This document shows positions 1 to 64,000 of a stretch of DNA of 64,000 nt, piece after piece. Source of the DNA: an uncultured Candidatus Binatia bacterium. Its GTDB lineage: Bacteria; Desulfobacterota; Binatia; UBA9968; JAJDTQ01. Location: NCBI GenBank assembly GCA_965214905.1, contig OZ243984.1, positions 3,504,628 through 3,568,627 on the forward strand, in the 5' to 3' direction. A model generated the notes under the pieces. It saw only the letters and a list, made by a program, of their open reading frames with translations. It did not search any database and was not told the DNA's origin. The position numbers and the translations under genes were made by a program. Numbering within the stretch: position 1 is the first letter of the stretch; every line of letters begins with the position of its first letter.

Positions 1-1
1 G

Positions 2-31
2 AAGGCCCTCGACGTTTTCCTGGGCGAGTAG
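2..31 (+). CDS. 3' end of an upstream gene (partial). The C-terminus ...KALDVFLGE* resembles the C-terminus of the DctP-type SBP at 1396-2427.
   Basis: In-frame translation ends ...LDVFLGE then TAG at 29-31; the DctP below ends ...LAVFLGE. Confidence 0.3.
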   Translation, partial: KALDVFLGE

Positions 32-241
32 TCCGGTCGGGGGCCCGGGTTGCGGGCCCCCTTCCCTGTGCATAACGCAGTATTCTCTTCAGCATCCCGG
101 ATAGTTCCCGGATAGCCCCTTGACATTGTTTCGGGGCTTCGACTAGGGTCCTTGTCACGCCGTGAGACGCGGGATGGTGTGGTCCGGACAGGAGAGAAGC
201 CGCATCGAACGTGGGCCACGCGAGCGGTTCGGGAGGATGCC

Positions 242-1309
242 GTGTCCTATGACGATTACTCCGTAGTGGATTGTGACGGTCATGTGGTGGAGTGGATCCC
301 CGACATGGCCGAGTACATGAGCGACCGCATCAAGGGCCAGGCCCTCAATCCGGCCCGAAACCGCCAGGGGGTTTTCCCTTCCATCGACGGAATGCATTTC
401 GCCTTGCGGGCGGGAACCATCGACAGCGAGAGGGTCACCGCCAGCGAGTACATGCCGGGCAGCGGCGAGGACTGGGTCGCCTTCCTGGAACAGGCCGGCA
501 TCGACAAAACCGTCCTGTTCAGCACCGAGGGGCTCTCGGTGGGCTTCATCCAGATACCCCGGTATGCGGTCGAGGTCTGCCAAGCCTACAACGACTACAT
601 CCACGAGAAGTTCGCCAAGGTGAGCGACCGGCTGCGGCCGGTGGCGCTCCTGCCCATGCAGGACGTTCCGGAGGCGGTGAAGGAGCTCCGGCGCGCGGTG
701 GACAAACTCGGCTTCGTCGGCGGCATGCTGCCGTCCACGGGACTGCCGCTCCACCTGGGCCACCAGAGCTACTGGCCGGTCTACGCGGAAGCCGAGCGCC
801 TGGGGGTGCCGATCGCCATTCACGGCGGCTCCAACCTGGGCGTCGGGATGGACACGTTCACGAATTTCACCGGCTCTCACGTCTTGCATCATTCGGTTCC
901 GTTGATGATCGCGCTCGTGTCGTTCATCTACCACGGCGTGTTCGACGCACACCCGAAGCTCCGGGCGGCGTTCATGGAGGGAGGCTGCGGCTGGCTCGAT
1001 TTTCTCATCGACCGCATGGTGCGGGACGAGAACTACTTCGACGCCGCGGATCAACCCGACATGCGGCCGGTGGAATATCTCAAGGGTGGCCGCATCCTGC
1101 TGGGATGCGAGGGCAGCGAGGAGACCCTGGCGTACGTCGCCAGCAGGGTGGGCATCGAGGCCTTCGCCTACGCGTCCGACTATCCGCACGAGGTGGATCT
1201 GCCGGCGGCGAAACACGAGATCGATGAGGTGGTGGAACGCGACGACATGTCCAGGGAGGACAAGCAGGCGGTGCTGGGTGACAACGCCAAGAGGTTCTTC
1301 AACTTGTGA
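242..1309 (+). CDS. amidohydrolase family protein (amidohydrolase_2 / ACMSD-like metal-dependent hydrolase)
   Basis: The ORF contains VVDCDGHVVEW near the N-terminus and a C-terminal AYASDYPH motif, both typical of PF04909. The likely start is GTG at 242, preceded by GGGAGGA; the track's 152 start is TTG with an Arg-rich non-native leader. Confidence 0.8.
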   Translation: MSYDDYSVVDCDGHVVEWIPDMAEYMSDRIKGQALNPARNRQGVFPSIDGMHFALRAGTIDSERVTASEYMPGSGEDWVAFLEQAGIDKTVLFSTEGLSVGFIQIPRYAVEVCQAYNDYIHEKFAKVSDRLRPVALLPMQDVPEAVKELRRAVDKLGFVGGMLPSTGLPLHLGHQSYWPVYAEAERLGVPIAIHGGSNLGVGMDTFTNFTGSHVLHHSVPLMIALVSFIYHGVFDAHPKLRAAFMEGGCGWLDFLIDRMVRDENYFDAADQPDMRPVEYLKGGRILLGCEGSEETLAYVASRVGIEAFAYASDYPHEVDLPAAKHEIDEVVERDDMSREDKQAVLGDNAKRFFNL

Positions 1310-1395
1310 GTCCGACGGGCAATTCGCGCCGACGACGTTGGGCCGTGATGCTTCAGCGTCACGGTAAAGGGAACTAACATCAGAAAGGGGAAAGC

Positions 1396-2427
1396 ATGAA
1401 GGCAGTATCGAAATCGTTGGCAGTCTTCCTGATGGCAGGCTTGCTGTGCGCTGCCGGGGCGGTGGTCCCGGAAGACGCCCAATCGAAGATCATCCTCAAG
1501 GTGGCGACCCAGTCGGCCCGCCCGGGAACGCCGCGCGCGGATTACCTGGTGCACTTCAAGAACGGTGTGGCGGAACGGACCAAGGGCGAGATCGAGGTTC
1601 AGATCTTCTGGGCCAACTCCCTCGTGCATGCCAAGGAGGCCCTGGAAGCGGTGCAGTTGGGCACGTCGGACATGGCCGATCTGGCCATCGGCTATTTTTC
1701 CGACAAGATCCGGCTGCTGCAGGTGGCGGGTCTGCCTTTTTCCGTCAGTGATCCGGTACAGGCCCGGAACGGCGGTCTGCGCGTGCTGGCGCAGGTCCCG
1801 GAGGCGTCCGCCGAGCTCACCAAGTTCGGTCACGTGGTGGTGGGCATGACCGCCACGGCGAGCTATCAGCTCGTGGCCCACGATCCCATCCGGACCCTGG
1901 CGGACCTCAAGGGCAAGAAGGTCGGCACCTTCGGTCGCATCGCACCCAAGGCCATCAAGGCCGGGGGAGCGATCCCGGTGAGCACCACCGGCGGAGAGAT
2001 GTACGAGGCGCTCCAGCGCAAGACCATCGACGCGCGCATCCTCTCTTTCGAGGCGGCCCAGCGGTTCAAGACCTACGAGGTGGCCAAGTACATGAGCCGC
2101 ATCGAGATGGGAGCGATCGCGGGTATCAACACGTTCACCATCAACAAGAAAAAGTGGGACTCCTTGTCCGAGGAACATCAGAAGATCCTCTTGGAGGAAG
2201 GCGAGAAGGTCGGAAAGTGGGAAGCCCAGGCGATGAAGGACGACGACGTCAAGTTCCAGAAGTATCTGAAGGACAAGGGCGTCGAGATCGTCGATTTTTC
2301 GGCCGAGGACAGGGAGAAGTGGAAGAACAGCCCTGGCGTCCGGAAGATCGCCGGAGACTGGGTGGCGGGCATGGAAAAGCTGGGTCTGCCCGGCAAGAAG
2401 ACCCTCGCGGTTTTCCTGGGCGAATAG
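1396..2427 (+). CDS. dctP: TRAP transporter substrate-binding protein, DctP family
   Basis: It has a signal peptide (MKAVSKSLAVFLMAGLLCAAG) and DctP-like length and composition. It is followed by DctQ and DctM genes. The RBS is GGGGAAAGC before the ATG. Confidence 0.85.
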   Translation: MKAVSKSLAVFLMAGLLCAAGAVVPEDAQSKIILKVATQSARPGTPRADYLVHFKNGVAERTKGEIEVQIFWANSLVHAKEALEAVQLGTSDMADLAIGYFSDKIRLLQVAGLPFSVSDPVQARNGGLRVLAQVPEASAELTKFGHVVVGMTATASYQLVAHDPIRTLADLKGKKVGTFGRIAPKAIKAGGAIPVSTTGGEMYEALQRKTIDARILSFEAAQRFKTYEVAKYMSRIEMGAIAGINTFTINKKKWDSLSEEHQKILLEEGEKVGKWEAQAMKDDDVKFQKYLKDKGVEIVDFSAEDREKWKNSPGVRKIAGDWVAGMEKLGLPGKKTLAVFLGE

Positions 2428-2548
2428 GTTTCGAACAGGTCTGTTCGAGGGGCGTGGGTAAGACCCGTTCCAGCAAAACACGCAGCTTGCGGGGGCGGCT
2501 GTGAGGCCGCCTCCGCAAGGCTGACCGTCAGCCACAGGATTAGTCATC

Positions 2549-3097
2549 TTGGACCAAACGAACGAACCCGTTGAATCCGTTGCGGACGTCGATAAGTTCT
2601 CGTCGCCGGCGGACGGGACACGGACCACCCGGTTCATCACTTTTCTGAATGAAGTAAGCGGCTATGTCCTCTTCTTCATGATGTTGCTGATCACGGTGGA
2701 CGTCACCGGGCGCTACGTGTTCTCGAGTCCCATCCCCGGGACCCTGGAATTTACCGAATTTCTCATCGTGTTCGTGGTCTTCTTCAGCATGGCGTATGTC
2801 CAGCTCACCAAGCGGCACATCTGCGTGGAGCTGTTGACGCAGCGGCTGCCACGGAGGGTTGCGGACGGACTTGCGGTGGTGGTCCTTCTGATCGCGGCGG
2901 TGTTTTTTCTGCTCATGTGCTGGCAGTCGTGGCATGCCGGGCTTTCGTCTCTGGAATACCGCGAGGCCTCCGACGGATTGGTGCAGATTCCGGTTTATCC
3001 GCCCAAGCTCGCCATCCCCTTCGGCGCTGCCCTGATCGCCATCCAGATGGTGCGAGACGCCTGGAAACGGTTTCGGAGTCTCATAACCCCGGGGTAG
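2549..3097 (+). CDS. dctQ: TRAP transporter small permease, DctQ family
   Basis: 182 aa with four hydrophobic segments and a DVTGRYVF motif. It lies between dctP and dctM. The start is uncertain: TTG at 2549 with no nearby ATG. Confidence 0.7.
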   Translation: MDQTNEPVESVADVDKFSSPADGTRTTRFITFLNEVSGYVLFFMMLLITVDVTGRYVFSSPIPGTLEFTEFLIVFVVFFSMAYVQLTKRHICVELLTQRLPRRVADGLAVVVLLIAAVFFLLMCWQSWHAGLSSLEYREASDGLVQIPVYPPKLAIPFGAALIAIQMVRDAWKRFRSLITPG

Positions 3098-3104
3098 GTT
3101 TTCC

Positions 3105-4418
3105 ATGGACCCGACCTTTCTGGCGATCCTCAGCGTCTTTGTTCTGATCATTCTGCTTCTGTGCGGCCTTCACGTGGCCGTGTCACTGGGGCTGGTCGGG
3201 GTGTTGGGCTTCGTCATGATCACCGATAGTTGGTCCGCCGGGATCGGCCTGTTACGGACGACCCCGTACAAGGTCGTGGCCAACTTCACGTTCTTCGCCA
3301 TCCCCGTTTTCATTTTGATGGGGCAGTTCGCCAACTACGGCGGCTTGAGCGCGGACATCTACTCGGTGGTTCACAAGTGGCTGGGGCGGGTCCGGGGCGG
3401 CCTCGCCATGGCCACCACGGCGAGTTGCGCCGCCTTTGCCGCGGCCTGCGGCTCGAGCGTGGCCACCGCCGCCACCTTTACCCAGGTGGCCTTGCCGGAG
3501 ATGCTCAAGTACGGCTACGACAAACGCATCGCCACCGGCGCCATCGCGGCCTCCGGGACCCTGGGAGCGCTGATTCCTCCCAGCGGCCTCATGATCATCT
3601 ACGGCATCATCACCGAGCAGTCCATCGGCAAGCTGCTGATCGCCGGCTTCATTCCGGGGCTCCTCTCGGCCCTGATCTACATGGGCATGATCTCGTTCTG
3701 GGTCAGGCTCCGGCCCGAAATGGCGCCCATCATCGACGAGCGGCCGCCGTTGAGGGAGAAGCTCCTGTCCCTGTACCGGGTGTGGGGCATCGTCACCCTC
3801 TCCATCATCGTCATGGGCGCCATCTACCTCGGCATCGCCACCCCCACCGAGGCGGGCGCCTTCGGCGCCTTCGGCGCGTTCGTGATCATGATCGCCAAGG
3901 GCGCTTTCTCGCGCCAGAGGCTGCGGAACACCGTGCTCGATACCGCCACCTCCACCACGATGCTGTTCACCATCATCATCGGCGCCTACATCTTCAGCCG
4001 GTTCCTGGCCGTCACCAACGTCGGTCCGCAGTTGGCCGACTATCTGGTGAGTTCGGGCGCACCGCGGCATCTGATCCTGGCGGGGTTCCTGCTGCTCTAC
4101 GTGTTCCTGGGCATGTTCATGGACCCGGCCGCGATGATGGCCATCACCTTGCCCATCGTCTTCCCCATCGTCATCGAGATGGGCTTCAGCGGCATCTGGT
4201 TCGGCGTGCTGGTGATCAAGACCTCCGAGATCGGCCTCATCACCCCGCCGGTGGGAATGAACGTCTACACCGTGAACGCTGCGGCCCATGGCATGGTGCG
4301 CCTTGAGGATATCTTCAAGGGCATCCTGCCGTTCTTTCTCATGGACGTCCTGACCCTCGTGGTCCTGGTGGCCTTCCCGCAGATCTCCCTGTGGCTGCCG
4401 GACCGGATGCTGGGGTAG
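3105..4418 (+). CDS. dctM: TRAP transporter large permease, DctM family
   Basis: 437 aa polytopic membrane protein with the DctM-like GSSVATAATF and GALIPPS motifs. Its ATG is 8 bp after dctQ. Confidence 0.9.
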   Translation: MDPTFLAILSVFVLIILLLCGLHVAVSLGLVGVLGFVMITDSWSAGIGLLRTTPYKVVANFTFFAIPVFILMGQFANYGGLSADIYSVVHKWLGRVRGGLAMATTASCAAFAAACGSSVATAATFTQVALPEMLKYGYDKRIATGAIAASGTLGALIPPSGLMIIYGIITEQSIGKLLIAGFIPGLLSALIYMGMISFWVRLRPEMAPIIDERPPLREKLLSLYRVWGIVTLSIIVMGAIYLGIATPTEAGAFGAFGAFVIMIAKGAFSRQRLRNTVLDTATSTTMLFTIIIGAYIFSRFLAVTNVGPQLADYLVSSGAPRHLILAGFLLLYVFLGMFMDPAAMMAITLPIVFPIVIEMGFSGIWFGVLVIKTSEIGLITPPVGMNVYTVNAAAHGMVRLEDIFKGILPFFLMDVLTLVVLVAFPQISLWLPDRMLG

Positions 4419-4424
4419 GAATCA

Positions 4425-6704
4425 TCAGCGATTATCAATTGGCTCCGCGTCGATTTCGGAACTGCCCTGCGACAGGGCTTGAGAACCGACAAACTCGATG
4501 ATCTGCGGCAGTGTCACGGCGCCGATGCGCCGGGCCTCGCGCAACAAGAGCAGCGCGGCAACGGTGGCCTCGGCACTCGTCGCAACCTGTTGCAGGTTTT
4601 GCCGGACGGTTTGGGGCAGTGCGTCGCCGATGGCCTCCAGGAGATCGGCTTCGATTTGCTGCTCGACGACGCGCCCACGTTCGGTTTCGTCGGCGAGGGA
4701 CAGCGCTCTGCGCCATTTGTCGAGATGTCTGGATCGGATCGCCAGTAGATCGAGCCCCGGGTTACCCAACCGGGCGGCGCACTCCGCAACCATCGGGTCG
4801 AACCGATACGCTTCCCATCCAAGATCGATGCGGCCAATGAGGTCTGCAACGAGCCTCGGGCCGTCCTCCGGGTGGTGGAGCAGGTCGCAGGCTTCAATTG
4901 CGTCGATACCTGAAGGCTGCTCGGCGACGAAATACACACTCGCGTAAAACGAGGTCCGGGTCGGACATCCTATTGTGCTCCCGCAACTGCTTCAGCGCAT
5001 CGGCAAACTGCAGGTACGCAGGGCGATACGCTTCTCCGCGCGGTCCGTTCCGGTCGAGCATGAGCAGCAGGTCGAGCAGGAATGACCGTTCGGTGCTTCG
5101 ATCCAACCCGGGTCTGACGCTGCCGATGAGGTCAAGCAGCCGCTCGATTTCCTGGCTTGGGCTGAGACGCCGTCCGCAAACGATCTCTGCCTAGAGTTGT
5201 ATGCGTGGCGAAATCATATAGTTCGATCCTTCCTCGTCCTCTCGCCAACGGAACAGGTCGAGGTCGGCAAGGAGATGGCTGATTTGATCCTGATGCAGTC
5301 CGCCGGTCTGACCAAGCACCCGAAAAACGAGATTGACGGGTACCGGGCAATTCAGCCGTCCGGCCACCATGACATAGTCGATCAGCCGTCCCGCCGCGTC
5401 GAGGCCCAAAACTGCGAGCTTTTCATCGTCCTCGAATACCTGCGAGGTAGGGCTGGCAATGCCCAACTCAATCAACTGCTCCGCTATGCTGGATAGTCCG
5501 TTAGAGGGTCGCGGCACATGCCGTGCCCGATCCCGTACGACACTTTCGGCAGCTCTGGCTTCCGACGACACGCCGGCGGCCAGCCGCCCGCGCGCCACGG
5601 GTAACCTGCGATACAGCATGGCAAAGATGGAGTCACTGGTGTTCGGTCCATAGTGCGGCTCAACCTGGAAGTCGTCCCGTAGTTTCTCGAACGCGGCCAG
5701 ATCCAGGGACGAGACACGGGCTGGCGCCTCGACGAACCGGTCCGACCTGCCGATGCTCTTTCCTGTGCCCGACTGTCCGTGCAGGACGACGACATCGTCG
5801 GAGTCGGGTTGCCCGAGCCGCTTCAGTTTGTCATTCACTGTCCTCCAAAGGGTATCCTCGAACTCGCGTTCCACCGCGAACCCGCGCGATATCCCCTCTA
5901 CCAGCAATCTGAAGTTGCCAGGGGTACTGTGGAAGCGACGGAACGCATCGTACGCTTCGGAGTCGTCCATTGGCTCGGGCTCTTGCGTCCACCCGTCATC
6001 GACAATGGCGGCCGATGCTTCTACTCGAAGACGCGCAGGGCCGGTGTAATATCCAGCGTCGCGTTCCCGGCAAGCGACACCAAGCCCGGATCGTCCGGCG
6101 CAGCGGACCCCGCAACGTCGAGCACCCCGCGAAGTTCAAGCTGACGGATTGCGCTCGCGAGAGTTGCCGTAGTCGGAATGAGCAATTTTTGCCGGATCAT
6201 CTCATCGGCTATGCTTGAGTCCTCGACTTCGCCGGGATAGCCGAACCATAGAACCCTGGGGCCTGCTTGGCCGGATAGAGGCGCCAATAGGGAATTCGGC
6301 GGTATCCAATCCCCGTTCGGGTCGTAACCCGCTATGACCACCAAACCGCCCACCGTCGCCGTCTCCGCGATACGGTTAAGCAATTGCGTTGCGTGCAGGA
6401 TGAGGCGGCGCGTCAGATCGCTTTGCTTTCGAGGTGATCGCGCTTTCTCAATGGTTTCACTGGACTTTCCAAGGAGATAGTAGATTGGAGGTCTCGATCG
6501 ACTGCGCGGCACCCTCGCGTAGGTGTCTTTGGAGAGTACCGGCTCGGGTTGCCTACCGCGGGTCTCGAAACGTCTCGCAAACCGGGGGTCGATGGAGGAC
6601 GTGAACACCGCGCTCCAGGCAACCTCGAAGATGGTGGCGGCAGCGTCGGAGGGTACGCTTCGCTCAAACCGTTCGGAAAGCCACGTCATGTCGGATGCGC
6701 TCAA
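4425..6704 (-). pseudogene. Fragmented large NTPase gene read across three or more frames: ORFs 6704-6021, 5970-5191 and 5106-4425. The middle piece carries a Walker A motif (VVVLHGQSGTGKS). The N-terminal piece has possible SIR2_2-like motifs (VFTSSIDPRFARRFE, IYYLLGKSS). The whole looks like a decayed STAND/SIR2-type defence ATPase.
   Basis: Three consecutive same-strand ORFs are separated by stops and frame changes. Sequence after the GKS motif looks out of frame. GC is lower than in the flanks. Confidence 0.4.
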
Positions 6705-7016
6705 ACCTTGCTTGATCGCCGCACGCCACCCCGAATCGCGGTCCGCGCCTTCAATGCGGCGGAGGAGGGTGCCGAGTATTGCATCGTGCGCCGTATCGAG
6801 ACTGTTTGACTCACCGTGTCGTCCACCATGGAGTAACCAGCCGGAACCGGCTGAACGACGGTCCTGCCCCGTTTCCCGATTCTCGCCGGTGCGCGGCGTC
6901 CGAGAGTGTCAAAGGCGGCGCTTCCGCACATCCTGCTCCGTCCAGTCAGGTAGGTGAGCCGTCATCAACGCCTTGAACAGCTTGCCGTGCCGGGTCGAGA
7001 ATACCACGCTGGCCAA

Positions 7017-7380
7017 TCAGTAGGCGCTGCCGCGGTAGGTGTACGGCCTCGACGTGCCTTGGCCTGCGCTGACTACGATCACCTCACGGTTGCCATCCAC
7101 GCGGACCCGTTCGACCGTCGGAAACGCCGGAGGATCGATTTGCTGAAGCTCGGCGCTCAAGTGCTCAATGGTGCGCTCGCTGACCTGCTGCCCAACCGGG
7201 ACCCGTCCGGCGTCACCCCGAGCAGCACCTGTCCGCCGCGCTGATTCAGAAAGGCGCACACTGTCCTGGCCGCCTCGCGGCGCGCCCAGTGGTCTTTTTG
7301 AACTCCAGCGTTTCCGACTCGCCGGACGCGGCCAGCGCTACGATCTCGTCAAGCGTCAACATAGTGACCTCACATCTTCT
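7017..7380 (-). pseudogene. Remnant of an AlbA_2 (Schlafen-like, 'divergent AAA'/RecG-like) DNA-binding protein gene, frameshifted
   Basis: The reverse strand at 7380-7262 translates to MLTLDEIVALAASGESETLEFK..., the hallmark AlbA_2 N-terminus, then hits a stop. A second frame, 7259-7017, continues through ...VDGNREVIVVSAGQG. Confidence 0.4.
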
Positions 7381-7553
7381 GTAGTAGCTGCCGAGTTCAC
7401 CCCTTGCTTCTCGTCATGTCGGGCGCGGCCAATCGGCCGTCTGCTTGATCCTGCTTGATAAGCTGACGGATTGGTCATATTGTTAATCCCTTATCCGTGA
7501 CGTTCTGCCGTTTTTGCTCCCAGCTATGCCGGGTTAGTGTCGAGGAGTCGGTT

Positions 7554-7787
7554 ATGGTCATGATAAGCGTCCATGAAGCGAAGATGCATCTGTCCCGCCT
7601 TCTCGTGCAGGTCGAGGCCGGCGGGGAGGTTGTCATCGCACGCAACGGTAAGCCGGTGGCACGGCTCGTAAGGGTCCAAAAGCGTGGCAAGCGGCAATTC
7701 GGCTCATGGAAGGGACGGATAACGATCGACGACAGCTTCTTCGACCCGCTGCCGGAGGATGAGTTGAAGGCATGGGAAGGTGAATAG
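7554..7787 (+). CDS. Type II antitoxin, Phd/YefM family
   Basis: MVMISVHEAKMHLSRLLVQVEAGGEVVIARNGKPVARLV is the classic Phd/YefM fold signature. A VapC-like remnant follows immediately. Confidence 0.8.
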   Translation: MVMISVHEAKMHLSRLLVQVEAGGEVVIARNGKPVARLVRVQKRGKRQFGSWKGRITIDDSFFDPLPEDELKAWEGE

Positions 7788-7901
7788 CAGTTGCGGGCAC
7801 TGTTGGATGCTCATACTTTTCTTTGGTGGATCACAGATAGCAGCCGTCTGTCTGAGGCGGTGCGCCAGACGATTGCAGGTGCGCAACCAAGCCGAATTTG
7901 A
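7788..7901 (+). pseudogene. Truncated PIN-domain toxin (VapC) remnant. Only about 37 codons remain (…LLDAHTFLWWITDSSRLSEAVRQTIAGAQ…), ending at TGA.
   Basis: The frame that starts directly after the Phd stop encodes LLDAHTFLWW, the VapC N-terminal motif, but stops after 37 aa. No PIN continuation appears in any frame. Confidence 0.55.
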
Positions 7902-8009
7902 CACTTGGCGCGCGACACGTCATCCTTCCGTCAAAGGTTTCCCCGATGACAAGTGCTCCAGGTGAGCACTCTCAGAAGGAGTAGTTGGGGGGATCTTTTT
8001 TGGGACCAG

Positions 8010-8336
8010 CTACTCCCTCACGTGGTAGATGCGCTTTTGCATATCGCCGGTGATTACATCGACCACTCGATGGACGAGCGGTCGTAATTCCTGTACGCGC
8101 GTTCGCGACGCGATCATCACCACTACCGGAATCGGCAGATCGTCCAGGTTCTGCTGGTATTCAATGCCCTGATCCGCAGTGATGAATGCATCGAAATCAT
8201 GGGCTGCCGCCAGTTTCAGAAGATCGCCATTCGATCTGCCCGCCCATCCCATTTCCGGCACCGTGACCATCTCGAAGCGACCTGGGAAGTGCGTACGAAG
8301 GGGCCTCGGCATCGACTCGTCAAGAAGCAGCCTCAT
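8010..8336 (-). CDS. DUF5615 family PIN-like putative toxin
   Basis: MRLLLDESMP... N-terminus. It is paired with, and overlaps by 17 bp, the upstream DUF433 gene. Confidence 0.7.
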   Translation of the reverse strand: MRLLLDESMPRPLRTHFPGRFEMVTVPEMGWAGRSNGDLLKLAAAHDFDAFITADQGIEYQQNLDDLPIPVVVMIASRTRVQELRPLVHRVVDVITGDMQKRIYHVRE

Positions 8337-8544
8337 CCGACGTTCCGGTGAGTGAAGCCTTTGCGCGTTCAAGGACCTCGATGGCTTGGCTACGCGACAC
8401 CGTGGGATAGCTTTCGAGGAAGTCGTCAAGCCGGTCGCCCGCTTCCAGGTGCTCGATCAGGATACGTATGGGGACCCTGGTCCCAGGGAACACCGCCGTC
8501 CCGCCGAGAATGCCGAGTTCTTTGCTGATGCTCTTTTCCTTCAT
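8320..8544 (-). CDS. DUF433 domain protein (putative antitoxin partner of DUF5615)
   Basis: MKEKSISKELGILGGTAVFPGTRVPIRILIEHLEAGDRLDDFLESYP is DUF433-like. The RBS is GAGGTG. Confidence 0.7.
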   Translation of the reverse strand: MKEKSISKELGILGGTAVFPGTRVPIRILIEHLEAGDRLDDFLESYPTVSRSQAIEVLERAKASLTGTSDEAAS

Positions 8545-8629
8545 GGTTGCACCTCGGTTGGTTTCAGTCCCTGTGGCTATCTCTGCAAGCAATGGGTCTC
8601 ATCTTCTAAGCGCACTCAGTCTTGGCTGC

Positions 8630-8896
8630 CTAGTGACGCGCCCCGATCCTCTCATCAAACACGAGGCGATTTCGCATTCCCAGGATTTCCTGCCAAGGGA
8701 CTCCCGGCGCTTGTGTTCGAGAAGATTCGGTTACTTGAGCTGCTGCTTCGCCAGTAATCTCAATGTCTTTGACCAACGACAGAAGCAGTTGGCGGTCGGT
8801 CTCCAAGTCACCTCGTGCTCGATCACGGGCAAACAACACGGCCTCACGGGGGGCGTCGAGCATATGGCGCAGGCGGATTACGTTATCCTTGAACAT
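8630..8896 (-). CDS. HepT-like (DUF86) toxin, apparently truncated or degenerate
   Basis: ...VPWQEILGMRNRLVFDERIGARH* stops where HepT proteins normally continue (Rx4HxY then ...VW). The catalytic H and Y positions read F and E. It overlaps the MntA gene by 14 bp. Confidence 0.55.
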   Translation of the reverse strand: MFKDNVIRLRHMLDAPREAVLFARDRARGDLETDRQLLLSLVKDIEITGEAAAQVTESSRTQAPGVPWQEILGMRNRLVFDERIGARH

Positions 8897-9188
8897 ATTG
8901 CACTTCCGCCGCGTCCAGCACTTCTTGCCGGAAATAGTGGCTCAGGTCCTCGATCGTTCGCAGATCGACCTTGCGTCCCGAGAACAGGTCGAACAACTCC
9001 ATCTCCATGCCGGCAACGCCCAGTAGCCCAGGAATCCGGTTCGGCTCGAACTCGACGAGTACGTCTATATCGCTCTCAGGTCCAAAGTTCTCGCGCAACG
9101 CCGAGCCAAAGACGGCAAGGCGCTTGATCCCATGCTCTTGGCAGAATGCGGCAAGCGCGTCCTTAGCGATCGATACCTGTGGATTCAT
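8883..9188 (-). CDS. MntA-type nucleotidyltransferase antitoxin
   Basis: LAVFGSALRENFGPESDIDVLVEF is the minimal NTase GS..DxD motif. Confidence 0.8.
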   Translation of the reverse strand: MNPQVSIAKDALAAFCQEHGIKRLAVFGSALRENFGPESDIDVLVEFEPNRIPGLLGVAGMEMELFDLFSGRKVDLRTIEDLSHYFRQEVLDAAEVQYVQG

Positions 9189-9224
9189 TGCTCGTGATCC
9201 TCCATTTCGGCAGAATTCCCCATC

Positions 9225-9509
9225 CTAGCCAAAAATCTCGCACTTCAGTTCTTCGTAGACCGTCATTCCAGGTTTGATGAGCGGGGCCAGGGTGTTGCGC
9301 ATGAATGCTTTCGCGTCGTTTCCACATTTCGTAAGGCCTGGAATTTGTTTGCTCGCAAGGTAAATCTCGCCACTGGCTGGCTTCAGGTCGTCGGGGGCAG
9401 CATCGGTTCTACCGGCAAGTGGTTTTCTCTTCTTCTTCAGGAGGTCTTCAAGCTTGTCTGCCTTACCAACCGACTCGGCGAGCGCCGTTAGGACCTCGTC
9501 GCAGAACAA
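9225..9509 (-). CDS. Hypothetical small protein. It may be a frameshifted C-terminal continuation of the upstream ATPase/Toprim gene.
   Basis: It begins 21 bp inside the end of the 9488-10798 ORF, in another frame. No motif was recognised. Confidence 0.3.
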   Translation of the reverse strand: MFCDEVLTALAESVGKADKLEDLLKKKRKPLAGRTDAAPDDLKPASGEIYLASKQIPGLTKCGNDAKAFMRNTLAPLIKPGMTVYEELKCEIFG

Positions 9510-10798
9510 GTATTATAAGACTCCAGATTACGCCTTGACAAGACCCGAACTCCGCCTTGCATCATATCGGCGACCTGTTGGTCGGATTGGTCATCACGGT
9601 CAATAAGTCTCACAACCTCCGAACCTTTGATTAACAAGCCGATGGCGTACGCTATCCCACGGCTGTCATTGGCTACACCTGATGCGTTGCCTCCGGGGAC
9701 GAATTGAGTTTCCGGGAACTTGTCTTGGAAAATAACTTCATAAGAAGGTGCATCATGGGCGTAGTTCTGTCCAGCGTTCTTGTTCTTCGGCTCGCCTTCA
9801 CAGATGACTACTCGTTCCGGCGCGACCAGCGTGGCCAAGTCGTCAAGCGCTACATCATGAGCTCTGTTCCAGAACACTCGATCGGGAGTCACGGGCTCAA
9901 TGACCTGTGGCTCATCAAAGTCGAGCTCATCGAAGTCAAGAAATACAACACTTCCAGGGTGCTCGGATTCAATGTCCCGAGCCCGGCGCATCATGCCAAT
10001 GGAGTGAGTCGCCAGCATCAATTGGCAATTTTCCGGAATTAGGCCGTAGAGCACAGACAGAAGTTCGGCCTGAAGAGGAGCGTTCAGGTGGGATTCGGGC
10101 TCGTCGATGCAAAACAGCGTGTCGTCGTAAGCCCGTCGCGCGACAATCAGATCAAGTATCAGGTCGACCGCAGCCTTTTCGCCCCCGGATAGGTTCTTGA
10201 ACGAGAAGCCGTTGCTCGTTCCTTTCGTGAATCGAAAGGTCCCATCCCCCAGCGGATTCCCGAGACTATCGAGCTCAACGTCGGAGAACAGCTTGGAGAA
10301 AGCTGTCCTTATATCTCCAATGACCAACTCTCGGAATTCGTTCAAAGTCACCAAGCCGTCTTCGGGGGCGAATATATCCTCAAGCGCTTGGCTGGCCAGT
10401 CGCTGAAAGTTTTTGGCTACAGCTCCATCGTTGTCGATCATGCGCGGAACTCGAATATCGTCCAATGGATCGCCAACTCGCTGAAGGTTCTGAATCTGGA
10501 ACCCTGGATCGTTCCTGTATGCTGATCTTACAAAGAGGGTCTTCTTTGGAGTTGGGGTAGGGATAGGATTGTGGAAATCTGTTTGGACATCATTACGCAA
10601 TCGGTCGCGAAATGGTGATCCGGTTTTGGCGTGATAATCCATTTCCCACGTTCGGTGTCTTTGGGACGTCCAGTTATGCCATGTATGAAGAGCATCAAGA
10701 AAGGATGACTTGCCGCATCCATTGGGTCCGGCGAGCATGATAAGGCGTGCCGTTTCCGGGATGCCTTGAATGGTCAGATGGGTGATTGCCTCATGCAC
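9488..10798 (-). CDS. OLD-family (overcoming lysogenization defect) ABC-type ATPase with a C-terminal Toprim-like domain. It is a PARIS/Gabija-GajA/DUF4276-like defence nuclease candidate.
   Basis: Walker A (LAGPNGCGKSSFLDAL), Walker B with downstream H (LFCIDEPESHLN...LMLATHS), and a C-terminal VVICEGEP...RLIDRDDQSD (Toprim E and DxD). The start is uncertain: GTG at 10798 is possible, but the ORF runs in-frame into the hsdS remnant. GC is lower, about 50%. Confidence 0.65.
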   Translation of the reverse strand: MHEAITHLTIQGIPETARLIMLAGPNGCGKSSFLDALHTWHNWTSQRHRTWEMDYHAKTGSPFRDRLRNDVQTDFHNPIPTPTPKKTLFVRSAYRNDPGFQIQNLQRVGDPLDDIRVPRMIDNDGAVAKNFQRLASQALEDIFAPEDGLVTLNEFRELVIGDIRTAFSKLFSDVELDSLGNPLGDGTFRFTKGTSNGFSFKNLSGGEKAAVDLILDLIVARRAYDDTLFCIDEPESHLNAPLQAELLSVLYGLIPENCQLMLATHSIGMMRRARDIESEHPGSVVFLDFDELDFDEPQVIEPVTPDRVFWNRAHDVALDDLATLVAPERVVICEGEPKNKNAGQNYAHDAPSYEVIFQDKFPETQFVPGGNASGVANDSRGIAYAIGLLIKGSEVVRLIDRDDQSDQQVADMMQGGVRVLSRRNLESYNTCSATRS

Positions 10799-11264
10799 AG
10801 GCCAAAGGACGCCAGCAAACTGGCGCTGTTCATCCAACGCGAAGTCGGGCGTTTCGAAGTCGCGTATGTGTGCCCATGAGGTCCTTGGATGCTGGACGCC
10901 AGTGGTTCCCGCTACGGCATAATCGAGGAAGGCAGGAGAATGCACGACTGTAACCAGGAAACGCGGGTCAATGCCTGCCTTCGCGCGCAGTACGAGCAAC
11001 TCCGTCGTACAGACGCCCGCCTCGTCAGCAAGGATCGCTTTTGTCGAGATAGGGACGGAGCTTTCCGTACAGCACGTCACCTGGTTGGAACGCGGACGCG
11101 GCGCTCCGCATGTCCGACGCTCGCCCGCCACCCGCGCGCGCAAGCCGCCCCGGAGCAAGATGTTCAAGGCCAAGGTAGAGAGAGTCCGGCCGCGCGCCCG
11201 GCTTGACCGGCTCCGCGATGAGATTGCACAGGTCCGAAAGGCGAGTGGCCTTACCATTCGTCAT
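10799..11264 (-). pseudogene. hsdS: Type I restriction-modification specificity subunit (HsdS) remnant. It has the N-terminal TRD plus the central conserved region, is frameshifted, and lacks the second TRD.
   Basis: Frame A (11264-11025) reads LSDLCNLIAEP...GDVLYGKLRPYLDKS. Frame B continues as ISTKAILADEAGVCTTELLVLRAK...LDEQRQFAGVLWPV. Both are HsdS hallmarks. Confidence 0.6.
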
Positions 11265-11287
11265 GCCATTACGCAGCCTTTGGCGTA

Positions 11288-11707
11288 CTATAACCGTTTG
11301 GTTCTGCTCAATCTTGAAATCGTCCGTGCCCGCAGTCCCTTGAGCCGTACCGCAGGCAGCCTTTTGAGCGTCTGGCTGCCCGGATCCACCTCTATGCCGA
11401 CCGACTCCAAAGCCGTTACACCCAGCAGCGGCTCGGTGTCCGCGTCTCCAAATAGGATGGTGGCCCCTACGAACTCCCCCATGAACTCTACCTGGGCGAC
11501 CGTGATGTCCATTCGGAGTTCACTACCGTCGGCAAGTTCGTAGACTCGCTGTCCTTTAGGCGCAAGGCCTATGGATTCCAGGCATTGCCTTGGCACGAGG
11601 CAATCGGTCGCGCCTGTGTCAACCAGGAACAGCCCTTCCCAAGTCCTGTCCGGCTCGGCCGGGTTGCGAATCAGAGCGGTCACGTGTGTTGCGCCCATTT
11701 CCGTCAC
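11288..11707 (-). CDS. Retropepsin-like (clan AA) aspartyl protease family protein
   Basis: [13 protein letters not shown] active-site motif, ...[15 protein letters not shown], and about 139 aa. This matches bacterial retropepsin-like proteases. Confidence 0.7.
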
Positions 11708-11726
11708 TTCTCCTTTCTTTTATTCA

Positions 11727-12180
11727 CTATAGTCGCGCCAACATTTTCGCCAACGTTGCATCGACCTTGCGGACCTCATCGTCAAGGCGCTGCATTGCAG
11801 CGATGATCCCGGAGATCGGACGCTGGGTCACGGCGTCGGTTTGTCCCACCCATCGGCTCGGGCTCAGGTTGTCGTCCGCGTCCTCCGTTTGCTCCCGCGT
11901 GATGACGGCGACCTCGCCCTCCACCGGCTCGCCCTTGGCGAACGCCGCTGCCAGCGGGGAGGTAGTCGTAGGCGCGGCCCAGGAAGTCGGGCTGCACGTC
12001 GGCGAGGCCGAGCCGGTAGCGTGGGTCGGAGAAGGTCTCCACCACCGCGGCGAGCCGGGCCGGGTTGACGTCGCGCTCGCCGTTGCGCTCGGACGCGAAG
12101 TCCACCAGGTCGATGATGCCGAGTCTGGCTCGGATAGCCCGTAGTGTGGCCGCTACCGAACGAGAACGAGATTCGGTCAT
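11727..12180 (-). pseudogene. hsdM: Fragment(s) of a type I RM methyltransferase subunit (HsdM), frameshifted and truncated
   Basis: ...[34 protein letters not shown]... matches the HsdM N-domain motif (D.LG.AYEYLL). It then degenerates into an Arg/Gly-rich out-of-frame tail. Confidence 0.4.
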
Positions 12181-12303
12181 ATCTTGCTTATGGCAGATAT
12201 GACTGAATAAAGCAGTCGACAGTGGGGTCGTGCGTCAGTTTGAAATCCCGTGCACTTACCCTGCACTCCGACCCCTCCCCCGGAGGGAGACGGGCTCTGC
12301 GGT

Positions 12304-13047
12304 TCAGCGGATCACTTCGTTGTTCTCGATGATGTCGAGCACCCGGTCTTCGAACTCGGCCATTTCCGCCCGGGTGGCGTTGGTGGGGGTTTCCATGTCG
12401 GCGAGGACCCGTCCGGGTTTTCCCAGGATCACTAGCCGCGAGCCGATCTCCAGGGCTTCGTGAATGTTGTGGGTGATGAGCAGGCAGGTCTTTCTGCTTT
12501 CCGTCACGAGTTCCAGGAAGACTTCCCGCAAGCGTCGGGCGGTGGACTGGTCCAGGTGGCCGAAGGCTTCGTCGGCAAAGAAGATCTCGGGCGAAAGGCA
12601 GAACGCCCGGGCCATGCCCACCCGCTGGCGCATGCCGCCCGACAGCTCGTGGGGATAGGCGTCCTCGAAGCCCTGGAGCTCCAGCTTGTGCAGCCATTCC
12701 AGGGCGATGTCGTTCTGTTCCTTGTCGCCGTACCCGAGGATCTCCAGGCCCACGCGGGCGTTCTCCAGTGCGGTGCGCCACGGCAGCAGGCGGTCGGTCT
12801 GGAAGATGACGCCCAGCTTGGAGCGGAAGTAGTCGAACTCCTTGTGGGGATCGTGTCCCAGGAGCGTGACTGATCCGGAAGTAGGCGGGTCGAGGCCCAG
12901 CAGCAGGTTGAAGGTGGTGGACTTGCCGCACCCGGTCTTGCCGACGATGGCGACGATGTCCCCGCTGCCGACCTCCAGGTTCAGACCGTCCACTGCGGTG
13001 AACCGGTCGCCGTCCACCGAGGTGAAGACCATGCTTACGTCTCGCAT
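12304..13047 (-). CDS. ABC transporter ATP-binding protein (NitT/TauT aliphatic sulfonate/nitrate family)
   Basis: Walker A (GKTGCGKST), signature (LSGGMRQRVGMARA) and Walker B (IFFADEAFGHLD). The track ORF 12304-13854 is an artefactual run-on through the permease gene. Confidence 0.85.
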   Translation of the reverse strand: MRDVSMVFTSVDGDRFTAVDGLNLEVGSGDIVAIVGKTGCGKSTTFNLLLGLDPPTSGSVTLLGHDPHKEFDYFRSKLGVIFQTDRLLPWRTALENARVGLEILGYGDKEQNDIALEWLHKLELQGFEDAYPHELSGGMRQRVGMARAFCLSPEIFFADEAFGHLDQSTARRLREVFLELVTESRKTCLLITHNIHEALEIGSRLVILGKPGRVLADMETPTNATRAEMAEFEDRVLDIIENNEVIR

Positions 13048-13067
13048 CCGGATGACGGCATCAGCGC

Positions 13068-13907
13068 TCACGTGGCCATGCCTCCCTGTTTCGCCGGACG
13101 CCAGCGCAGCAGCCTGTTTTCCAGCGTGAGAATGACGAGTTGGGTGATGAGCAGGAAGGTGACCAGCACCAAGGTCCAGGCGATGGCCTTGGGCATCTCG
13201 AACAGCTCCTGCGCCAGCAGCAGCTTGTTGCCCACGCCCCGTGTGGCGCCCACCAGTTCGGCGACGATGACCACGCGGGCCGCGAGCCCGAGATTCACTT
13301 TCCATGCCGTAAGCACCGCGGGGATCATCCCCGGCAGGATCAGTTTGGTGAACAGCTGCTTTCTCGTGGGGCGCATGGCCCGCAGCATATCCAGGTATTC
13401 CTTGGAGATGCTCTTGATGCCGTCGTGGATGATGAGGGCATAGTTGGGCAGGCAGCCGGCCAGCAGGATGAATGCGATGCGGGTCTCCACGTGGCTGAAC
13501 CAGATGATGGCGAAGACCACCCACGAGAGCGCCGGTATGCCCATGATGAAGTGGAGCACCGGCAGGGTGTGCTTCTCCGCCGTTTCCGTGAAGCCCATGA
13601 ACACGCCCAGGATGGTGCCGCTGATGAACGCCAGGACGAGCCCCAGGAAGATCCTCCCCATGGTGGTGAACGCGTCTCCCAACAGGGTCAGGCTCCCGAC
13701 GATCTCGATAAAGGCGGAAATGATGACGCCGACGCTGGGAACCAGGTAGGGCGGCAGAAAGTAGGACGTGATCTGCCAAGCCACCAGGATCACGGCAAAG
13801 GAGATGATCGGCTCCTTCCTGGTGGCCATGAGGCCCGCGAGGCGTGAATACCATGCCTCGCGGGCCACGGGCGGCGTTGCCGTCGTGGGGGTTGTCTCGG
13901 ATTCCAT
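13068..13907 (-). CDS. ABC transporter permease (NitT/TauT family, SsuC/TauC-like)
   Basis: 279 aa with six hydrophobic segments, and lies between the SBP and ATPase genes. Confidence 0.8.
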   Translation of the reverse strand: MESETTPTTATPPVAREAWYSRLAGLMATRKEPIISFAVILVAWQITSYFLPPYLVPSVGVIISAFIEIVGSLTLLGDAFTTMGRIFLGLVLAFISGTILGVFMGFTETAEKHTLPVLHFIMGIPALSWVVFAIIWFSHVETRIAFILLAGCLPNYALIIHDGIKSISKEYLDMLRAMRPTRKQLFTKLILPGMIPAVLTAWKVNLGLAARVVIVAELVGATRGVGNKLLLAQELFEMPKAIAWTLVLVTFLLITQLVILTLENRLLRWRPAKQGGMAT

Positions 13908-13928
13908 GCCAGCGAACGAGGCGCCGGT

Positions 13929-14894
13929 CTATCGGACGCGGCCCCGGTAGATGATGCCGTCGTCCGGCATATTCTTCATATAGCCGCTCTCGATGCCGGC
14001 CTGGAACAGCGCCTTGATGTTCTCCTCGATCTCCGCTGCCGGGACCACGTCCAGGGGATAGCGGGCCGCGCTCAGCGCCATCAGGAACGCCTGCTTGGGT
14101 ACGCCGGCCGCCTTCTCGATGATCGTGGCCGCCTCGTCATGGTGGGTCGGCAACCACGTGGCGAGCTCGGCAAAGGCCGCGTAGATCTTCGGGATCAGCT
14201 CCTTGTTGGCGTTGATCCAGCCCTCGTGCGCAGCCACGCCCAGAAAGCCCCGCTGGGGCGCTCCGTGGATGGCTTCCCACTGGTGAAAGTACTCGATCAT
14301 CTTGAACTTGCCGGGGTTGTCCACCAGAATCTTGGAGTAGTTCGGTTCCCAGAAGTGAACGGCGTCGGCCCGTTTGGCCATCAGGTAGGTGGCCAGGCCG
14401 GGCACGCTGGTGGACTGGATTGCAACCTTGCCGAGGTCGACGCCTGCCTTGTGGGCGAAGTAGCGGAACATGGCGTAGTTCGTCGTCACCGTAAACGCCG
14501 CCAGAGTCTTGCCCTCGAGGTCGTTGATGCTGTTGACCTCGGGATTCGACGTCAGCAGTGCGCCGTGCCCGTTCAAGACGTTGAACAGATAAACCGATTT
14601 CACGCCCTTGAGCCGGCGATTGGCCTCCGACAAGAGCGCTGAGGCGATGGTGAGTTGGTCCCTGCCGGTGGCGAAGTCCGTGTTGGCCGCGCGTCCCGGC
14701 TTGAACGCCCACTCGAGATCGATGCCGTGTTTCTTGTCGAAGCCGTTGGCCTCGATCAGCGAAGCCGTCGTATGACCGAAAGACGGCTTGTCGAAGGACG
14801 AGATCCGTACCTTGGTCAGCCCCTGAGCCAGGACCGGCGCGGCGCCGGCCAGGGCGACCGCGGCTATCAGGAAACTCGAAATGAGTCGAAACAT
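13929..14894 (-). CDS. ABC transporter substrate-binding protein (NMT1/SsuA/TauA-like)
   Basis: Signal peptide (MFRLISSFLIAAVALAGAAPVLA), about 320 aa, and it is the first gene of the ABC operon. Confidence 0.8.
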   Translation of the reverse strand: MFRLISSFLIAAVALAGAAPVLAQGLTKVRISSFDKPSFGHTTASLIEANGFDKKHGIDLEWAFKPGRAANTDFATGRDQLTIASALLSEANRRLKGVKSVYLFNVLNGHGALLTSNPEVNSINDLEGKTLAAFTVTTNYAMFRYFAHKAGVDLGKVAIQSTSVPGLATYLMAKRADAVHFWEPNYSKILVDNPGKFKMIEYFHQWEAIHGAPQRGFLGVAAHEGWINANKELIPKIYAAFAELATWLPTHHDEAATIIEKAAGVPKQAFLMALSAARYPLDVVPAAEIEENIKALFQAGIESGYMKNMPDDGIIYRGRVR

Positions 14895-15119
14895 GATTTG
14901 CCCTCCTTGTTACCGGGTTCTCAACGGAATTCGCTCGATGGATTCGAGGCTTCCTCCGTCAGAACCCCGGAACCTAGAAATTTTTGGTCTCCGTGTCAAC
15001 GGAAAACCGGACGGACCGACACGTTGCCAGCCTTGAACTGCTCTCTTGGTTGGGCTACATCCGGAGGGGTCGAACTCTTGAGCGATCGACGGGTTTGGCC
15101 CAACACACGGAGGTGAAAC

Positions 15120-16271
15120 ATGTACCTGGTTGATGCCGACGGACACGTGGAGGAAAGCGAAACCACATTCAGCGACAAATACCTGGATCCGGCATTCCGA
15201 GCCCAGCGGCCGCGGGTGGTGGCCATCGACCGGATGGTCTACTGGATGATCGAAGAGCAGATGTACCCGCGCCGTGTCGGCCGCGGCGCTCACAATCTGG
15301 GAACTCCGGCCAGCTACAAAGGCGAGAAGACGCCCCACGCGCAAAAGAAGTCCGACACCATCGGCAGCATGGAGATCCACGGCGTCACGGAGCGGATCGA
15401 GGCCATGGACAAGGAAGGGATCTCGCTGCAGGTCCTCTATCCCACGCTGTTCCTCGCCTATCCGCTGGCTGCGAACCCCGCGCTCGTGACCGCCATGGGC
15501 ACCGCCTACAACCGCTTCCTGGGCGACCAGATCGGCGCGCACGAGCGGCTCAAGTGGGCCGCGGTGGTGAATCTCGATGACGTGGAGGGGGCGGTGAAGC
15601 AGGTCCACGAGGCCCACAGCCTCGGGGCCGTGGCCGTCATGGTGCTGGGCACCATCGGCGACCGGATGCTCGACGACCCGGCTTTCCTGGCGTTCTACGA
15701 GGCTCTGGTCGAGAGGGATCTGACGCTGGCGATACACGTGGGTTGGGCGTGTCCGGCCCTGAACGGCCTCTTTACCCACATCTATCCGTCCTCGGTGAAC
15801 GCCTTCCTCATGCCGCTCATGCTGGGCTTCTCGGCCATGATCAACAGCGGCCTGCTGGACCGTTTCCCCACCCTGCGGGTGGGATTCCTGGAGGCCGGCT
15901 GCCAGTGGGTCCATTTCATGATCGACCGTCTGGATCACCGCTTCGGCCATTCAGGGAATTTTCTCGCCGAAATCCTTCCGGACACGGTTCCCAAGGCCAA
16001 GCTGGCGCCCATGGAATACATCCGGCAGGGGAATCTCTACCTGAGCGCGGAGGTGGAGGACACGCTGTTGCCCCAGGTGGTGGAGCTGGTGGGCGAGGGG
16101 CAGGTGGTCTACGGCTCGGATATGCCCCACGGCGACCGCGAAGTGCTGTCCAGCGACCACCTGAAGCAGCGGGGAGACCTCAGCGAGGCCGCCAAGACCA
16201 GGATCCTGCAGGACAACGGCGCCAGGCTTTACAACCTGGACATCAGCGACGCAGTGAGGAAGGCTTCCTGA
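15120..16271 (+). CDS. amidohydrolase family protein (amidohydrolase_2)
   Basis: MYLVDADGHVEESETTF N-terminus and a C-terminal ...YGSDMPHGD motif. The RBS is GGAGGTG. Confidence 0.85.
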   Translation: MYLVDADGHVEESETTFSDKYLDPAFRAQRPRVVAIDRMVYWMIEEQMYPRRVGRGAHNLGTPASYKGEKTPHAQKKSDTIGSMEIHGVTERIEAMDKEGISLQVLYPTLFLAYPLAANPALVTAMGTAYNRFLGDQIGAHERLKWAAVVNLDDVEGAVKQVHEAHSLGAVAVMVLGTIGDRMLDDPAFLAFYEALVERDLTLAIHVGWACPALNGLFTHIYPSSVNAFLMPLMLGFSAMINSGLLDRFPTLRVGFLEAGCQWVHFMIDRLDHRFGHSGNFLAEILPDTVPKAKLAPMEYIRQGNLYLSAEVEDTLLPQVVELVGEGQVVYGSDMPHGDREVLSSDHLKQRGDLSEAAKTRILQDNGARLYNLDISDAVRKAS

Positions 16272-16304
16272 CGAGCCGTGCCGGCCCGCAAGGCGATGCG
16301 GACA

Positions 16305-16332
16305 CGGAGCGGGTTTGGAACCCGCCCGTACA
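16305..16332. repeat. GGGTTTGGAACCCGCCCGTAC hairpin repeat copy
   Basis: cggagcgggtttggaacccgcccgtacact. Confidence 0.5.
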
Positions 16333-16358
16333 CTCGGGTCTTTCCGTGGCTAAGGCTC

Positions 16359-16622
16359 TTAATGGGCATCCGGTTGGCCGACGATGACTTCCCGCGAGCG
16401 GACGGTCACGAGGCGGTCGAGGCGGCGCAGCATGATCTGTGCCGCCTCGACCGAGATGGCTTGCCCGAAGATGTGGTAACGTTCTCCGTCCAACCACTGG
16501 TTGTTGGCCCAGAAGGCGAACTCGTGTGGGGTAGGGGTGTGGCCGAGATCCCTGGCGCAACGCCGCACTACAAAGCCGAGCACGACTTTGCGGCCCTTGC
16601 CGTTGTCGACGCCGGACGACAT
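16359..16622 (-). CDS. Hypothetical protein (87 aa). It has good GC3 codon bias, but no RBS or homology was recognised.
   Basis: The ORF lies in the 570-bp gap between the amidohydrolase and cyclase genes and is flanked by two GGGTTTGAAACCCGCCC hairpin repeats. Confidence 0.3.
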   Translation of the reverse strand: MSSGVDNGKGRKVVLGFVVRRCARDLGHTPTPHEFAFWANNQWLDGERYHIFGQAISVEAAQIMLRRLDRLVTVRSREVIVGQPDAH

Positions 16623-16775
16623 ACTCGGGATTCTTAGGTGATTCCAGCGAGAGGTTCAACCCGATCACGGTAACCTGTGTCGCCGGAAGACGGGTGTCGC
16701 GTCCTGAACAGACTGTGGAGAAATCTGCGGGTCCTTTTCGCCGTCGGCTGCGCCTCGCGTGGCATCGGCCACAGG

Positions 16776-16796
16776 GTCGGGTTTGAAACCCGCCCG
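16776..16796. repeat. GGGTTTGAAACCCGCCC hairpin repeat copy
   Basis: ggtcgggtttgaaacccgcccgcg. Confidence 0.5.
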
Positions 16797-16843
16797 CGCC
16801 CGCCGCCGGGCGTCAGCGGAATACAGGCTCGAAGGAGGAGGCT

Positions 16844-17821
16844 TTGGCGACTCGAAGACGTCCGAAACTGACCATGGAGCGCATCCGGGAGGCGGCCGAG
16901 CGGCTGCGCAACTGGGGCCGGTGGGGCGAGGACGACGAGGTCGGCACGCTCAACTTTACCACCCCCGAGGACATCGTCGCCGCTGCGCAGCTCGTGCGCA
17001 AGGGCCGGGTGTTCTCCCTGGCCCTCGGTTTCGATGCCCAAGGCCCGCAGGGAGGCAAGAGCAACTACCCGGCCATGGGCCGCTTCAATCCCATCCACCT
17101 CATGCTTCGCACCGGGACGGACGCCTACGCGGGGGTGCTCGACCACCGGGGCATCCGGGGTGCTGACGACGTGATCATCATGCCGCTTCAGGCCGGCACT
17201 CAATGGGACGGGCTGGCGCACATCTTCTATGAAGACCGAATGTACAACGGCTACGACTGCCGGCTGGTGACCACCGGCGGCGCCGCCAAAAACGGCATCG
17301 AGAAGACCCGTGACAAGATGGTCGGGCGTGGAGTGTTGCTGGACGTGGCCCGGACCAAGGGCTCGGACTGGTTGAAGGACGGCTACGCCATCACCAACCG
17401 CGATCTCGACCGCACCCTGAAGGCCCAGGACGTGGAGGTGGGCCGGGGCGACTATCTGCTGGTGCGGACCGGGCAGATGAAGGCCAAGCTGGACGCCGGG
17501 TCCTGGGACGGCTATCCCGGCGGAGACGCCCCGGGGCTGGGCTTCGAAACCCTGGACTGGCTCCACACCCGGGAGGTGGCCGCGGTGGCCACCGACACCT
17601 GGGGAGTGGAGGTCCGGCCCAACCAGACCCGGGAGGCCAACCAGCCGTGGCACTGGGTCAGCATTCCGAACATGGGTCTCACCGTGGGCGAGATCTTCCA
17701 TCTGGAAGAGCTCGCCGAGGACTGCGCCGAGGACGGGCGTTACGAGTTCATGTTCGTGGCCCCCGCGCTGCCGGTCACCGGGGCGGTGGGTTCCCCCACC
17801 AATCCCTTGGCGATCAAGTGA
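16844..17821 (+). CDS. Cyclase family protein (kynurenine formamidase-like, PF04199)
   Basis: Typical cyclase-family composition and length. TTG at 16844 has a strong AAGGAGGAGG RBS; the alternative ATG is at 16874. Confidence 0.8.
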   Translation: MATRRRPKLTMERIREAAERLRNWGRWGEDDEVGTLNFTTPEDIVAAAQLVRKGRVFSLALGFDAQGPQGGKSNYPAMGRFNPIHLMLRTGTDAYAGVLDHRGIRGADDVIIMPLQAGTQWDGLAHIFYEDRMYNGYDCRLVTTGGAAKNGIEKTRDKMVGRGVLLDVARTKGSDWLKDGYAITNRDLDRTLKAQDVEVGRGDYLLVRTGQMKAKLDAGSWDGYPGGDAPGLGFETLDWLHTREVAAVATDTWGVEVRPNQTREANQPWHWVSIPNMGLTVGEIFHLEELAEDCAEDGRYEFMFVAPALPVTGAVGSPTNPLAIK

Positions 17822-17835
17822 TCGGAGCAAGCAAA

Positions 17836-17868
17836 ACGCACGGGCGGGTTTGAAACCCGCCCCTACGG
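17836..17868. repeat. GCACGGGCGGGTTTGAAACCCGCCCCTACGGG hairpin repeat copy in the cyclase-creatininase spacer
   Basis: Direct read. Confidence 0.55.
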
Positions 17869-17879
17869 GAGGAGACGAA

Positions 17880-18695
17880 ATGGCGGCGCAACGGGGCTCG
17901 GTATGGCTTCAGGAACTGACCTGGGAGGATGTCGCGGCCTATCTCGAAGATTCCGACATCATCATCTGTCCGGTGGGCAGCACGGAAGAGCACGGGCCGG
18001 CCGGCCCGCTCGGACTTGACTGCCTCATCGCCATTGCCCTGGCGGAAGACGTGGCCCGCGCCACGGGGACGCTGTGCACGCCGCCGCTGTGGTTCGGCGA
18101 CTCGCCGCATCACCTGGGTTTTCCGGGAACCATCTCGCTTCGTACCGAGACCCTGATGGCGGTGATCCAGGATATGAGCCGAAGTCTGGCCAAACACGGG
18201 TTCCGCAAGATTCTCATCATCAACGGACACAAGGGCGCCAACCTCCCCGGCCTGCTGGCGGCTACCAAGAACTTGCGTGAGTACGAGATGCCCGAGGTCT
18301 TCTTCGCGGTCATCGACCCGGTGAAAATCGCCAAGAAGATCGCCAACGAGATCAAGGAAGCGAGAGAGCATCACAGCGGGGAGCTGGAGATCTCGGAGTG
18401 CTGGTACAAGTATCCCCACCTGGTCAAGCAAGAGAAGCTGACCACGTCGCAGGTCGACTTCGAGGAGAATTTCTCGCCATGGTCACACGGAGACCTCTTC
18501 TCCGCGCCGCACGAGGTGATCGATATTCCCTGGACCAGCACGGAACAGCGCCGTATCGTGCCTAGCGGCTCCTTCAGTCCTTCCATCAAGGCCTCGCCCG
18601 AGAAAGGCAAGGCGTACCACGACTACATGGTCGATCAGATCGTGCAATTCATCGGGTGGCTGCGGGATTACGAAGGACCCGTGGCCCAGGTTTGA
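17880..18695 (+). CDS. Creatininase family protein (creatinine amidohydrolase-like)
   Basis: ...IICPVGSTEEHGP...GFPGTISL...INGHKGA motifs. GGGAGGAG RBS before the ATG at 17880. Confidence 0.85.
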   Translation: MAAQRGSVWLQELTWEDVAAYLEDSDIIICPVGSTEEHGPAGPLGLDCLIAIALAEDVARATGTLCTPPLWFGDSPHHLGFPGTISLRTETLMAVIQDMSRSLAKHGFRKILIINGHKGANLPGLLAATKNLREYEMPEVFFAVIDPVKIAKKIANEIKEAREHHSGELEISECWYKYPHLVKQEKLTTSQVDFEENFSPWSHGDLFSAPHEVIDIPWTSTEQRRIVPSGSFSPSIKASPEKGKAYHDYMVDQIVQFIGWLRDYEGPVAQV

Positions 18696-18706
18696 CGCGC
18701 GTGGAC

Positions 18707-19900
18707 ATGGACGGTTCACAAAGCCCGGCCGTCACCGGGCTTCCGGCGAATACATGGCGCCTGCACGCCCGTGGCAGGGAGATCTACCTTGTCGGCACGG
18801 CGCACGTGTCGTCGGAGAGCATCGAAGACGTGCGCAACACCGTGGAGATGGTGGAGCCTGACGCCATTTGCGTGGAGCTGTGCCAAGCCCGGTACGAGGC
18901 ATTGACACGGCCTGATGCATGGCAGAAGACGGACGTCTTCAAGGTCATCAAGGAGGGCAAGGCGGCCCTGCTGCTGAGCCAGTTGATCATGTCGGCGTTC
19001 TACAAGCGCATGGGCGATCGGCTCGGGGTCCGGCCCGGCGCCGATATGCTGGAGGGCGTCAATCTGGCCCATGAGCGGGACGTGGAGCTGGTGCTGGCCG
19101 ACCGCGACGTCCAGGTGACGATGAAGAGAACCTGGCGGCATCTCGGCGTCTGGAACAAGCTGAAGCTGCTCTTCCTGCTCGTCACCAGCGCGCTGGTGGA
19201 GCCGGACATCGACAAGGACGCCGTGGACGATCTCAAGCGGCCGGACCGGTTGGGGGATGTCCTGATGGAATTCGCCGAAGCCTTTCCAGCCGTGAAGCAA
19301 TGCATTATCGACGAGCGAGACATCTACCTGGCGCAGCGGATCAGGGAGGCCGAAGGGCAGAAGGTCGTGGCGGTGGTGGGCGCGGGGCACGTGCCGGGAA
19401 TCGCTCGTGAGATTCACCGGGACCACCCGCTCGCTCCCCTCGAAACGGTGCCCGAGCGCTCGTACGGGTCCAGGAGCATCAAGTGGCTGGTGCCTTCGCT
19501 GATCGTGGCAATCATCGCGTATGGATTCTATCGCGCCGGCGCCGCTCATTCCCTGGAGTCCATCTCCATCTGGGTGCTGGTGAACGGCGTACTTGCGGCC
19601 GTTGGGGCGGCTCTGGCTCTGGGCCATCCGGTAACGGTGCTGGCCGCGTTCCTGGCGGCGCCCATCACCAGCCTCAACCCGACCATCGCCGCCGGATGGG
19701 TCTCGGGACTGGTTCAGGCCTGGGTCAAGAAGCCGACGGTGGCCGACCTCGAGGCAATGCCCGAGGTGGTGACGTCGTTTCCCAAGGGGCTTTGGCGGAA
19801 CACCGTCTCGCGTATACTGCTTGTGGTGGTATTCTCGAACCTGGGAAGCACCTTGGGAACGTTCATCGGCGGCAGTTGGATCGCCGCACGTTCGTTCTAG
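18707..19900 (+). CDS. TraB/GumN family protein
   Basis: EIYLVGTAHVSSESIEDVRNTVE...VELCQARY motif, and C-terminal TM segments. Confidence 0.8.
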   Translation: MDGSQSPAVTGLPANTWRLHARGREIYLVGTAHVSSESIEDVRNTVEMVEPDAICVELCQARYEALTRPDAWQKTDVFKVIKEGKAALLLSQLIMSAFYKRMGDRLGVRPGADMLEGVNLAHERDVELVLADRDVQVTMKRTWRHLGVWNKLKLLFLLVTSALVEPDIDKDAVDDLKRPDRLGDVLMEFAEAFPAVKQCIIDERDIYLAQRIREAEGQKVVAVVGAGHVPGIAREIHRDHPLAPLETVPERSYGSRSIKWLVPSLIVAIIAYGFYRAGAAHSLESISIWVLVNGVLAAVGAALALGHPVTVLAAFLAAPITSLNPTIAAGWVSGLVQAWVKKPTVADLEAMPEVVTSFPKGLWRNTVSRILLVVVFSNLGSTLGTFIGGSWIAARSF

Positions 19901-19952
19901 TGTTGCGTTTCATATTTGCGATGACTCATCACCGAGCCATTTGGACAGCCCT

Positions 19953-20100
19953 TCCGACTCCCTCTCCCTCTGGGAGAGGGTTGGGGTGAGGGTCCCCCGT
20001 GTGCGAGCCGCCGGTTGGGAGCGACCAGTAAAGGAGGGCAGGTTTGTTCGGGGCGCCCTCACCCGGCCTTCGGCCACCCTCTCCCAGAGGGAGAGGGGAG
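19953..20100. repeat. Inverted pair of roughly 33-bp palindromic units (CCCTCTCCCTCTGGGAGAGGG core) about 65 bp apart; a REP-like element
   Basis: 19953-19990 ccctctccctctgggagagggttggggtgaggg; 20058-20100 is its reverse complement plus an extra GGCCTTCGGCC hairpin. Confidence 0.7.
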
Positions 20101-20175
20101 TTATTCATCGCCGACCACTTCTTGCGGGAACGGGGTGAAGACATGGGACAGGGTCAACACATTTACGGAACGCGA

Positions 20176-20372
20176 CTCCAGGAGCCTGTATCGGCCGGTA
20201 GCGCGATGCAGGCAGGGGCGGGTTTCTACGGCGCAGGCTCCTAGGAGTCTGCGCCGTAGAACAGTTTTGGGCACATTATCATACCACATGTAGTGTTAAT
20301 GGAGTTACTATAACGCTATATATAGTGGCTAAGATTTCCTACGGCGCAGGCTCCTAGGAGCCTGTATCGGTT
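20176..20372. repeat. Composite REP/MITE-like element: a degenerate hairpin, then a perfect 34-bp palindrome CTACGGCGCAGGCTCCTAGGAG(T)CTGCGCCGTAG, then a 79-bp AT-rich insert (20259-20337), then a second half-palindrome
   Basis: This is a direct read of the sequence. The insert is about 33% GC against a roughly 65% background. Both flanks share the ...CTACGGCGCAGGCTCCTAGGAGCCTGTATCGG motif. Confidence 0.7.
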
Positions 20373-20413
20373 GATTCGTGTGAAGTATCCGTTTTCTCGA
20401 CAGGAGGGTACCC

Positions 20414-21139
20414 ATGGCAGAACCGGCAAACGTCAAGATCGGCTTCGTCACGCCGATATCGAGTTCCAGTCCCCACTTCGAGCCGTTCAAGGCGTTCATT
20501 CCCAAGGACGTGGAGATGGAATTCGAAGGTCTCGGAATCGTCCGCGGGTCCCTGGAGAGCCTCCGCGGCACCGGAGACAGGGTCGTGGAGACATCGGCCC
20601 GGCTGGCGCGGGAGCGCGGGTGGCAGGGCGTCATCGTCAGCGGGGCGCCGGTGGAAGTGCTCAACCCCGGACTGCTGGCGAGATTGAAGGACGCCGTGGA
20701 CGTGCCGGTGACGACGGCGCTGGAGTCCTGCGCCGAAGCGCTGAAGTCTCTTTCGACCCCCAGGGTGCTGCTGCTGACCCCGTTCGTCGAGTCCATGAAC
20801 AAGCTGATCCGCGACTATCTCGCCGACTGCGGCATCGAGGCAATCTCGCCCGCGGATACCTTCGACGACTATCGCGACGCGATGACGGTCGAACCCGACG
20901 AGGTGTACGCACTGACGGAAACGGCGTTCAAGGCGAACCCGGAGGTGCAGGCGATCTACTTCCAGGGAGCGGTGCTGGATCCGTTGAAGGTTCTGGACCG
21001 GATCGAGCACGATATGGCGAGACCGGTGGTGGCGAGCAATCCGGCCATGCTCTGGTTCATGCTCTCCAGGGTGGGTTTCTCGTGCAGCATTTCCGGCTAC
21101 GGAACGCTGTTGCGGGACTGGCCCGGCATCAAGAGCTGA
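20414..21139 (+). CDS. Asp/Glu/hydantoin racemase superfamily protein (arylmalonate decarboxylase / maleate isomerase-like)
   Basis: 241 aa with an Asp/Glu-racemase-like two-lobe pattern (...VLLLTPFVE..., ...IYFQGAVLD...). RBS is CAGGAGGG. Confidence 0.65.
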   Translation: MAEPANVKIGFVTPISSSSPHFEPFKAFIPKDVEMEFEGLGIVRGSLESLRGTGDRVVETSARLARERGWQGVIVSGAPVEVLNPGLLARLKDAVDVPVTTALESCAEALKSLSTPRVLLLTPFVESMNKLIRDYLADCGIEAISPADTFDDYRDAMTVEPDEVYALTETAFKANPEVQAIYFQGAVLDPLKVLDRIEHDMARPVVASNPAMLWFMLSRVGFSCSISGYGTLLRDWPGIKS

Positions 21140-21226
21140 GAAGCGGACGGGCCCTCTCGCCCCTTGTTTTCTTGCGGGAGGGGCGAGAGAGCGTCCGAGA
21201 CGGCAAGGTCCGGCGCGTCCCGCGCG

Positions 21227-24200
21227 TTACGCCCAGAATCTTGCGTAGCCCCAACCGAGGGCTCCGAGCCCCACCACCGCGCCGAAGATCCACTGCCAGT
21301 AGGGCTCCAGCACCAGCTTTCCCTCGATCTGCTGCTTGAGAGCGTCACGTTCAGCCGCCGCCACGGTCACCTGCCGGGTGAGTTCCTGTTTGTCTGCACC
21401 CAGGGCTGTTACCGCCTGTTCTTTTTCTGCGCGGGTCTGTTCGAGTGAGCGGGTGGTTTCATCGAGCTGTTGCTGCAGTCGAGCGGCAGTCTGGTCGTGG
21501 GCGGCAGCGAGGGAGGCGAGTTTTTCTGCGGCCTCCCGTTCCTTGGCGGCGAGGTCGGCTGCGGCCTGTTCTTTTTCTGCGCGGGTCTGTTCGAGTGAGC
21601 GGGTGGTTTCATCGAGCTGTTGCTGCAGTCGAGCGGCGGTCTGGTCGTGGGCGGCGGCGAGGGAGGCGAGTTTTTCTGCGGCCTCCCGTTCCTTGGCGGC
21701 GAGGTCGGCTGCGGCCTGTTCTTTTTCTGCGCGGGTCTGTTCGAGTGAGCGGGTGGTTTCATCGAGCTGTTGCTGCAGTCGAGCGGCGGTCTGGTCGTGG
21801 GCGGCGGCGAGGGAGGCGAGTTTTTCTGCGGCCTCCCGTTCCTTGGCGGCGAGGTCGGCTGCGGCCTGATCCTTTTCTGCGCGAGTTAGTTCGAGCGCAC
21901 GGGTGGTTTCATCGAGCTGTTGCTGCAGTCGAGCGGCGGTCTGGTCGTGGGCGGCGGCGAGGGAGGCGAGTTTTTCTGCGGCCTCCCGTTCTTTGGCGGC
22001 GAGGTCGGCTGTAGCCTGATCCTTTTCTGCGCGAGTTAGTTCGAGTGAGCGGGTGGTTTCATCGAGCTGTTGCTGCAGTCGAGCGGCGGTCTGGTCGTGG
22101 GCGGCGGCGAGGGAGGCGAGTTTTTCTGCGGCCTCCCGTTCTTTGGCGGCGAGGTCGGCTGTAGCCTGTTCTTTTTCGATCCGGTTTTGTTCAAGTGAGC
22201 GGGCTACCTCGGCCAAGCGCTTTTCAAGCTGTTCTATGGCGTTTTGATGCGCGGACGCCAGCGTGGCCATTTGCAATGCCAACTGTTGTTTGTCCGCGGT
22301 CAACGCGCCCATCGCCCGTTGTCGCTCGGCCTCCGTCTTCTCCAGGGAACGTTCCGTTTCGGCGAGTTGCTGCTCGAGTCGACGCCTGGCTGCATCGTCG
22401 GCAGGGTCTTGCGCCGCCATCTCCTGTTTGAGGGCGGCCAGTTCGGCCTGAGCCTGTGCCTTTTCGGTCCGGGCCTTCTCCAGTGATGTTGTGGTTTGAT
22501 CCAGTTGTTGTCGTAACTGTTGGACGGCCTGTTCATGGCCGGCCGTCAACTCCGTCAACTGTTGCGTGAGGTCCCGTTGGTCCGCGGTCAGGCCAGCGAG
22601 TGCCAGTTCCTTTTCGACCCGTGTCTGTGCCAGAGAACGTGTGGTCTGATCCAGTCGTTGCTGTAACTGTTGGACGGCCCGTTCATGGGCGGCCGTCAAC
22701 TCCGTCAACTGTTGCGTGAGATCCCGTTGACTGGCGGTGAGGGCAGCGAGTTCCTGGTCCTTTTGCGTCCGGACCTGTTCCAGAGAACCCGTGGCTTGCG
22801 CCAGTTGTTGCTGTAGCTGTTGGACGGCCTGCTCATGGGCAGCAGTGAGGGACGTGAGGCTTTGTGTGGTTTGTTTTTCCTTGGCGGCCAAGTCGTCCAG
22901 CGCATTTACGTTCTCGGCGCGGGATTGTTCGAGGGCGCGCGTGGTTTGGTCGAGTTGTTGCTGTAGCTGTTGGACGGCCTGATCATGGGCGGCGTTGAGA
23001 GACGCAATTTTTTGCACGGCCTCCTGTTCTTTGGCGGCGAGGTCGTCCAGGGTTTTTTCGTTTTCGGCGCGGGATTGTTCGAGGGAGCGGGTGGTTTGGC
23101 CGAGTTGTTGCTGTAGCTGTTGGACGGCCTGATCATGGGCGGCAGTGAGAGATGCGATTTTTTGAGCGGCGGCCTGTTCTTTGGCGGCGAGGTCGTCCAG
23201 GGTTTTTACGTTTTCGGCGCGGGACTGTTCGAGGGAGCGGGCGGTTTGGCCGAGTTGCTGCTGTAGCTGTTGGACGGCCTGATCATGGGCGGCAGTGAGA
23301 GATGCGATTTTTTGAGCGGCGGCCTGTTCTTTGGCGGCGAGGTCGTCCCGGGTTTTTACGTTTTCGGCGCGGGACTGTTCGAGGGAGCGGGTGGTTTGGC
23401 CGAGTTGTCGCTGTAGCTGTTGAACGGCCTGATCATGGGCGGCAGTGAGGGAGGCAATTTTTTGAGCGGCGGCCTGCTCTTTGGCGGCGAGGTCGTCCCG
23501 GGTTTTTTCATTTTCGGCGCGAGACTGTTCGAGGGAGCGGGTGGTTTGGCCGAGTTGCTGCCGTAGCTGTTGGACGGCCTGGTCGTGGGCGGCGTTGAGG
23601 GAGGCGACCTTCCGGGCGGCTTCCTCCTCCCCGGCGGCGAGGTCGTCCAGGGTTTTTTCGTTTTCGGCGCGGGATTGTTCGAGGGAGCGCGTCACCTGTG
23701 ACAACTGCTGCTCCAGTCGAGCCAGAGACGTTTTCTGGGTAGCGACTTCGGCCTCCAGGGACTGCCTGAGTGCGTTCAGCCGGTCGGTTTCGGTGCTCAT
23801 CTCTGTGATGGCACGGTCCTGCTGTGCGACCTGGGCAGCCAGCCCTTCCACTTGTGCGCTCAGTTCGTCCCGCTTGCGCACGAGTGCGGCGAAGTCGTCC
23901 TCCAGCGCGGTCTTGGCCGTGGTCAGAAGCGCGTTCTGCTGCACCAGAGAATCTCTCAGACTGGCCAGCTCCCGAGTCCTCGCGTTCAAGTCCAGCACGG
24001 TGGACGTTCTCTGGTCGAGCTGTACGGTGAGTTCATCGACGGTTCCGAGCGTGCTGTCCCTCTCGGCCGTCAAAGCGGCGACTCTCCGCCGGTACCGGTC
24101 CGCCGTGCGGCGTCCCTCGTCAATGACAGCGCTCATTTCCTGTCCGACCTGGGCCAGGGACGCCGTCAACTGGTTGATCTGCCGTTGGGCGTCCGCGAGC

Positions 24201-24445
24201 TCCCGCCCCCTCGACTCGATCAACTCCTCGGATCGGTTTGCGTCTTGCGTAAGCTGATCGACTCTGGCTTCGAGCGCGGTGACCTCCTGGCCTCGTTGCC
24301 GGAGGTCTTGCGTGAGGGCGGCGTTTGCCGCCTCGACGCTTTGCTTTTCGCGGTTCAGTTGCTCATGTTCTTCGACCGAGACGCATGAGGCGAGGGACAC
24401 GAATAGTGCGCCCAGAAGGCAAAGGGTTTTGGTGTGGTGCATCAT
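21227..24445 (-). CDS. Giant coiled-coil repeat protein (about 1070 aa). It has an N-terminal lipoprotein signal (…LFVSLASC) and a C-terminal hydrophobic anchor (…YWQWIFGAVVGLGALGWGYARFWA).
   Basis: The start MMHHTKTLCLLGALFVSLASC carries the lipobox LASC. The central roughly 750 aa are 50-aa heptad-rich repeats (…AAKEREAAEKLASLAAAHDQTAARLQQQLDETTRSLEQTRAEKEQAAADL…). Confidence 0.8.
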   Translation of the reverse strand: MMHHTKTLCLLGALFVSLASCVSVEEHEQLNREKQSVEAANAALTQDLRQRGQEVTALEARVDQLTQDANRSEELIESRGRELADAQRQINQLTASLAQVGQEMSAVIDEGRRTADRYRRRVAALTAERDSTLGTVDELTVQLDQRTSTVLDLNARTRELASLRDSLVQQNALLTTAKTALEDDFAALVRKRDELSAQVEGLAAQVAQQDRAITEMSTETDRLNALRQSLEAEVATQKTSLARLEQQLSQVTRSLEQSRAENEKTLDDLAAGEEEAARKVASLNAAHDQAVQQLRQQLGQTTRSLEQSRAENEKTRDDLAAKEQAAAQKIASLTAAHDQAVQQLQRQLGQTTRSLEQSRAENVKTRDDLAAKEQAAAQKIASLTAAHDQAVQQLQQQLGQTARSLEQSRAENVKTLDDLAAKEQAAAQKIASLTAAHDQAVQQLQQQLGQTTRSLEQSRAENEKTLDDLAAKEQEAVQKIASLNAAHDQAVQQLQQQLDQTTRALEQSRAENVNALDDLAAKEKQTTQSLTSLTAAHEQAVQQLQQQLAQATGSLEQVRTQKDQELAALTASQRDLTQQLTELTAAHERAVQQLQQRLDQTTRSLAQTRVEKELALAGLTADQRDLTQQLTELTAGHEQAVQQLRQQLDQTTTSLEKARTEKAQAQAELAALKQEMAAQDPADDAARRRLEQQLAETERSLEKTEAERQRAMGALTADKQQLALQMATLASAHQNAIEQLEKRLAEVARSLEQNRIEKEQATADLAAKEREAAEKLASLAAAHDQTAARLQQQLDETTRSLELTRAEKDQATADLAAKEREAAEKLASLAAAHDQTAARLQQQLDETTRALELTRAEKDQAAADLAAKEREAAEKLASLAAAHDQTAARLQQQLDETTRSLEQTRAEKEQAAADLAAKEREAAEKLASLAAAHDQTAARLQQQLDETTRSLEQTRAEKEQAAADLAAKEREAAEKLASLAAAHDQTAARLQQQLDETTRSLEQTRAEKEQAVTALGADKQELTRQVTVAAAERDALKQQIEGKLVLEPYWQWIFGAVVGLGALGWGYARFWA
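21380..23700. repeat. Tandem array of about 15 copies of a 150-bp unit inside the coiled-coil gene. Several copies are identical (for example 21481-21630, 21631-21780 and 21781-21930).
   Basis: Seen directly. Lines 21541-21600 and 21691-21750 are identical, and the period is 150 bp, which equals 50 aa. Confidence 0.85.
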
Positions 24446-24651
24446 ACCGTTGGTTCCGTTTATGGGCGGTTTCGCGACGCATGTAGTGGCGCGCGCCGCA
24501 AACACGCCGATGTTACAAAGTGTCAAGTACCTAGCAGACTTGGGCGGCAACAAGCAACGCCAGAACGTCCAACGACCTGTTTCCACACGGCGGGAGCGGG
24601 TCGGAAGCCCCCTCGCGCGGGCGTTCCGCGTGACCGGCCAGGACCTTCCCA

Positions 24652-25827
24652 TTAGATGACCTGTCGGCCGCGTAGCTCTTCGATGGCGCCCGGGGCGTAC
24701 CCCAGGGCTTGCAGGATTTCGTCGGTATTCTCACCGAGCATCGGCGGAGGCGTCGGAGTCTCCGGCGGCGTGCGGCTCATGTTGACGCCGCTGCCCACCA
24801 GCTTCACCTTCCCCATCGTCGGGTGCTCCACTTCGATGGGGAAGCCGTACTGCCGCACCTGCGGATCGTTGAACACGTCCTCGAGGTTGTTCAACGGGGT
24901 GGAGGGCACGTCGTGCTCTTCAAGCTTGCGCAGCCACACGTCGCGCGAGTCCCGGCCAAAGATGACCTGCAGTTCCTCTTCCAGCAGGTCGTGGTTGTCG
25001 GTGCGGCCCTTCTTGTCCGCGAATCGTGCATCTTCGGCCCATTCAGGCCTCCCGACGACTTCCAGCAGGCCGAGCCAGAACTTGGTGGGCGAGGAAAGGT
25101 GTACCACGAAGGGTTTGCCGTCCCGGTCGACGAATGCAAAGACGCCGGCGGTGCGGGTGCGGTCGGCCCGGCCGGGCACCACGCCGGTCTCGAAGAAACG
25201 GGCGCAGTTCTCCGCGGTGAACGACACCGACGCCCGCAGCAGGGACGTTTCGATGATCTGTCCCTCTCCGGTCATCATCCGGTTCACCAGCGCCGCCAGC
25301 ACGCCGTAGCACGCGTAGACCCCGGTGAGGTGGTCGGACAGGGATATGCCCATGCCCTTGGGTTGGTCGGGATCGGTGAGCAGGCTCAGCAACCCGCTCA
25401 TTCCCTGGCCCACGGTATCGAAGCCGGGCCGGTCACGATACGGTCCTTCCTGGCCGAAGCCGGAGATGGAGCAGTAGATGATCCTGGGGTTCAACGGGCG
25501 AATCGAGTGGTAATCCAGGCCCCGGCGGGCCATGACGCCCGGGCGGTGGTTCTCGATCAGCACGTCGGCCTCGGCCGCCAGCCGGCGGCAGATGTCCCGG
25601 CCCTCCTCGCTGCGGATGTCCAGGGTGATGCTCTTCTTGTTCCGGTTCAGGCTGCAGAAGGTGGCCGAATAGAGTCGCTCGCCCCAGCCCCGGAACGGAT
25701 CGCCGTGTTCCCGTTCCTCGACCTTGATGACTTCGGCGCCGAGGTCGGCCATGAGCATGGAAGCGAACGGGCCGGTGACGTAGCTGGCCAGCTCCAGGAT
25801 CCTTATGCCTTCGAGTGTTCCCGCCAT
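24652..25827 (-). CDS. CoA transferase, family III (CaiB/BaiF-like)
   Basis: The N-terminus LEGIRILELASYVTGPFASMLMADLGAEVIKVE is the family III CoA-transferase signature. Confidence 0.9.
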   Translation of the reverse strand: MAGTLEGIRILELASYVTGPFASMLMADLGAEVIKVEEREHGDPFRGWGERLYSATFCSLNRNKKSITLDIRSEEGRDICRRLAAEADVLIENHRPGVMARRGLDYHSIRPLNPRIIYCSISGFGQEGPYRDRPGFDTVGQGMSGLLSLLTDPDQPKGMGISLSDHLTGVYACYGVLAALVNRMMTGEGQIIETSLLRASVSFTAENCARFFETGVVPGRADRTRTAGVFAFVDRDGKPFVVHLSSPTKFWLGLLEVVGRPEWAEDARFADKKGRTDNHDLLEEELQVIFGRDSRDVWLRKLEEHDVPSTPLNNLEDVFNDPQVRQYGFPIEVEHPTMGKVKLVGSGVNMSRTPPETPTPPPMLGENTDEILQALGYAPGAIEELRGRQVI

Positions 25828-25831
25828 GGTG

Positions 25832-28060
25832 TCAAGCCTCGATGCGGATGTCCCAAAGGTCTTCCTCGCCGCCGAGTTCCGGGCAGTAGACGTCCACCTG
25901 GAGCAGCGTGGCGCAGCCGGGACAGATGTATTCGTGGTACCGTCCCAGATAGGGCTCACCGGAGGCCGGCCGCTGGCCGCCGATCTCGTCCAGCTCGACG
26001 ACGCGTTTGAGACAGCGCTTCTTGTAGTTTTCGTCGGGACCGCCGAAAACGAAGCCGCAGCGCATGCAGTGGATCCGCTTTCCGCTGCCGTTGCGGACCA
26101 CCTCGAGGGTCTCGTGGATCCGCGCCACCGGCTGCCGTTCGGCGGTGTCGCCGTTCGAGGCCGGGTCCGCGGTCACCGGCGTGGCCTGCTCGAACCGGGC
26201 CTGCCGTATGGCTCGGCGCCGTGCGTCGGTTTCGGCTTCGTCGACCGTGGCGCCCTCGCCGCGCAGGACCACGCCGTAGACCCGCCGCGCGGTTTCTTCC
26301 GTGGACACGCCCACACGGACGTCCCGCGCCACCGCCGCCGGGTCCCGGTCCAGCGGATCGCCGTAGCCGCCGCCGCTCTGGACGTAGTCGCTCAGGACCG
26401 TGAACTCGGGCAGCGATACGCGCCCCGGGGCGCCTTCCGGCACCAACACCTTGCCCCAGCCGTCGCCTTCGATCTCGTCCAGCCGGGCGGGGTAGTGGCC
26501 GTCCGCCAATCGCTTCTCGATGTCGCCGTCGGTCAGGAAGATGGCCCGGATGCCGCCGGGCCCCGCGGGATGCCCGCCGAAGAGTCCGTAGGCGCCCTGG
26601 GGTATCCAGCCGTAGGGCTTGAAGTCCGTGGAGAAGTCCTGCGAGCCGTAGACCATGAAGATCCGGTAGGTGCCGACCCCGCCGCGGTACTTGCCGAAGC
26701 CGGAGCCGTCGGTGTTGTGGTTGCGCGAGAAATAGAGCAGCGGGTACTGCATCTCGGTGCGCTCGACGTCGCTGATGCCCCCGGACGGGATGTTCATGTG
26801 GCCGCCGGTGTTGACGCCGTCCCGCAAGGGGCTGGCCCCGAGTCCGCTGCCGTGGATGTCGTAGATGCCCATGGCGGTGCGGACCCCTTCACGATTGTGG
26901 CCGGCGGGTATGTAGCCGGGACCGCCTTCGTACCAGGTGGCGTACCAGGTCGCGGGAACGTCCTGGGACCGCCCGGCGGCGAACAGCATCTTGCCGGCGG
27001 CCTCGCACACCGCCGCCACCAGGATGCCGCCCACCACCGGGGCGGCGGCGCAGGCCGCGGGGAAGCGGCAGTTCAACACCGACCCTTCCGGGACCACGAG
27101 ATCGATGGGGGCGAACTTGCCGTCGCTCCAGGGGACGTCCCAGAAGAGCGTGTTGGTGATGGCGACGCCGATCAGCGCCCGGGTGCTGGGGAAGGTCGAG
27201 TTGACGTCGCTGGTGGTCTGGGGGCTGGTGCCGGTGGTGTCCAGCGTCAGATGATCCCCCTTTTTCGTCAGCGTGCACATGATCCGGAGCGGTGCGGCCT
27301 TGCGGCTCCTGGTGTCCAGAAACGTCAGGTAGGTGCGTCCGGTCCAGGTGCCGTCCGGCAGGGATCGGAGCTTGGCGCGGGCCGCCGCCTCGGTGTCGCT
27401 GATGATCCGGGCGCCCGCGGCCTGGACGAACTCCAGGCCGAACTTGTCCACCAGGCCGAGATAGCGCCGGGCGCATACGTTATTGCCGGCGATCATGGCC
27501 TTGAGGTCCAGCCCCACGTACTGCGGGTCCCGGCACTGCTCGGTCAGGGACTTGAACACGTCCTCGCGGAAGATGTCGCGTTCCACCACCTTGAGGCCCA
27601 TGATCCGGATGCCCTCATGGAAGATCTCGGTGGCGGCGCCGCGCAGGTTGCCGCCGGTGTCCGCGGTATGGGTGCTGGTGGCCACCCAGCCGATGAGCCC
27701 GCCGTCGTGGAAGATCGGCTTGATCACCATCATGTCGTAGGTGTGCGCTCCCGCCACGTAAGGATCGTTGAAGAAGAACTGGTCGCCGTCGAAGAACCCC
27801 GGCGATTCTCCAAAGCAGTCGATGAGGTTCTTGATGGCGTCCGACGTGGCATGGGCGAAGCGCAGGTGCCCGGAGCAGGCCAGCACCATGGTGCCGGCGG
27901 CGTCGTAGAACGAGCTCATGCACTCTCCGCCCTGGGCGACGATGGGGGAGGCGGTGACGCGCTGCAGCGTCATCCGGCCTTCCTCGCCGATGGCCCAGAG
28001 ACGGTGCAGGAACATCTCGTAGCGGATGGGATCGATTTCGCAGGTATCGTGGGGGTTCAT
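25832..28060 (-). CDS. Hydantoinase B / oxoprolinase family protein (HyuB-like) with a C-terminal Cys4 zinc-ribbon extension (acetone-carboxylase-gamma-like)
   Basis: HyuB-like body (...DPYVAGAHTYDMMV...GGGYGDPLDRDPAAV...), then about 150 aa with CMRCG...CPGC. The start MNPHDTCEIDP has a GAGAAAGGG RBS. Confidence 0.75.
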   Translation of the reverse strand: MNPHDTCEIDPIRYEMFLHRLWAIGEEGRMTLQRVTASPIVAQGGECMSSFYDAAGTMVLACSGHLRFAHATSDAIKNLIDCFGESPGFFDGDQFFFNDPYVAGAHTYDMMVIKPIFHDGGLIGWVATSTHTADTGGNLRGAATEIFHEGIRIMGLKVVERDIFREDVFKSLTEQCRDPQYVGLDLKAMIAGNNVCARRYLGLVDKFGLEFVQAAGARIISDTEAAARAKLRSLPDGTWTGRTYLTFLDTRSRKAAPLRIMCTLTKKGDHLTLDTTGTSPQTTSDVNSTFPSTRALIGVAITNTLFWDVPWSDGKFAPIDLVVPEGSVLNCRFPAACAAAPVVGGILVAAVCEAAGKMLFAAGRSQDVPATWYATWYEGGPGYIPAGHNREGVRTAMGIYDIHGSGLGASPLRDGVNTGGHMNIPSGGISDVERTEMQYPLLYFSRNHNTDGSGFGKYRGGVGTYRIFMVYGSQDFSTDFKPYGWIPQGAYGLFGGHPAGPGGIRAIFLTDGDIEKRLADGHYPARLDEIEGDGWGKVLVPEGAPGRVSLPEFTVLSDYVQSGGGYGDPLDRDPAAVARDVRVGVSTEETARRVYGVVLRGEGATVDEAETDARRRAIRQARFEQATPVTADPASNGDTAERQPVARIHETLEVVRNGSGKRIHCMRCGFVFGGPDENYKKRCLKRVVELDEIGGQRPASGEPYLGRYHEYICPGCATLLQVDVYCPELGGEEDLWDIRIEA

Positions 28061-28427
28061 GGCCTGCCCTTTCTCTCGAATTCGACAGAGGACACTAACA
28101 ACTTTGGCAGGCCGGGTCCACATTGACTCGCCGGCGGCATTGTGTGAGGTTCGCGTTCATGGTCATGTTCGCGGCTTGGGTGCTGTTCGCCTGGGGCGCC
28201 CTGGCGGCCGGGTACGGCGCCTACGCGGCGGCGGCGGCGGCGGCTTCTCAGAGCACCTATCACGCGACGCAGGCGGGGGCCGCGTTGCTGATCGCCACCG
28301 TGTCCGTCAGCGCCGGCTTTCTCGTGTTGGTGGTCGGTCGTATCGGACGCGTTCTGCGGCCTCCGGCGGGCGTGGCGGAGGAAGAAAGCGGCGAACGCCG
28401 CACCCCGTAAATACCTGCGCCTGGCTC

Positions 28428-29492
28428 CTAGATCCCGCGCATCGCGGGCAGGGCGTCCTCGGCGAAGCGCTGCATGGATTCCTTGATGTGGTCATGGGAA
28501 ACGCTGCCGATGTTCATCCATGCCAGCACGTGCCCCGCTCCGGTCTCACGGGCCAGATCCGCTACTCTGTCCACCACCTGAGCCGCCGTGCCGATGGCGG
28601 CGAACTCGCTGCGTACCCGATCGAAGGTGAGGCCGCCCGCCGCCGCGTTCCGGCGTAGCCGTTCGGGCAGCGGACGTCCCTGGGCCGTGAGCCATTGGGC
28701 GTAGCTTCCCCGGGTTTCCCGAATCACGTCGTAGTAGCTCATGACGCCGGCCTCGGATCTGGCTTCGGCCTCCGCAGTGGCGCCGCCCACGTGCATGGGC
28801 AGCAGCAGGCCGAGCTCGTGTGCTTCCGGGTCGTGGCCGTGGTCCGCCAGGGCCTGCCGGTAGGTGGTCGAGAATTCGCGCAGCTCTTCCGCCGTCCGCA
28901 CGTGCACGGGGATGAAAAGGTCGAGTCCCATGCGCGCGGCGAAGTTCACCCCGTCGAGGGAACTCGCGGCGGTGTAGATGGGCGGATGCGGCTGTTGCAC
29001 GGGCTTGGGGTTGGCGACGATGCCGGGGATTCGGAAAAACCGCCCCTGGTAGTCCACGGCCTCCTCGGTCCACGCCAGCCGGATGACCTCGATGCTCTCC
29101 GCCATGATGTCCCGCACGTGCTCGTGCTCCACGCCGAAGCATTCGTAGGCCCGGGTGTGGGGATGCCCGCCGCCGGCGGCGAAGCACATCCTTCCGTTGC
29201 TCAGCACGTCCAGGGTGGCGGCGTTCTCGGCCAGTTGCATGGGGTGGTGCACGGGCAGCGTGTTGACCGCGACCCCGAGGCGCAGGTTGCGGGTGCGCTG
29301 GGTGGCGGCCCCCAGCACCACGTAGGGGGCGGACAAGAGCGAGAAGCCGGGAGTGAAGTGGATTTCGGCGATCCAGTAGCCGTCGTAGCCGAGGTTGTCG
29401 GCCAACTCGGCCTGTTCGAGAAACTGCTGCAGCAACTCGGCGGGGACGCTTCCCGGCGGGCACTGTATCTCGGTAAAAAGGCTGACCTTCAT
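28428..29492 (-). CDS. LLM-class flavin-dependent oxidoreductase (luciferase-like monooxygenase)
   Basis: MKVSLFTEIQCPPG... TIM-barrel LLM pattern and about 355 aa. Confidence 0.8.
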   Translation of the reverse strand: MKVSLFTEIQCPPGSVPAELLQQFLEQAELADNLGYDGYWIAEIHFTPGFSLLSAPYVVLGAATQRTRNLRLGVAVNTLPVHHPMQLAENAATLDVLSNGRMCFAAGGGHPHTRAYECFGVEHEHVRDIMAESIEVIRLAWTEEAVDYQGRFFRIPGIVANPKPVQQPHPPIYTAASSLDGVNFAARMGLDLFIPVHVRTAEELREFSTTYRQALADHGHDPEAHELGLLLPMHVGGATAEAEARSEAGVMSYYDVIRETRGSYAQWLTAQGRPLPERLRRNAAAGGLTFDRVRSEFAAIGTAAQVVDRVADLARETGAGHVLAWMNIGSVSHDHIKESMQRFAEDALPAMRGI

Positions 29493-29578
29493 CGCTGGAT
29501 TCTCCATCGAGCGGCCGGTGGTGGACGGCGCGCTCACCGGATTCTATACCGAAAAGGCCTTTGGAAACAAAATCGTCC

Positions 29579-30793
29579 ATGGAATCAATGCTTCGCCGGC
29601 TGTTCGCCGGCCTGCGCCACAGGAACTACCGGTTTTACTGGCTGGGGCAGCTCTCTTCGGTGCTGGCGCTCAACATGGAGTTGGCGGCCCAAGCCTGGCT
29701 GGTGTTCCTGCTGACGGATTCGCCCCTGATGCTGGGGGTGGCCGGGGTCGCCTACGCCGTCCCGCGGGTGTCTCTGGTGCTCGTGGGCGGCGCCATCGCG
29801 GACCGGGCCGACAAGCGGCGCATCATGGTGCTGACCCAGTCGCTGCTGGCCCTGGCCTACCTGGTGCTCGGCACGCTGGTGCTGATCGAGCGCATCGCGT
29901 TCTGGCACGTGCTCGTGTTCGCGTTCAACTCGGGTTTCCTGCGGGCCTTCGACCGGCCGAGCCGCTACGCGCTGTTACCCGAAATGGTGCCGCGCGAGGA
30001 ACTGGCCAACGCGGTGGCGCTGGGAAGCTCGGTGTGGCAGGCGTGCCGCCTCGTGGGCCCGGGGGTCGCCGGGGTCCTGATCTACTGGGTCGGCGTCGGC
30101 TACACGTTCGTGGCCTGTTTCGTGAGCTCGGCAGCCGCGGTGGCGTTGTGGGCGTTCATCCGGACCCGTCCCATCGTCACCCGGGACCGGGGCGGGGTGT
30201 GGCGCAACATCGTCGCCGGGCTCGACTTCGTTCGCCGGAACCGGCTCTTCTACAGTCTGTTGGGGCTCACGTTCTTCAACAGCCTCTTCGGCATGTCCTT
30301 CGTGATTCTGATGCCGGTCTTCGCCCGTGACATCCTGCGGGTGGACTCCCGCGGCTTCGGGCTGCTCCAGTCGGTCTCCGGCATAGGGGCGCTGCTGGGC
30401 ACGTTGACGGTGGCCTACCTTGCCCAGGCCGGGCGCAGGGGGTGGCAGGTGCTGGCGGGGTCGGCGGCCTTCGGCACATTGCTGATCGTGTTCGCGTACT
30501 CGTCTTCGTTTGCGTTGTCGCTCGGACTGATCTTTTTTCTCGGGCTCTTCAACCAGATCTACCTGACCTCCATCAACACGATCCTCCAACTGAACCTTCC
30601 CTACGACCTGCGCGGCCGGGTGCTGGGTCTGTTCGGCCTCACCTGGGACCTCATGCCCCTGGGCGGCGCGATTGCGGGCGCCGTGGCCGAGTACGCCGGC
30701 GCCCCCGCGGCGGTGGCCCTGGGCGGATTCCTGGTGGCGTTGATGGCCTTCTACGGTATGGCGCGGTTGCCGACGGTGCGGGAGATCGAATAG
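29579..30793 (+). CDS. MFS transporter
   Basis: 12 predicted TM segments and the MFS motif ...GGAIADRADKRRIMV. The start is uncertain (29561 TTG, 29579 ATG or 29588 ATG). Confidence 0.8.
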   Translation: MESMLRRLFAGLRHRNYRFYWLGQLSSVLALNMELAAQAWLVFLLTDSPLMLGVAGVAYAVPRVSLVLVGGAIADRADKRRIMVLTQSLLALAYLVLGTLVLIERIAFWHVLVFAFNSGFLRAFDRPSRYALLPEMVPREELANAVALGSSVWQACRLVGPGVAGVLIYWVGVGYTFVACFVSSAAAVALWAFIRTRPIVTRDRGGVWRNIVAGLDFVRRNRLFYSLLGLTFFNSLFGMSFVILMPVFARDILRVDSRGFGLLQSVSGIGALLGTLTVAYLAQAGRRGWQVLAGSAAFGTLLIVFAYSSSFALSLGLIFFLGLFNQIYLTSINTILQLNLPYDLRGRVLGLFGLTWDLMPLGGAIAGAVAEYAGAPAAVALGGFLVALMAFYGMARLPTVREIE

Positions 30794-30942
30794 TCGGGCG
30801 AAAGGAGACGGTGCCTTTACATGCGAGTGCCCGTGATTGGATTATTTCCAGGCGCGACCAACCCGGCCGATTGATTCGGCTCCGTCCGCATTGTAGATTT
30901 GTTCTTGAGGGCTGATATTCGCGAGAGGAAGGGAACAGGTCC

Positions 30943-31845
30943 ATGAAACGCGTTTTTCTTTTTCTGATCACCAACCTTGCGATCCTTTTTGTGCTCGCCG
31001 TCGCGCTCCGTGTCCTGGGTCTTGAATGGTTGCTTTTTCAATACGGCATCGACTTTTGGCCGCTGTTGGCCTTCTCCTTCATCTTCGGCATGGGCGGCGC
31101 CTTCATCTCCCTGGCCATCTCCAAGTGGACGGCCAAGCGATGGATGGGGTTGACGATCATCGAGCAGCCCCGGAACCACACCGAAAGCTGGCTTCTCAAC
31201 ACCGTGCAGGTGCACGCCCAGGCTGCGGGCATCGCCATGCCCGAGGTGGCGATCTACGATTCCCCCGAGCCCAACGCCTTTGCCACCGGTCCGAGTCGCA
31301 ACAACTCGCTGGTAGCGGTCAGCACCGGGTTGCTGCGAGCCATGAATGCCGACCAGGCCTCGGCCGTACTGGGCCACGAAGTGAGCCACGTGGCCAACGG
31401 CGACATGGTGACGCTGACCCTGATCCAGGGCGTTCTCAACACCTTCGTGATCTTCCTCTCCCGGGTAATCGGATACGTCGTGGACCGCGCGCTCCACAGG
31501 GACGGCGAAGGCGGCTACGGCATCGGTTACTTCGTCACGGTGATCGTGGCGCAGATCCTCCTGGGCATCCTGGCCAGCATCATCGTCTCCTGGTTTTCGC
31601 GCCGGCGCGAGTACCGGGCCGATGCCGGCGGCGCGCGGCTGGCGGGCACAGCCAACATGATCGGCGCCCTGCAGGCGCTCCAGCGCAGCGTGGAGCCCGA
31701 GCACATGCCGGAACAGCTCGCGGCAATGGGCATCTCCGGCGTCCGCAAGGGCGGTCTGCGGATGCTCTTTGCCAGCCACCCCCCCATGGAGGACCGGATC
31801 GCCGCGCTCCGAGAGGGCCGCCACTTCGCGGGCGTCGGATCGTAG
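30943..31845 (+). CDS. htpX: Protease HtpX (M48 family zinc metalloprotease)
   Basis: HEVSHVANGD zinc-binding motif, four TM segments and a C-terminal ...LFASHPPMEDRIAAL. Confidence 0.9.
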   Translation: MKRVFLFLITNLAILFVLAVALRVLGLEWLLFQYGIDFWPLLAFSFIFGMGGAFISLAISKWTAKRWMGLTIIEQPRNHTESWLLNTVQVHAQAAGIAMPEVAIYDSPEPNAFATGPSRNNSLVAVSTGLLRAMNADQASAVLGHEVSHVANGDMVTLTLIQGVLNTFVIFLSRVIGYVVDRALHRDGEGGYGIGYFVTVIVAQILLGILASIIVSWFSRRREYRADAGGARLAGTANMIGALQALQRSVEPEHMPEQLAAMGISGVRKGGLRMLFASHPPMEDRIAALREGRHFAGVGS

Positions 31846-31874
31846 CGCCCGGATGCGCCCGTCCCTCCACCGGT

Positions 31875-32027
31875 CATTCCCGCGAAAGCGGGAATCCAGG
31901 AGGGGAGGGGCATCCCTGCGCCGCGGTCCCGGGCATAATCGGCACCAGCGCCGCCATGCAGCAGGTGGGGCATCCCTGCGGCGCGGTCCCGCCGCCAGCT
32001 CCGAATTCCCGCTGTTCGCGGGACGCC
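31875..32027. repeat. Intergenic repeat cluster downstream of htpX. It contains a GNRA-loop hairpin (TTCCCGCGAAAGCGGGAA), two direct copies of GGGGCATCCCTGCG(C/G)CGCGGTCCCG spaced 60 bp apart, and a second TTCCCGC...GCGGGA hairpin.
   Basis: Seen directly at 31875-31897, 31907-31931, 31967-31991 and about 32003-32027. Confidence 0.6.
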
Positions 32028-32115
32028 GCATCGTGAAGTCTCGACCCACCGCGCTTGCCGCGGTGGTGGAATCGGGATACATCCCCACTTGAGCCTCAAG
32101 GCGAAAGGGGGCGCG

Positions 32116-33195
32116 ATGGCGATTTTCTCGGGGGAGTTCGGACTCCAGTTCGTGCTGCAGGCGGCTTCCTACTACACGACGCGGGAGTTGGTGGAGCTGG
32201 CCGAGCTCGGAGCTGAGAGGGGTTTCAGGCAGGTCTGGCTCAGCGATTCGCTGCGTTACCGCCAAGTGCTGAGCGTCGCAACCGCCATCGCCGCCCGCGC
32301 TCCTTTGAAGGTCGGCACCGCGATCCTGGTGCCTTATTTCCGTAACCCCATCGACGTGGCGGACGCCGTTCTGGCCATCTCGGAGCTCACTGACGGGCGT
32401 GAGATCAGCCTCGGCGTCGCCAAGGGCAGCAAGGGGCAGGTGCCGCAATACCTGGAGATGGCGAAACCGTTCCGTGTGGTCCGGGAGACGGTGGGTTTTC
32501 TCGGCACGCTGTTCCGCGGAGAGCGGGTGCGATTCGACCAATATCCCACCCTGTGCGAGTACTTCCACATGAATCCCCGGGGCCACATCGAGTTGGTGCG
32601 CCCGCCTGCGGCGCCGGTGCGGTTCTACGGCGGCGGCGTGGGGCCCCGATTCCTGGCCATTGCCGGCGAGACCATGGACGGCGTCCTCATGGGCGGCTAC
32701 TTCATCTCCATGCACAAGCTCGGCCGGCTGGAACGGGCCATGGCGGGCGCGGACAGCGCCGCCCGGGCGGTGGACCCCGACAAGACGCTGCGGAAGGTCT
32801 GCGAGATCAACCTCGCGGTATCGGAGGAGCCGGAGGCGGCGCTGGCCGAGGCCAGGAAGTACTCCGCCCACCACATGGTGAGCCTCCAGGCCCTGGGTTA
32901 CAGTCCCGAGGAGTTCGAGCGCATCGGCATCGACTACGAGCAGGTCAACCGCATCCGGGAGGCGCTTCACTCGGGAACGACCATCGAGCAGGCCGCGCGC
33001 GAGTTGGTGACCGACGCCATGCCGCGCGCCTGCTTCGTCTCGGGGACCCCGTCGGACTGCGTGGAACCGATCCTGGAGCTGGCGGCCGAGGCCGAGCGGC
33101 TGGGATTCCACCAGATCTCCTTTGCCAAGCTTGGCCGGGACTACGCTTCGGTGATCCGGTACCTGAGCGACGAGATCGTCCCGAGGCTGTCGTAG
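32116..33195 (+). CDS. LLM-class flavin-dependent oxidoreductase
   Basis: MAIFSGEFGLQ... with an AAGGGGG RBS, and a luciferase-like monooxygenase pattern. Confidence 0.8.
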   Translation: MAIFSGEFGLQFVLQAASYYTTRELVELAELGAERGFRQVWLSDSLRYRQVLSVATAIAARAPLKVGTAILVPYFRNPIDVADAVLAISELTDGREISLGVAKGSKGQVPQYLEMAKPFRVVRETVGFLGTLFRGERVRFDQYPTLCEYFHMNPRGHIELVRPPAAPVRFYGGGVGPRFLAIAGETMDGVLMGGYFISMHKLGRLERAMAGADSAARAVDPDKTLRKVCEINLAVSEEPEAALAEARKYSAHHMVSLQALGYSPEEFERIGIDYEQVNRIREALHSGTTIEQAARELVTDAMPRACFVSGTPSDCVEPILELAAEAERLGFHQISFAKLGRDYASVIRYLSDEIVPRLS

Positions 33196-33235
33196 CCTCA
33201 TGTCCGGTTGATTCAGGCAACCCGGTACCGTCCTC

Positions 33236-34522
33236 TTGAATGCATCAGCCGCCGATCCTGCCTCCGCTCGCACGGCCCGGCTCAACCGCGCCTATCCGTG
33301 GGTCGTATTAGGCATCTCGTTCATGACCGTAGCCGCAGCCTTCGGGTGCCGCGGGGCGTTCGCGCTCTTCTTCGTGGCGGTCATCGAAGAGTTTCACTGG
33401 AGCCGCGGGTTGTCCGCGGGCGCGCTGACCCTGGGCTCGGTGGCGTGGACCCTGTCCGCGCCGCTGTGGGGGCAGATGTTGGACCGCCTCGGGCCCCGGG
33501 TGGTGTTCCCCGTGGGCGCGGGCCTTATGGCCGCGGGCTTCATCGTCAGCGCCATGACCCGGCACGTCTGGCAGTACTATCTCGGAATGGGGCTTTTGGT
33601 GGGTCTCGGTTTCGCCGCGCTGCCGATGACCTCCCAGGCCACGGTCATCAGCAACTGGTTCGTCCGCAAGCGCGGCATGGCCATGGGCCTTGCGGCTGCG
33701 GGCATCGGCGCCGGCATCTTCCTGGTGGTGCCCGCCACCGAGATGCTGATCGTCGAGTTCGGCTGGCGCAACGCCTATCTGGTTTTGGCCGCGGTGATGC
33801 TTGCGGCGGTGGTCCCGCCTAACCTGTTCCTTCAACGCCGCCGCCCGCAGGATATGGGACTGCGGCCGGATTTCGGTGCCGCCGCCGTTGCCCCGAGCGC
33901 GGGTGCGGGTCGGGTACGGGCCGGCGGCGGGACTCTCGCCGAGGCCCTGTGCAGCTTCCGTTTCTGGACGCTGGCCCTGAGCTTCCTGCTGGGCGCGCTC
34001 CCCGTGCATATGGTGTTGGTGCACCAAGTGGCCGCCATGGTGGATGCGGGTTTTTCACGAGAGTTGGGAGCCTGGGTATTGAGCCTTACCGGGTTCTTCA
34101 CCATCTTCACCATGATCGGCATGGGGGCGCTATCGGACCGTGTCGGCCGGGAGTGGGCGTACACCATGGGAACCGTGGCCTTGGTGGCCGGCATTTTGTT
34201 CATTCTCTATCTCGACGGCACGTCGCGGTTTCTGCTGATCACCCTGTATCCGCCGCTTTTCGCCGTGGGTTTCGGGTCGCGCCAATCCCTCTATCCGACC
34301 GTTGCGGCCGATATATTCCATGGCGCCCATTTCGGTTCCATCATCGGCGTGCTGGCGGTTTGCATCGGTATCGGCGCGGGTGTGGGACCGTGGCTCGCGG
34401 GATACCTCTTTGACGTCTCGGGCAGCTACGCCAGCTCATGCTGGACCGCCATCGCCATGTGTGTGCTATCGTTGGGGTGTTTCTGGGCCACGGCGCCAAG
34501 CAAGGGGCCGAATTCCATGTAG
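33236..34522 (+). CDS. MFS transporter (OFA/oxalate-formate antiporter-like)
   Basis: ...NRAYPWVVLGISFMTVAAAFG... MFS_OFA-like N-terminus and 12 TM segments. TTG start. Confidence 0.75.
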   Translation: MNASAADPASARTARLNRAYPWVVLGISFMTVAAAFGCRGAFALFFVAVIEEFHWSRGLSAGALTLGSVAWTLSAPLWGQMLDRLGPRVVFPVGAGLMAAGFIVSAMTRHVWQYYLGMGLLVGLGFAALPMTSQATVISNWFVRKRGMAMGLAAAGIGAGIFLVVPATEMLIVEFGWRNAYLVLAAVMLAAVVPPNLFLQRRRPQDMGLRPDFGAAAVAPSAGAGRVRAGGGTLAEALCSFRFWTLALSFLLGALPVHMVLVHQVAAMVDAGFSRELGAWVLSLTGFFTIFTMIGMGALSDRVGREWAYTMGTVALVAGILFILYLDGTSRFLLITLYPPLFAVGFGSRQSLYPTVAADIFHGAHFGSIIGVLAVCIGIGAGVGPWLAGYLFDVSGSYASSCWTAIAMCVLSLGCFWATAPSKGPNSM

Positions 34523-34545
34523 GGCGGGTTTCAACCCGGACCGTG
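34520..34545. repeat. GGGCGGGTTTCAACCCGG hairpin repeat copy
   Basis: agggcgggtttcaacccggaccgtg; a member of the GGGTTTGAAACCC family. Confidence 0.5.
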
Positions 34546-34652
34546 TGGAATTCGCCTTGGCCGGGCCACTGCCTGGCTCGGACAGGCGCAAGAAAAGACG
34601 AACACACAAAACCGGACGAACACGTGAAACCTTTTGCATACCTGGAGCAGCC

Positions 34653-35657
34653 ATGGCCAAGACGCTGATCATCGACGCGCATCACCACTGGATGCCCGAA
34701 GAACACTACCGGAACCCGGATCCGCTCATCAGGTCCGGCGAGACGGTGGTGCGGCAGCCGGACCGGTTCGCCATCCGCCGGGAAGGAGTGCAGCTCTTCG
34801 GACCGCCCGCCATGACCGCGGACATGGCCGCGCAGGTGGCCGAGATGGACCGGGTCGGCGTCCAACGGGCAGTGCTCCATGTGGGCTGCTGGCTGGACTG
34901 GATCGACGTTCCCGCGGCGCGCTTCATCAACGACGAGATGGCCAGGGTCGTGGAACGCTTTCCCGGCCGCATTATCCCACTGGCGCACGTGCCGGCGCTG
35001 GAGGCCGGGGGCCGGCGGGAGCTCAAGCGCGCGGTGCAGAAACTCGGCTTCCGCGGCGTCGGCATCAACACGCATATCCGCGGCGCGCTGCTGGACGACA
35101 AGCGCTACCACCCGTTCTACCGGCTGGCGTCGGACCTGGAGCTTCCCATTTTCGTGCACCCTTCCTCGGAGCTCCCGCTGGCGCATCCCCACGGCATGGA
35201 GCCGTTCAACCTCACCCGTAACCTCGGGCGCGCCATGGACAACACCATCAACATCGTGCGCCTGATGCTGAGCGGCACGCTGGAGAAATTCCCCAGGCTG
35301 CGCTTCGTCTTCACCCATCTGGGCGGCGCCTGGTTCGCGCTCCGGAACCGCCTCAACCCGTCGTTCTGGGACAAGCGCGAACAAGGCTACTTCGACAAGT
35401 TCCGGGAGCGGATCTTCATCGACACCGCGCCTCCTTTCTGGGGGCCGGGCGAGATCCGCTTCGCCATGGACATGGTGGGCGAGGACCAGGTGCTCATGGG
35501 CAGCGACTTTCCCACCATCGACCGGCTCGGCGACGCGGTGGCCATCGTGAAGGCCACAAGGGCCGGCGCCGCCGCGAAGCGCAAACTGCTGGGCGGGAAC
35601 GTGGCCAGGCTGTTTCCGGCGAACACGTCTGTCGAGGGAGCTGCCGAGGGAGGGTGA
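34653..35657 (+). CDS. amidohydrolase family protein (amidohydrolase_2)
   Basis: MAKTLIIDAHHHWMPEEHY... and a C-terminal ...MGSDFP motif. Confidence 0.85.
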   Translation: MAKTLIIDAHHHWMPEEHYRNPDPLIRSGETVVRQPDRFAIRREGVQLFGPPAMTADMAAQVAEMDRVGVQRAVLHVGCWLDWIDVPAARFINDEMARVVERFPGRIIPLAHVPALEAGGRRELKRAVQKLGFRGVGINTHIRGALLDDKRYHPFYRLASDLELPIFVHPSSELPLAHPHGMEPFNLTRNLGRAMDNTINIVRLMLSGTLEKFPRLRFVFTHLGGAWFALRNRLNPSFWDKREQGYFDKFRERIFIDTAPPFWGPGEIRFAMDMVGEDQVLMGSDFPTIDRLGDAVAIVKATRAGAAAKRKLLGGNVARLFPANTSVEGAAEGG

Positions 35658-35669
35658 CGGGAGACTCCC

Positions 35670-36449
35670 ATGAAGGTCCTGATGTGCCCGCCGCTCCATT
35701 ACGCCCCGGACCCCGGAGAAGACCTCTCCGCGGTCATGGCCGAGTGGCGCGGACTCTACCGGCTCCTGCACGAGGAGCTGGACGTGCAGGTGGATCTGCT
35801 GGAGCCGAGGCCCGACCTGCCGAAGCTGGTGCTGGCGGCCAGTGGCGGCTTCGTCTGGGAGGACGCCTTCGTCTGGGAGGACGCCTTCATCGTGAGCCGC
35901 TTTCGCGATTCTTCAAGACGGCCCGAAGCCGAAGCGTGGGCCAATTTCTTTCTGGTGCGCGGCTACGCCATGCCGTCTCTGCCGGAAAGCTGCTGTTTCG
36001 AAGGCCAACGGGACCTCGTGGCGGTTGGCGGGACGCTGTTTGCCGGGCATCGCTCCGACGACGACTTGGCGGCTCACCGAGCCCTGTCGGCGATCCTCGG
36101 GCGCGAGATCCGCTCGCTCCGCCTGTCCAACGACTGGGACTTTCCCCTCGATTCCTGTCTGTGCCCGCTGGGTGAAGGCAGTGCGCTGTTCCATCCGAAC
36201 GCCTTCCACCCGGCCGCGCGCAAGGTGTTGGAGGACAACGTGGCGCTCCGTCCCATGGAGGAAGCCGACGCCCGGCGTTTCGGATGTAACGCTTTGGTGG
36301 CGGGCCCGCACGTAATCCTGCCGGAGGATTGCGGGGCTACCGCCCAGTGGCTGGAGGGGGAGGGCTTTCAGGCCCACGCGCTGCCGCTGGCGTCTTATGC
36401 CGGGCACGGCGCCGGGCCGAAGGCCCTGGTCCTGAAGATTGCGGACTGA
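35670..36449 (+). CDS. Amidinotransferase / DDAH-superfamily protein
   Basis: The MKVLMCPPLHYAPDP N-terminus is typical of the family. It contains an 18-bp tandem duplication (VWEDAF x2). Confidence 0.6.
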   Translation: MKVLMCPPLHYAPDPGEDLSAVMAEWRGLYRLLHEELDVQVDLLEPRPDLPKLVLAASGGFVWEDAFVWEDAFIVSRFRDSSRRPEAEAWANFFLVRGYAMPSLPESCCFEGQRDLVAVGGTLFAGHRSDDDLAAHRALSAILGREIRSLRLSNDWDFPLDSCLCPLGEGSALFHPNAFHPAARKVLEDNVALRPMEEADARRFGCNALVAGPHVILPEDCGATAQWLEGEGFQAHALPLASYAGHGAGPKALVLKIAD

Positions 36450-36579
36450 CGGTCTCGGACCGTACCAACCCGTTGATTCAAGATCCTTTTGATCAGGAGT
36501 TCCTGCGCCACGTGGCACGACCATGACGGGGACGGGTTTCCTTCTTCCCATGTCACATGCCTTATGTTACATCATACAA

Positions 36580-36819
36580 ATGGCGAGAGGACCTTCCGGT
36601 CGGATAGTCGTGGAAGTGGATCCAGATCTCAAAAGGGAGTTGTACGTCGCGCTGGCTTGTCACGGAATGACGTTGAAGGACTGGTTGGTTGGAGAAGCAC
36701 GGACACTGATAACAACGGGCCGTCAGTTGCCTCTGTTTGGCTCTGATGAAAGCCGGGCAATCCATGAGCCGGATCCTGTCAACCGCTCGGAAACGGGCGA
36801 TTCCGAGGAAGAAACATGA
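36580..36819 (+). CDS. Ribbon-helix-helix (CopG/Arc-like) DNA-binding protein. It is a putative regulator of the downstream methyltransferase operon.
   Basis: RIVVEVDPDLKRELYVALACHGMTLKDWLVGEARTLI has a beta-alpha-alpha pattern. Its stop overlaps the next ATG (ATGA). Confidence 0.5.
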   Translation: MARGPSGRIVVEVDPDLKRELYVALACHGMTLKDWLVGEARTLITTGRQLPLFGSDESRAIHEPDPVNRSETGDSEEET

Positions 36820-38108
36820 GACAACAAGTTCTGGTCGGGCTGGAAGACCGGAGAACATCCAACCGGGCGGACTCCTCGTCGAACGGTGCCGATTCCACGG
36901 TTCTCCGAGGTGGGCGAGCGGGCGGTCCTTCTTCGTTGGCCAAGGGGCCGTGTGTCGGGACGAGGACGAATGCTTTCGTGGCTTCTCCGCCTTTTCGGCA
37001 TTTGGCCAGGTTGAGTTATGGTGACGCAGATACCGGAAATTCGCTGATTCAAGGGGACAACGTTTCCGTATTGCGGTCGCTGCAAGAGAAGCTGGTCGGG
37101 AAGGTCCGGTGTGCTTATGTAGACCCTCCCTATAATAACCAGGAGCGGTATGGCCACTACAGGGATGCCCGGAGTCACAGCGAGTGGCTGACGGTGACGA
37201 CCACGCAGCTCAAGGCGATAAAACCTCTTTTGTCCCAGGATGGTTCCATCTGGATTTCCATCGACGACAGGGAATTGCACTACCTCAAAGTAGCGGCGGA
37301 CAAGGTCTTCGGGCGACAGAATTTCATCTCCACCATCGTATGGCAGCAGCGGACCACGAGAGAGAACCGTAAGGTTTTTTCGAACAATCACGAGTATCTT
37401 CTTGTATACGCCATCCATGCGGCTGCTTTTCGACAGAGCCGTAATTTGCTGGCGGCCGGCCCCGAGCTACTCTCCCGATACAGGAATCCGGACTCGGACC
37501 CGCGTGGCCCATGGCAGTCCATATCAGCGAATGTCCAGGGCGGCCATGGTACGGCGTCTCAGTACTACGATTTGATTGCGCCCAATGGAAGAGTCCACCG
37601 TCCTCCGAAAGGGCGATGTTGGATCTACACCTGGGAGAGAATGCAGAAGGAAATTGCCGCCAATAACATCTGGTTCGGTAAAGATGGCCATAGGGTTCCT
37701 CGAATCAAGCGATTCTTGAGTGCATCACCTGTCGGCCTTACTCCCGAGACCTTATGGAAGGCAGAGGATGTGGGTACCAACGACGATGCCAAAAAACAGC
37801 TTTTGCGGCTCTTTCCGAGCGAGCCGGTATTCGACACTCCCAAGCCCGAGACTCTGGTTGCCCGGATTCTCGAAATTGCGACAAACGAGGGAGACCTTGT
37901 CGTAGACGCATTTCTCGGCTCGGGAACTACCGCAGCGGTCGCACACAAGATGCAGAGACGGTATATCGGCGTCGAGGCAGGTCCGCATGCCGTTACCCAC
38001 TGTGCGCGTCGGCTGCAGATGGTTGTTGAGGGGGAGCACACCGGCATTTCTTCTGCCGTCGGTTGGGCTGGCGGTGGCGGTTTCGACTTTTATGGAAGTA
38101 GCGGATGA
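36816..38108 (+). CDS. Site-specific DNA methyltransferase, beta-class N6A/N4C (PF01555-like)
   Basis: YVDPPYNN (motif IV) precedes DAFLGSGTTAAVAHKMQRRYIGVE (motif I), which gives the beta-class order. An N-terminal low-complexity extension of about 60 aa is present. Confidence 0.85.
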   Translation: MRQQVLVGLEDRRTSNRADSSSNGADSTVLRGGRAGGPSSLAKGPCVGTRTNAFVASPPFRHLARLSYGDADTGNSLIQGDNVSVLRSLQEKLVGKVRCAYVDPPYNNQERYGHYRDARSHSEWLTVTTTQLKAIKPLLSQDGSIWISIDDRELHYLKVAADKVFGRQNFISTIVWQQRTTRENRKVFSNNHEYLLVYAIHAAAFRQSRNLLAAGPELLSRYRNPDSDPRGPWQSISANVQGGHGTASQYYDLIAPNGRVHRPPKGRCWIYTWERMQKEIAANNIWFGKDGHRVPRIKRFLSASPVGLTPETLWKAEDVGTNDDAKKQLLRLFPSEPVFDTPKPETLVARILEIATNEGDLVVDAFLGSGTTAAVAHKMQRRYIGVEAGPHAVTHCARRLQMVVEGEHTGISSAVGWAGGGGFDFYGSSG

Positions 38109-39565
38109 GAACGATGGAAACCGCCACCTCACCCCCGGGGGGTGGCGGGCAGTCGCCGCTGTCCGCAGAAGGGTTTCCGGTCTCCCTGACAGAGTCGGAT
38201 TCGGCCGAAGCCGTATGGCTCTCCTCGCAATCTCGGGACCCGGCGCCGCGAATCGTGCACTATTTGGGGAGTAAACTGCGATTACTGGGACCCATTCGGA
38301 AAGCCGTGGCGGAGTTTGTTTCGCCCGGCGCAAGGATCTGCGATCTTTTTGCCGGCTCGGGAGCCGTTTCTCTGTGTCTGGGAAGGGAATGGGAGATTGC
38401 GTCAGCCGACATTCAGGAGTACTCGAGGGTGCTCTGTAACGGGCTTCTGAATCCTCCTGTGGAACCGATGTCTACCGGCCATGTCTTACGGAACGCTGCC
38501 TTCGGAGGTGCGCTCGGGAAGCGCTTGTATGATTCCGTGAGTGAGTTGATCGATTATGAGAGGGAGTGCCTCCATCGAGCCGAAGGTGGCGATGTCGGAG
38601 GCCTGTGCGACCTGGTCGAGTTTGGATCACTCATCAGGTTGGAATCCGGAAGGGATCTCGTCGATGGAAAACTCGGCAACGCATTGCGCGAGTGCCGGGG
38701 CCGCCTCTGCTCCGAGGAGATGGGTGAAAGTCCGGAAACTGTCATGACACGCCACTTTGGGGGCATGTACTTCTCCTGGCAGCAAGCTGTCGATCTGGAT
38801 CTTCTCCTTGCCGCTATTCACAAACTGGATGACGATAACCGGGACCATTTCCTGGCCGTTGCGCTTGCCGTAGCCAGCGACGTGGTCAATACCGTAGGGA
38901 AGCAGTTCGCCCAACCGATCAAGCCCCGGAATTCGAATCGGCGACCCAAGCGACATCTCGTAAGGCAGATGATCCGGGATCGTTCCATGAGTGTTCCGGT
39001 ACGGTTCATGGAGCGACTCCGGCAGTTTTCGACTCTACCAAAGCATACTCGTAATCACCAGGCCTTTCGAGGCGACTATCGAGAGATACTGGCGGATCGA
39101 AGGATACGCTTTGATGCGGTGTATGCGGATCCGCCTTACACGCGCGACCACTACAGTCGCTATTACCATGTGCTGGAGACCATGTCGCTCCATGATGAAC
39201 CCGAGATATCGACCACGACCATCCGATCCGGAGGCAACCCGAGGCTCAGTCGTGGACACTATCGTGGCGGCCGACACCAATCCCCGTTCTGTATCAAATC
39301 GCAAGCCCCGGGCGCGTTCGAAGCGTTATTTGCCGGGGTCGCCGCTCGGGGAATTCCTCTTGTCGTTTCCTATTCACCTTACAGGAAAGCTACCCGGAAT
39401 CGTCCACGGCTACTGACGATTGACGAACTAAAGGCTATTGCGACTCGGTACTTCCGCAGCGTAGAGTTCCAGTCCATCGATGGTTTGTCGCATAACAAAT
39501 TGAATCGTTCTGGAAGAAATGTGGTCGTCGATTATGCCGCGGAAGCTCTTCTTCTTTGCTCTTAG
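38105..39565 (+). CDS. D12-class (Dam-like) N6-adenine DNA methyltransferase
   Basis: VHYLGSKLRLLGPIRK...DLFAGSGAV (motif I) then DAVYADPPYT (motif IV), the alpha/D12 order. ATGA overlap with the preceding methyltransferase. Confidence 0.85.
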   Translation: MRTMETATSPPGGGGQSPLSAEGFPVSLTESDSAEAVWLSSQSRDPAPRIVHYLGSKLRLLGPIRKAVAEFVSPGARICDLFAGSGAVSLCLGREWEIASADIQEYSRVLCNGLLNPPVEPMSTGHVLRNAAFGGALGKRLYDSVSELIDYERECLHRAEGGDVGGLCDLVEFGSLIRLESGRDLVDGKLGNALRECRGRLCSEEMGESPETVMTRHFGGMYFSWQQAVDLDLLLAAIHKLDDDNRDHFLAVALAVASDVVNTVGKQFAQPIKPRNSNRRPKRHLVRQMIRDRSMSVPVRFMERLRQFSTLPKHTRNHQAFRGDYREILADRRIRFDAVYADPPYTRDHYSRYYHVLETMSLHDEPEISTTTIRSGGNPRLSRGHYRGGRHQSPFCIKSQAPGAFEALFAGVAARGIPLVVSYSPYRKATRNRPRLLTIDELKAIATRYFRSVEFQSIDGLSHNKLNRSGRNVVVDYAAEALLLCS

Positions 39566-39579
39566 CGGGCGAACACGCG

Positions 39580-40635
39580 CTAAAGGGTTACGCTCGGCAA
39601 GGCGCGTCGGAAGTTTTCCAACGGTACGATGACTCTCTTCATTCTGTCCGCACGGCCGGTCCAAAGCCCGTCAACGAATGCCGAAACCGTCCTGTAGTGG
39701 CGATCTGACGGCATCAAAAGTCGATACCGAAACCGTCGTGTACCAACCTGCAAGAAGATGCCAATGGGTCGATCGTCACGCGGGTATTCCAATCCTGATG
39801 CTTGGCCGAGTTCGATCCGGAAGTTGCGGCTTTTGACGCTTACACCCTGGCGACTTTCCGGTTCTCCAACCGTGCCGTCTGGAGCAACCGGCAAGAGTAT
39901 TATGCGCTGGTGTGTTCCAGGTTGGAGCTTGAAAAAGCTCGTAAACGTTTCGAGGTCAAAGGTGGCTTGATTCCACCTGCTGGATCCTTTCGGGATTTGT
40001 GCGAGCAGTACGGAAGCACCGGCGGGGCCGTCGTCTATGGCGTCGTCGGCTTCTTCGATCTCGTCCTCCTCGTGTCGACGGCGAATGTCCCCTTCGTTAC
40101 GGTGCGCCCGCGCAAGGACATCGGCATCTCCGACCATTCGGAATAAAGGATCGTTGAGCTTTCGCCACGATGCCCAACTCGCCAGAAGGCGATCCCTTTC
40201 CCCGTCGTGCAATGTCGAGTCGGCGAAGGCTTCCCAATTCTTTAGCAGTCCGCTTCTTGTCAGGTTTCCCGAACCGACCAGGACGCGAACATGATCTGAA
40301 GATGCAAACCAGCAAAGTTTCGGGTGGAATAACGTGCCAGATCGCTGGTGAAAGAATACGCGCGCCTGAAAGCCCTCATGAGCTTCCTCGATCTCACCCA
40401 CAAGGTTTAGAGTCGCTGGTACTGTGACGGCGTCCACACCCACAATGATCTCGAACCGACTTCGTCGGAGAAATGCCTTGAAGTCCGGATGGTCCATGAG
40501 CAGCTTCACCCCGTTCGTGGACGCAAACGAAAACATGGCGGCGCCGCGATCAGCACCCATTGCGCCCTCCAACAGTAGCTCCAGCAAGGTCGCATCATTG
40601 GACGCAGGGTCCTGAATGCGCAAGGAGAAGGTCAT
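39580..40635 (-). CDS. PLD-family (single HKD) nuclease; a restriction endonuclease candidate of the BfiI/NgoFVII type
   Basis: HPKLCWFASSDHVRVLVGSGNLTRSGL is a single HxK(x)4D...GSxN motif. About 200 aa of C-terminal domain follows and could be a B3-like DNA-binding module. The gene is convergent with the methyltransferases and 14 bp from them. Confidence 0.7.
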   Translation of the reverse strand: MTFSLRIQDPASNDATLLELLLEGAMGADRGAAMFSFASTNGVKLLMDHPDFKAFLRRSRFEIIVGVDAVTVPATLNLVGEIEEAHEGFQARVFFHQRSGTLFHPKLCWFASSDHVRVLVGSGNLTRSGLLKNWEAFADSTLHDGERDRLLASWASWRKLNDPLFRMVGDADVLARAHRNEGDIRRRHEEDEIEEADDAIDDGPAGASVLLAQIPKGSSRWNQATFDLETFTSFFKLQPGTHQRIILLPVAPDGTVGEPESRQGVSVKSRNFRIELGQASGLEYPRDDRPIGIFLQVGTRRFRYRLLMPSDRHYRTVSAFVDGLWTGRADRMKRVIVPLENFRRALPSVTL

Positions 40636-40643
40636 TCCGGATG

Positions 40644-42929
40644 CTATTCCCGCATCGCTCGCCACATCCGCTCCGGGGTGACGGGCAGGTCGCGCACGCG
40701 CACGCCGACGGCGTCCTCAATGGCGTTGCCGATGGCGGGGGCCACGGGCATGAGGCCGCCTTCACCCAAGCCTTTGGAACCGTAGGGTCCCGGGCCGTTG
40801 GCCTCCTCCACCATGATGGTCTTGAAGGTGCCGGGGATGTCGGCGAACGACGGCAGGCGGTAGTCGATGAGGTTCGGGTTGAGCAGGTGGCCGTTGTCGT
40901 ACTGCATTTCCTCCATGAGCGAGTGGCCGATGGCGAACATGACCGCGCCCTCGTCCTGGCCTTCGCATTGAAGCGGGTGGATGGCCTTGCCCACGTCCGC
41001 GGTGGATACGTACTTCAGGAGCTTGACCACGCCCGTGTCCGGGTCCACCTCCACCTCGGCGCCGCCCCAGCTCGTCTCCCAGAAGGTGGTGGGCGAGCCC
41101 AGCACGGCCCTCTTGCTGTGAACGTCCTGGTAGGTTCCCTTGGCCAGCAGTTCGCCGCCCTTGGCGCCGAAGGTGAGGTTGAGCACCTGCTCGTAGCTCA
41201 GGCGCTTGCCCTTGCCGGCCCGGACGTGGCCGTCCCTGAACGTGATCTTGTCGGCCTTGCACTCGAGCAGCCTGGCCGCGGCCCGGCGCAACTGCCGTTT
41301 CAACTCCGCCGCCGCCCGCTCCACGCACAGGCCCATGATGACCATGGAGCTGCTGGCGTTGGTGGCCGCGTCGTAGGGGGTGGAATCGGTATCGAGCTGG
41401 GCCACGGTCACCGCCTCCCAGGGCAGGGCCAGCTCCTCGGCCGCCACCTGGGCCAGGGCGGTACGGCAACCCTGGCCCATCTCCACCGTGCCGGTGAACA
41501 GCACCGCGCTGCCGTCGGAGTTGAGCTTGATGGCCGCCGACGCCACCTTGTAGGTGCCGCCGCCGTCCTTCATGCAGCAGCTCAAGCCCATGCCGCGGTT
41601 CGTCCCCCTCTTTTTGTCCCAGCCCAGGGCCTTGGCGGTGCGCCGCAGACCCGCCTCCAGGTCGCAGTCCACCCGGGTGTCGCCCCTGGTGTAGGCGTCG
41701 CCCTTCTTCAGCAGGTTCCGGACCCGGAACTCCAACGGATCGATGCCGAGCCTGCGGGCGATCATGTCCATCTGGGACTCGTAGGCCCAGGTGACCTGCA
41801 GGGTGCCGAAACCCCGGAACGCACCCGCGGGCACGGCATTGGTATAGACCGTGTAGGAGTTGACCTTGACGTTGGGGATGCGGTACGGCCCCGGCGCCCG
41901 GTAGCCGGCCTTCTGGGAAACGCGCGGCCCGTAGTCGGCGTAGGCGCCGGTGCCCATGTGGACCTCGCACTCCCGTGCCACCAGCCGCCCGTCGCGGGTG
42001 ACGCCGGTCTTGATGCGGAACCGGGCGGGATGCCGGGTGATGGTGCGGAAGGTCTCCTCCGACGTGTGGGTGATCTTCACCGGCCGGCCGGTCTTCCACG
42101 CCAGCGCCGCCGCCAGCGGCTCGTTCTTCACCGAGAGCTTGCCGCCGTAGGCGCCGCCCACGTGGGGCACGATCACCCGCACCCGGTTGATGGGGATGGA
42201 GAAGAACTCGGCGATGTGGCGCTGGAGCGTGAACGGGTCCTGGGTCGACGCCCACAGGGTCACGTGGCCGTCCTCCACCCGGGCGATGGCGATGTGGGGC
42301 TCCAGCGGGTAGTGCTGGATCTGGGGGAAGGTGAAGGTGTCCTCGAAAATCTCGTCGGCCTCGGCGAACCCCTTGTCCACATCGCCCCGGGCGTAGTCGT
42401 AGGCGTAACAGATGTTGGTGCCGCGGAATTCCTCGGGCACGCGGTAGGCGTGGCCGTGCAGTTCGTCGGCGTCGGCCACCTGCTCGTGTACCAGCGGCGC
42501 GTCCGGCGCGATGGCGTCGGCGATGTCCGTGACCGCCGGAAGCTCCTGGTATTCCGTCTCGATGAGCGCCAGCGCCGCGGTGGCAGTGGCCTCGTCAACG
42601 GCCGCCACCGCGGCCACCGGGTCGCCGTCGTAGCGGACCTTGTCCAGGGCGACGATGGTCTGGTCCTTGTAGGCCGAGCCGAAGTACGGGTTCATGCCGT
42701 CCAGGGTCTCGCGGGTGAGCACCGTGGCCACCCCCGGCAGCGCGGCCGCCTTGCCGGCGTTGATCCGCACCAGCCGCGCGTGGGGGAAGGGGCTGCGCAG
42801 GACCTTTGCGTGGAGCATGCCCGGGAGCTCCAGGTCCATGGCATAGACGGCCTTGCCGGTTGCCTTGACGATGCCGTCCACCCGTTGCCGGGACTTGCCG
42901 ACGACCTGGTGTTTCGCCGCTTTGCTCAT
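40644..42929 (-). CDS. Xanthine dehydrogenase family molybdopterin-binding subunit (CoxL/aldehyde oxidase-like)
   Basis: 761 aa. N-terminus MSKAAKHQVVGKSRQRVDGIVKATGKAVYAMD... is typical. Confidence 0.85.
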   Translation of the reverse strand: MSKAAKHQVVGKSRQRVDGIVKATGKAVYAMDLELPGMLHAKVLRSPFPHARLVRINAGKAAALPGVATVLTRETLDGMNPYFGSAYKDQTIVALDKVRYDGDPVAAVAAVDEATATAALALIETEYQELPAVTDIADAIAPDAPLVHEQVADADELHGHAYRVPEEFRGTNICYAYDYARGDVDKGFAEADEIFEDTFTFPQIQHYPLEPHIAIARVEDGHVTLWASTQDPFTLQRHIAEFFSIPINRVRVIVPHVGGAYGGKLSVKNEPLAAALAWKTGRPVKITHTSEETFRTITRHPARFRIKTGVTRDGRLVARECEVHMGTGAYADYGPRVSQKAGYRAPGPYRIPNVKVNSYTVYTNAVPAGAFRGFGTLQVTWAYESQMDMIARRLGIDPLEFRVRNLLKKGDAYTRGDTRVDCDLEAGLRRTAKALGWDKKRGTNRGMGLSCCMKDGGGTYKVASAAIKLNSDGSAVLFTGTVEMGQGCRTALAQVAAEELALPWEAVTVAQLDTDSTPYDAATNASSSMVIMGLCVERAAAELKRQLRRAAARLLECKADKITFRDGHVRAGKGKRLSYEQVLNLTFGAKGGELLAKGTYQDVHSKRAVLGSPTTFWETSWGGAEVEVDPDTGVVKLLKYVSTADVGKAIHPLQCEGQDEGAVMFAIGHSLMEEMQYDNGHLLNPNLIDYRLPSFADIPGTFKTIMVEEANGPGPYGSKGLGEGGLMPVAPAIGNAIEDAVGVRVRDLPVTPERMWRAMRE

Positions 42930-44266
42930 GGTTCGTCGCTCCCTTCGTTCTCGTCCAGCGGGTAGCTCTGCCGCACCCATGCCACGGCCTGTTCCGGTGT
43001 CCGGAGCAGGCCCTCTAGCTGAGCTTCTTCAACCGCGCCCAACATCGCCGAGAAAGAGGGCCCCGGCGCGTAACCGAGGCGGATGAGGTCGCGCCCGCGC
43101 AGGAGCGGTTCCGGGTTCACTTCCTCCCGGCCCAACTCGGCGAGCTTTTGCCGGCAGAATTCGTAGTAGCCCAGATCCCCGTTGGATGAAAGGGCATCGA
43201 TGCGGCAGAGTTCCAGCAACTCGTCGATGCCGTCCTCCCCGAGAAACCGCTTCAGGGTGCTGAGCCGCATCTTCGGCGCCTGGATGTAGCGCAGATGGTG
43301 CCGCACCAGCCAGGCGACCCTCCCGGCCACCGTGCGGCTGCGCTTGAGCCGGCGGAGGATTGCCGTGGCCATTTCCGCCCCGAGCTCCGGATGCCCGTAG
43401 AACGTCACCCGGTCCCCCGCCGGTTGGCGGCACGGCGGCTTGGCCACGTCGTGCAGCAGGCAGCCGTAGGCCAGGGTTTCCGTCGGGGCGTCCAGGTGTT
43501 GGAGCAGCGTCAGCGTGTGAACGAAGACGTCCCCCTCGGGATGGTAGTCCGGGGTCTGCTCGACTCCCTTCATGGCCGCGATCTCGGGCAGGATCACCTC
43601 CAGGAGCCCGGTCTCGTCCAGCAGCTCGACTCCCCGCCGGGCGCCGCCTTCGGTGAGCGTCCGGGTGATCTCCGCGCCGATGCGTTCCCAAGCCACCTGG
43701 GTGACGGTCGAGGCGTGGCTCCGGATGGCCTGAAGCGTCGGGCCGTCGATGGCGAAATCAAGCCCGCAGGCCAGACGTACGGCCCGGACCATCCGCAACC
43801 GGTCCTCCGCAAACCGCTCATGCGGATCGCCGATGGCCCGGATCAGACCCCGGCGCAGATCTTCCCGGCCGTCTACCAGGTCGATGACCCGATCGTCTAC
43901 CGGGTCGTACATCATCGCATTGATGGTGAAGTCCCGACGCCGGACGTCTTCCTCCAGGGTCCCGTAGCGAATGTCGATGGGACGGCGGCCGTCGCTGTAG
44001 GGTCCGTCGAACCGGAAGGTGGTGACCTCGAACGGATCGCCGTCCGCCACCACGACCACCGAGCCGAACTTCGACCCGATGGGGACGGTGTCGGGGAAGA
44101 CCGCCTGAACGGACTGGGGCGTGGCGCTGGTGGCGATGTCGTAGTCCTTGGGCGGTCTGCCCAGGAGCCGGTCGCGCACGCATCCGCCGGCAAGGTAGGC
44201 TTCGTGGCCCGCTTCCCGGAGACGCTGTAGGATATGGAGGGCCTTGTCCTGCTGTGACACCGACAC
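42926..44266 (-). CDS. cca: CCA tRNA nucleotidyltransferase (HD-domain containing)
   Basis: GGCVRDRLLGRPPKDYDIAT and RRDFTINAMMYD (PolyA_pol head) plus a C-terminal HD domain. GTG start. Confidence 0.85.
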   Translation of the reverse strand: MSVSQQDKALHILQRLREAGHEAYLAGGCVRDRLLGRPPKDYDIATSATPQSVQAVFPDTVPIGSKFGSVVVVADGDPFEVTTFRFDGPYSDGRRPIDIRYGTLEEDVRRRDFTINAMMYDPVDDRVIDLVDGREDLRRGLIRAIGDPHERFAEDRLRMVRAVRLACGLDFAIDGPTLQAIRSHASTVTQVAWERIGAEITRTLTEGGARRGVELLDETGLLEVILPEIAAMKGVEQTPDYHPEGDVFVHTLTLLQHLDAPTETLAYGCLLHDVAKPPCRQPAGDRVTFYGHPELGAEMATAILRRLKRSRTVAGRVAWLVRHHLRYIQAPKMRLSTLKRFLGEDGIDELLELCRIDALSSNGDLGYYEFCRQKLAELGREEVNPEPLLRGRDLIRLGYAPGPSFSAMLGAVEEAQLEGLLRTPEQAVAWVRQSYPLDENEGSDEP

Positions 44267-45586
44267 CTAGTTCTCGAGGCCGGCCTGCTCGAGGTTCCCG
44301 ACCACCACGAGGATGAGCTTCTCCGGTTGCAGGTATTTCCGGGCGGCCCCGAGAACGTCTTCCGCGGTGACCTTACGGATCAACTCGGGGTATCGCTCGA
44401 CGTAATCCGGCCCGAGTCCCAGATACTCCACCTGTCCCAGGAAGTCGGCGATATCGTCGTTGGTCTCGAGTCCCAGCACGAAGCTCCCGGTGAGGTAGCT
44501 CTTGGCGTCTTGGAGCTCCTCGGCGGTGACGCCCTCGCGCCGGATCCGTTCGATCTCGGCCTTGGCCACGTCGATGGCTTCACGGGCGCTCTCGTTCCGG
44601 GTCTGCATGGCCAATTGAAACCGTCCCGCGTTCCTGCCCGCGACAAAATAACCGTAGATGGAGTAGGCTAGGCCGCGCTGGTTCCGGATGCTCTCCCCGA
44701 GCCGGGACGAAAGGTCGCCGCCGCCGAGGATCTGATTCATCACCCGGATGGCGTAGTGGTCCGGGTTCATCCGGAGCGGACCCTCGTGGCCCATGATGAT
44801 GTTCGACTGGACGAGGTTGCGGTCGATCTTGACGGCCGCCCGATTCGGCGGCTGCAGCACCACCGGCGCATCGGCCTTGCCGTCGCCCTTCGTCCAGTCC
44901 GCCAGGGCCTCCGTGAGCTTCTGCTGCATCTCTTCGTGAGTGATGTCTCCCACGGCTACCAGAATGCTCCGGTCGGGCCGGTAGTAGCGCCGGTGAAATC
45001 CGACCGCGGCGTCCCGGTCCAGGCCCCGGACCGAATCCTCGGAGCCCTCCACCGGGCGCCCGTAGAAGCTGTCGGGGTAGAGCGCGGCCCGGAACGCGTC
45101 CCGGGCGATGGCGCGGGGACGGTCCTTCTTGGCCCGGATGGAGGCCATGAGGGCCTGCTTCGTGCGGACCACCTCCCTCTCCGGGAACGACGCGGTCGTC
45201 AGTACTTCGCTCAGGAGGGCGAGGCCGGTGTCCAGGTCCTTCTTCAGAATGTTCAGGTTTACGGTGGCCTGCTCCCGGCCGCAGTCGGCCCAGAAGTGGG
45301 CGCCCATGCCCTCGATGAGGCCGCTGATGCTCATGGCGTCTCGCGTCGGGGTGCCGAGGGTCAGGAGCCGCGATGTGAGGTTGGCGAGGCCGTGCCGGCT
45401 GCCGGGGTCGTAGCGCGAGCCTGCCCGGATCAGCAAGCGCACCGAGACGATGGGGAGCGAGGGTTGCGCTGATGTCACCAGCACCAGTCCGTTGGGCAGT
45501 GTCGTGCGCTGGGCGTTCATGGCGGCGAGGGCGACGGTGTGAGGGCTCAGGAGCAGGCACAGCAACAGCGGCAGCCAGGTTTTCAT
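44267..45586 (-). CDS. M16 family peptidase, non-catalytic (no HxxEH) partner subunit
   Basis: Signal peptide (MKTWLPLLLCLLLSPHTVALA) and an insulinase fold. It overlaps the upstream M16 gene (ATGA). Confidence 0.75.
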   Translation of the reverse strand: MKTWLPLLLCLLLSPHTVALAAMNAQRTTLPNGLVLVTSAQPSLPIVSVRLLIRAGSRYDPGSRHGLANLTSRLLTLGTPTRDAMSISGLIEGMGAHFWADCGREQATVNLNILKKDLDTGLALLSEVLTTASFPEREVVRTKQALMASIRAKKDRPRAIARDAFRAALYPDSFYGRPVEGSEDSVRGLDRDAAVGFHRRYYRPDRSILVAVGDITHEEMQQKLTEALADWTKGDGKADAPVVLQPPNRAAVKIDRNLVQSNIIMGHEGPLRMNPDHYAIRVMNQILGGGDLSSRLGESIRNQRGLAYSIYGYFVAGRNAGRFQLAMQTRNESAREAIDVAKAEIERIRREGVTAEELQDAKSYLTGSFVLGLETNDDIADFLGQVEYLGLGPDYVERYPELIRKVTAEDVLGAARKYLQPEKLILVVVGNLEQAGLEN

Positions 45587-46920
45587 GATCGCTTTCTCGC
45601 CTGGGGAACGAGGATGCCCACGGTGCGCCGGTCGCGGTCGAGGTACTGCCGCGCCACCCGGCGAACATCGTCGGCGGTGACGTCCTGGATGCGCTGGAGG
45701 TATTCGTTCATCCGTCGCCATCCTCCGGTCAACTCATGGAACCCGATCCGCATGGCCTGCCCGGAGTTGGACTCCTGGGCGAAGATGAAGGCTGCCGCCA
45801 CCTGGTTCCTGGCCTTGTCGAGTTCCGCCTGGGTAACGCCCTCGTCCCGGACCGCGGCAACGACCTCGTCGATGGCGGCCTCCAGTTCGGCGGTCTCCCT
45901 GCCCGGCATGGCCTGGGCGCCGATGGTGAAGGTGGTGGGGTCGATGGACACCCGGTGGTAGCCGGCGTAGGCGTAGCGGGCGATGCGCCGGTCGTAGACC
46001 AGATCCCGGTGGAGCCGCGAAGTGCGTCCTCGCGAGAGGATCATTTCCAACACGTCCAGCGCATAGCTGTCCTCGTGGTCCACGCCGGGCACGTGGTAGT
46101 TCATCATCAGCACCGGGAGCTCCGCCTCCTTCTTGAGCCGCACCCGCCGCTCGCCCCGCTGCGGCGGCTCCGTGAGCCCCACGGAAGGAGGCTCGGATCC
46201 CCGGGGGATCTTGCCGAAGGTCTCGCGGATCCGCGTCAGGATTTCCTCGCCATCGAAATCTCCGGCTACCACGATGAAGGCGTTGTTGGGCGAGTAATAG
46301 GTCCGGTAGAAGTCCTCCAGGTCCGCCAGGGTCATGCGGCGGACATCTTCCGGCCAGCCGATGATGGGGCGGCGGTAGGGGTGCACGGCGTAGGTCACCG
46401 CGTTGGTGATCTCGGCCAGCGCCGCCCGCGGCCGGTCGTCGGTCCGCAGGCGCCGTTCTTCCTGCACCACGCGCTTCTCCGGCGTGAAGTAGGCGTCCTC
46501 GAAGCGGGTGTTCACCATGCGGTCGGCTTCCAGCTCGATGGCCACGCCGATGGTGTCCCGGCTCATGGTGGCGTGATAGACGGTGGCGTCGCGGGAGGTG
46601 AACGCGTTGGAACGGCCGCCGTGCTTTCGGATGATGCGGGAATATTCCTCGGGGGCCACCTTGTCGGTGCCCTTGAACAGCATGTGCTCGAGGAAGTGGG
46701 CGATGCCGCTCTTGCCGTCCACCTCGTTCCGCGACCCCACGCGGTACCAGACCTGGAAGGTCACTGCGGGGCTCCTGTGGTTTTCCAGCAACAGCACCTT
46801 GAGGCCGTTGTCCAGCATCTCCTCTCGAACCTCCACCATGCCCTTGGGAGCCGATGCTCCGGCAACGGCCGGAAGCAGGGCGGCCAGCATCAAACCGGCG
46901 AGGCGGTGTGTCCAGTCCAT
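45583..46920 (-). CDS. M16 family zinc peptidase (catalytic, HFLEH motif)
   Basis: GIAHFLEHMLFKGT inverted zincin motif. Signal peptide begins at MDWTHRLAGLMLAALLPAVAGA. Confidence 0.8.
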   Translation of the reverse strand: MDWTHRLAGLMLAALLPAVAGASAPKGMVEVREEMLDNGLKVLLLENHRSPAVTFQVWYRVGSRNEVDGKSGIAHFLEHMLFKGTDKVAPEEYSRIIRKHGGRSNAFTSRDATVYHATMSRDTIGVAIELEADRMVNTRFEDAYFTPEKRVVQEERRLRTDDRPRAALAEITNAVTYAVHPYRRPIIGWPEDVRRMTLADLEDFYRTYYSPNNAFIVVAGDFDGEEILTRIRETFGKIPRGSEPPSVGLTEPPQRGERRVRLKKEAELPVLMMNYHVPGVDHEDSYALDVLEMILSRGRTSRLHRDLVYDRRIARYAYAGYHRVSIDPTTFTIGAQAMPGRETAELEAAIDEVVAAVRDEGVTQAELDKARNQVAAAFIFAQESNSGQAMRIGFHELTGGWRRMNEYLQRIQDVTADDVRRVARQYLDRDRRTVGILVPQARKRS

Positions 46921-46992
46921 AAGATTGAAAATAGCGGCCTGATCGGCCGAGCGCAACAGGGTTCGACGGCCCGCCGAAAAGATCGCTGGCAG

Positions 46993-47088
46993 CCGGTATC
47001 GGCCGGTAGCGCGATGCGGGCACGGGCGGGTTTGAAACCCGACCCTGCACCGGGTGTCCTGGTTCTACGGCTCAGGCTCCTGGCGCCG
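46993..47088. repeat. Composite REP/MITE-like element (TATCGGCCGGTAGCGCGATGCGGGCACGGGCGGGTTTGAAACCCG...GTTCTACGGCTCAGGCTCCTGG)
   Basis: It shares over 80% of its positions with the copies at 52962-53056 and 20176-20258. Confidence 0.7.
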
Positions 47089-47188
47089 TTCACGCCGGGT
47101 CGGCCCTTCGACAAGCTCGGGACAGGCGTAGCGGAGTCGAAGGGCGCCGTTTTCGGTTCCGGCTCTGCCGGGTTACGGGTCGCCGACT

Positions 47189-48229
47189 TCAGTGACCGTT
47201 GGGCGTTAACAGCCGGCGCGGCACCAGCGAGCCCAGCCCGTGGCGTCGCAGCCGTTCGATGAACGTGGTGCGGTTCAAACCCAGCAGGCTTGCCGCCGCG
47301 GTCTTGTTCCCGCTGGCGCGTTCCAGGGCCTGGACCATCATGTCGTGCTGGAAGCGTTGGATGCACCGGTCGATGTCGATACCGTCGCTCGGCAGGGTGA
47401 ACTCGTTCAGATGAGTGTCGCGAAGGTCCGGCTTGAGGTAGCCCGCGAGCTCCGGCAGGTTGTCCAGGCGAATCACCGGGTGGTCGGTGAGCGTCACCAG
47501 GCGCTCGATGAAGTTTTCCATTTCCCTCACGTTACCGGGCCAGTCATAGGCTTGCAGTCGTTTCATGGCCGCTTCATCAATGGTGCGTGGATCGTCCCCG
47601 CTCAAGCGTTCCAGGAAATGCTCCACCAGGGGAGGGATGTCTTCCCGCCGTGCCCGCAGAGGGGGTAGCTCCAGGGAGAGAATGGCGAGACGGTAGTAGA
47701 GGTCTTCACGAAACCGTCCGGCGGGTATCGCCTCTTGCAGATCACGATTGGTGGCTGCAATGAAACGCGCGTTGGTGCGCGTGGCGACATCGCTTCCCAA
47801 CGGATTGAATTCACGCTCTTGAAGCACCCGCAGCAGTTTTGCCTGCAGCCTCGGAGTGGTCTCGCCGATTTCATCCAGAAATATGGTTCCTTCCTTTGCG
47901 GTCATGAACCGACCCGATCGGGATTGTTGTGCGCCGGTGAACGCGCCTCTGACGTGCCCGAACAACTCGTTCTCAAGGAGGTCTTCGGGTATCGCACCAC
48001 AGTTCACGGCAACGAATGGCTGTGCCGCGCGCCGACTTCGGTCGTGAATGGTCCGTGCGATAAGTTCTTTGCCCGTGCCGCTTTCGCCGGTTATGAGAAC
48101 GGTCGAGTTGCTTGCCGCAATCCTGAGCGTGAGCTCGAAGACCGACCGCATGGCTTCACTTTTTCCGATCATGGAGCCTAACGTTTCGCAACGCTGTTCA
48201 TCCATCGGGCAGTTCTTCAAATGGCCCAT
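47189..48229 (-). CDS. Sigma-54-dependent transcriptional activator (bEBP). It has only an AAA+ sigma54-interaction domain and an HTH, with no N-terminal sensory domain (PspF-like).
   Basis: GESGTGKE Walker A, GAFTGA motif, and a C-terminal Fis-type HTH. AAGGAGG RBS. Confidence 0.85.
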   Translation of the reverse strand: MGHLKNCPMDEQRCETLGSMIGKSEAMRSVFELTLRIAASNSTVLITGESGTGKELIARTIHDRSRRAAQPFVAVNCGAIPEDLLENELFGHVRGAFTGAQQSRSGRFMTAKEGTIFLDEIGETTPRLQAKLLRVLQEREFNPLGSDVATRTNARFIAATNRDLQEAIPAGRFREDLYYRLAILSLELPPLRARREDIPPLVEHFLERLSGDDPRTIDEAAMKRLQAYDWPGNVREMENFIERLVTLTDHPVIRLDNLPELAGYLKPDLRDTHLNEFTLPSDGIDIDRCIQRFQHDMMVQALERASGNKTAAASLLGLNRTTFIERLRRHGLGSLVPRRLLTPNGH

Positions 48230-48656
48230 TCGGTCCTCCTTTGGCGAATTCCTGGCTTATCTGTAACAAATGTTTCGTTAACGCAAGAGTAGGGCCATCG
48301 CCGTCCGGCAATGAATTCGCACACTCATGAATTTGCCTGCGATTCTGGCGTGCTGCATGAAGAAATGGAGGAGGATCCCGGCGACCCGTGTGGAAGTCGT
48401 CAGCGAAATGACGATCGGAGAAGGACCTTTCGCCTCCGTCGGAAAAACAGCTTGCTGGTTTCCGCCGGGTTATCGCCGCCAGAAGTTTGACATGGCGCCG
48501 TCAACATCCCGGCGGTCCCGGGCGGAACCACGCACGCGAGGCGGAGCAACCCGGCCGACAGGATCAGCAGATGCTCCCCGGTTTATTCAGGACACCACAC
48601 CGGGGCCTTCGTATTCGCTTGAAAACCGTCGCTGAAGAAAGTTAATTGGTGGGATC

Positions 48657-49541
48657 GTGTCCGACGGTGAACCCACGAGCAATAGAAACCCCGCCGGCGA
48701 CGGACATCTTCCCCCCGTCCCCCTGACCCTCGAGGGCTGGAGCGTCCTGCACCAGATGTTCCGCATCCGCTGGTCGGAGTGGAACGAGATGGCCCCGGCG
48801 CCGCGTCAGCGGGCCGTCGACCAAGCCGTGGCAGCCTTGAAATCCATGGAGCACACCGCCGCCGGCCGCAGCGGACTCGTGTCGCTGCTGGGCCACAAGG
48901 GCGACCTGATGCTCATCCATTTCCGCGAATCGTTCGACGCCCTGAACGAGGCCGAGTTGGCGCTGGCCCAGCTCGATCTGGCGCCCTTCCTGGAGCAGAC
49001 CACGTCCTATCTCTCGGTGGTGGAGTTGGGGCTCTACAGCGGGTCGGGCCAGCTCTACCGTTCCCTGGGGGAGAAGGGCATGGAGCCCGACACGCCGGAA
49101 TGGAAGGAGCAGGTGGCGGCGTATCTGGCCCGGGCCCGGAAGACCATGGGAGGCCGGCTCCGGCCCGACATACCCGCCCGGCGCTACGTATGCTTCTACC
49201 CCATGGACAAGAAGCGCGGCGAGGAGAAAAATTGGTACGATGCCCCATTCGCGGAGCGGCAGCGGATGATGCAGGACCACGGCTTCATCGGCCGGGGCTA
49301 CGCCGGCCGGGTGACTCAGATCATCTCGGGCTCCATCGGCTTCGACGACTGGGAGTGGGGCGTGGACCTCTTCGCCGACGACCCGGTGGTGTTCAAGAAG
49401 CTGGTCTACGAGATGCGCTTCGACGAGGCCAGCGCCCTCTACGGCCTGTTCGGCCCGTTCTACATGGGACTCCGGTTCCGGGCGGAGGAGCTGGGTGCGT
49501 TGCTGGAAGGCCGGACGCCGGGGTTTCCGGGAGGCGGATAG
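48657..49541 (+). CDS. Chlorite dismutase family protein (Cld/HemQ-like heme-dependent enzyme)
   Basis: ...LTLEGWSVLHQMFRIRW..., ...YVCFYPMDKKR... and ...WEWGVDLFADDP... motifs. GTG start. Confidence 0.7.
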   Translation: MSDGEPTSNRNPAGDGHLPPVPLTLEGWSVLHQMFRIRWSEWNEMAPAPRQRAVDQAVAALKSMEHTAAGRSGLVSLLGHKGDLMLIHFRESFDALNEAELALAQLDLAPFLEQTTSYLSVVELGLYSGSGQLYRSLGEKGMEPDTPEWKEQVAAYLARARKTMGGRLRPDIPARRYVCFYPMDKKRGEEKNWYDAPFAERQRMMQDHGFIGRGYAGRVTQIISGSIGFDDWEWGVDLFADDPVVFKKLVYEMRFDEASALYGLFGPFYMGLRFRAEELGALLEGRTPGFPGGG

Positions 49542-49604
49542 CGGTATGGCAAGGTTTCGCCGATCGCGAGGCAATCTTCGGATGTCGAGTCGCGACTTGT
49601 CCCC

Positions 49605-50648
49605 TCAGAACTCCATCCCGATGCCCTTGGCGCTGGCGCGGGCGAAGATCCGGCTGGCGATGGCGACGTCGGCGACGCCCTGTCCGGCGTTGTTCTTGAA
49701 CAGGGTGATCTGGTCCCGGGCGGTGCGGCCGGGTATCCGTCCTGTGAGGAGATCGCTCAGGTTGCCGACCTGATCCCATTGCAGCAACCCCCTCTCCACG
49801 GGCTCGTAGAAGTCTCCCTGCTGATCCTGGATGGCTTGCTCGCGGGAGTTGGCGACGAGGACGTCGGCTCGGCGCACGGTGGCGTCGTCGATCTCGCGGC
49901 GTCTGTGCTTGATGAGGCCGGCGTTCATGAGGCCGATGTTGCCGCCGACGATGGAGGTGACGTGGACGCCGGGCTCCAGCCAGGAGCCGTCGAATACCGG
50001 GACGTTGGAGTTGGTGGCGGTGAGGACCACGTCGACGCCCTGGACGGCCTCCCGTGCGCTGGCCACCGGGACGAGTTCGCATGAAACCAGCGGTTGCATC
50101 TCCCGGCAGAAGGCGGCCCGTGTTTCCGGGGTGCGGCAGAAGATCCGGACCTTCTTGAAGGAGCGTATGGCGGTGAAGGCCAGCAGGTGATACCGGGCTT
50201 CGGCGCCGGCGCCGAGCAGGCCCAGAACCGCGGCGTCCTCGCGCGCCAGGTGGCGGGTTCCCACCGCGCTGGTGGCCGAGGTGCGCAATTGAGTGGCCCG
50301 GGTGGCCGGTGCGCCCTTCACGCCGAAGCGCCCCGCCAAAACGCCCTTGAGGGAGGCGTCCCGGGTGTCGAAGAGCACCACGCACGGACGGCCCATGTGG
50401 TGGTAGGTCTGGTTCCCCGTGGACGTGGCCACGAACTCGGAGTGCGCCAGGACGCCGATGCCGCCCAGGCTGGGCACGCCGCCGGGATGCACGCTGACCC
50501 GGGCTCCTTCCCGGGTCATGACCCGGCGGCGCGGAGCATTGAGCTCCGGGTTGCCACCCAGCTCCCGGAAGCCCGCTTCTACCGCATCGATGGCTTCTTC
50601 CATGGTGATGATATCGGCTGCGTCTTCCGCTCGAATCAACAGCGCCAC
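49605..50648 (-). CDS. Ornithine cyclodeaminase / mu-crystallin family protein
   Basis: Rossmann motif GLLGAGAEARYHLLAF and an OCD-like N-terminus. GTG start with an AAGGACGGG RBS. Confidence 0.8.
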   Translation of the reverse strand: MALLIRAEDAADIITMEEAIDAVEAGFRELGGNPELNAPRRRVMTREGARVSVHPGGVPSLGGIGVLAHSEFVATSTGNQTYHHMGRPCVVLFDTRDASLKGVLAGRFGVKGAPATRATQLRTSATSAVGTRHLAREDAAVLGLLGAGAEARYHLLAFTAIRSFKKVRIFCRTPETRAAFCREMQPLVSCELVPVASAREAVQGVDVVLTATNSNVPVFDGSWLEPGVHVTSIVGGNIGLMNAGLIKHRRREIDDATVRRADVLVANSREQAIQDQQGDFYEPVERGLLQWDQVGNLSDLLTGRIPGRTARDQITLFKNNAGQGVADVAIASRIFARASAKGIGMEF

Positions 50649-50690
50649 GTTCTTCCCGTCCTTTCGATCGTCGCCGCGTCCGACTGGAGG

Positions 50691-51908
50691 CTATGCCGCG
50701 GCCGGCGCGGTCCTGGGGATGGCCCGCTCGTCGATGGGCCAGTGTAGCACCGCCGCCGCCACGCCGAGGCCCGCGCCGGTCCACCAGATGATGTCATAGG
50801 ACCCGGTGTAGTCGAACAGCACGCCGCCCAGCCAGATGCCGATGAAGCTGCCGATCTGGTGGTCCAGGAACACGATGCCGTAGAGCATGGCCATGTAGCG
50901 GGTGCCGAAGACCTGGGCCACGATGCCGCTGGTGAGGGGGATCGTGCTCAGGAACAGCAGGCCCATGAGCGACGAGAACACCACGACGCTGAGCGGCGTC
51001 ATGGGGAGCAGGAAGAAACCGGCCATGACCACGGCGCGCCCGAAGTAGATGAGGCTCAACAGGTTCTTCTTGCTGTAGCGGTTGCCGAGGGCGCCGGCGG
51101 CAAGACACCCGACGACGTTGAACAGTCCGAGGAGCGAGATGGCGGTGGCGCCCAGGGCGGGAGACAGCCCGTTGTCCAGGAGCAGCGGGGGCAGGTGGTG
51201 GGCAATGAACAGGGTTTGGAAGCCGCAGACGAAGAACCCCGCGGTCAGCAACAGATACCCCGTATGGCGCCGGGCCTCCCTCAGAGCCTGCCACAAGGTT
51301 TGGTCCGCCTGCGCCGCGCCCGCTGCCGGAGCCTTCTCGGCCAGCGCCGCGGACAGCGGGACAATCAGCGCGGCCGTGGCCGCCAGCAACACCAGGGCGT
51401 TCACCCACCCGTAGGACGAGAGAAGGACTTGCGCGAAGGGCACCACCAGGAACTGTCCGGAAGAGCCGCCGGCGCTGCCGATGCCGAGGTACAGACTGCG
51501 CCGTTTCGGCGGCGCGCTGCGGCCGATGACGGCGAGCACCATGGAGAAGCTGGTGCCGCTCATGGCCACGCCGGTGAGAAGGGCGGTGCTGAAGGTCATG
51601 CTCCACGGGTCCGTGGACACGGACATGAGATAGAGTCCGGCTGCGTAGGTCAGAGCGCTCAGGGACACGACCTTGGCGGAGCCGTAGCGGTCGGCCAACC
51701 CGCCCAGAACCGGTTGCGCCAGCCCCCAGACGAGGCTCTGGAGCGCCACGGCGAAGGAGAAAATCCCCCGCGGCCAGCCCAGGGTCTCGCTGATAGGGGT
51801 TTGGAACAGTCCGTAGGTCTGGCGGATGCCGAAGGCCAGCGTCATGACCAGGGTGCCGCAGATCAGTACGACCACGGGTGTGCGCCAGGACTGTTGCATG
51901 AGTGTCAT
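50691..51908 (-). CDS. MFS transporter
   Basis: 12 TM segments and the ...GGLADRYGSAKVV... motif. Confidence 0.8.
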   Translation of the reverse strand: MTLMQQSWRTPVVVLICGTLVMTLAFGIRQTYGLFQTPISETLGWPRGIFSFAVALQSLVWGLAQPVLGGLADRYGSAKVVSLSALTYAAGLYLMSVSTDPWSMTFSTALLTGVAMSGTSFSMVLAVIGRSAPPKRRSLYLGIGSAGGSSGQFLVVPFAQVLLSSYGWVNALVLLAATAALIVPLSAALAEKAPAAGAAQADQTLWQALREARRHTGYLLLTAGFFVCGFQTLFIAHHLPPLLLDNGLSPALGATAISLLGLFNVVGCLAAGALGNRYSKKNLLSLIYFGRAVVMAGFFLLPMTPLSVVVFSSLMGLLFLSTIPLTSGIVAQVFGTRYMAMLYGIVFLDHQIGSFIGIWLGGVLFDYTGSYDIIWWTGAGLGVAAAVLHWPIDERAIPRTAPAAA

Positions 51909-52037
51909 GAGTCATAGAGGGTGCGGGCAATCCAGTCAAGGTGCCTTGGCCGCGCGGGCGAGGGTGACAAGGGGCGGCGCATGGGGCATAAAGGCTCCAC
52001 CGCCTTCGAGCGGGAACCGACCAGCGGAGGTTGTTCG

Positions 52038-52934
52038 ATGGTTTTCAGGATCGGCACAGCGGACACCGGCGGTACTTTCGACACCCAGGGCACGGCTATT
52101 GCCGAGGTGTTCAACCAGTCTCGTCCGCCGGAGGAACGCTGTGAGCTCACCCGAAGCTCGGCAAGCATCGACAACGCCAACCGGCTGGACCGGGGTGAGA
52201 TCGAGTTCGGCTTCATGGCTTCCAACTGGGTCCCCCGGGCAGCTCGGGGAACGGCGCCCTTCGACCATCCCATCGGACTGCGCATGGCGTCGCCGGCCAA
52301 TGCCGGCCCGATATTCTTCGTCACGCTGGCCGATACGCCCATGGACAACATCGGCGAGCTCGCCGGCAAACGGGTGGCGGTGGGGGCCCGGGACAGCGGC
52401 ATGACCCAGCACGTCCACACCCTTTGCGACGCCCTGGGCATTCCCTTCTCGGACTTCACCCCGGTCTATCTGGGTTTCCCCGAAGGGGCCGACGCGTTGG
52501 TGGCGGGAGAGGTCGACGTCCAGTTCCAGTGCCCGGTCCCCAACGCGGTGATGACGGACCTGAGCCGGCGGGCCCGGGTCAAGGTGGTCCCGTACCGGGA
52601 GGATCAGATCGAGCAGGTGTCGTCGAAGGTATTCTTCTACCGGCGGGTGCTGATGCGCCGGGGCGTATTCCGGGGAGTGGATGACGACATTCCCCAACTC
52701 GCGGTGCTCAACGTTCTGGTGACCCACGAGCGCGTGGACGAGGAGATCGTCCATTCCCTGGTATCCGCGTTGGTGGAGAACACCGGGCCGCTGGCGCGGC
52801 TCAACCCCTTGTTCGAAGGTCTCGCCGACCTGTACGAACCGCTGCGGAGCCGGGGGCCGGAGGCGTTGGAACTCGATGGAGCGCCGCTGCATCCAGGCGC
52901 CTTGAGGGCGTACCGGGATGCGGGCTATCTTTAG
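52038..52934 (+). CDS. TAXI-family TRAP transporter solute receptor-like protein
   Basis: ...GTADTGGTFDTQGTAIAEV...FGFMASNW... TAXI pattern. GGAGG RBS. No obvious signal peptide and no adjacent permease. Confidence 0.65.
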   Translation: MVFRIGTADTGGTFDTQGTAIAEVFNQSRPPEERCELTRSSASIDNANRLDRGEIEFGFMASNWVPRAARGTAPFDHPIGLRMASPANAGPIFFVTLADTPMDNIGELAGKRVAVGARDSGMTQHVHTLCDALGIPFSDFTPVYLGFPEGADALVAGEVDVQFQCPVPNAVMTDLSRRARVKVVPYREDQIEQVSSKVFFYRRVLMRRGVFRGVDDDIPQLAVLNVLVTHERVDEEIVHSLVSALVENTGPLARLNPLFEGLADLYEPLRSRGPEALELDGAPLHPGALRAYRDAGYL

Positions 52935-52961
52935 TGGGGCAGGCCCGTATCCGGGCCAGGA

Positions 52962-53056
52962 GCCGGTATCGGGCGGTAGCGCGACGCGGGCACGGACGGG
53001 ATTGAAACCCGCCCGTGCATCGGGCGTCCGAGTTCTACGGCGCAGGCTGCTACGAT
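52962..53056. repeat. Composite REP/MITE-like element (CAGGAGCCGGTATCGGGCGGTAGCGCGACGCGGGCACGGACGGGATTGAAACCCGCCCGTGC...GTTCTACGGCGCAGGCTGCTACG)
   Basis: It lies between convergent gene ends. Confidence 0.7.
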
Positions 53057-54423
53057 GCGGCTTTGCCGGCCATCGCCGCCGCTTGCTGACCGCGCCGCTC
53101 CAGGTAGTCCCTGGCGATGTCCGGAAACAGCGTGTAGGAGAGCAGGTCTTCCTCGGTGGCGGCGAGGTCGCCGATCTCCTTGCGGGCTTCCTCCATCCTG
53201 GGCTTCAGCAGATCGGCGGGACGGCAGCGGATGGGATCCTTTTTTCCCAGGACCATGGCCTTGATCTCTTCGCTCACCGCGCCCGGCGGCTGGCCGTAGT
53301 GCCCCATGACGTAGTTGCGCACTTCCATGGTCACGACGCCGTAGCGCTTTCCGGTGAGGACGTTCAGCGTCGCCTGGGAGCCCACGATCTGGCTGGTGGG
53401 GGTCACCAGCGGGGGATAGCCGAGGTCCTGCCGTACCGTCTGCACTTCCTGGAGCACCTCATCCAGCCGGTTCTCGGCGTTCTGTTGACGCAATTGGGTC
53501 ACCAGGTTCGAGAGCATGCCGCCCGGAATCTGTGACTCGACGATGTCGGCATTGACCCGGTTGCTGATGGGACTCTCGAAGTCACTGTATCGGTTGCGTA
53601 CCTCGGTGAAATAGTGCGCGATGCCGTGCAACGGCTGCAGGTCGAGGCCGGTGTCGTAGGGGGTTCCCTTGAGGGCCACCACCATGGCCTCGGTGGCCGG
53701 CTGGGAGGTGCCGTGGGATAACGTGGAGATGGCGGTATCGATGATGTCCACCCCGGCTTCCACGGCCATGATGTAGGACATGTGGGCCATGCCGGTGGTG
53801 CAGTGGGAGTGCAGGTGGACGGGGATGTCGAAGCGCTTCTTCAACGCGCCGATGAGGTCGTAGGCCACGTACGGCGACAGCAGGCCGGCCATGTCCTTCA
53901 CGGCCAGCACGTCGGTGCCGGCGTCCACGAGCTGTTCGGCGAAGTCGACGAAGTATTGCAGCGAGTGGACCGGGCTGATGGTGTACGATACCGCGGCCTC
54001 CAGGATCTTTCCGGTGCGCTTTACCGTGTCCATGGAGGTCTTGATGTTGCGGATGTCGTTCATGGCGTCGAAGATCCGGAACACGTCGATGCCGTTATCC
54101 GCGGACTTTGCGATGAAGGACTCGACGGCGTCATCCGGGTAGTTGCGGTACCCGACGATGTTCTGCCCCCGTAGCAACATCTGGAGCCGGGTATCGGGCA
54201 TGGCCTCCCGGATCAACCTCAATCGGTCCCAGGGGTCCTCGTTCAGATACCGGAGGCAGGCGTCGAACGTGGCGCCGCCCCACATCTCTACCGACCAGAA
54301 GCCGATCTTGTCGAGATCCTGGGCGACGGGCAACATGTCCTCCGTGCGCATGCGCGTGGCCAGCAGCGACTGGTGTGCGTCTCTCAGCACGGTTTCGGTG
54401 ATCCCGACCTTCTTGCCTTCCAT
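53050..54423 (-). CDS. Carboxyltransferase subunit (pyruvate carboxylase subunit B / oxaloacetate decarboxylase alpha-like). No biotinyl domain is present.
   Basis: ...ETVLRDAHQSLLATRMRTEDM... TIM-barrel HMGL-like domain plus the conserved carboxyltransferase C-terminus. It ends without an AMKM biotin motif. Confidence 0.8.
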   Translation of the reverse strand: MEGKKVGITETVLRDAHQSLLATRMRTEDMLPVAQDLDKIGFWSVEMWGGATFDACLRYLNEDPWDRLRLIREAMPDTRLQMLLRGQNIVGYRNYPDDAVESFIAKSADNGIDVFRIFDAMNDIRNIKTSMDTVKRTGKILEAAVSYTISPVHSLQYFVDFAEQLVDAGTDVLAVKDMAGLLSPYVAYDLIGALKKRFDIPVHLHSHCTTGMAHMSYIMAVEAGVDIIDTAISTLSHGTSQPATEAMVVALKGTPYDTGLDLQPLHGIAHYFTEVRNRYSDFESPISNRVNADIVESQIPGGMLSNLVTQLRQQNAENRLDEVLQEVQTVRQDLGYPPLVTPTSQIVGSQATLNVLTGKRYGVVTMEVRNYVMGHYGQPPGAVSEEIKAMVLGKKDPIRCRPADLLKPRMEEARKEIGDLAATEEDLLSYTLFPDIARDYLERRGQQAAAMAGKAAS

Positions 54424-54567
54424 CAGGTTCTCCTAATTTGCGATTGGTGAGGGATGCGGTATTTGGACCGCGATGATATTGACCCGACAGAATAGGGAAT
54501 CGCGGTCGTATATGCAAGCAAAATCGCGCCTGTGCGCATCTTTTCGGACGGAAACGGCGGCCGCGGG

Positions 54568-56055
54568 TCAGGCGGCCTCGCTCTTTGCCGGAGTGTCCCG
54601 GCCGGACGGAGGCTCACGGCCGGCGGCGGATTGCAGGTAGATGGAGACGCGGGTGCCTTTTCCCAACTGGCTCTCGATCTTCAGATCGCCGCCGTGGGCC
54701 TGGGCGATGTGCTTGACGATGGCGAGGCCGAGGCCGGTTCCGCCCAGCTCCCGGGACCGCGCCTTGTCCACGCGGTAGAATCGTTCGGTGAGCCGGGGCA
54801 GGTCCTTGTCCGGGATGCCGCAGCCGGTATCCGACACGGTCAACGCCACCCGGGGCGCCCCATCGCCGTTCGACTTCGGCTCGAAGCCTGCACGGACCAG
54901 CACCTCGCCGCGGTCGGGGGTGTACTTGAGGGCATTATCGATAAGATTGATGAGCAACTGCTGCAAGCGATCTTCGTCTCCCAGGATATCCGGCGTACCG
55001 GTGTCCACCTCGGCGCGGATACGGATGCGTTTCTTGCCGGCCTGATCGCGAAACAACTCCAGCATGCGTTCCAACAGCGGCTTCGTCGCCACCTGCTGCA
55101 TCCTCACGTTGACGTTGCCCATCTCCAGGTCCGACAGGGCGAGCAGATCGTCGATGAGCCGGCCCAGACGCTCGGAGTGGCGCGTGACGACGTTGAGGAA
55201 CTGCCGCGCCGTTCGCGGGTCGTCGGGCGGGTTGTGCAACAGCGTCTCGGCATAGCCCTGTATGGCCGTCAGCGGCGTGCGCATCTCATGGGAGACGTTG
55301 GCGACGAAATCGGCGCGGATCTGTTCGAGCCGCTTCAACTCGGTGACCTCGTGGAACACGAGCACGTAACCCAGGAGGGCTTGCGGCGAGTGCTCCAGCC
55401 GCGCGGCGTTGACCGCGAACCAGCGGTCGTCCCCGAGGGTCATCTCCCGATGGAGCGCATCGCGGCCGCTTTCTCCTTCCACCACTTCGCGAATGAGGGT
55501 CTGCATCTCCGGATGGCGTGAGACCTCGACGCTGGACATGCGGCGGACACGGGTGTCCGCGGGCAGGTCGAACATCATCCGAGCCATCTGGTTCACGAGG
55601 ATGACCTGGCCGTGGATGTCCAGCACGATCACGCCTTCCATCATGCAACTCAGGATGGACTGGAGCTTCTCCCTCTCCGCCGTCATGTCCTGAAGGCGGC
55701 CGTTCAGCGTGTGAGCCAACTCGTTGAGGCCCTCCTCCAACGCTCCCAACTCATCCCGGCGTCGTACCGGAAGCACCTTGTCGGACGGAGTTTCGAGGCT
55801 GGCCTTGCGGCAGAAAGCCACCATGTCGGCGACGCGGGTTCGTCCTCGTCGGAGCCACACGGCCGCCGCCAGGAGTCCGACCGGAACGGCCAACCACAGG
55901 GCGCTCGGCAACCAGGCCGCGGCGGCGTTCCGGGATGCTTCGGCCGGCTGCGAGTTCGCGTATTGAGAATGGATGAAGGCCAGGACCAGGAGAGTGAGGG
56001 GGAGGTAGCCAAGACACCACCTGGCCAGCACGCTATGTCTCCAGGGATCTTTCAT
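54568..56055 (-). CDS. phoR: Phosphate regulon sensor histidine kinase
   Basis: TM, HAMP, PAS, HisKA (SHEMRTPLT) and HATPase_c (GGTGLGLAIVKH) domains. ATGA overlap with phoB. Confidence 0.8.
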   Translation of the reverse strand: MKDPWRHSVLARWCLGYLPLTLLVLAFIHSQYANSQPAEASRNAAAAWLPSALWLAVPVGLLAAAVWLRRGRTRVADMVAFCRKASLETPSDKVLPVRRRDELGALEEGLNELAHTLNGRLQDMTAEREKLQSILSCMMEGVIVLDIHGQVILVNQMARMMFDLPADTRVRRMSSVEVSRHPEMQTLIREVVEGESGRDALHREMTLGDDRWFAVNAARLEHSPQALLGYVLVFHEVTELKRLEQIRADFVANVSHEMRTPLTAIQGYAETLLHNPPDDPRTARQFLNVVTRHSERLGRLIDDLLALSDLEMGNVNVRMQQVATKPLLERMLELFRDQAGKKRIRIRAEVDTGTPDILGDEDRLQQLLINLIDNALKYTPDRGEVLVRAGFEPKSNGDGAPRVALTVSDTGCGIPDKDLPRLTERFYRVDKARSRELGGTGLGLAIVKHIAQAHGGDLKIESQLGKGTRVSIYLQSAAGREPPSGRDTPAKSEAA

Positions 56056-56743
56056 CCAGTTTGTAGCCTACGCCGCGTACCGTGACGATCCACCCGGGAT
56101 TCCGGTCATGGTGTTCCAGGGCTTCCCGGATCCTTCGGATGTGGACATCCACCGTACGAGGCGTCACATACACGTCGGAGCGCCATACGCCATCGAGAAT
56201 CTGGTCCCGGCTCAGCACCCGGTTGCGATTCTGAATCAGAAACCGGAGAACTTCAAACCCTTTGAGGGTGAGCCTGACCGGCCTCCCCCCGACCTGCACC
56301 TCGTAGGTCGTGAAGTCGACCTTCAGGGGGCCCTTCTCGTAGATCTCGGCCAGGTCGGGCGAAGCCGGAGACTCGGTTCGCCGCAGCACCGCCTTGACCC
56401 GCGCCACCATCTCCCTGGGGCTGAAGGGTTTCGTGATGTAGTCGTCCGCCCCCAGTTCCAGGCCCACCACGCGGTCGGCTTCCCCTGCCTTTGCGGTGAG
56501 CATGAGGATCGGCGTTTGGGCGGTTTCGGGGGTTTGCCGGATGATCTTGCAGAACTCGAGGCCGGAGAGGCCGGGCAACATCAGGTCGAGCACGATGAGG
56601 CGTGGCGTCTCCTTCCGCACCAGGTCCAGAGCGTCTTCACCGTTCTCGGCTTCCAGCACCCGAAAACGCTCCTGATGCAGATGGTACGAAACCAGCCTGC
56701 GTATGTCCTCCTCGTCCTCGACGACGAGGATTTTGTCGGCCAT
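56033..56743 (-). CDS. phoB: Phosphate regulon response regulator (OmpR/PhoB family)
   Basis: Receiver domain (DLMLPGLSG...MLTAK) plus winged-helix domain (RTVDVHIRRIREAL). GGGAG RBS. Confidence 0.85.
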   Translation of the reverse strand: MADKILVVEDEEDIRRLVSYHLHQERFRVLEAENGEDALDLVRKETPRLIVLDLMLPGLSGLEFCKIIRQTPETAQTPILMLTAKAGEADRVVGLELGADDYITKPFSPREMVARVKAVLRRTESPASPDLAEIYEKGPLKVDFTTYEVQVGGRPVRLTLKGFEVLRFLIQNRNRVLSRDQILDGVWRSDVYVTPRTVDVHIRRIREALEHHDRNPGWIVTVRGVGYKLDERSLET

Positions 56744-56761
56744 GAGGCTCCCGTGCTTCGT

Positions 56762-57448
56762 TCAGATGAACCGAGGCACTTCCTTGACGTGGCGAATGCT
56801 GGTCCCCTTGACCAGGAATACGACCATTTCCGCGATGTTGGTGGCATGGTCCGCGATTCGTTCCAGGTATTTCGAAACGAAAGTGATCTTCATGGCGCGG
56901 TTGATGGTCCTGGGCTCGCTGATCATGTACGAGACCGTCTCGCGGAAGATCTGCTCGTTCAGGTCGTCGATCTCCTGGTCGTCCTGGCAGACCTTGAGCG
57001 CCAACGAGGTGTCCTCGTGCACGAAGGCGTTCAGGCTTTCCGATATCATCCGCCGGGAGATTTCGGCCATGCGCGGTATGTCGATGTAGGGTTTGAGCGG
57101 GGCCTCGCGGATCAACTCGATTGAACGCTCGGAAATATTCACCGAGATGTCGCCGATGCGTTCCAGGTCCGTCGTGATCTTGAGCGCCGTCGTCACGAAC
57201 CGAAGGTCCTTGGCCGTGGGCTGGTGCAGGGCGATCAGGCGCACGCACAACTCGTCGATGTCGGCGTCCATCCGGTTGACCTCGGCATCTCTTTCGATGA
57301 CGGCTTCGGCGAGCGCTGCTTCGCGTTCCACCAGCGCCTTGATGGATCGGTCGATCTGGTCCTCCACCAGGCCGCCCATCTGTATGATCCTGTCGCGGAG
57401 CGACTTGAGCTCTTCCTCGTATTTCCGATCGGTGTGTTCAGGGCGCAT
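56762..57448 (-). CDS. phoU: Phosphate signalling complex protein PhoU
   Basis: Duplicated PhoU helices (...DLERIGD..., ...YLERIADHATNIAE). Confidence 0.9.
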   Translation of the reverse strand: MRPEHTDRKYEEELKSLRDRIIQMGGLVEDQIDRSIKALVEREAALAEAVIERDAEVNRMDADIDELCVRLIALHQPTAKDLRFVTTALKITTDLERIGDISVNISERSIELIREAPLKPYIDIPRMAEISRRMISESLNAFVHEDTSLALKVCQDDQEIDDLNEQIFRETVSYMISEPRTINRAMKITFVSKYLERIADHATNIAEMVVFLVKGTSIRHVKEVPRFI

Positions 57449-57478
57449 GGGCGGCCTCGCGGGTATGGCAACGCCGAT

Positions 57479-57524
57479 TGTCACGGATACAGGTCGCCAC
57501 ACGATGTCGGTGGTTCGTGTGACG
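57479..57524. promoter_or_regulatory. Nested palindrome upstream of phoU (TGTCAC...CACACGA-N10-TCGTGTG...GTGACG); a candidate operator
   Basis: Seen directly about 30-75 bp upstream of the phoU ATG. It does not fit the E. coli Pho-box repeat geometry. Confidence 0.25.
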
Positions 57525-57555
57525 TTACCATTACAATCGCATTAAATTCAAAGAT

Positions 57556-57632
57556 CTACGGGGTTGCAGGGGCGGGTTTCCAACCCGCCCCTGCAACCCG
57601 TTCATCCCCGTTCTACGGCGCCGGCTCCTAGT
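57556..57632. repeat. REP/MITE-like element with a perfect 38-bp palindrome (GGGTTGCAGGGGCGGGTTTCCAACCCGCCCCTGCAACCC) followed by GTTCTACGGCGCCGGCTCCTAG
   Basis: Seen directly. Located between the rng stop and the phoU promoter region. Confidence 0.75.
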
Positions 57633-59130
57633 CGGTCTTGATCCGGTAGGCTTCCTGGTGCAGCTCGGAATTCGCCTTGATGATCACCTTGCGGTCGATC
57701 TCGCGCTCCAGGGCCTCCAGTCCTTCATGGGCGTCGTCGTACAGGAAGTTGGCGATGCCGGGGTGGACGTGCAGGGTGATGCGGGCGCCGTTTTCGAGTT
57801 GGGCGCACTCCCGCTTGATGTTGCGGAGGATCTCGTAGGCAATGGTGGGTTGGGACTTGATGCGGCCGCGTCCCGCGCAGTAGGGACACGGACTCAACAG
57901 GACGTTGCCGAGATTCTCCCGGGTGCGTTGCCGGGTCATCTCCACCAGCCCGAGCCTGGAGATGGGGAGCACGCTGGTCTTGGCCTTGTCTTCCTTCACT
58001 GCCTCTTTCAGCGCGTCGTAGATCTTCTTCCGGTTGGCGGCCTGCTCCATGTCGATGAAGTCGATGATGATGATGCCGCCGACGTTGCGCAGGCGTAACT
58101 GATGCACGACCTCGCGCGCGGCCTCCAGGTTGATCTTGAAGACGGTGGCTTCCAGATCCTTCTTCCCGACGTAACGCCCGGTATTCACGTCCACCGCCGT
58201 CAACGCTTCGGTCTGTTCGATGTTGATGTGTCCACCGGAATTGAGCCAGATCTTCGGCTCCAGCGCCTTGCGGACCCTGCGTTCGACCTCATGGCGGTCG
58301 AGCAACGGCTCGGGCTCGTCGTACAGCACGACGCGCCCCTTGAGGCGCGGCATGAACTGATCCACGAACTCGACCACCCGGCGATATTCCCTGGCGTCAT
58401 CCACCACCACCTCGTCGGTGTTGGCGTTGAAGAAGTCGCGAATGGTGCGCGGCACCAGGTCCAGATCCTGATGAATCAGCTCGGGCGTGGCCGCCGATTC
58501 CAGCCGCTTGCGAATCCGGCTCCAGAGCTTGGTCAGGAACCGGACGTCGCTCTGGATGTCTTTCTTGTTGCGTCCCTCGCACGCGGTCCGGATGATGAAC
58601 CCTTCATCCTCCCGAGCCAACCCTTGGACGAGTTCCTTCAGCCGCTTTCGTTCCTTCTCGTCCTCGATCTTGCGGGAAACGGCCACGTGGCGGGTGTTGG
58701 GCATGAAGACGAGGAACCGACCGGGCAGGGAGATGTGAGTGGTGACGCGGGCGCCCTTCATTCCCAGCGGGTCCTTGGCGACCTGAACCAGGATCTCCTG
58801 GTCCGGGCCGAGTTGCTGTTCGATCCGGAGCCGGCCGGGTTCGGGGGCGGGCGCGAGCAGGACCTCGTCATCGGTTACGTCGGCGGCCGCCGGCAGCGGG
58901 GCTGAAGGGGATTGGATGTCCGAAGCATGGAGGAAGGCCGCTTTCTCCAGTCCGATGTCTACGAACGCCGCCTGCATTCCGGGCAGCACGCGTCCTACCC
59001 GGCCCTTGTAGATGTTGCCGACGGAGCCCTTTTCCTGGTTGCGCTCGATGAGGAACTCGGCCAGGCCGTTGTCCTCCATTACCGCGATGCGGGTTTCCTG
59101 GGGGGTGGTGTTTATAAGTATCCGTCTCAT
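57628..59130 (-). CDS. rng: Ribonuclease G/E family endoribonuclease (RNase G-like, about 500 aa)
   Basis: S1 domain (MRRILINTTPQETRIAVMED...GNIYKGRV), DNase-I-like catalytic core (...TAVDVNTG...IIIDFID...) and a Zn-link CPYCAGRG. Confidence 0.85.
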   Translation of the reverse strand: MRRILINTTPQETRIAVMEDNGLAEFLIERNQEKGSVGNIYKGRVGRVLPGMQAAFVDIGLEKAAFLHASDIQSPSAPLPAAADVTDDEVLLAPAPEPGRLRIEQQLGPDQEILVQVAKDPLGMKGARVTTHISLPGRFLVFMPNTRHVAVSRKIEDEKERKRLKELVQGLAREDEGFIIRTACEGRNKKDIQSDVRFLTKLWSRIRKRLESAATPELIHQDLDLVPRTIRDFFNANTDEVVVDDAREYRRVVEFVDQFMPRLKGRVVLYDEPEPLLDRHEVERRVRKALEPKIWLNSGGHINIEQTEALTAVDVNTGRYVGKKDLEATVFKINLEAAREVVHQLRLRNVGGIIIIDFIDMEQAANRKKIYDALKEAVKEDKAKTSVLPISRLGLVEMTRQRTRENLGNVLLSPCPYCAGRGRIKSQPTIAYEILRNIKRECAQLENGARITLHVHPGIANFLYDDAHEGLEALEREIDRKVIIKANSELHQEAYRIKTD

Positions 59131-59421
59131 GGGTCGGATCGTTGCGGACTCGCTGACAAGGAGAAGGGCGTAGGCACCCCGGTCCAAACAGTGGGCAGTC
59201 AACAGCAGGCAGTCTATAGTAACACGCGGTCCGGAATACCGATAACCTGGAGGATAGGCCAGTTGATGCGAAATGGCAAGTTGACGTCCGGCCGGTGCGG
59301 AACACCGCGTGTTTGACAAGGCGCCTGCCGGACGATAAGTTCCTCTTGATTCGGTCAGGGGCCTTCGTGAATACCGGTACAGGCAGGGAGTCCAGGGAGC
59401 ATCGCCGTGGGCCGTTCTCCG

Positions 59422-60018
59422 ATGCACACAAAAGTGCTGATGTTGAATCGTTCGTATCTACCGATACACGTCACGTCGGTACGCCGGGCCTTCACGCTGC
59501 TCTACCTGGGCCTCGCCAGGGTCGTCAACGAAAGATACCAGACCTTCGACTTCGAGGGGTGGAGCGACCTTGCGGTTTCGGTCCATGAGGAAACCGTGGG
59601 ATTGGTCGACCACGTCGTACGTGTGCCGCGGGTCATACTCCTGGTCCGGTACGACCGCGTGCCGAAGCGGCAGGTCCGATTCAGCCGCTACAACATCTAT
59701 GCTCGTGACCAGTCCACCTGCCAGTACTGTGGCCGCAATCTGCCGCGGCACCAGCTCAACCTGGATCACGTGATTCCCCGTTCCCTGGGCGGCACCTCCA
59801 GGTGGGAGAACGTCGTCTGCTCCTGTGTTCCGTGCAACCGCAGGAAGGGCGGACGCACCCCCCAGGAAGCCCGGATGAAGCTGTTGCGCGAGCCCTACAA
59901 GCCTACCTGGACCCCTTTCATCCAGGAGGGCGACGGTAACGTCCGCTATCGCGAGTGGCGGCCGTTCCTTTCAACCGTCGATGCCTCCTACTGGAACTCC
60001 GCCTTGCTGCAGGAATAG
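59422..60018 (+). CDS. HNH endonuclease family protein
   Basis: ...CQYCGRNLPRHQLNLDHVIPRSLGGTSRWENVVCSCVPCNRRKG is a textbook HNH motif. Confidence 0.8.
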   Translation: MHTKVLMLNRSYLPIHVTSVRRAFTLLYLGLARVVNERYQTFDFEGWSDLAVSVHEETVGLVDHVVRVPRVILLVRYDRVPKRQVRFSRYNIYARDQSTCQYCGRNLPRHQLNLDHVIPRSLGGTSRWENVVCSCVPCNRRKGGRTPQEARMKLLREPYKPTWTPFIQEGDGNVRYREWRPFLSTVDASYWNSALLQE

Positions 60019-60085
60019 GCATTTCCCGCGATTCAACATGTTGTGGTGTGGAGGCCACTCCGTCACTTCATGTTGTGACTTTCCC

Positions 60086-60115
60086 TTGACAGTAGTCCCC
60101 TGGGTGTGAAATAAA
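60086..60115 (+). promoter_or_regulatory. Candidate sigma70-type promoter for smc: TTGACA, 18-bp spacer, AATAAA
   Basis: cccTTGACAgtagtcccctgggtgtgaAATAAAag lies about 55 bp upstream of the smc ATG. A direct repeat CATGTTGTG x2 sits just upstream. Confidence 0.3.
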
Positions 60116-60170
60116 AGTACAATAGGATTCCCGTTTCGGCGGGTGTCCTGAAGAGTACGGGATTCATTGT

Positions 60171-63100
60171 ATGCGTCTGAAGGCTCTGGAAGTTTCCGGG
60201 TTCAAGTCTTTCGCGGGGAAGACCGTCCTGAATTTCACCTCCGATATCACCGGGATCGTGGGACCCAACGGTTGCGGGAAGTCCAACGTCGTGGATGCGC
60301 TCCAATGGGCCATGGGCGAGCAGAGTGTCCGTTATCTCCGTGGCCGGACCATGGAGGACGTCATTTTCAGCGGCAGCGAGCAGCTCGCCCCCATCGGGAT
60401 GGCCGAGGTCACCGCGCTGCTGGACAATTCCGATGGCAGCGCGCCGGCCGACTACGGCGCCTTCGGTGAAATCGCCGTCACCCGGCGGCTCTTTCGCTCG
60501 GGCGAGTCGGAGTATTCCATCAACCGGGTGACTTGCCGTTTGCGCGACATTGTCGAGCTCTTCATGGGGACGGGAGTCGGTAACAAGTCGTACTCCATCA
60601 TCGGGCAGGGGCGCGTCGCGGAGTTGGTGAACTCGAAGCCTGAAGACCGGCGCCGCATCATTGAAGAGGCCGCGGGCACGAGCCGGTTCAAGAGCCGCCG
60701 GCAGGCGGCGGAAAGGAAGATGGAGCGAACGCGGCAGAATCTTCTGCGCGTCGATGACATCGTCCGCGAGGTAGAGCGGCAGCTTCACAAGATCGAACTG
60801 CAGGCAAAGAAGGCCGAACGGTACCGGAACCTTCAGGAACAATTGCAGGACAAGGAGCTTCGTTGGGCCGCCGTCCGCAGGCTGGAGTGGGAGCGAGAGA
60901 TCGCCGAGCGCGGCGCCGAAGTGGATGCCGTCGAAGATCGGATTGCTTCGCTCATGGCCACGGTGCGGGCGAGAGAGGCGGAGTGCGAGCGCAGTCGAGT
61001 CGCCCTGCTCGACATGGACGGCGAGATCGGATCATCGCAGGAGCGGCTCTACCAGCTCAGGCTGGAGGTCAAGGCGGAAGAGCAGAGAATAGGGTTCTTC
61101 GAGCGTGAAGAGGACGAACGGAAGGATTCCGTCGCAAGGGCCAAGGCCGATGCCGTCCATACCGGCGCGCGGCTGGAAACGGTGGCGAGCGAGATAGCGG
61201 ATCTGGGCAAGGCGAGCGAAGACTTCGCCCGACTCTCCCTTTTCGAAGCGGAACGGGTGACGCGTATCGAGGTGGACGTGGCGGGTTTGCGGACCCGTAT
61301 CGAGACGCTTCAGGCGACGGTCGAGCGTGACAGAGATCTCTTGGTGGATCGTGTCGGAGCCCACTCGCAACTCACCAATACCCGACGGGCTCATGAAGAG
61401 CGTCTGGGGCATTCGAGAGCCGGATCGGCGGAGAAGGAGAGTCGGCGAAAGGGTGTCGAGCAGACGCTGGAAGCCCTGGACGGCCGGCGCGCCAGGGAGT
61501 CCATGGAGCTCGAGCAGTGCGGGACGCGCGTGGCCGAGCTGGGTGAGCGTCTGCGTCGGGCCGACACGGAGTCGGAGAGCGTCAAGGCGGCCCTGGCCGA
61601 GCACGAGGAGGTCCTGGCCCGACTCAAGGACGAGTTGCACGAAGCGCGTTCCGGCCTGAGCTCCCTTGAAACATTGCAAAAGAACTTCGAGGGCTATCAG
61701 GAGGGTGTCCGGGCCGTCATGCTCAAGCATCAAAGCAACGGCCGGTCGGACGGGATTTGCGGCGTGGTCGCCGATTTTATCGAAGCCCCCGAAAACGTGG
61801 AGAAGGCATTGACGGCGGTGCTGGGCGATCGCCTTCAATACGTGATCGTGCAGGGACACCAGGAGGGGGTGGAGGCCATCGAGTATCTGAAGCGCGAATC
61901 GGCGGGTCGGAGCGGATTCATTCCGCGCCGTCTCGAACGCCGGTGCGGCGCCCCGCCGGTTACGCTTTCGGGTCCGGACGTCATCGCCCCCCTGCTCGGG
62001 CTCGTGGAGGTTAAAGAAGGTTACCGGGAGGTGGCCGACTATCTGTTGGGCGACGTGGCGGTGGTCCGGGATCTGGAATCGGGACTGGGGCTTTGGCGCT
62101 CCAACGGATTCAGTCATTCGTTGGTGACGCTGGACGGCGAGGTCATCGATCCCGTGGGGATGGTCACCGGAGGGAGTGCGGAAAGCCTGGAAGGCAATCC
62201 GATCTCGCGGCGCCGCAGGATCAAGGAGCTGAAGCAGCAGGTCGCCACCGGCGAGAAGCAGGTCCGGGATCAGGAAGAACGGGTCGTCGCGACAAGGTCC
62301 GAGTTGCAGCGAATGGAGTCCGAACGCCAGCGGTTGACGGATGAGGCCCGGGACCTGGCGGTCGCCAAGGTTCAACTCGAGCACGAGTTGTCGGCGACGG
62401 ACCAGGCCATTGCCCGTTCGCGCCGGGACTTGGCAACCATCGGCCAGGAGTTGCGTAACCTGTCGGACGAGATCGGCGGCCTGACCAACTCCATCGCGGC
62501 GTGTGATACGGCCATCGCCGGGAGCGAGCGTGAACGGGCGGCGTTGGAGTCGCGCGTGCGGGAGCTCCAGGGCTCATGCCGGCAAACCGAGGAAGAGTTG
62601 CGGACCGCGGAATCACGGCTTACCGACTCCCGCATACGGGCGGCGGCGGCGAAGGAGAAGGAGGAGAACTCCAGGTCGAATCTCGAGAATCGGGTCAGAT
62701 TACGCGCCGAGCTCGCATCGCAGCTCCAGGAGCGCGAGGCGCGGATCGCGGAAACGGCTCGCAGGACTCACGAGATGAAGGTAGCCCGCGAGCAGTCGGA
62801 AGCGCGGATTCAGGCGTTGCGGGTGCAGCTCCGGGATGCGGAAGGTGAAGTGGCGTCGCGGCAGCAGGAGTACCGCGGGCTCTCGACCCGGATCCGTGAG
62901 GTGGAAGAGGCCATTCACCTCATTCGTCCCGACATCGACGCCAGACAACAGGACAAGGTGCGGCTTCTGGGGTTGCAGAACGAGAAGGTTACGGCACTGC
63001 GTTACCTGTGCGACGAGATGCGGGAGAAGTACGCCGTGGAATTGGCGGAGTTCACACCGGAAGCCGACGTCGAGGCCTCGGTCGCCGGTGACCTGGCCGA

Positions 63101-63728
63101 AGAGGTTGCGGAGTTGCGGGCCCGGCTGCAACGGATGGGTGAGGTGAATCTCGCGGCCATCGGCGAGTTCGAAGAGCTCACCGAACGGAACCGTTACCTG
63201 AGCGGGCAACGAGACGATCTGGAACGGTCCATGGCCGATCTGCAACAGACCATCACCAAGCTGAATCGAATCTGCCGGCTGCGGTTCAAGGAGAGCTTCG
63301 AAAAGATCAACCAGGAGTTTCAGGCGATCTTCCCCAGACTGTTCAACGGCGGGAAGGCGTTGTTGACGCTGACCGACGAGAACGACTATCTGGAAACCGG
63401 GGTCGACATCGTTGCACAGCCGCCCGGCAAGACGCTTAGATCCATCGGCCTGCTGTCGGGAGGCGAGATGGCCCTGACGGCGGTGAGTCTTCTGTTCGCG
63501 ATCTTCCTGACCAAACCGAGCCCGTTCTGTTTTCTCGACGAGGTGGATGCGCCGCTCGACGACGCGAACATCGATCGGTTCATCGATGTGGTAAAGGAGA
63601 TGACCCGCTTGTCGCAGTTCATGATCATCACCCACAACAAGAAGACGATGCTGGCGGCCGACATGCTCTACGGTATCACCATGGAAGATCCAGGGGTTTC
63701 CAAGGTCGTATCCGTAGAGATGGTCTAG
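60171..63728 (+). CDS. smc: Chromosome segregation protein SMC
   Basis: The N-terminus contains the Walker A motif (GPNGCGKSN). There are long coiled coils and a hinge. The C-terminus has the signature motif (LSGGE) and Walker B (LDEVDAPLDD). Confidence 0.95.
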   Translation: MRLKALEVSGFKSFAGKTVLNFTSDITGIVGPNGCGKSNVVDALQWAMGEQSVRYLRGRTMEDVIFSGSEQLAPIGMAEVTALLDNSDGSAPADYGAFGEIAVTRRLFRSGESEYSINRVTCRLRDIVELFMGTGVGNKSYSIIGQGRVAELVNSKPEDRRRIIEEAAGTSRFKSRRQAAERKMERTRQNLLRVDDIVREVERQLHKIELQAKKAERYRNLQEQLQDKELRWAAVRRLEWEREIAERGAEVDAVEDRIASLMATVRAREAECERSRVALLDMDGEIGSSQERLYQLRLEVKAEEQRIGFFEREEDERKDSVARAKADAVHTGARLETVASEIADLGKASEDFARLSLFEAERVTRIEVDVAGLRTRIETLQATVERDRDLLVDRVGAHSQLTNTRRAHEERLGHSRAGSAEKESRRKGVEQTLEALDGRRARESMELEQCGTRVAELGERLRRADTESESVKAALAEHEEVLARLKDELHEARSGLSSLETLQKNFEGYQEGVRAVMLKHQSNGRSDGICGVVADFIEAPENVEKALTAVLGDRLQYVIVQGHQEGVEAIEYLKRESAGRSGFIPRRLERRCGAPPVTLSGPDVIAPLLGLVEVKEGYREVADYLLGDVAVVRDLESGLGLWRSNGFSHSLVTLDGEVIDPVGMVTGGSAESLEGNPISRRRRIKELKQQVATGEKQVRDQEERVVATRSELQRMESERQRLTDEARDLAVAKVQLEHELSATDQAIARSRRDLATIGQELRNLSDEIGGLTNSIAACDTAIAGSERERAALESRVRELQGSCRQTEEELRTAESRLTDSRIRAAAAKEKEENSRSNLENRVRLRAELASQLQEREARIAETARRTHEMKVAREQSEARIQALRVQLRDAEGEVASRQQEYRGLSTRIREVEEAIHLIRPDIDARQQDKVRLLGLQNEKVTALRYLCDEMREKYAVELAEFTPEADVEASVAGDLAEEVAELRARLQRMGEVNLAAIGEFEELTERNRYLSGQRDDLERSMADLQQTITKLNRICRLRFKESFEKINQEFQAIFPRLFNGGKALLTLTDENDYLETGVDIVAQPPGKTLRSIGLLSGGEMALTAVSLLFAIFLTKPSPFCFLDEVDAPLDDANIDRFIDVVKEMTRLSQFMIITHNKKTMLAADMLYGITMEDPGVSKVVSVEMV

Positions 63729-63763
63729 GAGCCTGTCCGGATTTCAAACGAGATCATCGATCC

Positions 63764-64000
63764 ATGGAGCAGCGAGAAGGGTTTTTTGCGCGTCTCAGGC
63801 GGGGTCTGTCGCGGACGAGGGCGGCATGGGCCAGCCGTCTGGAGGGGGTCCTGGCGAAGGCCGGCTCGTCGGAAGACGACTGGGATGCGTTGGAGGAGCT
63901 CCTCCTCGGCGCCGACTTCGGCGTCCAGGCGACCCAGCGGCTGCTGGCTTCCGTGCGCAGCCGGGCCGGAAACGGCGATGGAGCCGTATTGTTGCGACGG
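63764..64000 (+). CDS. ftsY: Signal recognition particle receptor FtsY (5' partial; runs off the window)
   Basis: GFFARLRRGLSRTRAAWASRLEGV...DDWDALEELLLGADFGV is the conserved FtsY N-domain start. Confidence 0.7.
   Translation, partial: MEQREGFFARLRRGLSRTRAAWASRLEGVLAKAGSSEDDWDALEELLLGADFGVQATQRLLASVRSRAGNGDGAVLLRR

Follow-up and report, generated by a model that had tools for sequence, protein, structure and literature searches.

The window analysed here (64,000 nt of contig OZ243984.1, from an uncultured Candidatus Binatia genome that is probably sponge-associated) contains an island packed with defence and toxin–antitoxin (TA) genes, most of which are broken. The island is inserted where two convergent genes, dctM and an ABC-transporter ATPase gene, face each other with their stop codons (Table 1). 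Of 24 related Binatia species, about 20 have only 25–1200 bp between the equivalents of window positions ~4418 and ~12300–12314. By a crude tiling of open reading frames (ORFs), GC3 is 0.57–0.79 in the island ORFs versus mostly 0.78–0.93 outside, and the ~56 kb of flanking sequence consists mostly of long ORFs, typically 200–1185 aa, with small gaps. Gene breakage is confined to the island, beyond chance. The five genes left whole in it are all small (74–139 aa), namely Phd, DUF433, DUF5615, MntA and an aspartyl protease.

Other relatives carry different genes at the same site: a different type I restriction-modification (R-M) system with Fic, NTase/HEPN and TIR genes in L004, NTP_transf_8 in L020, Uma2 in L016, and in L014 only the nSTAND5 pair described below. 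A search of the window detected no tRNA, terminal or att repeats, integrase, transposase or Rfam match at this hotspot.

Table 1. Features of the island and its flanks, in window coordinates.
Feature	Position	Strand	Extent and evidence
dctM	3105–4418	+	Left flank
Island	4419–12303		~7.9 kb
nSTAND5 partner-gene remnant	4425–4937 (homologous part 4428–4901)	-	C-terminal ~158 aa remain
nSTAND5 STAND-NTPase pseudogene	4933–6806	-	blastn and tblastn against L001, L014
Likely YgjP-like metallopeptidase stub	6909–7016	-	C-terminal ~33 aa; tblastn, L082 YgjP residues 77–99 to window 6989–6921, E 3e-7
AlbA_2 (Schlafen-type) fragment	7017–7362	-	Three frames, two frameshifts; stop abuts YgjP stub
Phd/YefM antitoxin	7554–7787 (longest ORF from 7497)	+	77 aa, full length; PF02604 E 2e-10
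VapC (PIN) N-terminal stub	7791–7901	+	36 aa + stop
DUF5615 PIN-like gene	8010–8336	-	108 aa, full length; PF18480 covers 1–100/110
DUF433 gene	8320–8544 (longest ORF to 8592)	-	74 aa from ATG, full length; PF04255 E 4e-13, 1–53/56
HepT (DUF86) toxin, 3'-truncated	8630–8896	-	PF01934 covers 4–92/120
MntA nucleotidyltransferase antitoxin	8883–9188	-	101 aa, full length; PF01909 E 4e-12; PADLOC PDC-S09 E 1e-23
ATPase-Toprim C-terminal ~95 aa, out of frame	9225–9512	-	L082 ATPase residues 437–531 align; frame differs from body
ATPase-Toprim body	9515–10775	-	OLD-like/merged-PARIS-like; residues ~14–437 of 539; Pfam AAA_21/AAA_15/SMC_N
hsdS remnant	10776–11264	-	TRD1 + start of central conserved region; PADLOC Specificity_I on both pieces
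Retropepsin-like aspartyl protease	11288–11707	-	139 aa; PF13975 E 4e-8, PF13650
hsdM remnants	11727–12186	-	Two frames; L082 HsdM residues 221–296 + 548–633 (tblastn); PADLOC MTase_I
ABC-transporter ATPase gene	stop at 12304	-	Right flank

An initial annotation, made from the letters and ORFs alone, had already described this cluster of mostly broken defence and TA genes. Its description is borne out, as are the AlbA_2 fragment, the VapC cut to 37 codons, the frameshifted hsdS without a second TRD, the hsdM fragment and the intact Phd, MntA and DUF433 genes. Its gene list was incomplete, lacking the full-length DUF5615 gene and the likely YgjP stub, and the OLD-family ATPase that it took for intact is damaged at both ends. 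It was right that the P-loop NTPase is fragmented and HepT truncated; the NTPase, however, occupies two frames with one internal stop rather than three or more frames, a fourth ORF beside it (4425–4937) is the remnant of a separate partner gene, and HepT has lost the H and Y of its Rx4HxY motif but not the R. The PADLOC run that it had proposed matched MTase_I, Specificity_I, AriAB/AriA and PDC-S09, and no nSTAND5 model.

The nSTAND5 gene pair

The nSTAND5 pair is intact in L001, a metagenome contig that is 96% identical (92.5–98% at the nucleotide level), and in L014, from another species. The intact STAND-NTPase has 1162 aa in L014, and PF25199 matches the intact orthologues; the partner has an intact length of 299–314 aa and matched no family in Pfam or PADLOC. 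In the window the NTPase survives as ORFs 4894–5106, 5191–5970 and 6021–6704, and the partner remnant shares 97% amino acid identity with L001 residues 142–299 and 70% with L014 residues 154–313. Five lesions are present: loss of the start and ~26 N-terminal aa of the NTPase, a GC-dinucleotide insertion near 6030, a 255-bp in-frame deletion in the NTPase core at ~5751, a substitution creating a TAG stop at 5197–5199, and a 1.68-kb deletion at ~4902–4919 in which the C-terminal ~430 aa of the NTPase and the N-terminus of the partner are gone. Judged by its sequence, the unit is certainly dead.

Because the intact allele is present in L001, the decay is placed after the split from L001 and at the present site, and by this comparison it is recent, not ancient. 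The view of the island as long resident fails for this half, given the intact pair in so similar a contig, and the island still shows a foreign codon usage. By codon comparison the intact genes are under purifying selection (omega = 0.16 between L001 and L014), and on the window branch 27 non-synonymous and 15 synonymous changes compare with 21 and 22, an excess that is not significant (p = 0.19 by Fisher's exact test). The same system has been inactivated independently at other loci, by three IS insertions in L085 and by a deletion-fusion in P0125, and in L086 it carries multiple frameshifts, which may be long-read errors. The family comprises 26 database proteins, and all 25 besides the window fragment measure at most 431 aa, compared with 1162 aa for the intact protein.

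Remnants of restriction-modification genes

In one relative, L082, the gene order hsdM-hsdS-ATPase/Toprim-hsdR-ygjP is intact, with ygjP as the last gene of a type I R-M operon. In the island, the HTH/HsdM_N start and the entire N6_Mtase catalytic domain of hsdM are deleted, hsdR is entirely absent, and the hsdS frame is shifted by +1 where an A-run at ~11035 has gained one A; hsdS also lacks TRD2 and the C-terminal conserved region. The hsdS remnant is fused in frame to the ATPase gene near 10775, forming a chimera of 589 aa from which approximately the first 13–17 ATPase codons are missing (homologues have 530–540 aa), and a 5-bp insertion relative to L082 at ~9512 places the last ~95 residues in a separate ORF. 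The ATPase body has a Walker A motif and the Toprim-like motifs 'CEGE' and 'DRDD'. The aspartyl protease gene, apparently intact, lies between the hsdM and hsdS remnants, and there is none at the L082 position. The short segment next to AlbA_2 is likely, with moderate confidence from its alignment, the C-terminal stub of YgjP (the Pfam PF01863 match is weak, E 0.058). The AlbA_2 fragment matches PF04326 with E 6e-4 as a raw piece and with E 1.5e-17 when conceptually repaired to 114 aa, covering 1–107/118. The hsdM gene is cut exactly at the island edge.

Much of the island thereby appears, from its alignments, to go back to a type I R-M operon with nested genes, an ancestral layout that we infer from L082 as the one relative (its ATPase is 82% identical at the amino acid level by tblastn and 84% in a second comparison); in the other homologues the ATPase gene stands alone. 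In place of the many independent modules of the initial annotation, there would be two ruined systems, this operon and nSTAND5. The synteny comparison that it had called for yielded intact versions of nSTAND5 in L001 and L014; among the relatives, no close relative with the right-hand (R-M/TA) half and no intact version at this site were found.

The latter result is also expected if the right-hand half was already broken when it arrived as a composite piece of another genome, with no decay of the R-M and TA genes in place. The foreign codon usage that persists throughout and the position of the hsdM cut agree with such an arrival, and the nSTAND5 dS of 1.1–1.7 between the window and L014, compared with 0.35 for dctM, suggests exchange at the hotspot. 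However, for the adjacent nSTAND5 unit, decay in place since the split from L001 is demonstrated, and a single transfer bringing so many separate lesions would be unparsimonious, so that we regard this scenario as rather unlikely. For part of the damage it is compatible with the erosion in place that we favour.

Sequencing or assembly errors in a truly intact island are an extremely improbable source of the broken genes. The hsdS frameshift does indeed consist of one surplus A within a run of A, the window comes from a metagenome-assembled genome, and the indels of 1–5 bp were called from the assembled sequence alone. But in most of the lesions either a whole gene is gone or a deletion has removed from 255 bp to more than 1.6 kb, as defined against intact homologues, and sequencing error therefore cannot explain them. 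The GC dinucleotide and the 5-bp insertion are not in homopolymers, one lesion is a substitution to TAG, and the flanks tile mostly into long ORFs. Related metagenome-assembled genomes of the same kind were obtained from PacBio HiFi data (PMC12648040), which suggests the same origin for the source of the window.

Toxin–antitoxin-like modules and the pattern of loss

The toxin is truncated in two of the three TA-like pairs of the island, and the toxin-like gene of the third is full length. Phd can be aligned over its full length (44% identity) to a plasmid Phd adjoining a VapC. The VapC stub aligns with residues 1–32 of a ~125-aa VapC, with nothing further in any frame; tblastn matched it in 138 plasmid records and, among the matches listed, mostly to annotated VapC genes downstream of Phd. 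MntA aligns end to end and has the GS...DxD motif. In an alignment with a Microcystis HepT, HepT homology ends after 'GMRNRLV', and ~36 further residues are missing beyond the lost H and Y. DUF5615 is the usual partner of DUF433 and the presumed toxin partner here; DUF433 overlaps its start by 17 nt, and 108–109-aa homologues cover 100% of it at 65–75% identity.

VapC and HepT are the distal (3') genes of convergent operons, Phd to VapC on the plus strand and MntA to HepT on the minus strand, and their broken 3' ends flank the DUF433–DUF5615 cassette (7902–8660). Because both abut this cassette, a single replacement or insertion, or a pair of adjacent deletions, suffices for both losses without selective targeting, and the gene layout accounts for them as well as selection does. 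For the cell to remain viable, the antidote may not disappear earlier than the toxin or restriction subunit that it counters. This known rule, under which no toxin persists once its antitoxin is gone, is the sole constraint needed for the pattern.

The initial annotation had attributed the pattern to selective loss of toxin and effector halves. In the strong form of this model, antitoxins are kept by positive selection, for example as anti-addiction modules or regulators, while negative selection removes toxins and effectors. Intact Phd and MntA beside toxin stubs, the absence of hsdR and the repeated loss of the nSTAND5 system are in its favour, and toxin-only pseudogenisation is common in other bacteria. 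We nevertheless consider it quite unlikely: the pairs number just three, DUF5615 is intact, the ATPase effector is broken, the protective half of the R-M system (hsdM) is destroyed too, a single event at the one cassette bordering both toxin stubs could explain both, and the genes that stayed intact are just those offering the smallest targets. Relaxed or negative selection on the island is a reasonable reading; the decay is real and concentrated in the inserted island, and nSTAND5 is wrecked elsewhere. Selective targeting of toxins is not supported.

With a probability of about 0.8 for the explanation as a whole, we interpret window 4419–12303 as a horizontally acquired defence island in a variable hotspot that is eroding. 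Deletions would have done most of the eroding, alongside a few small indels and a single nonsense mutation. The first unit (4425–6806) would formerly have been a two-gene nSTAND5 STAND-NTPase conflict system, struck by five independent lesions. The second (6909–12186) would have been a type I R-M operon, hsdM-hsdS-(ABC ATPase-Toprim guard)-hsdR-ygjP, with the aspartyl protease, the AlbA_2 protein and the MntA-HepT, DUF433-DUF5615 and Phd-VapC modules as nested passengers. It would have lost hsdR as a whole, the hsdM catalytic domain, TRD2 of hsdS and both ends of the ATPase-Toprim gene, with AlbA_2 and YgjP reduced to stubs, and VapC and HepT would have been lost through layout, both being 3' genes facing the site now held by DUF433-DUF5615. 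We infer the order of these events, and likewise that the island has no present function. As an instance of defence-island decay it is clear but ordinary; toxin-first erosion is already documented.

Comparison with known systems

The site shares with known defence islands and hotspots between core genes its conserved flanks, species-variable cargo, empty sites in relatives and foreign composition, and differs from known integration hotspots in having no integrase, tRNA, att repeats or transposase in the window. Like NLR-like STAND proteins (Avs, nSTAND; PF25199; PMC8195603 for nSTAND naming), the intact nSTAND5 orthologue has ~1160 aa, with a STAND P-loop NTPase in the middle, preceded by an N-terminal domain and followed by a long C-terminal region. 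Unlike them, it matches no PADLOC model, belongs to a tiny, lineage-restricted family and has an obligate 300-aa partner gene with no family match; a search for fold matches to its N-terminal domain detected none.

The ATPase resembles OLD-family proteins and the merged PARIS AriAB (PMC11464382) in having an AAA_15/21-type ABC ATPase followed by a Toprim-like region with invariant ExE and DxD. It differs in that Pfam Toprim_Old and DUF4435 were not matched, AriAB, the best model among the PADLOC AriAB/AriA matches, is only partly covered (266–538 of 694), the best structural matches of a predicted intact homologue, the retron-Eco8 effector and GajA, have low TM-scores (0.25–0.3), and the window copy is not intact. 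PrrC in the EcoprrI type Ic R-M locus (PMC1484252) is, as in L082, an ABC-type ATPase–nuclease fusion encoded between hsdS and hsdR, and by this analogy the L082 layout is what a guard activated by anti-restriction factors would be expected to have. Unlike in PrrC, the presumed nuclease part in L082 is Toprim-like and not the PrrC ACNase domain, and in the window the ATPase is truncated and frameshifted and its host R-M system destroyed.

The closest parallel for the TA modules is provided by eroded chromosomal type II TA loci (Belot et al., Mol Biol Evol 2026, PMC13617665), where erosion in Photorhabdus was toxin-first (pseudogenised toxin-only 185, both 186, antitoxin-only 8). Common to both are a high-turnover spot, loss by deletion and, in Phd-VapC and MntA-HepT, a pseudogenised toxin with an intact antitoxin. 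TA and defence loci were mostly apart in that study, whereas here the TA modules lie beside or inside defence systems, one pair is still whole, and a convergent operon layout accounts for both toxin losses.

An insertion site between dctM and an ABC-transporter gene

The interval between dctM and the ABC-transporter ATPase gene is full of defence and toxin–antitoxin (TA) genes, nearly all of them fragmentary in the ORF listing and family scans, and the initial annotation of this interval as a decaying island of mostly broken genes was largely right. The GC content is 0.50–0.55 around positions 9250–10750 compared with 0.62–0.65 in the flanks, and the island ORFs have GC3 values of 0.57–0.79 compared with mostly 0.78–0.93 elsewhere in the window. 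A crude ORF tiling of the window yields mostly long ORFs with small gaps outside the island, so the breakage is local and not a property of the assembly as a whole. Sequencing error as a general explanation is excluded, as the lesions consist mostly of large deletions, a substitution and indels outside homopolymers, and the flanks are clean.

A DctM protein scan with one genome per species recovered 24 loci with DctM identities of 90–98%, which belong to Candidatus Binatia and related MAGs. In about 20 of these loci only 25–1200 bp separate the ends of dctM and the ABC ATPase gene, and about 12 species have empty sites of 25–160 bp. The short junction in some 20 relatives indicates that the 7.9 kb found here were inserted between a pair of convergent core genes. 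The cargo of the site differs among relatives, which makes it a variable hotspot. Locus L014, from another species, carries only an intact nSTAND5 gene pair (a STAND-NTPase gene and its partner); L004 carries a different type I restriction–modification (R-M) system together with Fic, NTase/HEPN and TIR genes; L020 has an NTP_transf_8 gene, L016 a Uma2 nuclease, and L010, L022 and L024 a small membrane protein. No integrase, transposase, att or terminal repeats, tRNA target or Rfam element was found at the window island, and mobile-element boundaries were rejected for want of terminal repeats, a tRNA, an integrase or an Rfam family. Taken with the Sanger sponge genome notes (PMC12648040), the relatives suggest that the window derives from a sponge-associated, PacBio-HiFi-derived MAG.

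Positions of features in the window and in related loci
Sequence	Feature	Positions	Detail
Window	dctM (+)	3105–4418	
Window	Island	4419–12303	
Window	C-terminal remnant of nSTAND5 partner	4425–4937	
Window	nSTAND5 segment used for dS	4933–6806	
Window	nSTAND5 lesion 1		start and about 26 N-terminal residues lost
Window	nSTAND5 lesion 2	near 6030	GC-dinucleotide insertion
Window	nSTAND5 lesion 3		clean 255-bp in-frame deletion; removes NTPase core just after Walker A
Window	nSTAND5 lesion 4	5197–5199	TAG stop
Window	nSTAND5 lesion 5		1.68-kb deletion; removes ~430 C-terminal residues and the partner's first ~150 residues
Window	Right-hand half (R-M/TA)	6909–12186	
Window	Match to YgjP C-terminus of L082	6921–6989	
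Window	DUF433–DUF5615 cassette	7902–8660	
Window	ORF receiving the shifted ATPase end	9225–9509	
Window	5-bp insertion	~9512	
Window	hsdS/ATPase–Toprim chimera	9488–11257	589 aa
Window	Aspartyl protease gene	11288–11707	
Window	Longest ABC ATPase ORF	12304–13854	516 aa; − strand, stop at 12304
Window	Permease gene	13068–13907	
Window	ORF with tandem units	21227–24652	1141 aa
Window	Register-shifted BLAST matches	21400–22000	
Window	Second block	36816–40665	GC3 ~0.61
L014	nSTAND5 segment used for dS	12797–16285	
L004	Hotspot cargo	11596–18831	
L085	nSTAND5 gene with transposases	1077–9108	
L082	Hen1 and Pnkp genes	234–4204	

The dctM-adjacent cargo of L004 includes an intact hsdM and a Fic gene split into two ORFs; an 855-aa ORF joins NTase, hsdS-TRD and DUF559 domains, and a TIR protein comes after it. 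Part of this cargo also looks fused or frameshifted.

Outside the island, a second block of the window with foreign codon usage encodes DNA methyltransferases of the N6_N4_Mtase and D12 classes, one of each and both seemingly intact, as well as a convergent ORF of 361 aa with no Pfam match, and may be an intact R-M system. A further long ORF contains tandem units of ~150 bp, where many register-shifted BLAST matches to relatives indicate that the repeat number probably varies between species. The longest ABC ATPase ORF overlaps the permease gene, and as its ATPase domain begins only at residue ~289, the true start is internal.

Inactivation of the nSTAND5 pair in the window and elsewhere

The initial annotation described many independent modules, a misreading of an architecture that comprises two former systems, the nSTAND5 pair and the R-M/TA right-hand half. 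A metagenome contig found by exact DctM protein look-up (L001) is 96% identical to the window through dctQM, and downstream it has two intact genes, one of 299 aa and the other longer than 1050 aa; those of the L014 pair measure 314 and 1162 aa. The intact large protein matches Pfam nSTAND_NTPase5 (PF25199) with 34.4 bits in L001 (cut-off 34) and 31.8 bits in L014, and no PADLOC model matches either protein of the intact pair. The window pieces have no Pfam match, and a complete PF25199 core is absent because the NTPase core after Walker A is deleted. With L001 and L014 as references, five lesions were called in the window copy (see table). The NTPase had been correctly described as broken, while the first ORF of the island, which had been assigned to it, belongs to the partner gene. 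A SIR2-like effector at the nSTAND5 N-terminus, suspected from motifs, found nothing in its favour in Pfam, PADLOC and PDB sequence searches, and the idea was dropped also because an AlphaFold model (pLDDT 64) gave no Foldseek match better than E = 1.

The intact nSTAND5 genes are under purifying selection, with an omega of 0.16 between L001 and L014. The window copy and L001 are only a few percent apart, and the non-synonymous excess on its branch (27 N / 15 S versus 21 N / 22 S) is not significant (p = 0.19), so that relaxed selection on this branch is present as a trend without significance. Together, these two observations indicate that the inactivation of nSTAND5 is recent, and the description of the island as long-resident overreached; the interpretation that the island decays, with selection relaxed or negative, was right. 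The dS between the nSTAND5 genes of the window and L014 is 1.1–1.7, three to five times the value of 0.35 for the adjacent dctM. This hints that alleles are exchanged at the hotspot, unless dS in dctM is strongly lowered by codon bias.

Damaged copies also occur elsewhere. Among 5.8 billion proteins searched with the nSTAND5 N-terminal domain, only 26 matched, one of them the window's own 222-aa fragment; none is longer than 431 aa, and many end in tails that resemble the product of a frameshift. Outside the window, the pair at locus L085 is broken up by three DDE-transposase insertions and a frameshift, and the protein P0125 fuses nSTAND5 residues 1–265 to partner residues 155–293, which implies a large deletion of independent origin. 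A further copy, L086, has at least four frameshifts and is given less weight since its assembly could be error-prone. At least three inactivations are thus independent and structurally unambiguous, namely those of the window, L085 and P0125.

These results lead us to a tentative reading, to which we assign a probability of roughly one in four: the dctM/ABC junction would be a recombinase-free defence hotspot in probably sponge-associated Binatia, and a small, lineage-restricted, two-gene nSTAND5 (NLR-like) system, under purifying selection wherever it remains whole, would undergo repeated inactivation, there and elsewhere and by independent routes, pointing to active selection against abortive-infection immunity in some symbiont lineages and not mere neglect.

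The transposase genes of L085, two of equal length (565 aa) and one of 460 aa, all lie inside a single nSTAND5 gene; IS activity in this lineage is very high.

Remnants of a probable type I R-M operon and of TA modules

Contig L082 contains an intact type I R-M operon in the order hsdM-hsdS-ATPase-(two small ORFs)-hsdR-ygjP. Its HsdM aligns to the hsdM fragments of the window and the C-terminus of its YgjP also finds a match there, and on these alignments the right-hand half is read as the putative wreck of one operon of the L082 type. All that is left of the window hsdM corresponds to residues 221–296 and 548–633 of L082 HsdM; the first 220 residues and the whole N6_Mtase catalytic domain are gone, and PF02384 is not matched. 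The window hsdS retains TRD1 and the start of the central region, carries a +1 frameshift and is fused to the ATPase; TRD2 is absent, and with it the arrangement of two TRDs and both conserved regions. The reduction of hsdM to a fragment and the frameshifted hsdS without TRD2, both reported previously, were thus borne out. A phase-variable or programmed frameshift in hsdS is ruled out, as the run is only AAAA and both TRD2 and an own stop are absent, and a functional half-size HsdS is ruled out because the gene is frameshifted and reads through into the ATPase. A tblastn search with L082 HsdR found no match in the window at E ≤ 1e-3, and the unassigned stretches left in the island do not exceed ~135 nt. 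YgjP probably survives as a 33-aa stub; beyond a stop, the same frame continues into a fragment of AlbA_2, whose homology is clear only once its two frameshifts are removed (E 1.5e-17). The AlbA_2 gene ends at domain position 107, abutting the YgjP stub, and is not full length in one frame. With R, M and half of S missing from the R-M system, the ATPase–Toprim gene truncated on either side and the nSTAND5 core lost, no functional defence system would be called.

Intact relatives exist for the nSTAND5 pair (L001, L014) and for the proposed R-M operon (L082); exact-protein look-ups (ABC permease, MntA, aspartyl protease, P0001 and P0147) returned no sister-strain contig for the right-hand half. 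The remnants of hsdM and hsdS are separated by an apparently intact retropepsin-like aspartyl protease gene, flanked by spacers of 19 and 23 nt; L082 has no gene in this interval.

Among the TA genes, Phd is full length and VapC is reduced to residues 1–32 of ~125, so that a PIN-domain toxin with its acidic catalytic residues is no longer present. MntA is complete, and the homology of HepT ends at 'RNRLV', so that the H and Y of the Rx4HxY RNase motif are absent; HepT had no match in the PDB by sequence. Truncated toxins beside intact antitoxins had been recognised earlier, but a full-length DUF5615 PIN-like gene was missed: DUF433 and DUF5615 are both full length (PF04255 1–53/56 and PF18480 1–100/110), overlap by 17 nt and, judged by their sequences, form a putative TA pair. 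Phd and VapC are read in this order on the + strand and MntA and HepT on the − strand, so that the two toxins face each other, and the DUF433–DUF5615 cassette fills exactly the space that separates their broken 3' ends. In this layout one replacement or insertion, or two adjacent deletions, would cut both toxins and spare both antitoxins. The earlier claim of selective toxin loss overreached, as only three TA pairs, with two toxins and no antitoxins lost, make no statistical case from the island alone, and the seeming selectivity can arise from operon layout. That toxins erode first as a general rule is already documented; TA erosion in Photorhabdus affected only the toxin in 185 cases, both genes in 186 and only the antitoxin in 8 (PMC13617665).

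We regard the island as a well-resolved snapshot of defence-island death in which deletions dominate, restriction and toxin genes are lost before or together with their antidotes, and small genes last longest. Current understanding is unchanged by it, and a clean example is added from a little-studied phylum. By-products are a variable hotspot common to many Binatia species and an uncharacterised nSTAND5 pair, intact in relatives and repeatedly inactivated.

The ATPase–Toprim gene and its context

The chimeric ORF begins with hsdS sequence and continues into an ABC ATPase–Toprim protein, whose homologues have 530–540 aa. Contrary to the initial annotation of an intact OLD-family ATPase, about 13–17 N-terminal codons are missing and the 5-bp insertion shifts the last ~95 residues out of frame into the adjacent ORF. 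The ATPase domain retains GPNGCGKS (Walker A) and matches AAA_21 (E 2e-16), SMC_N, AAA_15 and PADLOC AriA/AriAB. An ExE (E343/E345) and a DxD (D409/D411) are invariant across 30 homologues, and the window copy has 'CEGE' and 'DRDD'; its Toprim-like region has no Pfam Toprim or DUF4435 match. The best PADLOC model for an intact homologue is the merged PARIS AriAB, and the AlphaFold model of that homologue (pLDDT 69) best matches the retron-Eco8 effector and Gabija GajA, so that its fold resembles that of OLD-type proteins. From these sequence and model comparisons, assignment to an OLD/PARIS-type family appears reasonable.

The closest homologue is that of L082, with 82% identity by tblastn and 84% in a separate comparison. 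An obligate role as a type I R-M component is ruled out because two of three homologue contexts are stand-alone, which suggests that the guard gene is a mobile passenger in its own right. Directly upstream of the L082 operon are genes for a Hen1 methyltransferase and Pnkp (kinase-phosphatase-ligase), which look like a bacterial RNA-repair pair. If the L082 ATPase–Toprim protein were a tRNA nuclease like AriB or PrrC, the adjoining RNA repair would be a curious pairing.

A further by-product is thus a PARIS/OLD-like ATPase–Toprim gene nested in a type I R-M operon, which by analogy may represent an arrangement like that of the PrrC guard. The hsdS-[ABC ATPase-nuclease]-hsdR layout of L082 would echo that of PrrC in the EcoprrI locus (PMC1484252), and it would also be in keeping with the sensing of anti-restriction proteins by PARIS (PMC11464382).

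Follow-up and report, generated by a model that had tools for sequence, protein, structure and literature searches.

Intergenic palindromes in the window

The 64-kb stretch of DNA analysed here (the window) carries, among others, genes for an amidohydrolase, a cyclase, a creatininase, an MFS protein, an M16 peptidase, a sigma-54 activator and RNase G (rng), and a family of short palindromic repeats lies in the spacers between its genes. Searching for the core GGGCGGGTTTSAAACCCGCCC at no more than 3 mismatches returned seven matches, starting at 16307, 16775, 17842, 34522, 47024, 52994, and 57570, in addition to one truncated copy at ~20217, i.e., a density of about one element per 8 kb; the number expected from 100 shuffles was 0.00. 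The right end GTTCTACGGCGCAGGCTCCTAG (half-site of module B) matched six times versus 0 expected, and the left end CTAGGAGCCTGTATCGG four times versus 0.15 expected. The family of at least eight copies proposed in the earlier note is thus borne out, as is its intergenic placement, which applies to all eight core sites even though ~88% of the window is coding according to rough gene calls. The two module strings given there hold as consensus sequences only, since the full module B palindrome was found once (20223-20262), where two right ends abut head to head.

Cores are carried by two kinds of larger unit, both with the core at the apex. Type I carriers span ~95 nt between the ends CTAGGAGCCTG... 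and ...CAGGCTCCTAG, whereas type II carriers span ~160-195 nt and have CTAGTGTGGTGTC... ends. The first copy (16279..16362, + strand; core 16307-16327), delimited by alignment and by nhmmer hits that span most of the model, is a decayed full-length type I composite that fills the spacer from the amidohydrolase stop (16271) to the stop of a small opposite-strand ORF (16359). A type II carrier of ~160 nt that lacks one terminal inverted repeat (TIR) occupies the divergent spacer separating the small ORF from the cyclase gene (16696..16853, − strand; core 16775-16795; E=1.6e-30 with an nhmmer model built from the L107 and L205 copies), and a solo REP with one CTAC foot, GCACGGGCGGGTTTGAAACCCGCCCCTAC, follows the stop of the cyclase gene and precedes the start of the creatininase gene (17838..17866, +). 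The amidohydrolase-cyclase-creatininase run does hold three copies, as previously noted, but an 87-aa ORF on the opposite strand, likewise called in both relatives, breaks it up. Among the sites where module A had been listed as occurring alone, 17838 is a genuine solo REP, whereas 16305 belongs to the decayed type I composite and 16776 is the centre of the type II carrier.

Around 20 kb, a type I composite that lacks an internal stretch reaching from its core loop into its right arm (junction GGGTTT|CTACGG; 20178..20247, +) is followed by two inverted right-type ends (26 nt, 96% complementary) flanking a 74-79-nt AT-rich segment (20241..20357, no strand assigned). The latter shares CTAG with its neighbouring copies, and its DNA fold scores z = -9.1. 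A solo left end exactly matching CTAGGAGCCTGTATCGG abuts the preceding right end (20354..20372, +). Further downstream lie a degenerate REP, GTAGGGCGGGTTTCAACCCGGACCGTG, at the end of the MFS gene (34518..34548, −; gene 33236-34522), full type I composites between the M16 peptidase and sigma-54 activator genes (46986..47083, +) and between the NMT1_3 and pyruvate carboxylase subunit B-like genes (52956..53053, +), and a partial type I copy consisting of core and right arm downstream of RNase G (57556..57631, +). The composites with inverted ends described earlier do have TIRs, but only two of them are full copies, those at 20178 and 57556 being internally deleted and partial, respectively. The AT-rich cargo at 20263-20336 was no more similar to another AT-rich stretch, at 57449-57555, than shuffles were; the latter stretch is the native rng-phoU spacer, common to the relative L206, which rules out a ~187-bp insertion at this junction. 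Similarly, the possible solo end reported at 63727 after smc is native smc-ftsY spacer (63726..63742, +), with homologous counterparts at the corresponding position in L200 (TCTGAGGAGCCCCTG) and L206 (TCTAGGGCCGGCAG), and it fails the 3-mismatch end search.

Anatomy of the carriers

The terminal repeat of type I is perfect over 11 nt and imperfect over ~22-25 nt, and the type II TIRs are near-perfect over ~35 nt, with CTAGTGTGGTGTCT... at both ends. With these TIRs, a small size (95-195 nt) and no coding capacity, the carriers are MITE-like in build. They are not built as REPINs, type I having one central REP and no single long hairpin. Indeed, whole-unit DNA folds of the two best type I copies (z = -1.96 and -0.80) were not beyond those of shuffled sequences, and the stable part of every fold was the central hairpin. 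Nhmmer and alignment showed that the two full type I composites (46986-47083 and 52956-53053) are 87% identical; being the most similar copies, they give no sign of very recent movement.

Both carriers have a GCGCGATG-N-GTAG stretch adjoining the core. Right ends are followed by TA in four of five cases, and the carriers are flanked by CTAG, CCAG, CTGG, or CTAC, which might belong to the repeat itself or represent a duplicated TA or CTAG. The flanks of type II are inconsistent (GGCT/GCCA in L100; TTCC-T/TTCC in L206). Type I orientation is constant irrespective of gene direction. The composite arm was absent from a viral scan and from a first metagenome scan; a second, looser metagenome scan yielded 79 loci, nearly all of them chance matches, with L195, L124/L173, and L185 as the only real ones. 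No match with type I or type II was found in a plasmid database.

The core is a GTAG-type REP associated with RAYT genes in other genomes

The core has the layout GGGCGGG-TTTSAAA-CCCGCCC, with three G-C pairs at the stem base. As a 19-mer it was recovered in 148 instances from at least 119 genome loci in roughly 18 phyla. Within this set from other genomes, a GT[AG]G or C[TC]AC foot accompanies 128 of the 148 cores (86%), and 34 have both feet. REPs with GTAG are tied to TnpA_REP subclass 2.4, or RAYT group 4 (Quentin et al. 2018, PMC6006769; Di Nocera et al. 2013, PMC3733652), and the subclass 2.4 REPs described in the former include "canonical long" and "double foot" forms whose stems likewise start from three G-C pairs. 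The core belongs to this GTAG type of REP. Only two of the eight window cores keep an intact foot, namely, those at 17838-17866 (CCTAC) and 34518 (GTAGG); in type I cores, the stem is extended by GCAC/GTGC and GTAG/CTAC is displaced 15-20 nt into the arms. The central loop base (C or G) showed no link to the side that carries the GTAG foot across the 148 cores. A literature search found the core sequence in no paper, and the available parts of PMC6006769 and PMC3733652 do not state that one near-identical core extends across ~18 phyla. Scanning the whole window against Rfam gave 0 matches at the gathering score.

In other genomes (L017 and L087), the same core both flanks RAYT-like genes and sits in frame inside them. 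The L087 gene product matches Pfam Y1_Tnp with 33.9 bits, and the scores with NCBIfam REP_Tyr_transpos are 51.7 and 77.9 bits, under its cut-off of 80. Among the best 120 RAYT homologues, 53 encode the core, as GAG[FL]KPAP or GGF[QE]TRP, just after the HUH motif. In TnpA_REP enzymes, GTAG directs cleavage to a CT or CA on the 5′ and on the 3′ side of the REP (PMC8266576); type I units finish with ...CT, and the letters preceding them are CT or CC. Stem, feet, the association with RAYT genes elsewhere and the terminal inverted repeats all support the REP/RAYT-type, MITE-like reading first proposed from the sequence. Neither the 64-kb window nor the fetched loci of close relatives yielded a RAYT gene.

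Orthologous spacers in relatives are free of elements

Syntenic relatives with 83-89% identity have the orthologous spacers without the elements, which indicates that these are gained and lost rather than conserved as regulators. L200 has no element in 21 kb, and its M16 peptidase/sigma-54 activator spacer is an element-free 148 bp versus 232 bp in the window. Over 20.8 kb, L204 is free of type I copies and has only one full type II carrier and a solo type II TIR, at other positions, and its spacer matching 16279..16362 is merely 17 nt long. The type II carrier at 16696..16853 is missing at the same site in L204 and L205, and the solo-REP site at 17838 holds an inverted REP doublet in L205 and unrelated sequence in L204. 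At the rng-phoU junction (site of 57556..57631), the element is missing in L200 and L206. The more distant L076 has a core downstream of rng. The apex of type II in L206 holds a different hairpin, which marks the apex REP as a separable module.

Several copies supply the stop codon of the adjacent gene. The MFS gene ends with the TAG of the GTAG foot in the REP at 34518..34548, the pyruvate carboxylase subunit B-like gene takes its TAG stop from the terminal CTA of 52956..53053, and the terminal CTA of 57556..57631 is the RNase G stop codon. CTAG contains TAG whichever strand is read; a copy inserted within or just beyond the last codons of a gene therefore provides a stop, and insertions of this kind would be tolerated. 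In the annotation of this genome and of related MAGs, the repeats explain altered C-termini or stops in RNase G, pyruvate carboxylase subunit B, MFS, and TraB-family proteins, as well as the odd intergenic palindromes and the spurious ORFs with GAGLKPAP or RGGFQTRP peptides.

Discussion

We consider these elements probably to be selfish, non-autonomous repeats of two-layered build, with a RAYT-type REP inside TIR-ended carriers. The inner layer is a REP with a 9-11-bp GC-rich stem, a TTTSAAA loop, and ancestral GTAG/CTAC feet, putatively the cognate hairpin of RAYT transposases (TnpA_REP, Y1 HUH) of subclass 2.4/group 4. By analogy with characterised TnpA_REP enzymes, a RAYT would bind the folded single-stranded hairpin together with its GTAG guide and cut at CT or CA on either side, and the segment would be moved or copied without target duplication. 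In the outer layer, the REP lies at the apex of at least two carriers with inverted repeats beginning with CTAG. This is the arrangement in the present lineage, an uncultured Thermodesulfobacteriota-like group, copies also being present in Binatia MAGs. The carriers would have spread as units into short gene-end spacers, then decayed by deletion and piled up. In the source genome, the putative mobilising enzyme would be a RAYT. Several observations count against this explanation: no RAYT gene accompanies the repeats in the window or in the loci of relatives, intact feet persist in only two window cores, type I does not form the one long hairpin of REPINs, the copies are no more than 87% identical, and the long TIRs with TA/CTAG ends have the look of a MITE moved by a DDE transposase.

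A less probable but serious alternative is that DDE transposases that recognise double-stranded TIRs, such as IS5-like (CTAG target) or IS630-like (TA target) enzymes, mobilise the carriers in trans as classical MITEs, the apex REP being a passenger that either inserted into the MITE or was captured by it. The perfect and imperfect end repeats of type I and the near-perfect TIRs of type II fit this explanation, as do the TA that follows most right ends, the single CTAG common to end-to-end junctions, the right-type ends enclosing unrelated AT-rich cargo at 20241-20357, and the apex hairpin of type II that varies between genomes. Against it, none of the ~1.4 Mb of fetched loci contains a transposase gene bounded by carrier ends and no plasmid matches, target duplication is not clean (CCAG, CTGG, and CTAC occur besides CTAG, and type II flanks disagree), and the stretch shared by both carriers beside the core makes the arms look like part of a REP unit.

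More tentatively, the two-layered reading that we favour could be extended. The double-foot REP (29-33 nt, near-identical) might persist in ~18 phyla as an in-frame insert that its own RAYT gene carries behind the HUH motif and that re-seeds every new host. It might then have been captured, in the Thermodesulfobacteriota/Binatia group, at the apex of CTAG-ended long-palindrome carriers, which would constitute a distinct class, the "REP-tipped MITE," with an exchangeable apex and termini selected as stops in two directions. This scenario is speculative, and we regard it as somewhat doubtful.

It is improbable that the elements are kept by selection as RNA signals (terminators, attenuators, or protective 3′ hairpins) and are repeated through a common function rather than through mobility. 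Stable GC-rich hairpins do lie ~10-40 nt from stops at 16279, 17838, 34518, 52956, and 57556, the REPs of E. coli stabilise upstream mRNA, and L076, although more distant, likewise has the core downstream of rng. However, a U-tract is absent: the scan of 16-21 kb revealed one terminator-like core, on the strand opposite the flanking genes, and T4+ or A4+ runs occur near the core in 14 of the 148 instances from other genomes. Moreover, the copy at 16696-16853 is in a divergent promoter spacer, type I keeps one orientation whatever the direction of the genes, L200, L204, and L206 encode the same genes without elements at the orthologous sites, and no Rfam family matches. The missing U-tract, the empty orthologous spacers and the divergent-promoter copy leave the role as terminator or mRNA stabiliser suggested in the earlier note unsupported as the main one; an effect on RNA 3′ ends may arise as a by-product. 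Finally, although the genome is rich in G+C (63%) and the inverted-repeat listing of the window holds many spurious weak entries, the independent origin of GC-rich palindromes by chance or composition, or an assembly artefact, is refuted by the absence of shuffle matches to each module, the 87% identity of the 98-nt copies and the occurrence of the same elements in independent assemblies and long-read MAG chromosomes.

The repeats provide a checkable example of a REP core common to many phyla together with its RAYT gene, and the nesting of REPs in TIR-bounded carriers is relevant to the relationship among REPs, REPINs, and MITEs. They extend a described family to poorly studied lineages and leave current understanding unchanged. 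Subclass 2.4 GTAG REPs (PMC6006769; PMC3733652) share with the core a perfect GC-rich stem, feet, an extragenic location, TAG-stop termini, and occurrence in many phyla. Unlike them, most window copies are footless or show GCAC/GTGC in place of the foot, the REP forms the apex of a longer TIR carrier, and no RAYT is encoded in the window.

As in E. coli REP/BIME, short palindromes are combined with other motifs in intergenic mosaic clusters and arrays (the cluster at 19.9-20.4 kb of the window; arrays of 142 bp and 109 bp in L107) and are tied to a Y1 transposase cutting at CT. The present elements differ from BIMEs in sequence, in having a perfect rather than bulged stem, and in their carriers with defined inverted termini. 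BIMEs are bound by the host proteins IHF, gyrase, and Pol I. The REPINs of Pseudomonas fluorescens, attributed to Bertels and Rainey (2011), are reportedly ~100-nt palindromic REP units that spread as a unit and lie in single-copy spacers. Type I resembles them as a ~100-nt palindromic REP unit but has one central REP instead of two inverted REPs in the arms of a long hairpin; a true inverted doublet occurs only in L205. With the Correia/NEMIS, RUP, and Nezha MITEs (70-300 bp), the carriers have in common that they are non-coding and gene adjacent, with TIRs and TA-containing termini. They differ from those MITEs in lacking both an autonomous IS that matches them and a proven target duplication, and in their centre, a REP tied to the Y1 class. 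Placed among these systems, this is an ordinary, though neatly layered, REP/MITE family.

Distribution of the core in the window

The intergenic repeats are a real, well-defined family, namely GTAG REPs of the RAYT subclass 2.4 type (RAYT, or TnpA_REP, being the Y1 HUH transposase tied to REPs) nested in MITE-like carriers. Their GC-rich hairpin core, GGGCGGGTTTSAAACCCGCCC, was matched seven times in the window at up to three mismatches (16307, 16775, 17842, 34522, 47024, 52994, and 57570) and not once in shuffled sequence; together with an eighth, truncated copy at ∼20217, this bears out the family of at least eight copies described in an earlier note. The right-end module GTTCTACGGCGCAGGCTCCTAG occurred six times versus 0 expected, and the left end CTAGGAGCCTGTATCGG four times versus 0.15 expected. 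All eight sites lie between genes, as had also been claimed, in a window that is ∼88% coding by our own rough gene calls. Pfam-confirmed flanking genes encode amidohydrolase, cyclase, creatininase, TraB/GumN-family, Amdase, MFS, M16 peptidase, sigma-54 activator, NMT1_3, pyruvate carboxylase subunit B-like, PhoU, RNase E/G, HNH, and SMC proteins.

Two inverted-repeat carriers

A profile from the two best copies, together with alignment, defined type I as a ∼95-nt element with termini CTAGGAGCCTG... on the left and ...CAGGCTCCTAG on the right. The terminal repeat is perfect over 11 nt and imperfect out to ∼22 to 25 nt via a CCG(G)TAG motif, in agreement with the composites with inverted ends noted before. 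Two full-length copies (46986 to 47083 and 52956 to 53053) are 87% identical to each other; a third has an internal deletion between GGGTTT and CTACGG (20178 to 20247), a decayed one still spans most of the model (16279 to 16362), and another retains only the core and right arm (57556 to 57631). Every oriented type I copy in the window is on the plus strand. A single long hairpin was no better supported in the two best copies than in shuffled sequence (z = −1.96 and −0.80), and only the central stem is robust. Outside the window, exact type I ends were found only in the metagenome contig L195, and diverged versions of the whole unit in the Binatia MAGs L051 and L100 (OZ244869.1) and L107 (OZ253480.1).

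The core at 16776, read earlier as a module standing alone, turned out to be the center of a type II carrier on the minus strand (16696 to 16853). Complete type II units are 160 to 195 nt long, with near-perfect ∼35-nt terminal repeats starting CTAGTGTGGTGTCT; copies also occur at loci L107, L205, L004, L204, L206, L100, and L026. Both carriers have the stretch GCGCGATG-N-GTAG beside the core. The type II apex in L206, a Thermodesulfobacteriota MAG (OZ220712.1), holds a different hairpin, GGGGGCGACCGTAGGTCGCCCC, and the apex REP thus behaves as a separable module.

Repeat remnants have accumulated in the spacer at 19.9 to 20.4 kb: the TraB stop codon coincides with a degenerate type II end, and the spacer also holds an unrelated repeat as an inverted pair (CCCTCTCCC...GGGAGAGGG), the type I copy with the internal deletion, a pair of right ends in inverted orientation enclosing an AT-rich 74 to 79 nt, and a solo left end. 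The TraB/GumN-family TAG stop (window 19897 to 19912; L204 12018 to 12040) is the site of a solo carrier end, fixed at the gene end in the window and in the syntenic relative L204; it lies inside CTAGTGT..., which matches the type II terminal repeat and is intact in L204 and degenerate in the window. The unrelated pair, CCCTCTCCCTCTGGGAGAGGGTTGGGGTGAGGG (window 19955 to 20099; L004 6088 to 6132), has arms ∼64 nt apart in the window. One window arm is identical at 45/45 nt to the copy in OZ220712.1, whose arms are spaced by 10 nt, and the pair looks like a second REP/REPIN-like family common to different genomes.

Filled and empty spacers in relatives

Syntenic relatives were collected through protein searches. 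L200 (pyruvate carboxylase B 89% identical), the counterpart of 45.5 to 64 kb, has no element copy in 21 kb, and its sigma-54 activator/M16 spacer measures 148 bp versus 232 bp in the window. L204 (∼83% nucleotide identity, on a 3.97-Mb contig) has no type I copy across the counterpart of 1.4 to 34.3 kb; its amidohydrolase/small-ORF and TraB/Amdase spacers are 17 and 69 nt versus 87 and 513 nt in the window, and at other positions type II is represented in it by one full copy and a solo end. L205 (∼88% identity) has an inverted doublet (GTAGG-core-CGTGC, 17 nt, GGGCGGGCCTGAAACCCGCCCCTAC) at the site of a single REP in the window. L206, whose pyruvate carboxylase B clusters at 90% with that of the window, a grouping that locates the lineage of the window, has the native ∼110-nt rng-phoU spacer in common with the window and lacks the element. 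The elements have thus been gained and lost on the timescale separating these relatives.

The spacer upstream of phoU (window 57449 to 57555; L206 6860 to 6971), conserved with OZ220712.1 and partly AT-rich, could be a promoter or leader of the pho genes; L200 has no such spacer, rng and phoU overlapping by 11 nt. L200 lacks the NMT1_3 (substrate-binding protein-like) gene (51921 to 52934) that lies beside the type I copy at 52956; in L200, only 72 bp separate the carboxylase and MFS genes, so that a gene-sized indel adjoins this element. In the more distant relative L076 (6581 to 6599; Syntrophobacter sp. SbD2 MAG), syntenic with 57.6 to 63.7 kb at 66 to 76% nucleotide identity across rng, HNH, and smc, a REP core followed by a T-run also lies ∼58 nt past the RNase G stop, and the neighbor gene on the other side differs; this core was either inserted independently at that gene end or retained over a long time. 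The HNH endonuclease gene (59407 to 60018) between RNase G and smc keeps its position in L200, L206, and L076. A 1141-aa ORF on the minus strand (21227 to 24652) consists mostly of tandem repeats of 150 nt (50 aa), which number at least 14, are arranged in two blocks, and are up to 99 to 100% identical within a block; its only Pfam match is a weak, coiled-coil-type one below the cutoff (FAM184), and L204 has an unannotated 429-aa gene at roughly this position.

Several stop codons come from element ends. The RNase G C terminus reads ...KTD-TAG in the window versus ...ETDAS-TGA in L200, the original TAG of the pyruvate carboxylase B-like gene is now AAA and its ORF runs four codons further to the element's TAG, the MFS gene stops within a GTAG foot, and both convergent stop codons at the decayed copy (16279 to 16362) occupy the expected positions of the CTAG termini.

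Link to RAYT genes and mode of spread

In the RAYT-like gene of L017, one core lies 40 nt upstream and another inside, where it stands out as GC-rich from the AT-rich gene and is translated RAGLKPAPT; that of L087 has an internal core in the opposite orientation and another frame, translated RRGGFQTRP. The L087 protein scored 33.9 bits with Pfam Y1_Tnp, and the two proteins gave 51.7 and 77.9 bits with NCBIfam REP_Tyr_transpos, below the cutoff of 80. Among the best 120 database homologs, many named RayT in their source annotation, 53 carry GAG[FL]KPAP or GGF[QE]TRP, the translated core, just after the HUH motif. No RAYT gene was found in the window or in the relatives' loci examined. The suggestion of RAYT/REP mobility is supported as regards the core, a GTAG REP tied to RAYT genes elsewhere.

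Many of the homologs P0242 to P0288 have stuttered REP-encoded peptide fragments after the HUH motif (e.g., VRAGDVRAGDVRAGLKPAPT and KPAPTKPAPTKPAHIKPAPT), which suggests that the REP has repeatedly been inserted in part, or has slipped, within the RAYT gene. In the Chloroflexota MAG CAXXUG01, the core sits inside decayed RAYT gene fragments (L024 4447 to 5088 and L035 6745 to 6927; IIPNHVRGILVLVEAGFKPAST...), and some "extragenic" cores may therefore be RAYT pseudogene relics.

Characterized TnpA_REP binds the single-stranded hairpin plus GTAG guide and cuts at a CT (or CA) dinucleotide on the 5′ and the 3′ side of the REP with no target duplication (PMC8266576). Type I units terminate in ...CT and follow a CT or CC. 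Such ends are compatible with TnpA_REP cutting, a match that carries little information; overall, we favor RAYT-dependent spread of the REP-centered units as reasonably probable. The main competing explanation takes the carriers for ordinary MITEs of a DDE transposase, with a TA or CTAG target, and the REP for a passenger. It fits the long terminal repeats, the unrelated cargo enclosed by the same ends, and the exchangeable apex; we nevertheless consider it rather unlikely, given that no matching IS was found in the loci and plasmids searched, that no clean target duplication was evident, and that types I and II share sequence beside the REP. Roles as terminators or mRNA stabilizers, put forward in the earlier note, are poorly supported as the primary function, since the elements have no U-tracts and no Rfam match, one copy lies in a divergent promoter region, and relatives with the same genes lack them; a side effect on RNA 3′ ends is possible.

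The core across phyla and its resemblance to known REPs

In a sample of one genome per species, the pattern GGCGGGTTTSAAACCCGCC matched at least 119 loci, versus ∼9 expected by chance in the same amount of DNA (our own estimate for a random 18-mer with one two-fold degenerate position). The matches listed include Chloroflexota (many Dehalococcoidia), Binatia, Thermodesulfobacteriota/"Deltaproteobacteria," Myxococcota, Nitrospirota, Pseudomonadota, Bacteroidota, Actinomycetota, Bacillota, Gemmatimonadota, Planctomycetota, Omnitrophota, Fibrobacterota, Deinococcota, Acidobacteriota, and others. Among them, 128 of 148 instances have 5′ GT[AG]G and/or 3′ C[TC]AC beside the core (both in 34), feet that define the unit GTAGGGGCGGGTTTSAAACCCGCCCCTAC. 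The most interesting lead is a single REP core, near-identical in many phyla together with its RAYT gene, along with the capture of this core at the apex of CTAG-ended carriers.

Tandem arrays in the L107 MAG (4400 to 5100 and 6780 to 7240), made of five 142-bp and four 109-bp units that each hold the core or a variant, resemble BIME clusters. Di Nocera et al. (PMC3733652) found GTAG REPs in several phyla, Chloroflexi among them, and observed that TAG stop codons are often supplied by REP termini. For TnpA_REP subclass 2.4, equivalent to RAYT group 4, Quentin et al. (PMC6006769) describe "canonical long" REPs, whose stem base has three G-C pairs, and "double foot" REPs, which combine 5′ GT[AG]G with 3′ C[TC]AC, the same anatomy as that of the footed core.

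Follow-up and report, generated by a model that had tools for sequence, protein, structure and literature searches.

The locus and its AT-rich segment

In the intergenic region between two co-directional genes of an uncultured bacterium, a short AT-rich segment is bracketed by repeats, and the question was raised of what this segment is, how it came to lie there and whether it serves the gene that follows. The whole stretch of DNA analysed, 64 kb in length, is referred to below as the window. The segment (79 bp, 20260-20338) has a GC content of 34.2% against 63.2% for the window; it is the lowest in GC within the window and the only stretch of 40% GC or less in the 64 kb. It ends 75 nt before the ATG (20414) of a gene of the Asp/Glu racemase superfamily. 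In these respects an earlier sequence-only reading of the DNA was confirmed.

The upstream gene (18656-19900, plus strand) belongs to the TraB/PrgY/GumN family (Pfam PF01963, E=1.1e-34); its stop codon TAG lies at 19898-19900, its start codon is uncertain, and an orthologue occupies the same position in all relatives. The downstream gene (20414-21139, plus strand) encodes an arylmalonate-decarboxylase or maleate-isomerase-like protein, here called Amdase (Pfam PF17645, E=6.8e-21), with homologues at 80-92% identity. The 513 bp between the two genes (19901-20413) consist largely of repeat elements, and comparison of the gene pair with relatives showed the region to be lineage-specific. After 20370 the sequence is unique; the ribosome-binding site GGAGGG, which the Amdase-like gene keeps, and the ATG follow.

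Two perfect direct copies of the 22-nt sequence CTACGGCGCAGGCTCCTAGGAG, at 20226-20247 and 20339-20360, bracket the 79-mer (chance expectation 0.00). They had been described earlier as two copies of a perfect palindrome, which was only partly right: one palindrome of 34-38 bp is present, neither perfect nor repeated. It spans 20226-20259, can be extended to 20224-20261 and carries one mismatch (19-nt arms, 95% complementary). The downstream "copy" is the 22-nt left half only, running into AGGAGCCTGTATCGG and thereby forming an 18-bp palindrome at 20347-20364.

A separate palindromic element of about 150 bp was observed further upstream in the same intergenic region (19950-20100, CCCTCTCCCTCTGGGAGAGGG ... 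CCCTCTCCCAGAGGGAGAGGG). Its 22-nt arms are 100% complementary and 94 nt apart; it was present in none of the relatives and had no second full copy in the window.

Structure of the probable inserted element

Based on the comparisons described below, it was concluded with good confidence that 20245-20353 is a MITE, a non-autonomous derivative of an IS1182-family (ISKpn6-like) IS. It is 109 bp long, or 117 bp with both flanking CTAGs, and non-coding, being crossed by spurious ORFs only and holding no transposase ORF. The left terminal inverted repeat GAGTCTGCGCCGTAG (20245-20259, plus strand) is the counterpart of the IRR-type end in the parent IS and the right one, CTACGGCGCAGGCTC (20339-20353, plus strand), that of the IRL-type end, and the two 15-bp ends match each other at 14 of 15 positions. 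As single-stranded DNA or RNA the element is predicted to form a perfect terminal stem of 19 bp. The AT-rich 79 bp (20260-20338, plus strand), initially regarded as the insert, form its core. The proposal that a tiny mobile element had been inserted in a nested manner thus held, since a complete MITE was found, with homologues elsewhere, with IS1182-family ends and with ten related loci lacking it. The mobile unit extends beyond the 79 bp: it comprises the whole of 20245-20353, so that one palindrome arm and the arm downstream belong to it as well.

The MITE is flanked by CTAG at 20241-20244 and at 20354-20357, both read from the sequence and taken as the left and right copies of a putative target; the left one is common to the MITE and to the right end of a resident GC-rich copy (El1, 20182-20240, plus strand; alignment A2, repeat families D8-D10). 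El1 consists of a left end GAGCCTGTATCGG (20182-20194), a GC-rich body (20195-20225) and a right end CTACGGCGCAGGCTC (20226-20240), with CCAG (20178-20181, read from the sequence) and CTAG at its sides. It measures 59 bp, about 33 bp having been lost from within, and does not carry the AT-rich segment as an insert, as had been supposed; the complete MITE abuts it, lying beside the GC-rich copy and not inside it.

On the other side, the right CTAG is followed by a solo 13-nt fragment (20358-20370, plus strand) identical to the El1 left end, so that a perfect 15-nt direct repeat of AGGAGCCTGTATCGG occurs at 20180 and 20356. This fragment may be what is left of a third element, or it may have arisen by local duplication, and a similar solo end fragment also follows the MITE copy of L016. 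Origins of 20358-20370 from a single event were considered, namely a long target duplication, an insertion that struck the left CTAG of El1, and a tandem duplication with a later deletion; they were set aside, as all of them need extra steps.

Homologous elements in other genomes

No second copy of the 79-mer was detected in the window or in the loci fetched from relatives, and none of 185,579 species-representative genomes contained an exact match to a 22-mer from the AT-rich core. The species-representative genomes were also searched by architecture (CTGCGCCGTAG-N52-82-CTACGGCGCAG), which returned 13 loci. Eight of these, in Vicinamibacterales, Bryobacterales and Terriglobia MAGs (Acidobacteriota), were elements of the same length, 116-117 bp including the CTAGs.

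The eight homologues aligned with the window element across all 117 columns with a mean column identity of 80%. Their cores are visibly related (42-49% GC) and share the conserved blocks AAC.GTTTTGGG, AC..ATGTAGTGG, ATAT.GTGG and ATTTCC. A leave-one-out nhmmer profile of the whole element gave the window element a score of 77.1 bits (E=5.6e-23). When the profile was restricted to the core and built without the window sequence, its top match in the window was 20260-20338, end to end, with 18.3 bits and E=7.4e-5. Comparison of the core with single Acidobacteriota copies was marginal (63-70% identity, E 0.03-0.26), so that the homology of the core is secure only through the profile together with the identical length and the shared ends.

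Among the homologues, three that share one Terriglobia MAG were 100% identical and two that share one Vicinamibacterales chromosome were 90% identical, in each case with unrelated flanks, which as a sequence pattern reads as the signature of transposition. Elsewhere, too, the copies stand in unrelated contexts and in both orientations. CTAG flanks all nine MITE copies (two with one mismatch) as well as all seven full-length IS copies that were read. The 64-kb window holds one copy of the element with the AT-rich core. The end pattern had no match in viral contigs, and the 117-bp element had none in PLSDB plasmids.

Arrays and nested fragments of the terminal repeat of the MITE were observed at three loci in Acidobacteriota MAGs (L009:1-230, L017:7650-7990 and L012:7372-7460). 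They include tandem CTAGCTAG junctions and ends placed around GC-rich cores, the terminal repeat being common to several different short elements.

IS1182-family elements with the same ends

A single-end pattern was used to search metagenomes, and ten contigs matched, nine of them with one and the same sequence. In eight of these nine the match lay no more than about 250 nt from the end of the contig, where it would be expected if a multi-copy IS interrupts the assembly; in the ninth (L027) it was internal to a contig of 76.9 kb.

One metagenome contig contained a complete element (L031:79-1614), 1,536 bp long, with CTAG on both sides, the ends GAGTCTGCGCGGTAG and CTACGGCGCAGACTC, and an ORF of 445 aa. 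The ORF matched the NCBIfam model NF033551, "IS1182 family transposase", with 357 bits against a cut-off of 270, and also Pfam DDE_Tnp_1, DUF772 and DDE_Tnp_1_6. The left end of the MITE is identical to the IRR of this IS at 15 of 15 positions, and when CTAG and the subterminal AACAGTTTTG are included the identity extends over 29 nt (CTAGGAGTCTGCGCCGTAGAACAGTTTTG). At the DNA level the L031 element matched ISKpn6 and an IS on a Halomonas plasmid; both carry the annotation IS1182 family, and their ends read CTAG-GAG(C/T)CTGCGCGGCAG ... CTGCCGCGCAGACTC-CTAG.

A transposase 73% identical to that of L031 occurred four times in one assembled genome of 3.8 Mb (L036-L039, sample ERZ25072999). The four IS1182-family copies, each of 1.5 kb, are identical to one another, have unrelated flanks and read CTAG-GAGCCTGCGCCGTAG...GACTC-CTAG. 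The reverse complement of the right MITE end, GAGCCTGCGCCGTAG, matched the IRL of these copies at 15 of 15 positions and that of ISKpn6 at 13 of 15. This pattern points to an IS that is active now or was so recently, and its ends are the same as those of the window MITE.

The core was compared with the full-length elements (L031, L036-L039 and ISKpn6), and only about 10 bases beyond each end matched. Derivation of the whole core from the subterminal regions of these IS was consequently dropped, and the direct parent IS of the MITE lineage was not among them. No gene for an IS1182-family transposase was detected in the 64-kb window by tblastn.

Comparison with related loci

Neither of the two flanking proteins had an exact counterpart on record. 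Homologues of the Amdase-like protein at 88-92% identity were found on long contigs, and 11 related loci were fetched by way of this neighbouring protein, ten of which were read at the TraB-Amdase junction. The lineage is known from MAGs only, and some members of the homologue cluster are labelled "Deltaproteobacteria bacterium". The ten loci share the gene order amidohydrolase, small ORF, cyclase, creatininase, TraB and Amdase. The gap between the last two genes is 25-28 bp in seven of them (L001, L002, L004, L005, L006, L008 and L035), 69 bp in L003 and 88 bp in L034, while in L007 it measures about 184-185 bp and is filled by a different, unrelated MITE.

The window MITE is thus polymorphic for presence and absence, being lacking at the orthologous intergenic site in all ten related loci read. 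These loci serve as the comparison with an empty site that had been suggested earlier. Since the 513-bp region is absent from the ten relatives, it is lineage-specific as a whole and the AT-rich piece is not an ancestral spacer. The sequence-only reading had held that a segment unique, untranscribed and present in all relatives would be just a degenerate spacer; the data contradicted the first and the last of these conditions.

The unrelated MITE of L007 deserves mention in its own right. It is about 160 bp long, has AT-rich terminal repeats of about 30 bp (TGTCCTGTCTCATAAATACCGTTATGAA...) and was observed at different intergenic sites in three relatives (L007:3815-3975, L008:1777-1937 and L003:4767-4929), the copies being 83-91% identical and bordered by CTAG at one or both ends. 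In L007 it occupies the exact place of the repeat cluster of the window, and a 31-nt exact piece of its core is present in the window at 16722-16752.

The GC-rich repeat family

El1 was aligned with copies at 46981, 52951 and 57540 (alignment A2). Full copies lie at 46988-47081 (plus strand, right end CTACGGCTCAGGCTC, of the same kind as that of El1) and at 52958-53051 (plus strand, right end CTACGGCGCAGGCTG), and a partial copy at about 57566-57631/57634 (plus strand) comprises the hairpin, the right end CTACGGCGCCGGCTC and CTAG. The full copies are about 94 bp long with 69% and 70% GC, respectively, in agreement with the earlier description of the family as GC-rich.

The right end of this family is the terminal repeat of the MITE, while its left end is a diverged version, of which an intermediate form is visible in L002. 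Given the shared right end, the "REP-like" family is best interpreted as a second lineage of MITE-like elements, in which IS1182-type ends enclose a GC hairpin. The hairpin itself, GGGCGGGTTTGAAACCCGCCC, occurs at 16303-16329, 16771-16797, 17838-17864, 47020-47046, 52990-53016 and 57566-57592. At 16303, 16771 and 17838 it stands alone. Being scattered with IS1182-type ends in some places and without them in others, this core of the GC-rich family is an independent repeat unit. The relabelling of these repeats as carriers of IS1182 ends bears on repeat annotation in this uncultured lineage.

Proposed mechanism of insertion

We proposed that the MITE, having kept the two 15-bp ends, a few subterminal bases and the 79-bp AT-rich core but no transposase gene, would be mobilised in trans. 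An IS1182-family DDE transposase encoded elsewhere would bind both ends, excise or copy the element and insert it at CTAG. After insertion CTAG would stand on both sides, either by a 4-bp duplication or by duplication of TA within CTAG; the sequence fits either. CTAG is palindromic and invariant, so it could also belong to the end of the element and not to a duplicated target. The single CTAG shared with each neighbour would fit target duplication better.

The CTAG struck at this locus was presumably that at the right end of El1, the resident GC-rich element, which has the same end type. The long palindrome is thus two transposon ends placed head to head across a shared CTAG, and the supposed second copy downstream is the right end of the MITE itself. 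Each insertion would recreate a CTAG beside a transposase-binding end, so elements could pile up end to end. Four of the nine copies (in the window, L009, L016 and L017) abut another end-like sequence across CTAG, the stacking in the last three having arisen independently, and this recurrence suggests that a CTAG beside an existing end may be a favoured target.

The element is most likely a passive and fairly recent insertion, the latter because its ends match at 14 of 15 positions and neither CTAG is altered. Along with the other repeats it would have widened a gap of about 28 bp to 513 bp within a probable operon. Effects on expression through read-through, processing or a new promoter are possible.

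Alternative explanations

A REP/REPIN-type element mobilised by a RAYT (Y1 HUH transposase), with the AT-rich segment swapped in between GTAG and CTAC by cleavage and rejoining, was regarded as very improbable. The inner arms do end in ...CCGTAG and CTACGG..., GTAG...CTAC encloses a long GC hairpin in the GC-rich family, the family is dense (four copies in 64 kb), and the predicted folding is strong (-117 kcal/mol, z = -8.5). The arms are, however, identical at 15 of 15 positions to the ends of elements that encode an IS1182-family DDE transposase, including the CTAG flank and 10 subterminal bases, whereas REPs have no such DDE IS partner. In addition, a tblastn search of the window with an E. 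coli RAYT sequence gave no hit below E=5, a weak test that covers 64 kb. An origin from another DDE family, as a MITE of an IS630/Tc1-type or IS5-type element, would fit the CTAG on both sides of every copy; IS630 duplicates TA within CTAG and IS5 duplicates YTAR. It can scarcely be credited, given that every full-length element found with GAGYCTGCGCCGTAG-type ends encodes an IS1182-family transposase, and that NF033551 gave 357 bits, whereas the best IS5 model reached 54 bits and so fell short of its own cut-off. Equally little credit was given to a local rearrangement, in which palindrome-driven template switching or duplication caught filler DNA and left a unique, degenerate spacer. The 79-mer is unique in the window and the fetched relatives, its 22-mer has no exact match in the genome collection, and the perfect 15-nt repeat at 20180 and 20356 suggests that some local duplication took place. 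This reading is contradicted by the alignment of the segment, without gaps, end to end and at the same length, with the cores of eight elements from another phylum, which are themselves multi-copy and flanked by the same ends and CTAG.

The remaining alternative was that the core is functional cargo, a promoter for the racemase-family gene or a small RNA gene, and was kept for that reason; the sequence-only reading had raised it, and we consider it unlikely. In its favour, the core stands out as AT-rich against a genome of 63% GC and has TATAAC, TATATA and TATAGT strings 75-110 nt upstream of the ATG, its blocks conserved across phyla include ACATGTAGTG and ATATATAGTG, 33 bp apart, and with the gap widened to 513 bp the downstream gene might need a promoter of its own. 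Yet neither a sigma-70-like promoter nor an intrinsic terminator was predicted on either strand. An Rfam scan of 19500-20900 gave no match at the gathering score; the search extended to E up to 10 assigned no family, the best match overlapping the element being LPR10 (17 bits, E=5.7, where the gathering score is 69). RNAalifold applied to the nine copies returned the terminal stem and a weak, G-U-rich inner helix only, with compensatory change in 0 of 31 predicted pairs and a covariation term of -0.11 kcal/mol, and the structured-RNA reading was dropped for want of compensatory changes. Copies in other genomes stand in unrelated contexts and in both orientations. Finally, the transposase-sense direction, judged against the IS, points away from the racemase-family gene, since the IRR-type end is on the left and any relic of a transposase promoter would face the other way. 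As cargo, a small RNA or promoter is thus unsupported, though one may exist as a side effect. We therefore retained the MITE derived from an IS1182-family element as the explanation of the locus.

Relation to known elements

MITEs derived from the IS1182 family are already known. MITEPye1 was described in Paracoccus yeei (PMC11578231), and the ISMac2-derived MITEs of Methanosarcina acetivorans are related to the same family (PMC3852290). Like the window element, these are small, non-coding, intergenic, able to form long stem-loops and presumed to be mobilised in trans; they have terminal inverted repeats of 18-26 bp matching IS1182-family elements, and 4-bp direct repeats. Further published precedents for 4-bp direct repeats or a palindromic 4-bp target are the IS1182-family elements ISPse1 (PMC3281130) and ISPsy36, the latter with the target GGCC (PMC8027508).

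The window element differs from the published MITEs, known to us by description, in its sequence, and at 109 bp (CTAGs not counted) it is shorter than the archaeal (ISMac2-derived) MITEs, which measure 160-169 bp. It is thus a new sequence family of a known kind. Its family is further set apart by standing always between CTAGs, by occurring in at least two distant lineages and by stacking against other ends; the spread across distant lineages and the strict CTAG context with end-to-end stacking are mildly notable.

ISKpn6, an IS1182-family element that is part of Tn4401 next to blaKPC, has the ends CTAG-GAGCCTGCGCGGCAG...CTGCCGCGCAGACTC-CTAG, identical to the MITE ends at 12-13 of 15 positions. 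ISKpn6 and its relatives are autonomous elements of 1.54 kb encoding a DDE transposase of 439-445 aa, whereas the window element has no ORF. REPs and REPINs resemble it in being short, abundant, hairpin-forming intergenic repeats with a GTAG tetranucleotide, often between co-directional genes, but they have neither the terminal repeats of a DDE IS nor a target duplication, while the ends found here are those of IS1182. The Correia elements (CREE/NEMIS) of Neisseria offer no more than a working analogy. These MITEs, about 100-150 bp in length, have terminal repeats and a TA-containing target, sit between genes and can be co-transcribed as hairpins. They are unrelated in sequence and transposase family, and have documented promoters, IHF sites and RNase III processing of their own.

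An odd palindrome with an insert has thereby become a textbook end-to-end junction of transposons, with clean empty sites in relatives. A MITE family of about 117 bp with ISKpn6-like ends, always between CTAGs, is added in Acidobacteriota and in a MAG lineage of the "Deltaproteobacteria bacterium" type. The result is of use to catalogues of IS and MITEs and helps to understand assembly breaks and operon disruption, and no concept is changed by it.

The box pair of the core and related sites

The core contains a phased pair of boxes, ACATGTAGTG and ATATATAGTG, about 33 bp apart, with the consensus C-W-ACATGT-W-GTG and ATRTWGTGG. The pair is conserved across phyla, being kept between Acidobacteriota and the window lineage. 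A similar arrangement was found at 60034-60079, upstream of an smc-like gene (60171-63728), where the boxes CAACATGTTGTGG and CACTTCATGTTGTG lie 32 bp apart and are followed by TTGACA. These boxes are near-invariant in four related loci (alignment A3; one base differs in L044), while the spacer varies. Two 12-mers of the smc-upstream pair are identical to the MITE copy of L015; the overall likeness of the smc-upstream region to the MITE core was not significant (profile E=0.066, pairwise E=0.26), and the box region had no match in Rfam.

The motif CATGTWGTG has four occurrences in the window, where 0.29 would be expected; the fourth of them, at 24480, lies upstream of a repeat-protein gene. 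That the 79-bp core is a conserved functional module and not inert filler was considered doubtful, with a small chance of being right. If it were so, either the MITE would spread a site bound by a protein of the host or by one associated with the transposase, or the regulatory region of smc would be an old, exapted copy.

The repeat-protein gene was noted as a minor feature of the window. Its ORF of 1,141 aa (21227-24652, minus strand) is made up of 150-nt (50-aa) tandem repeats, some of them 96-99% identical at the DNA level, and in relatives the length of the orthologous ORF ranges from about 290 to more than 1,580 aa. Translation probably starts near 24445 (MMHHTKTLCLLGALFVSLASC, lipoprotein-like), in which case 24446-24650 would be the upstream region of the gene.
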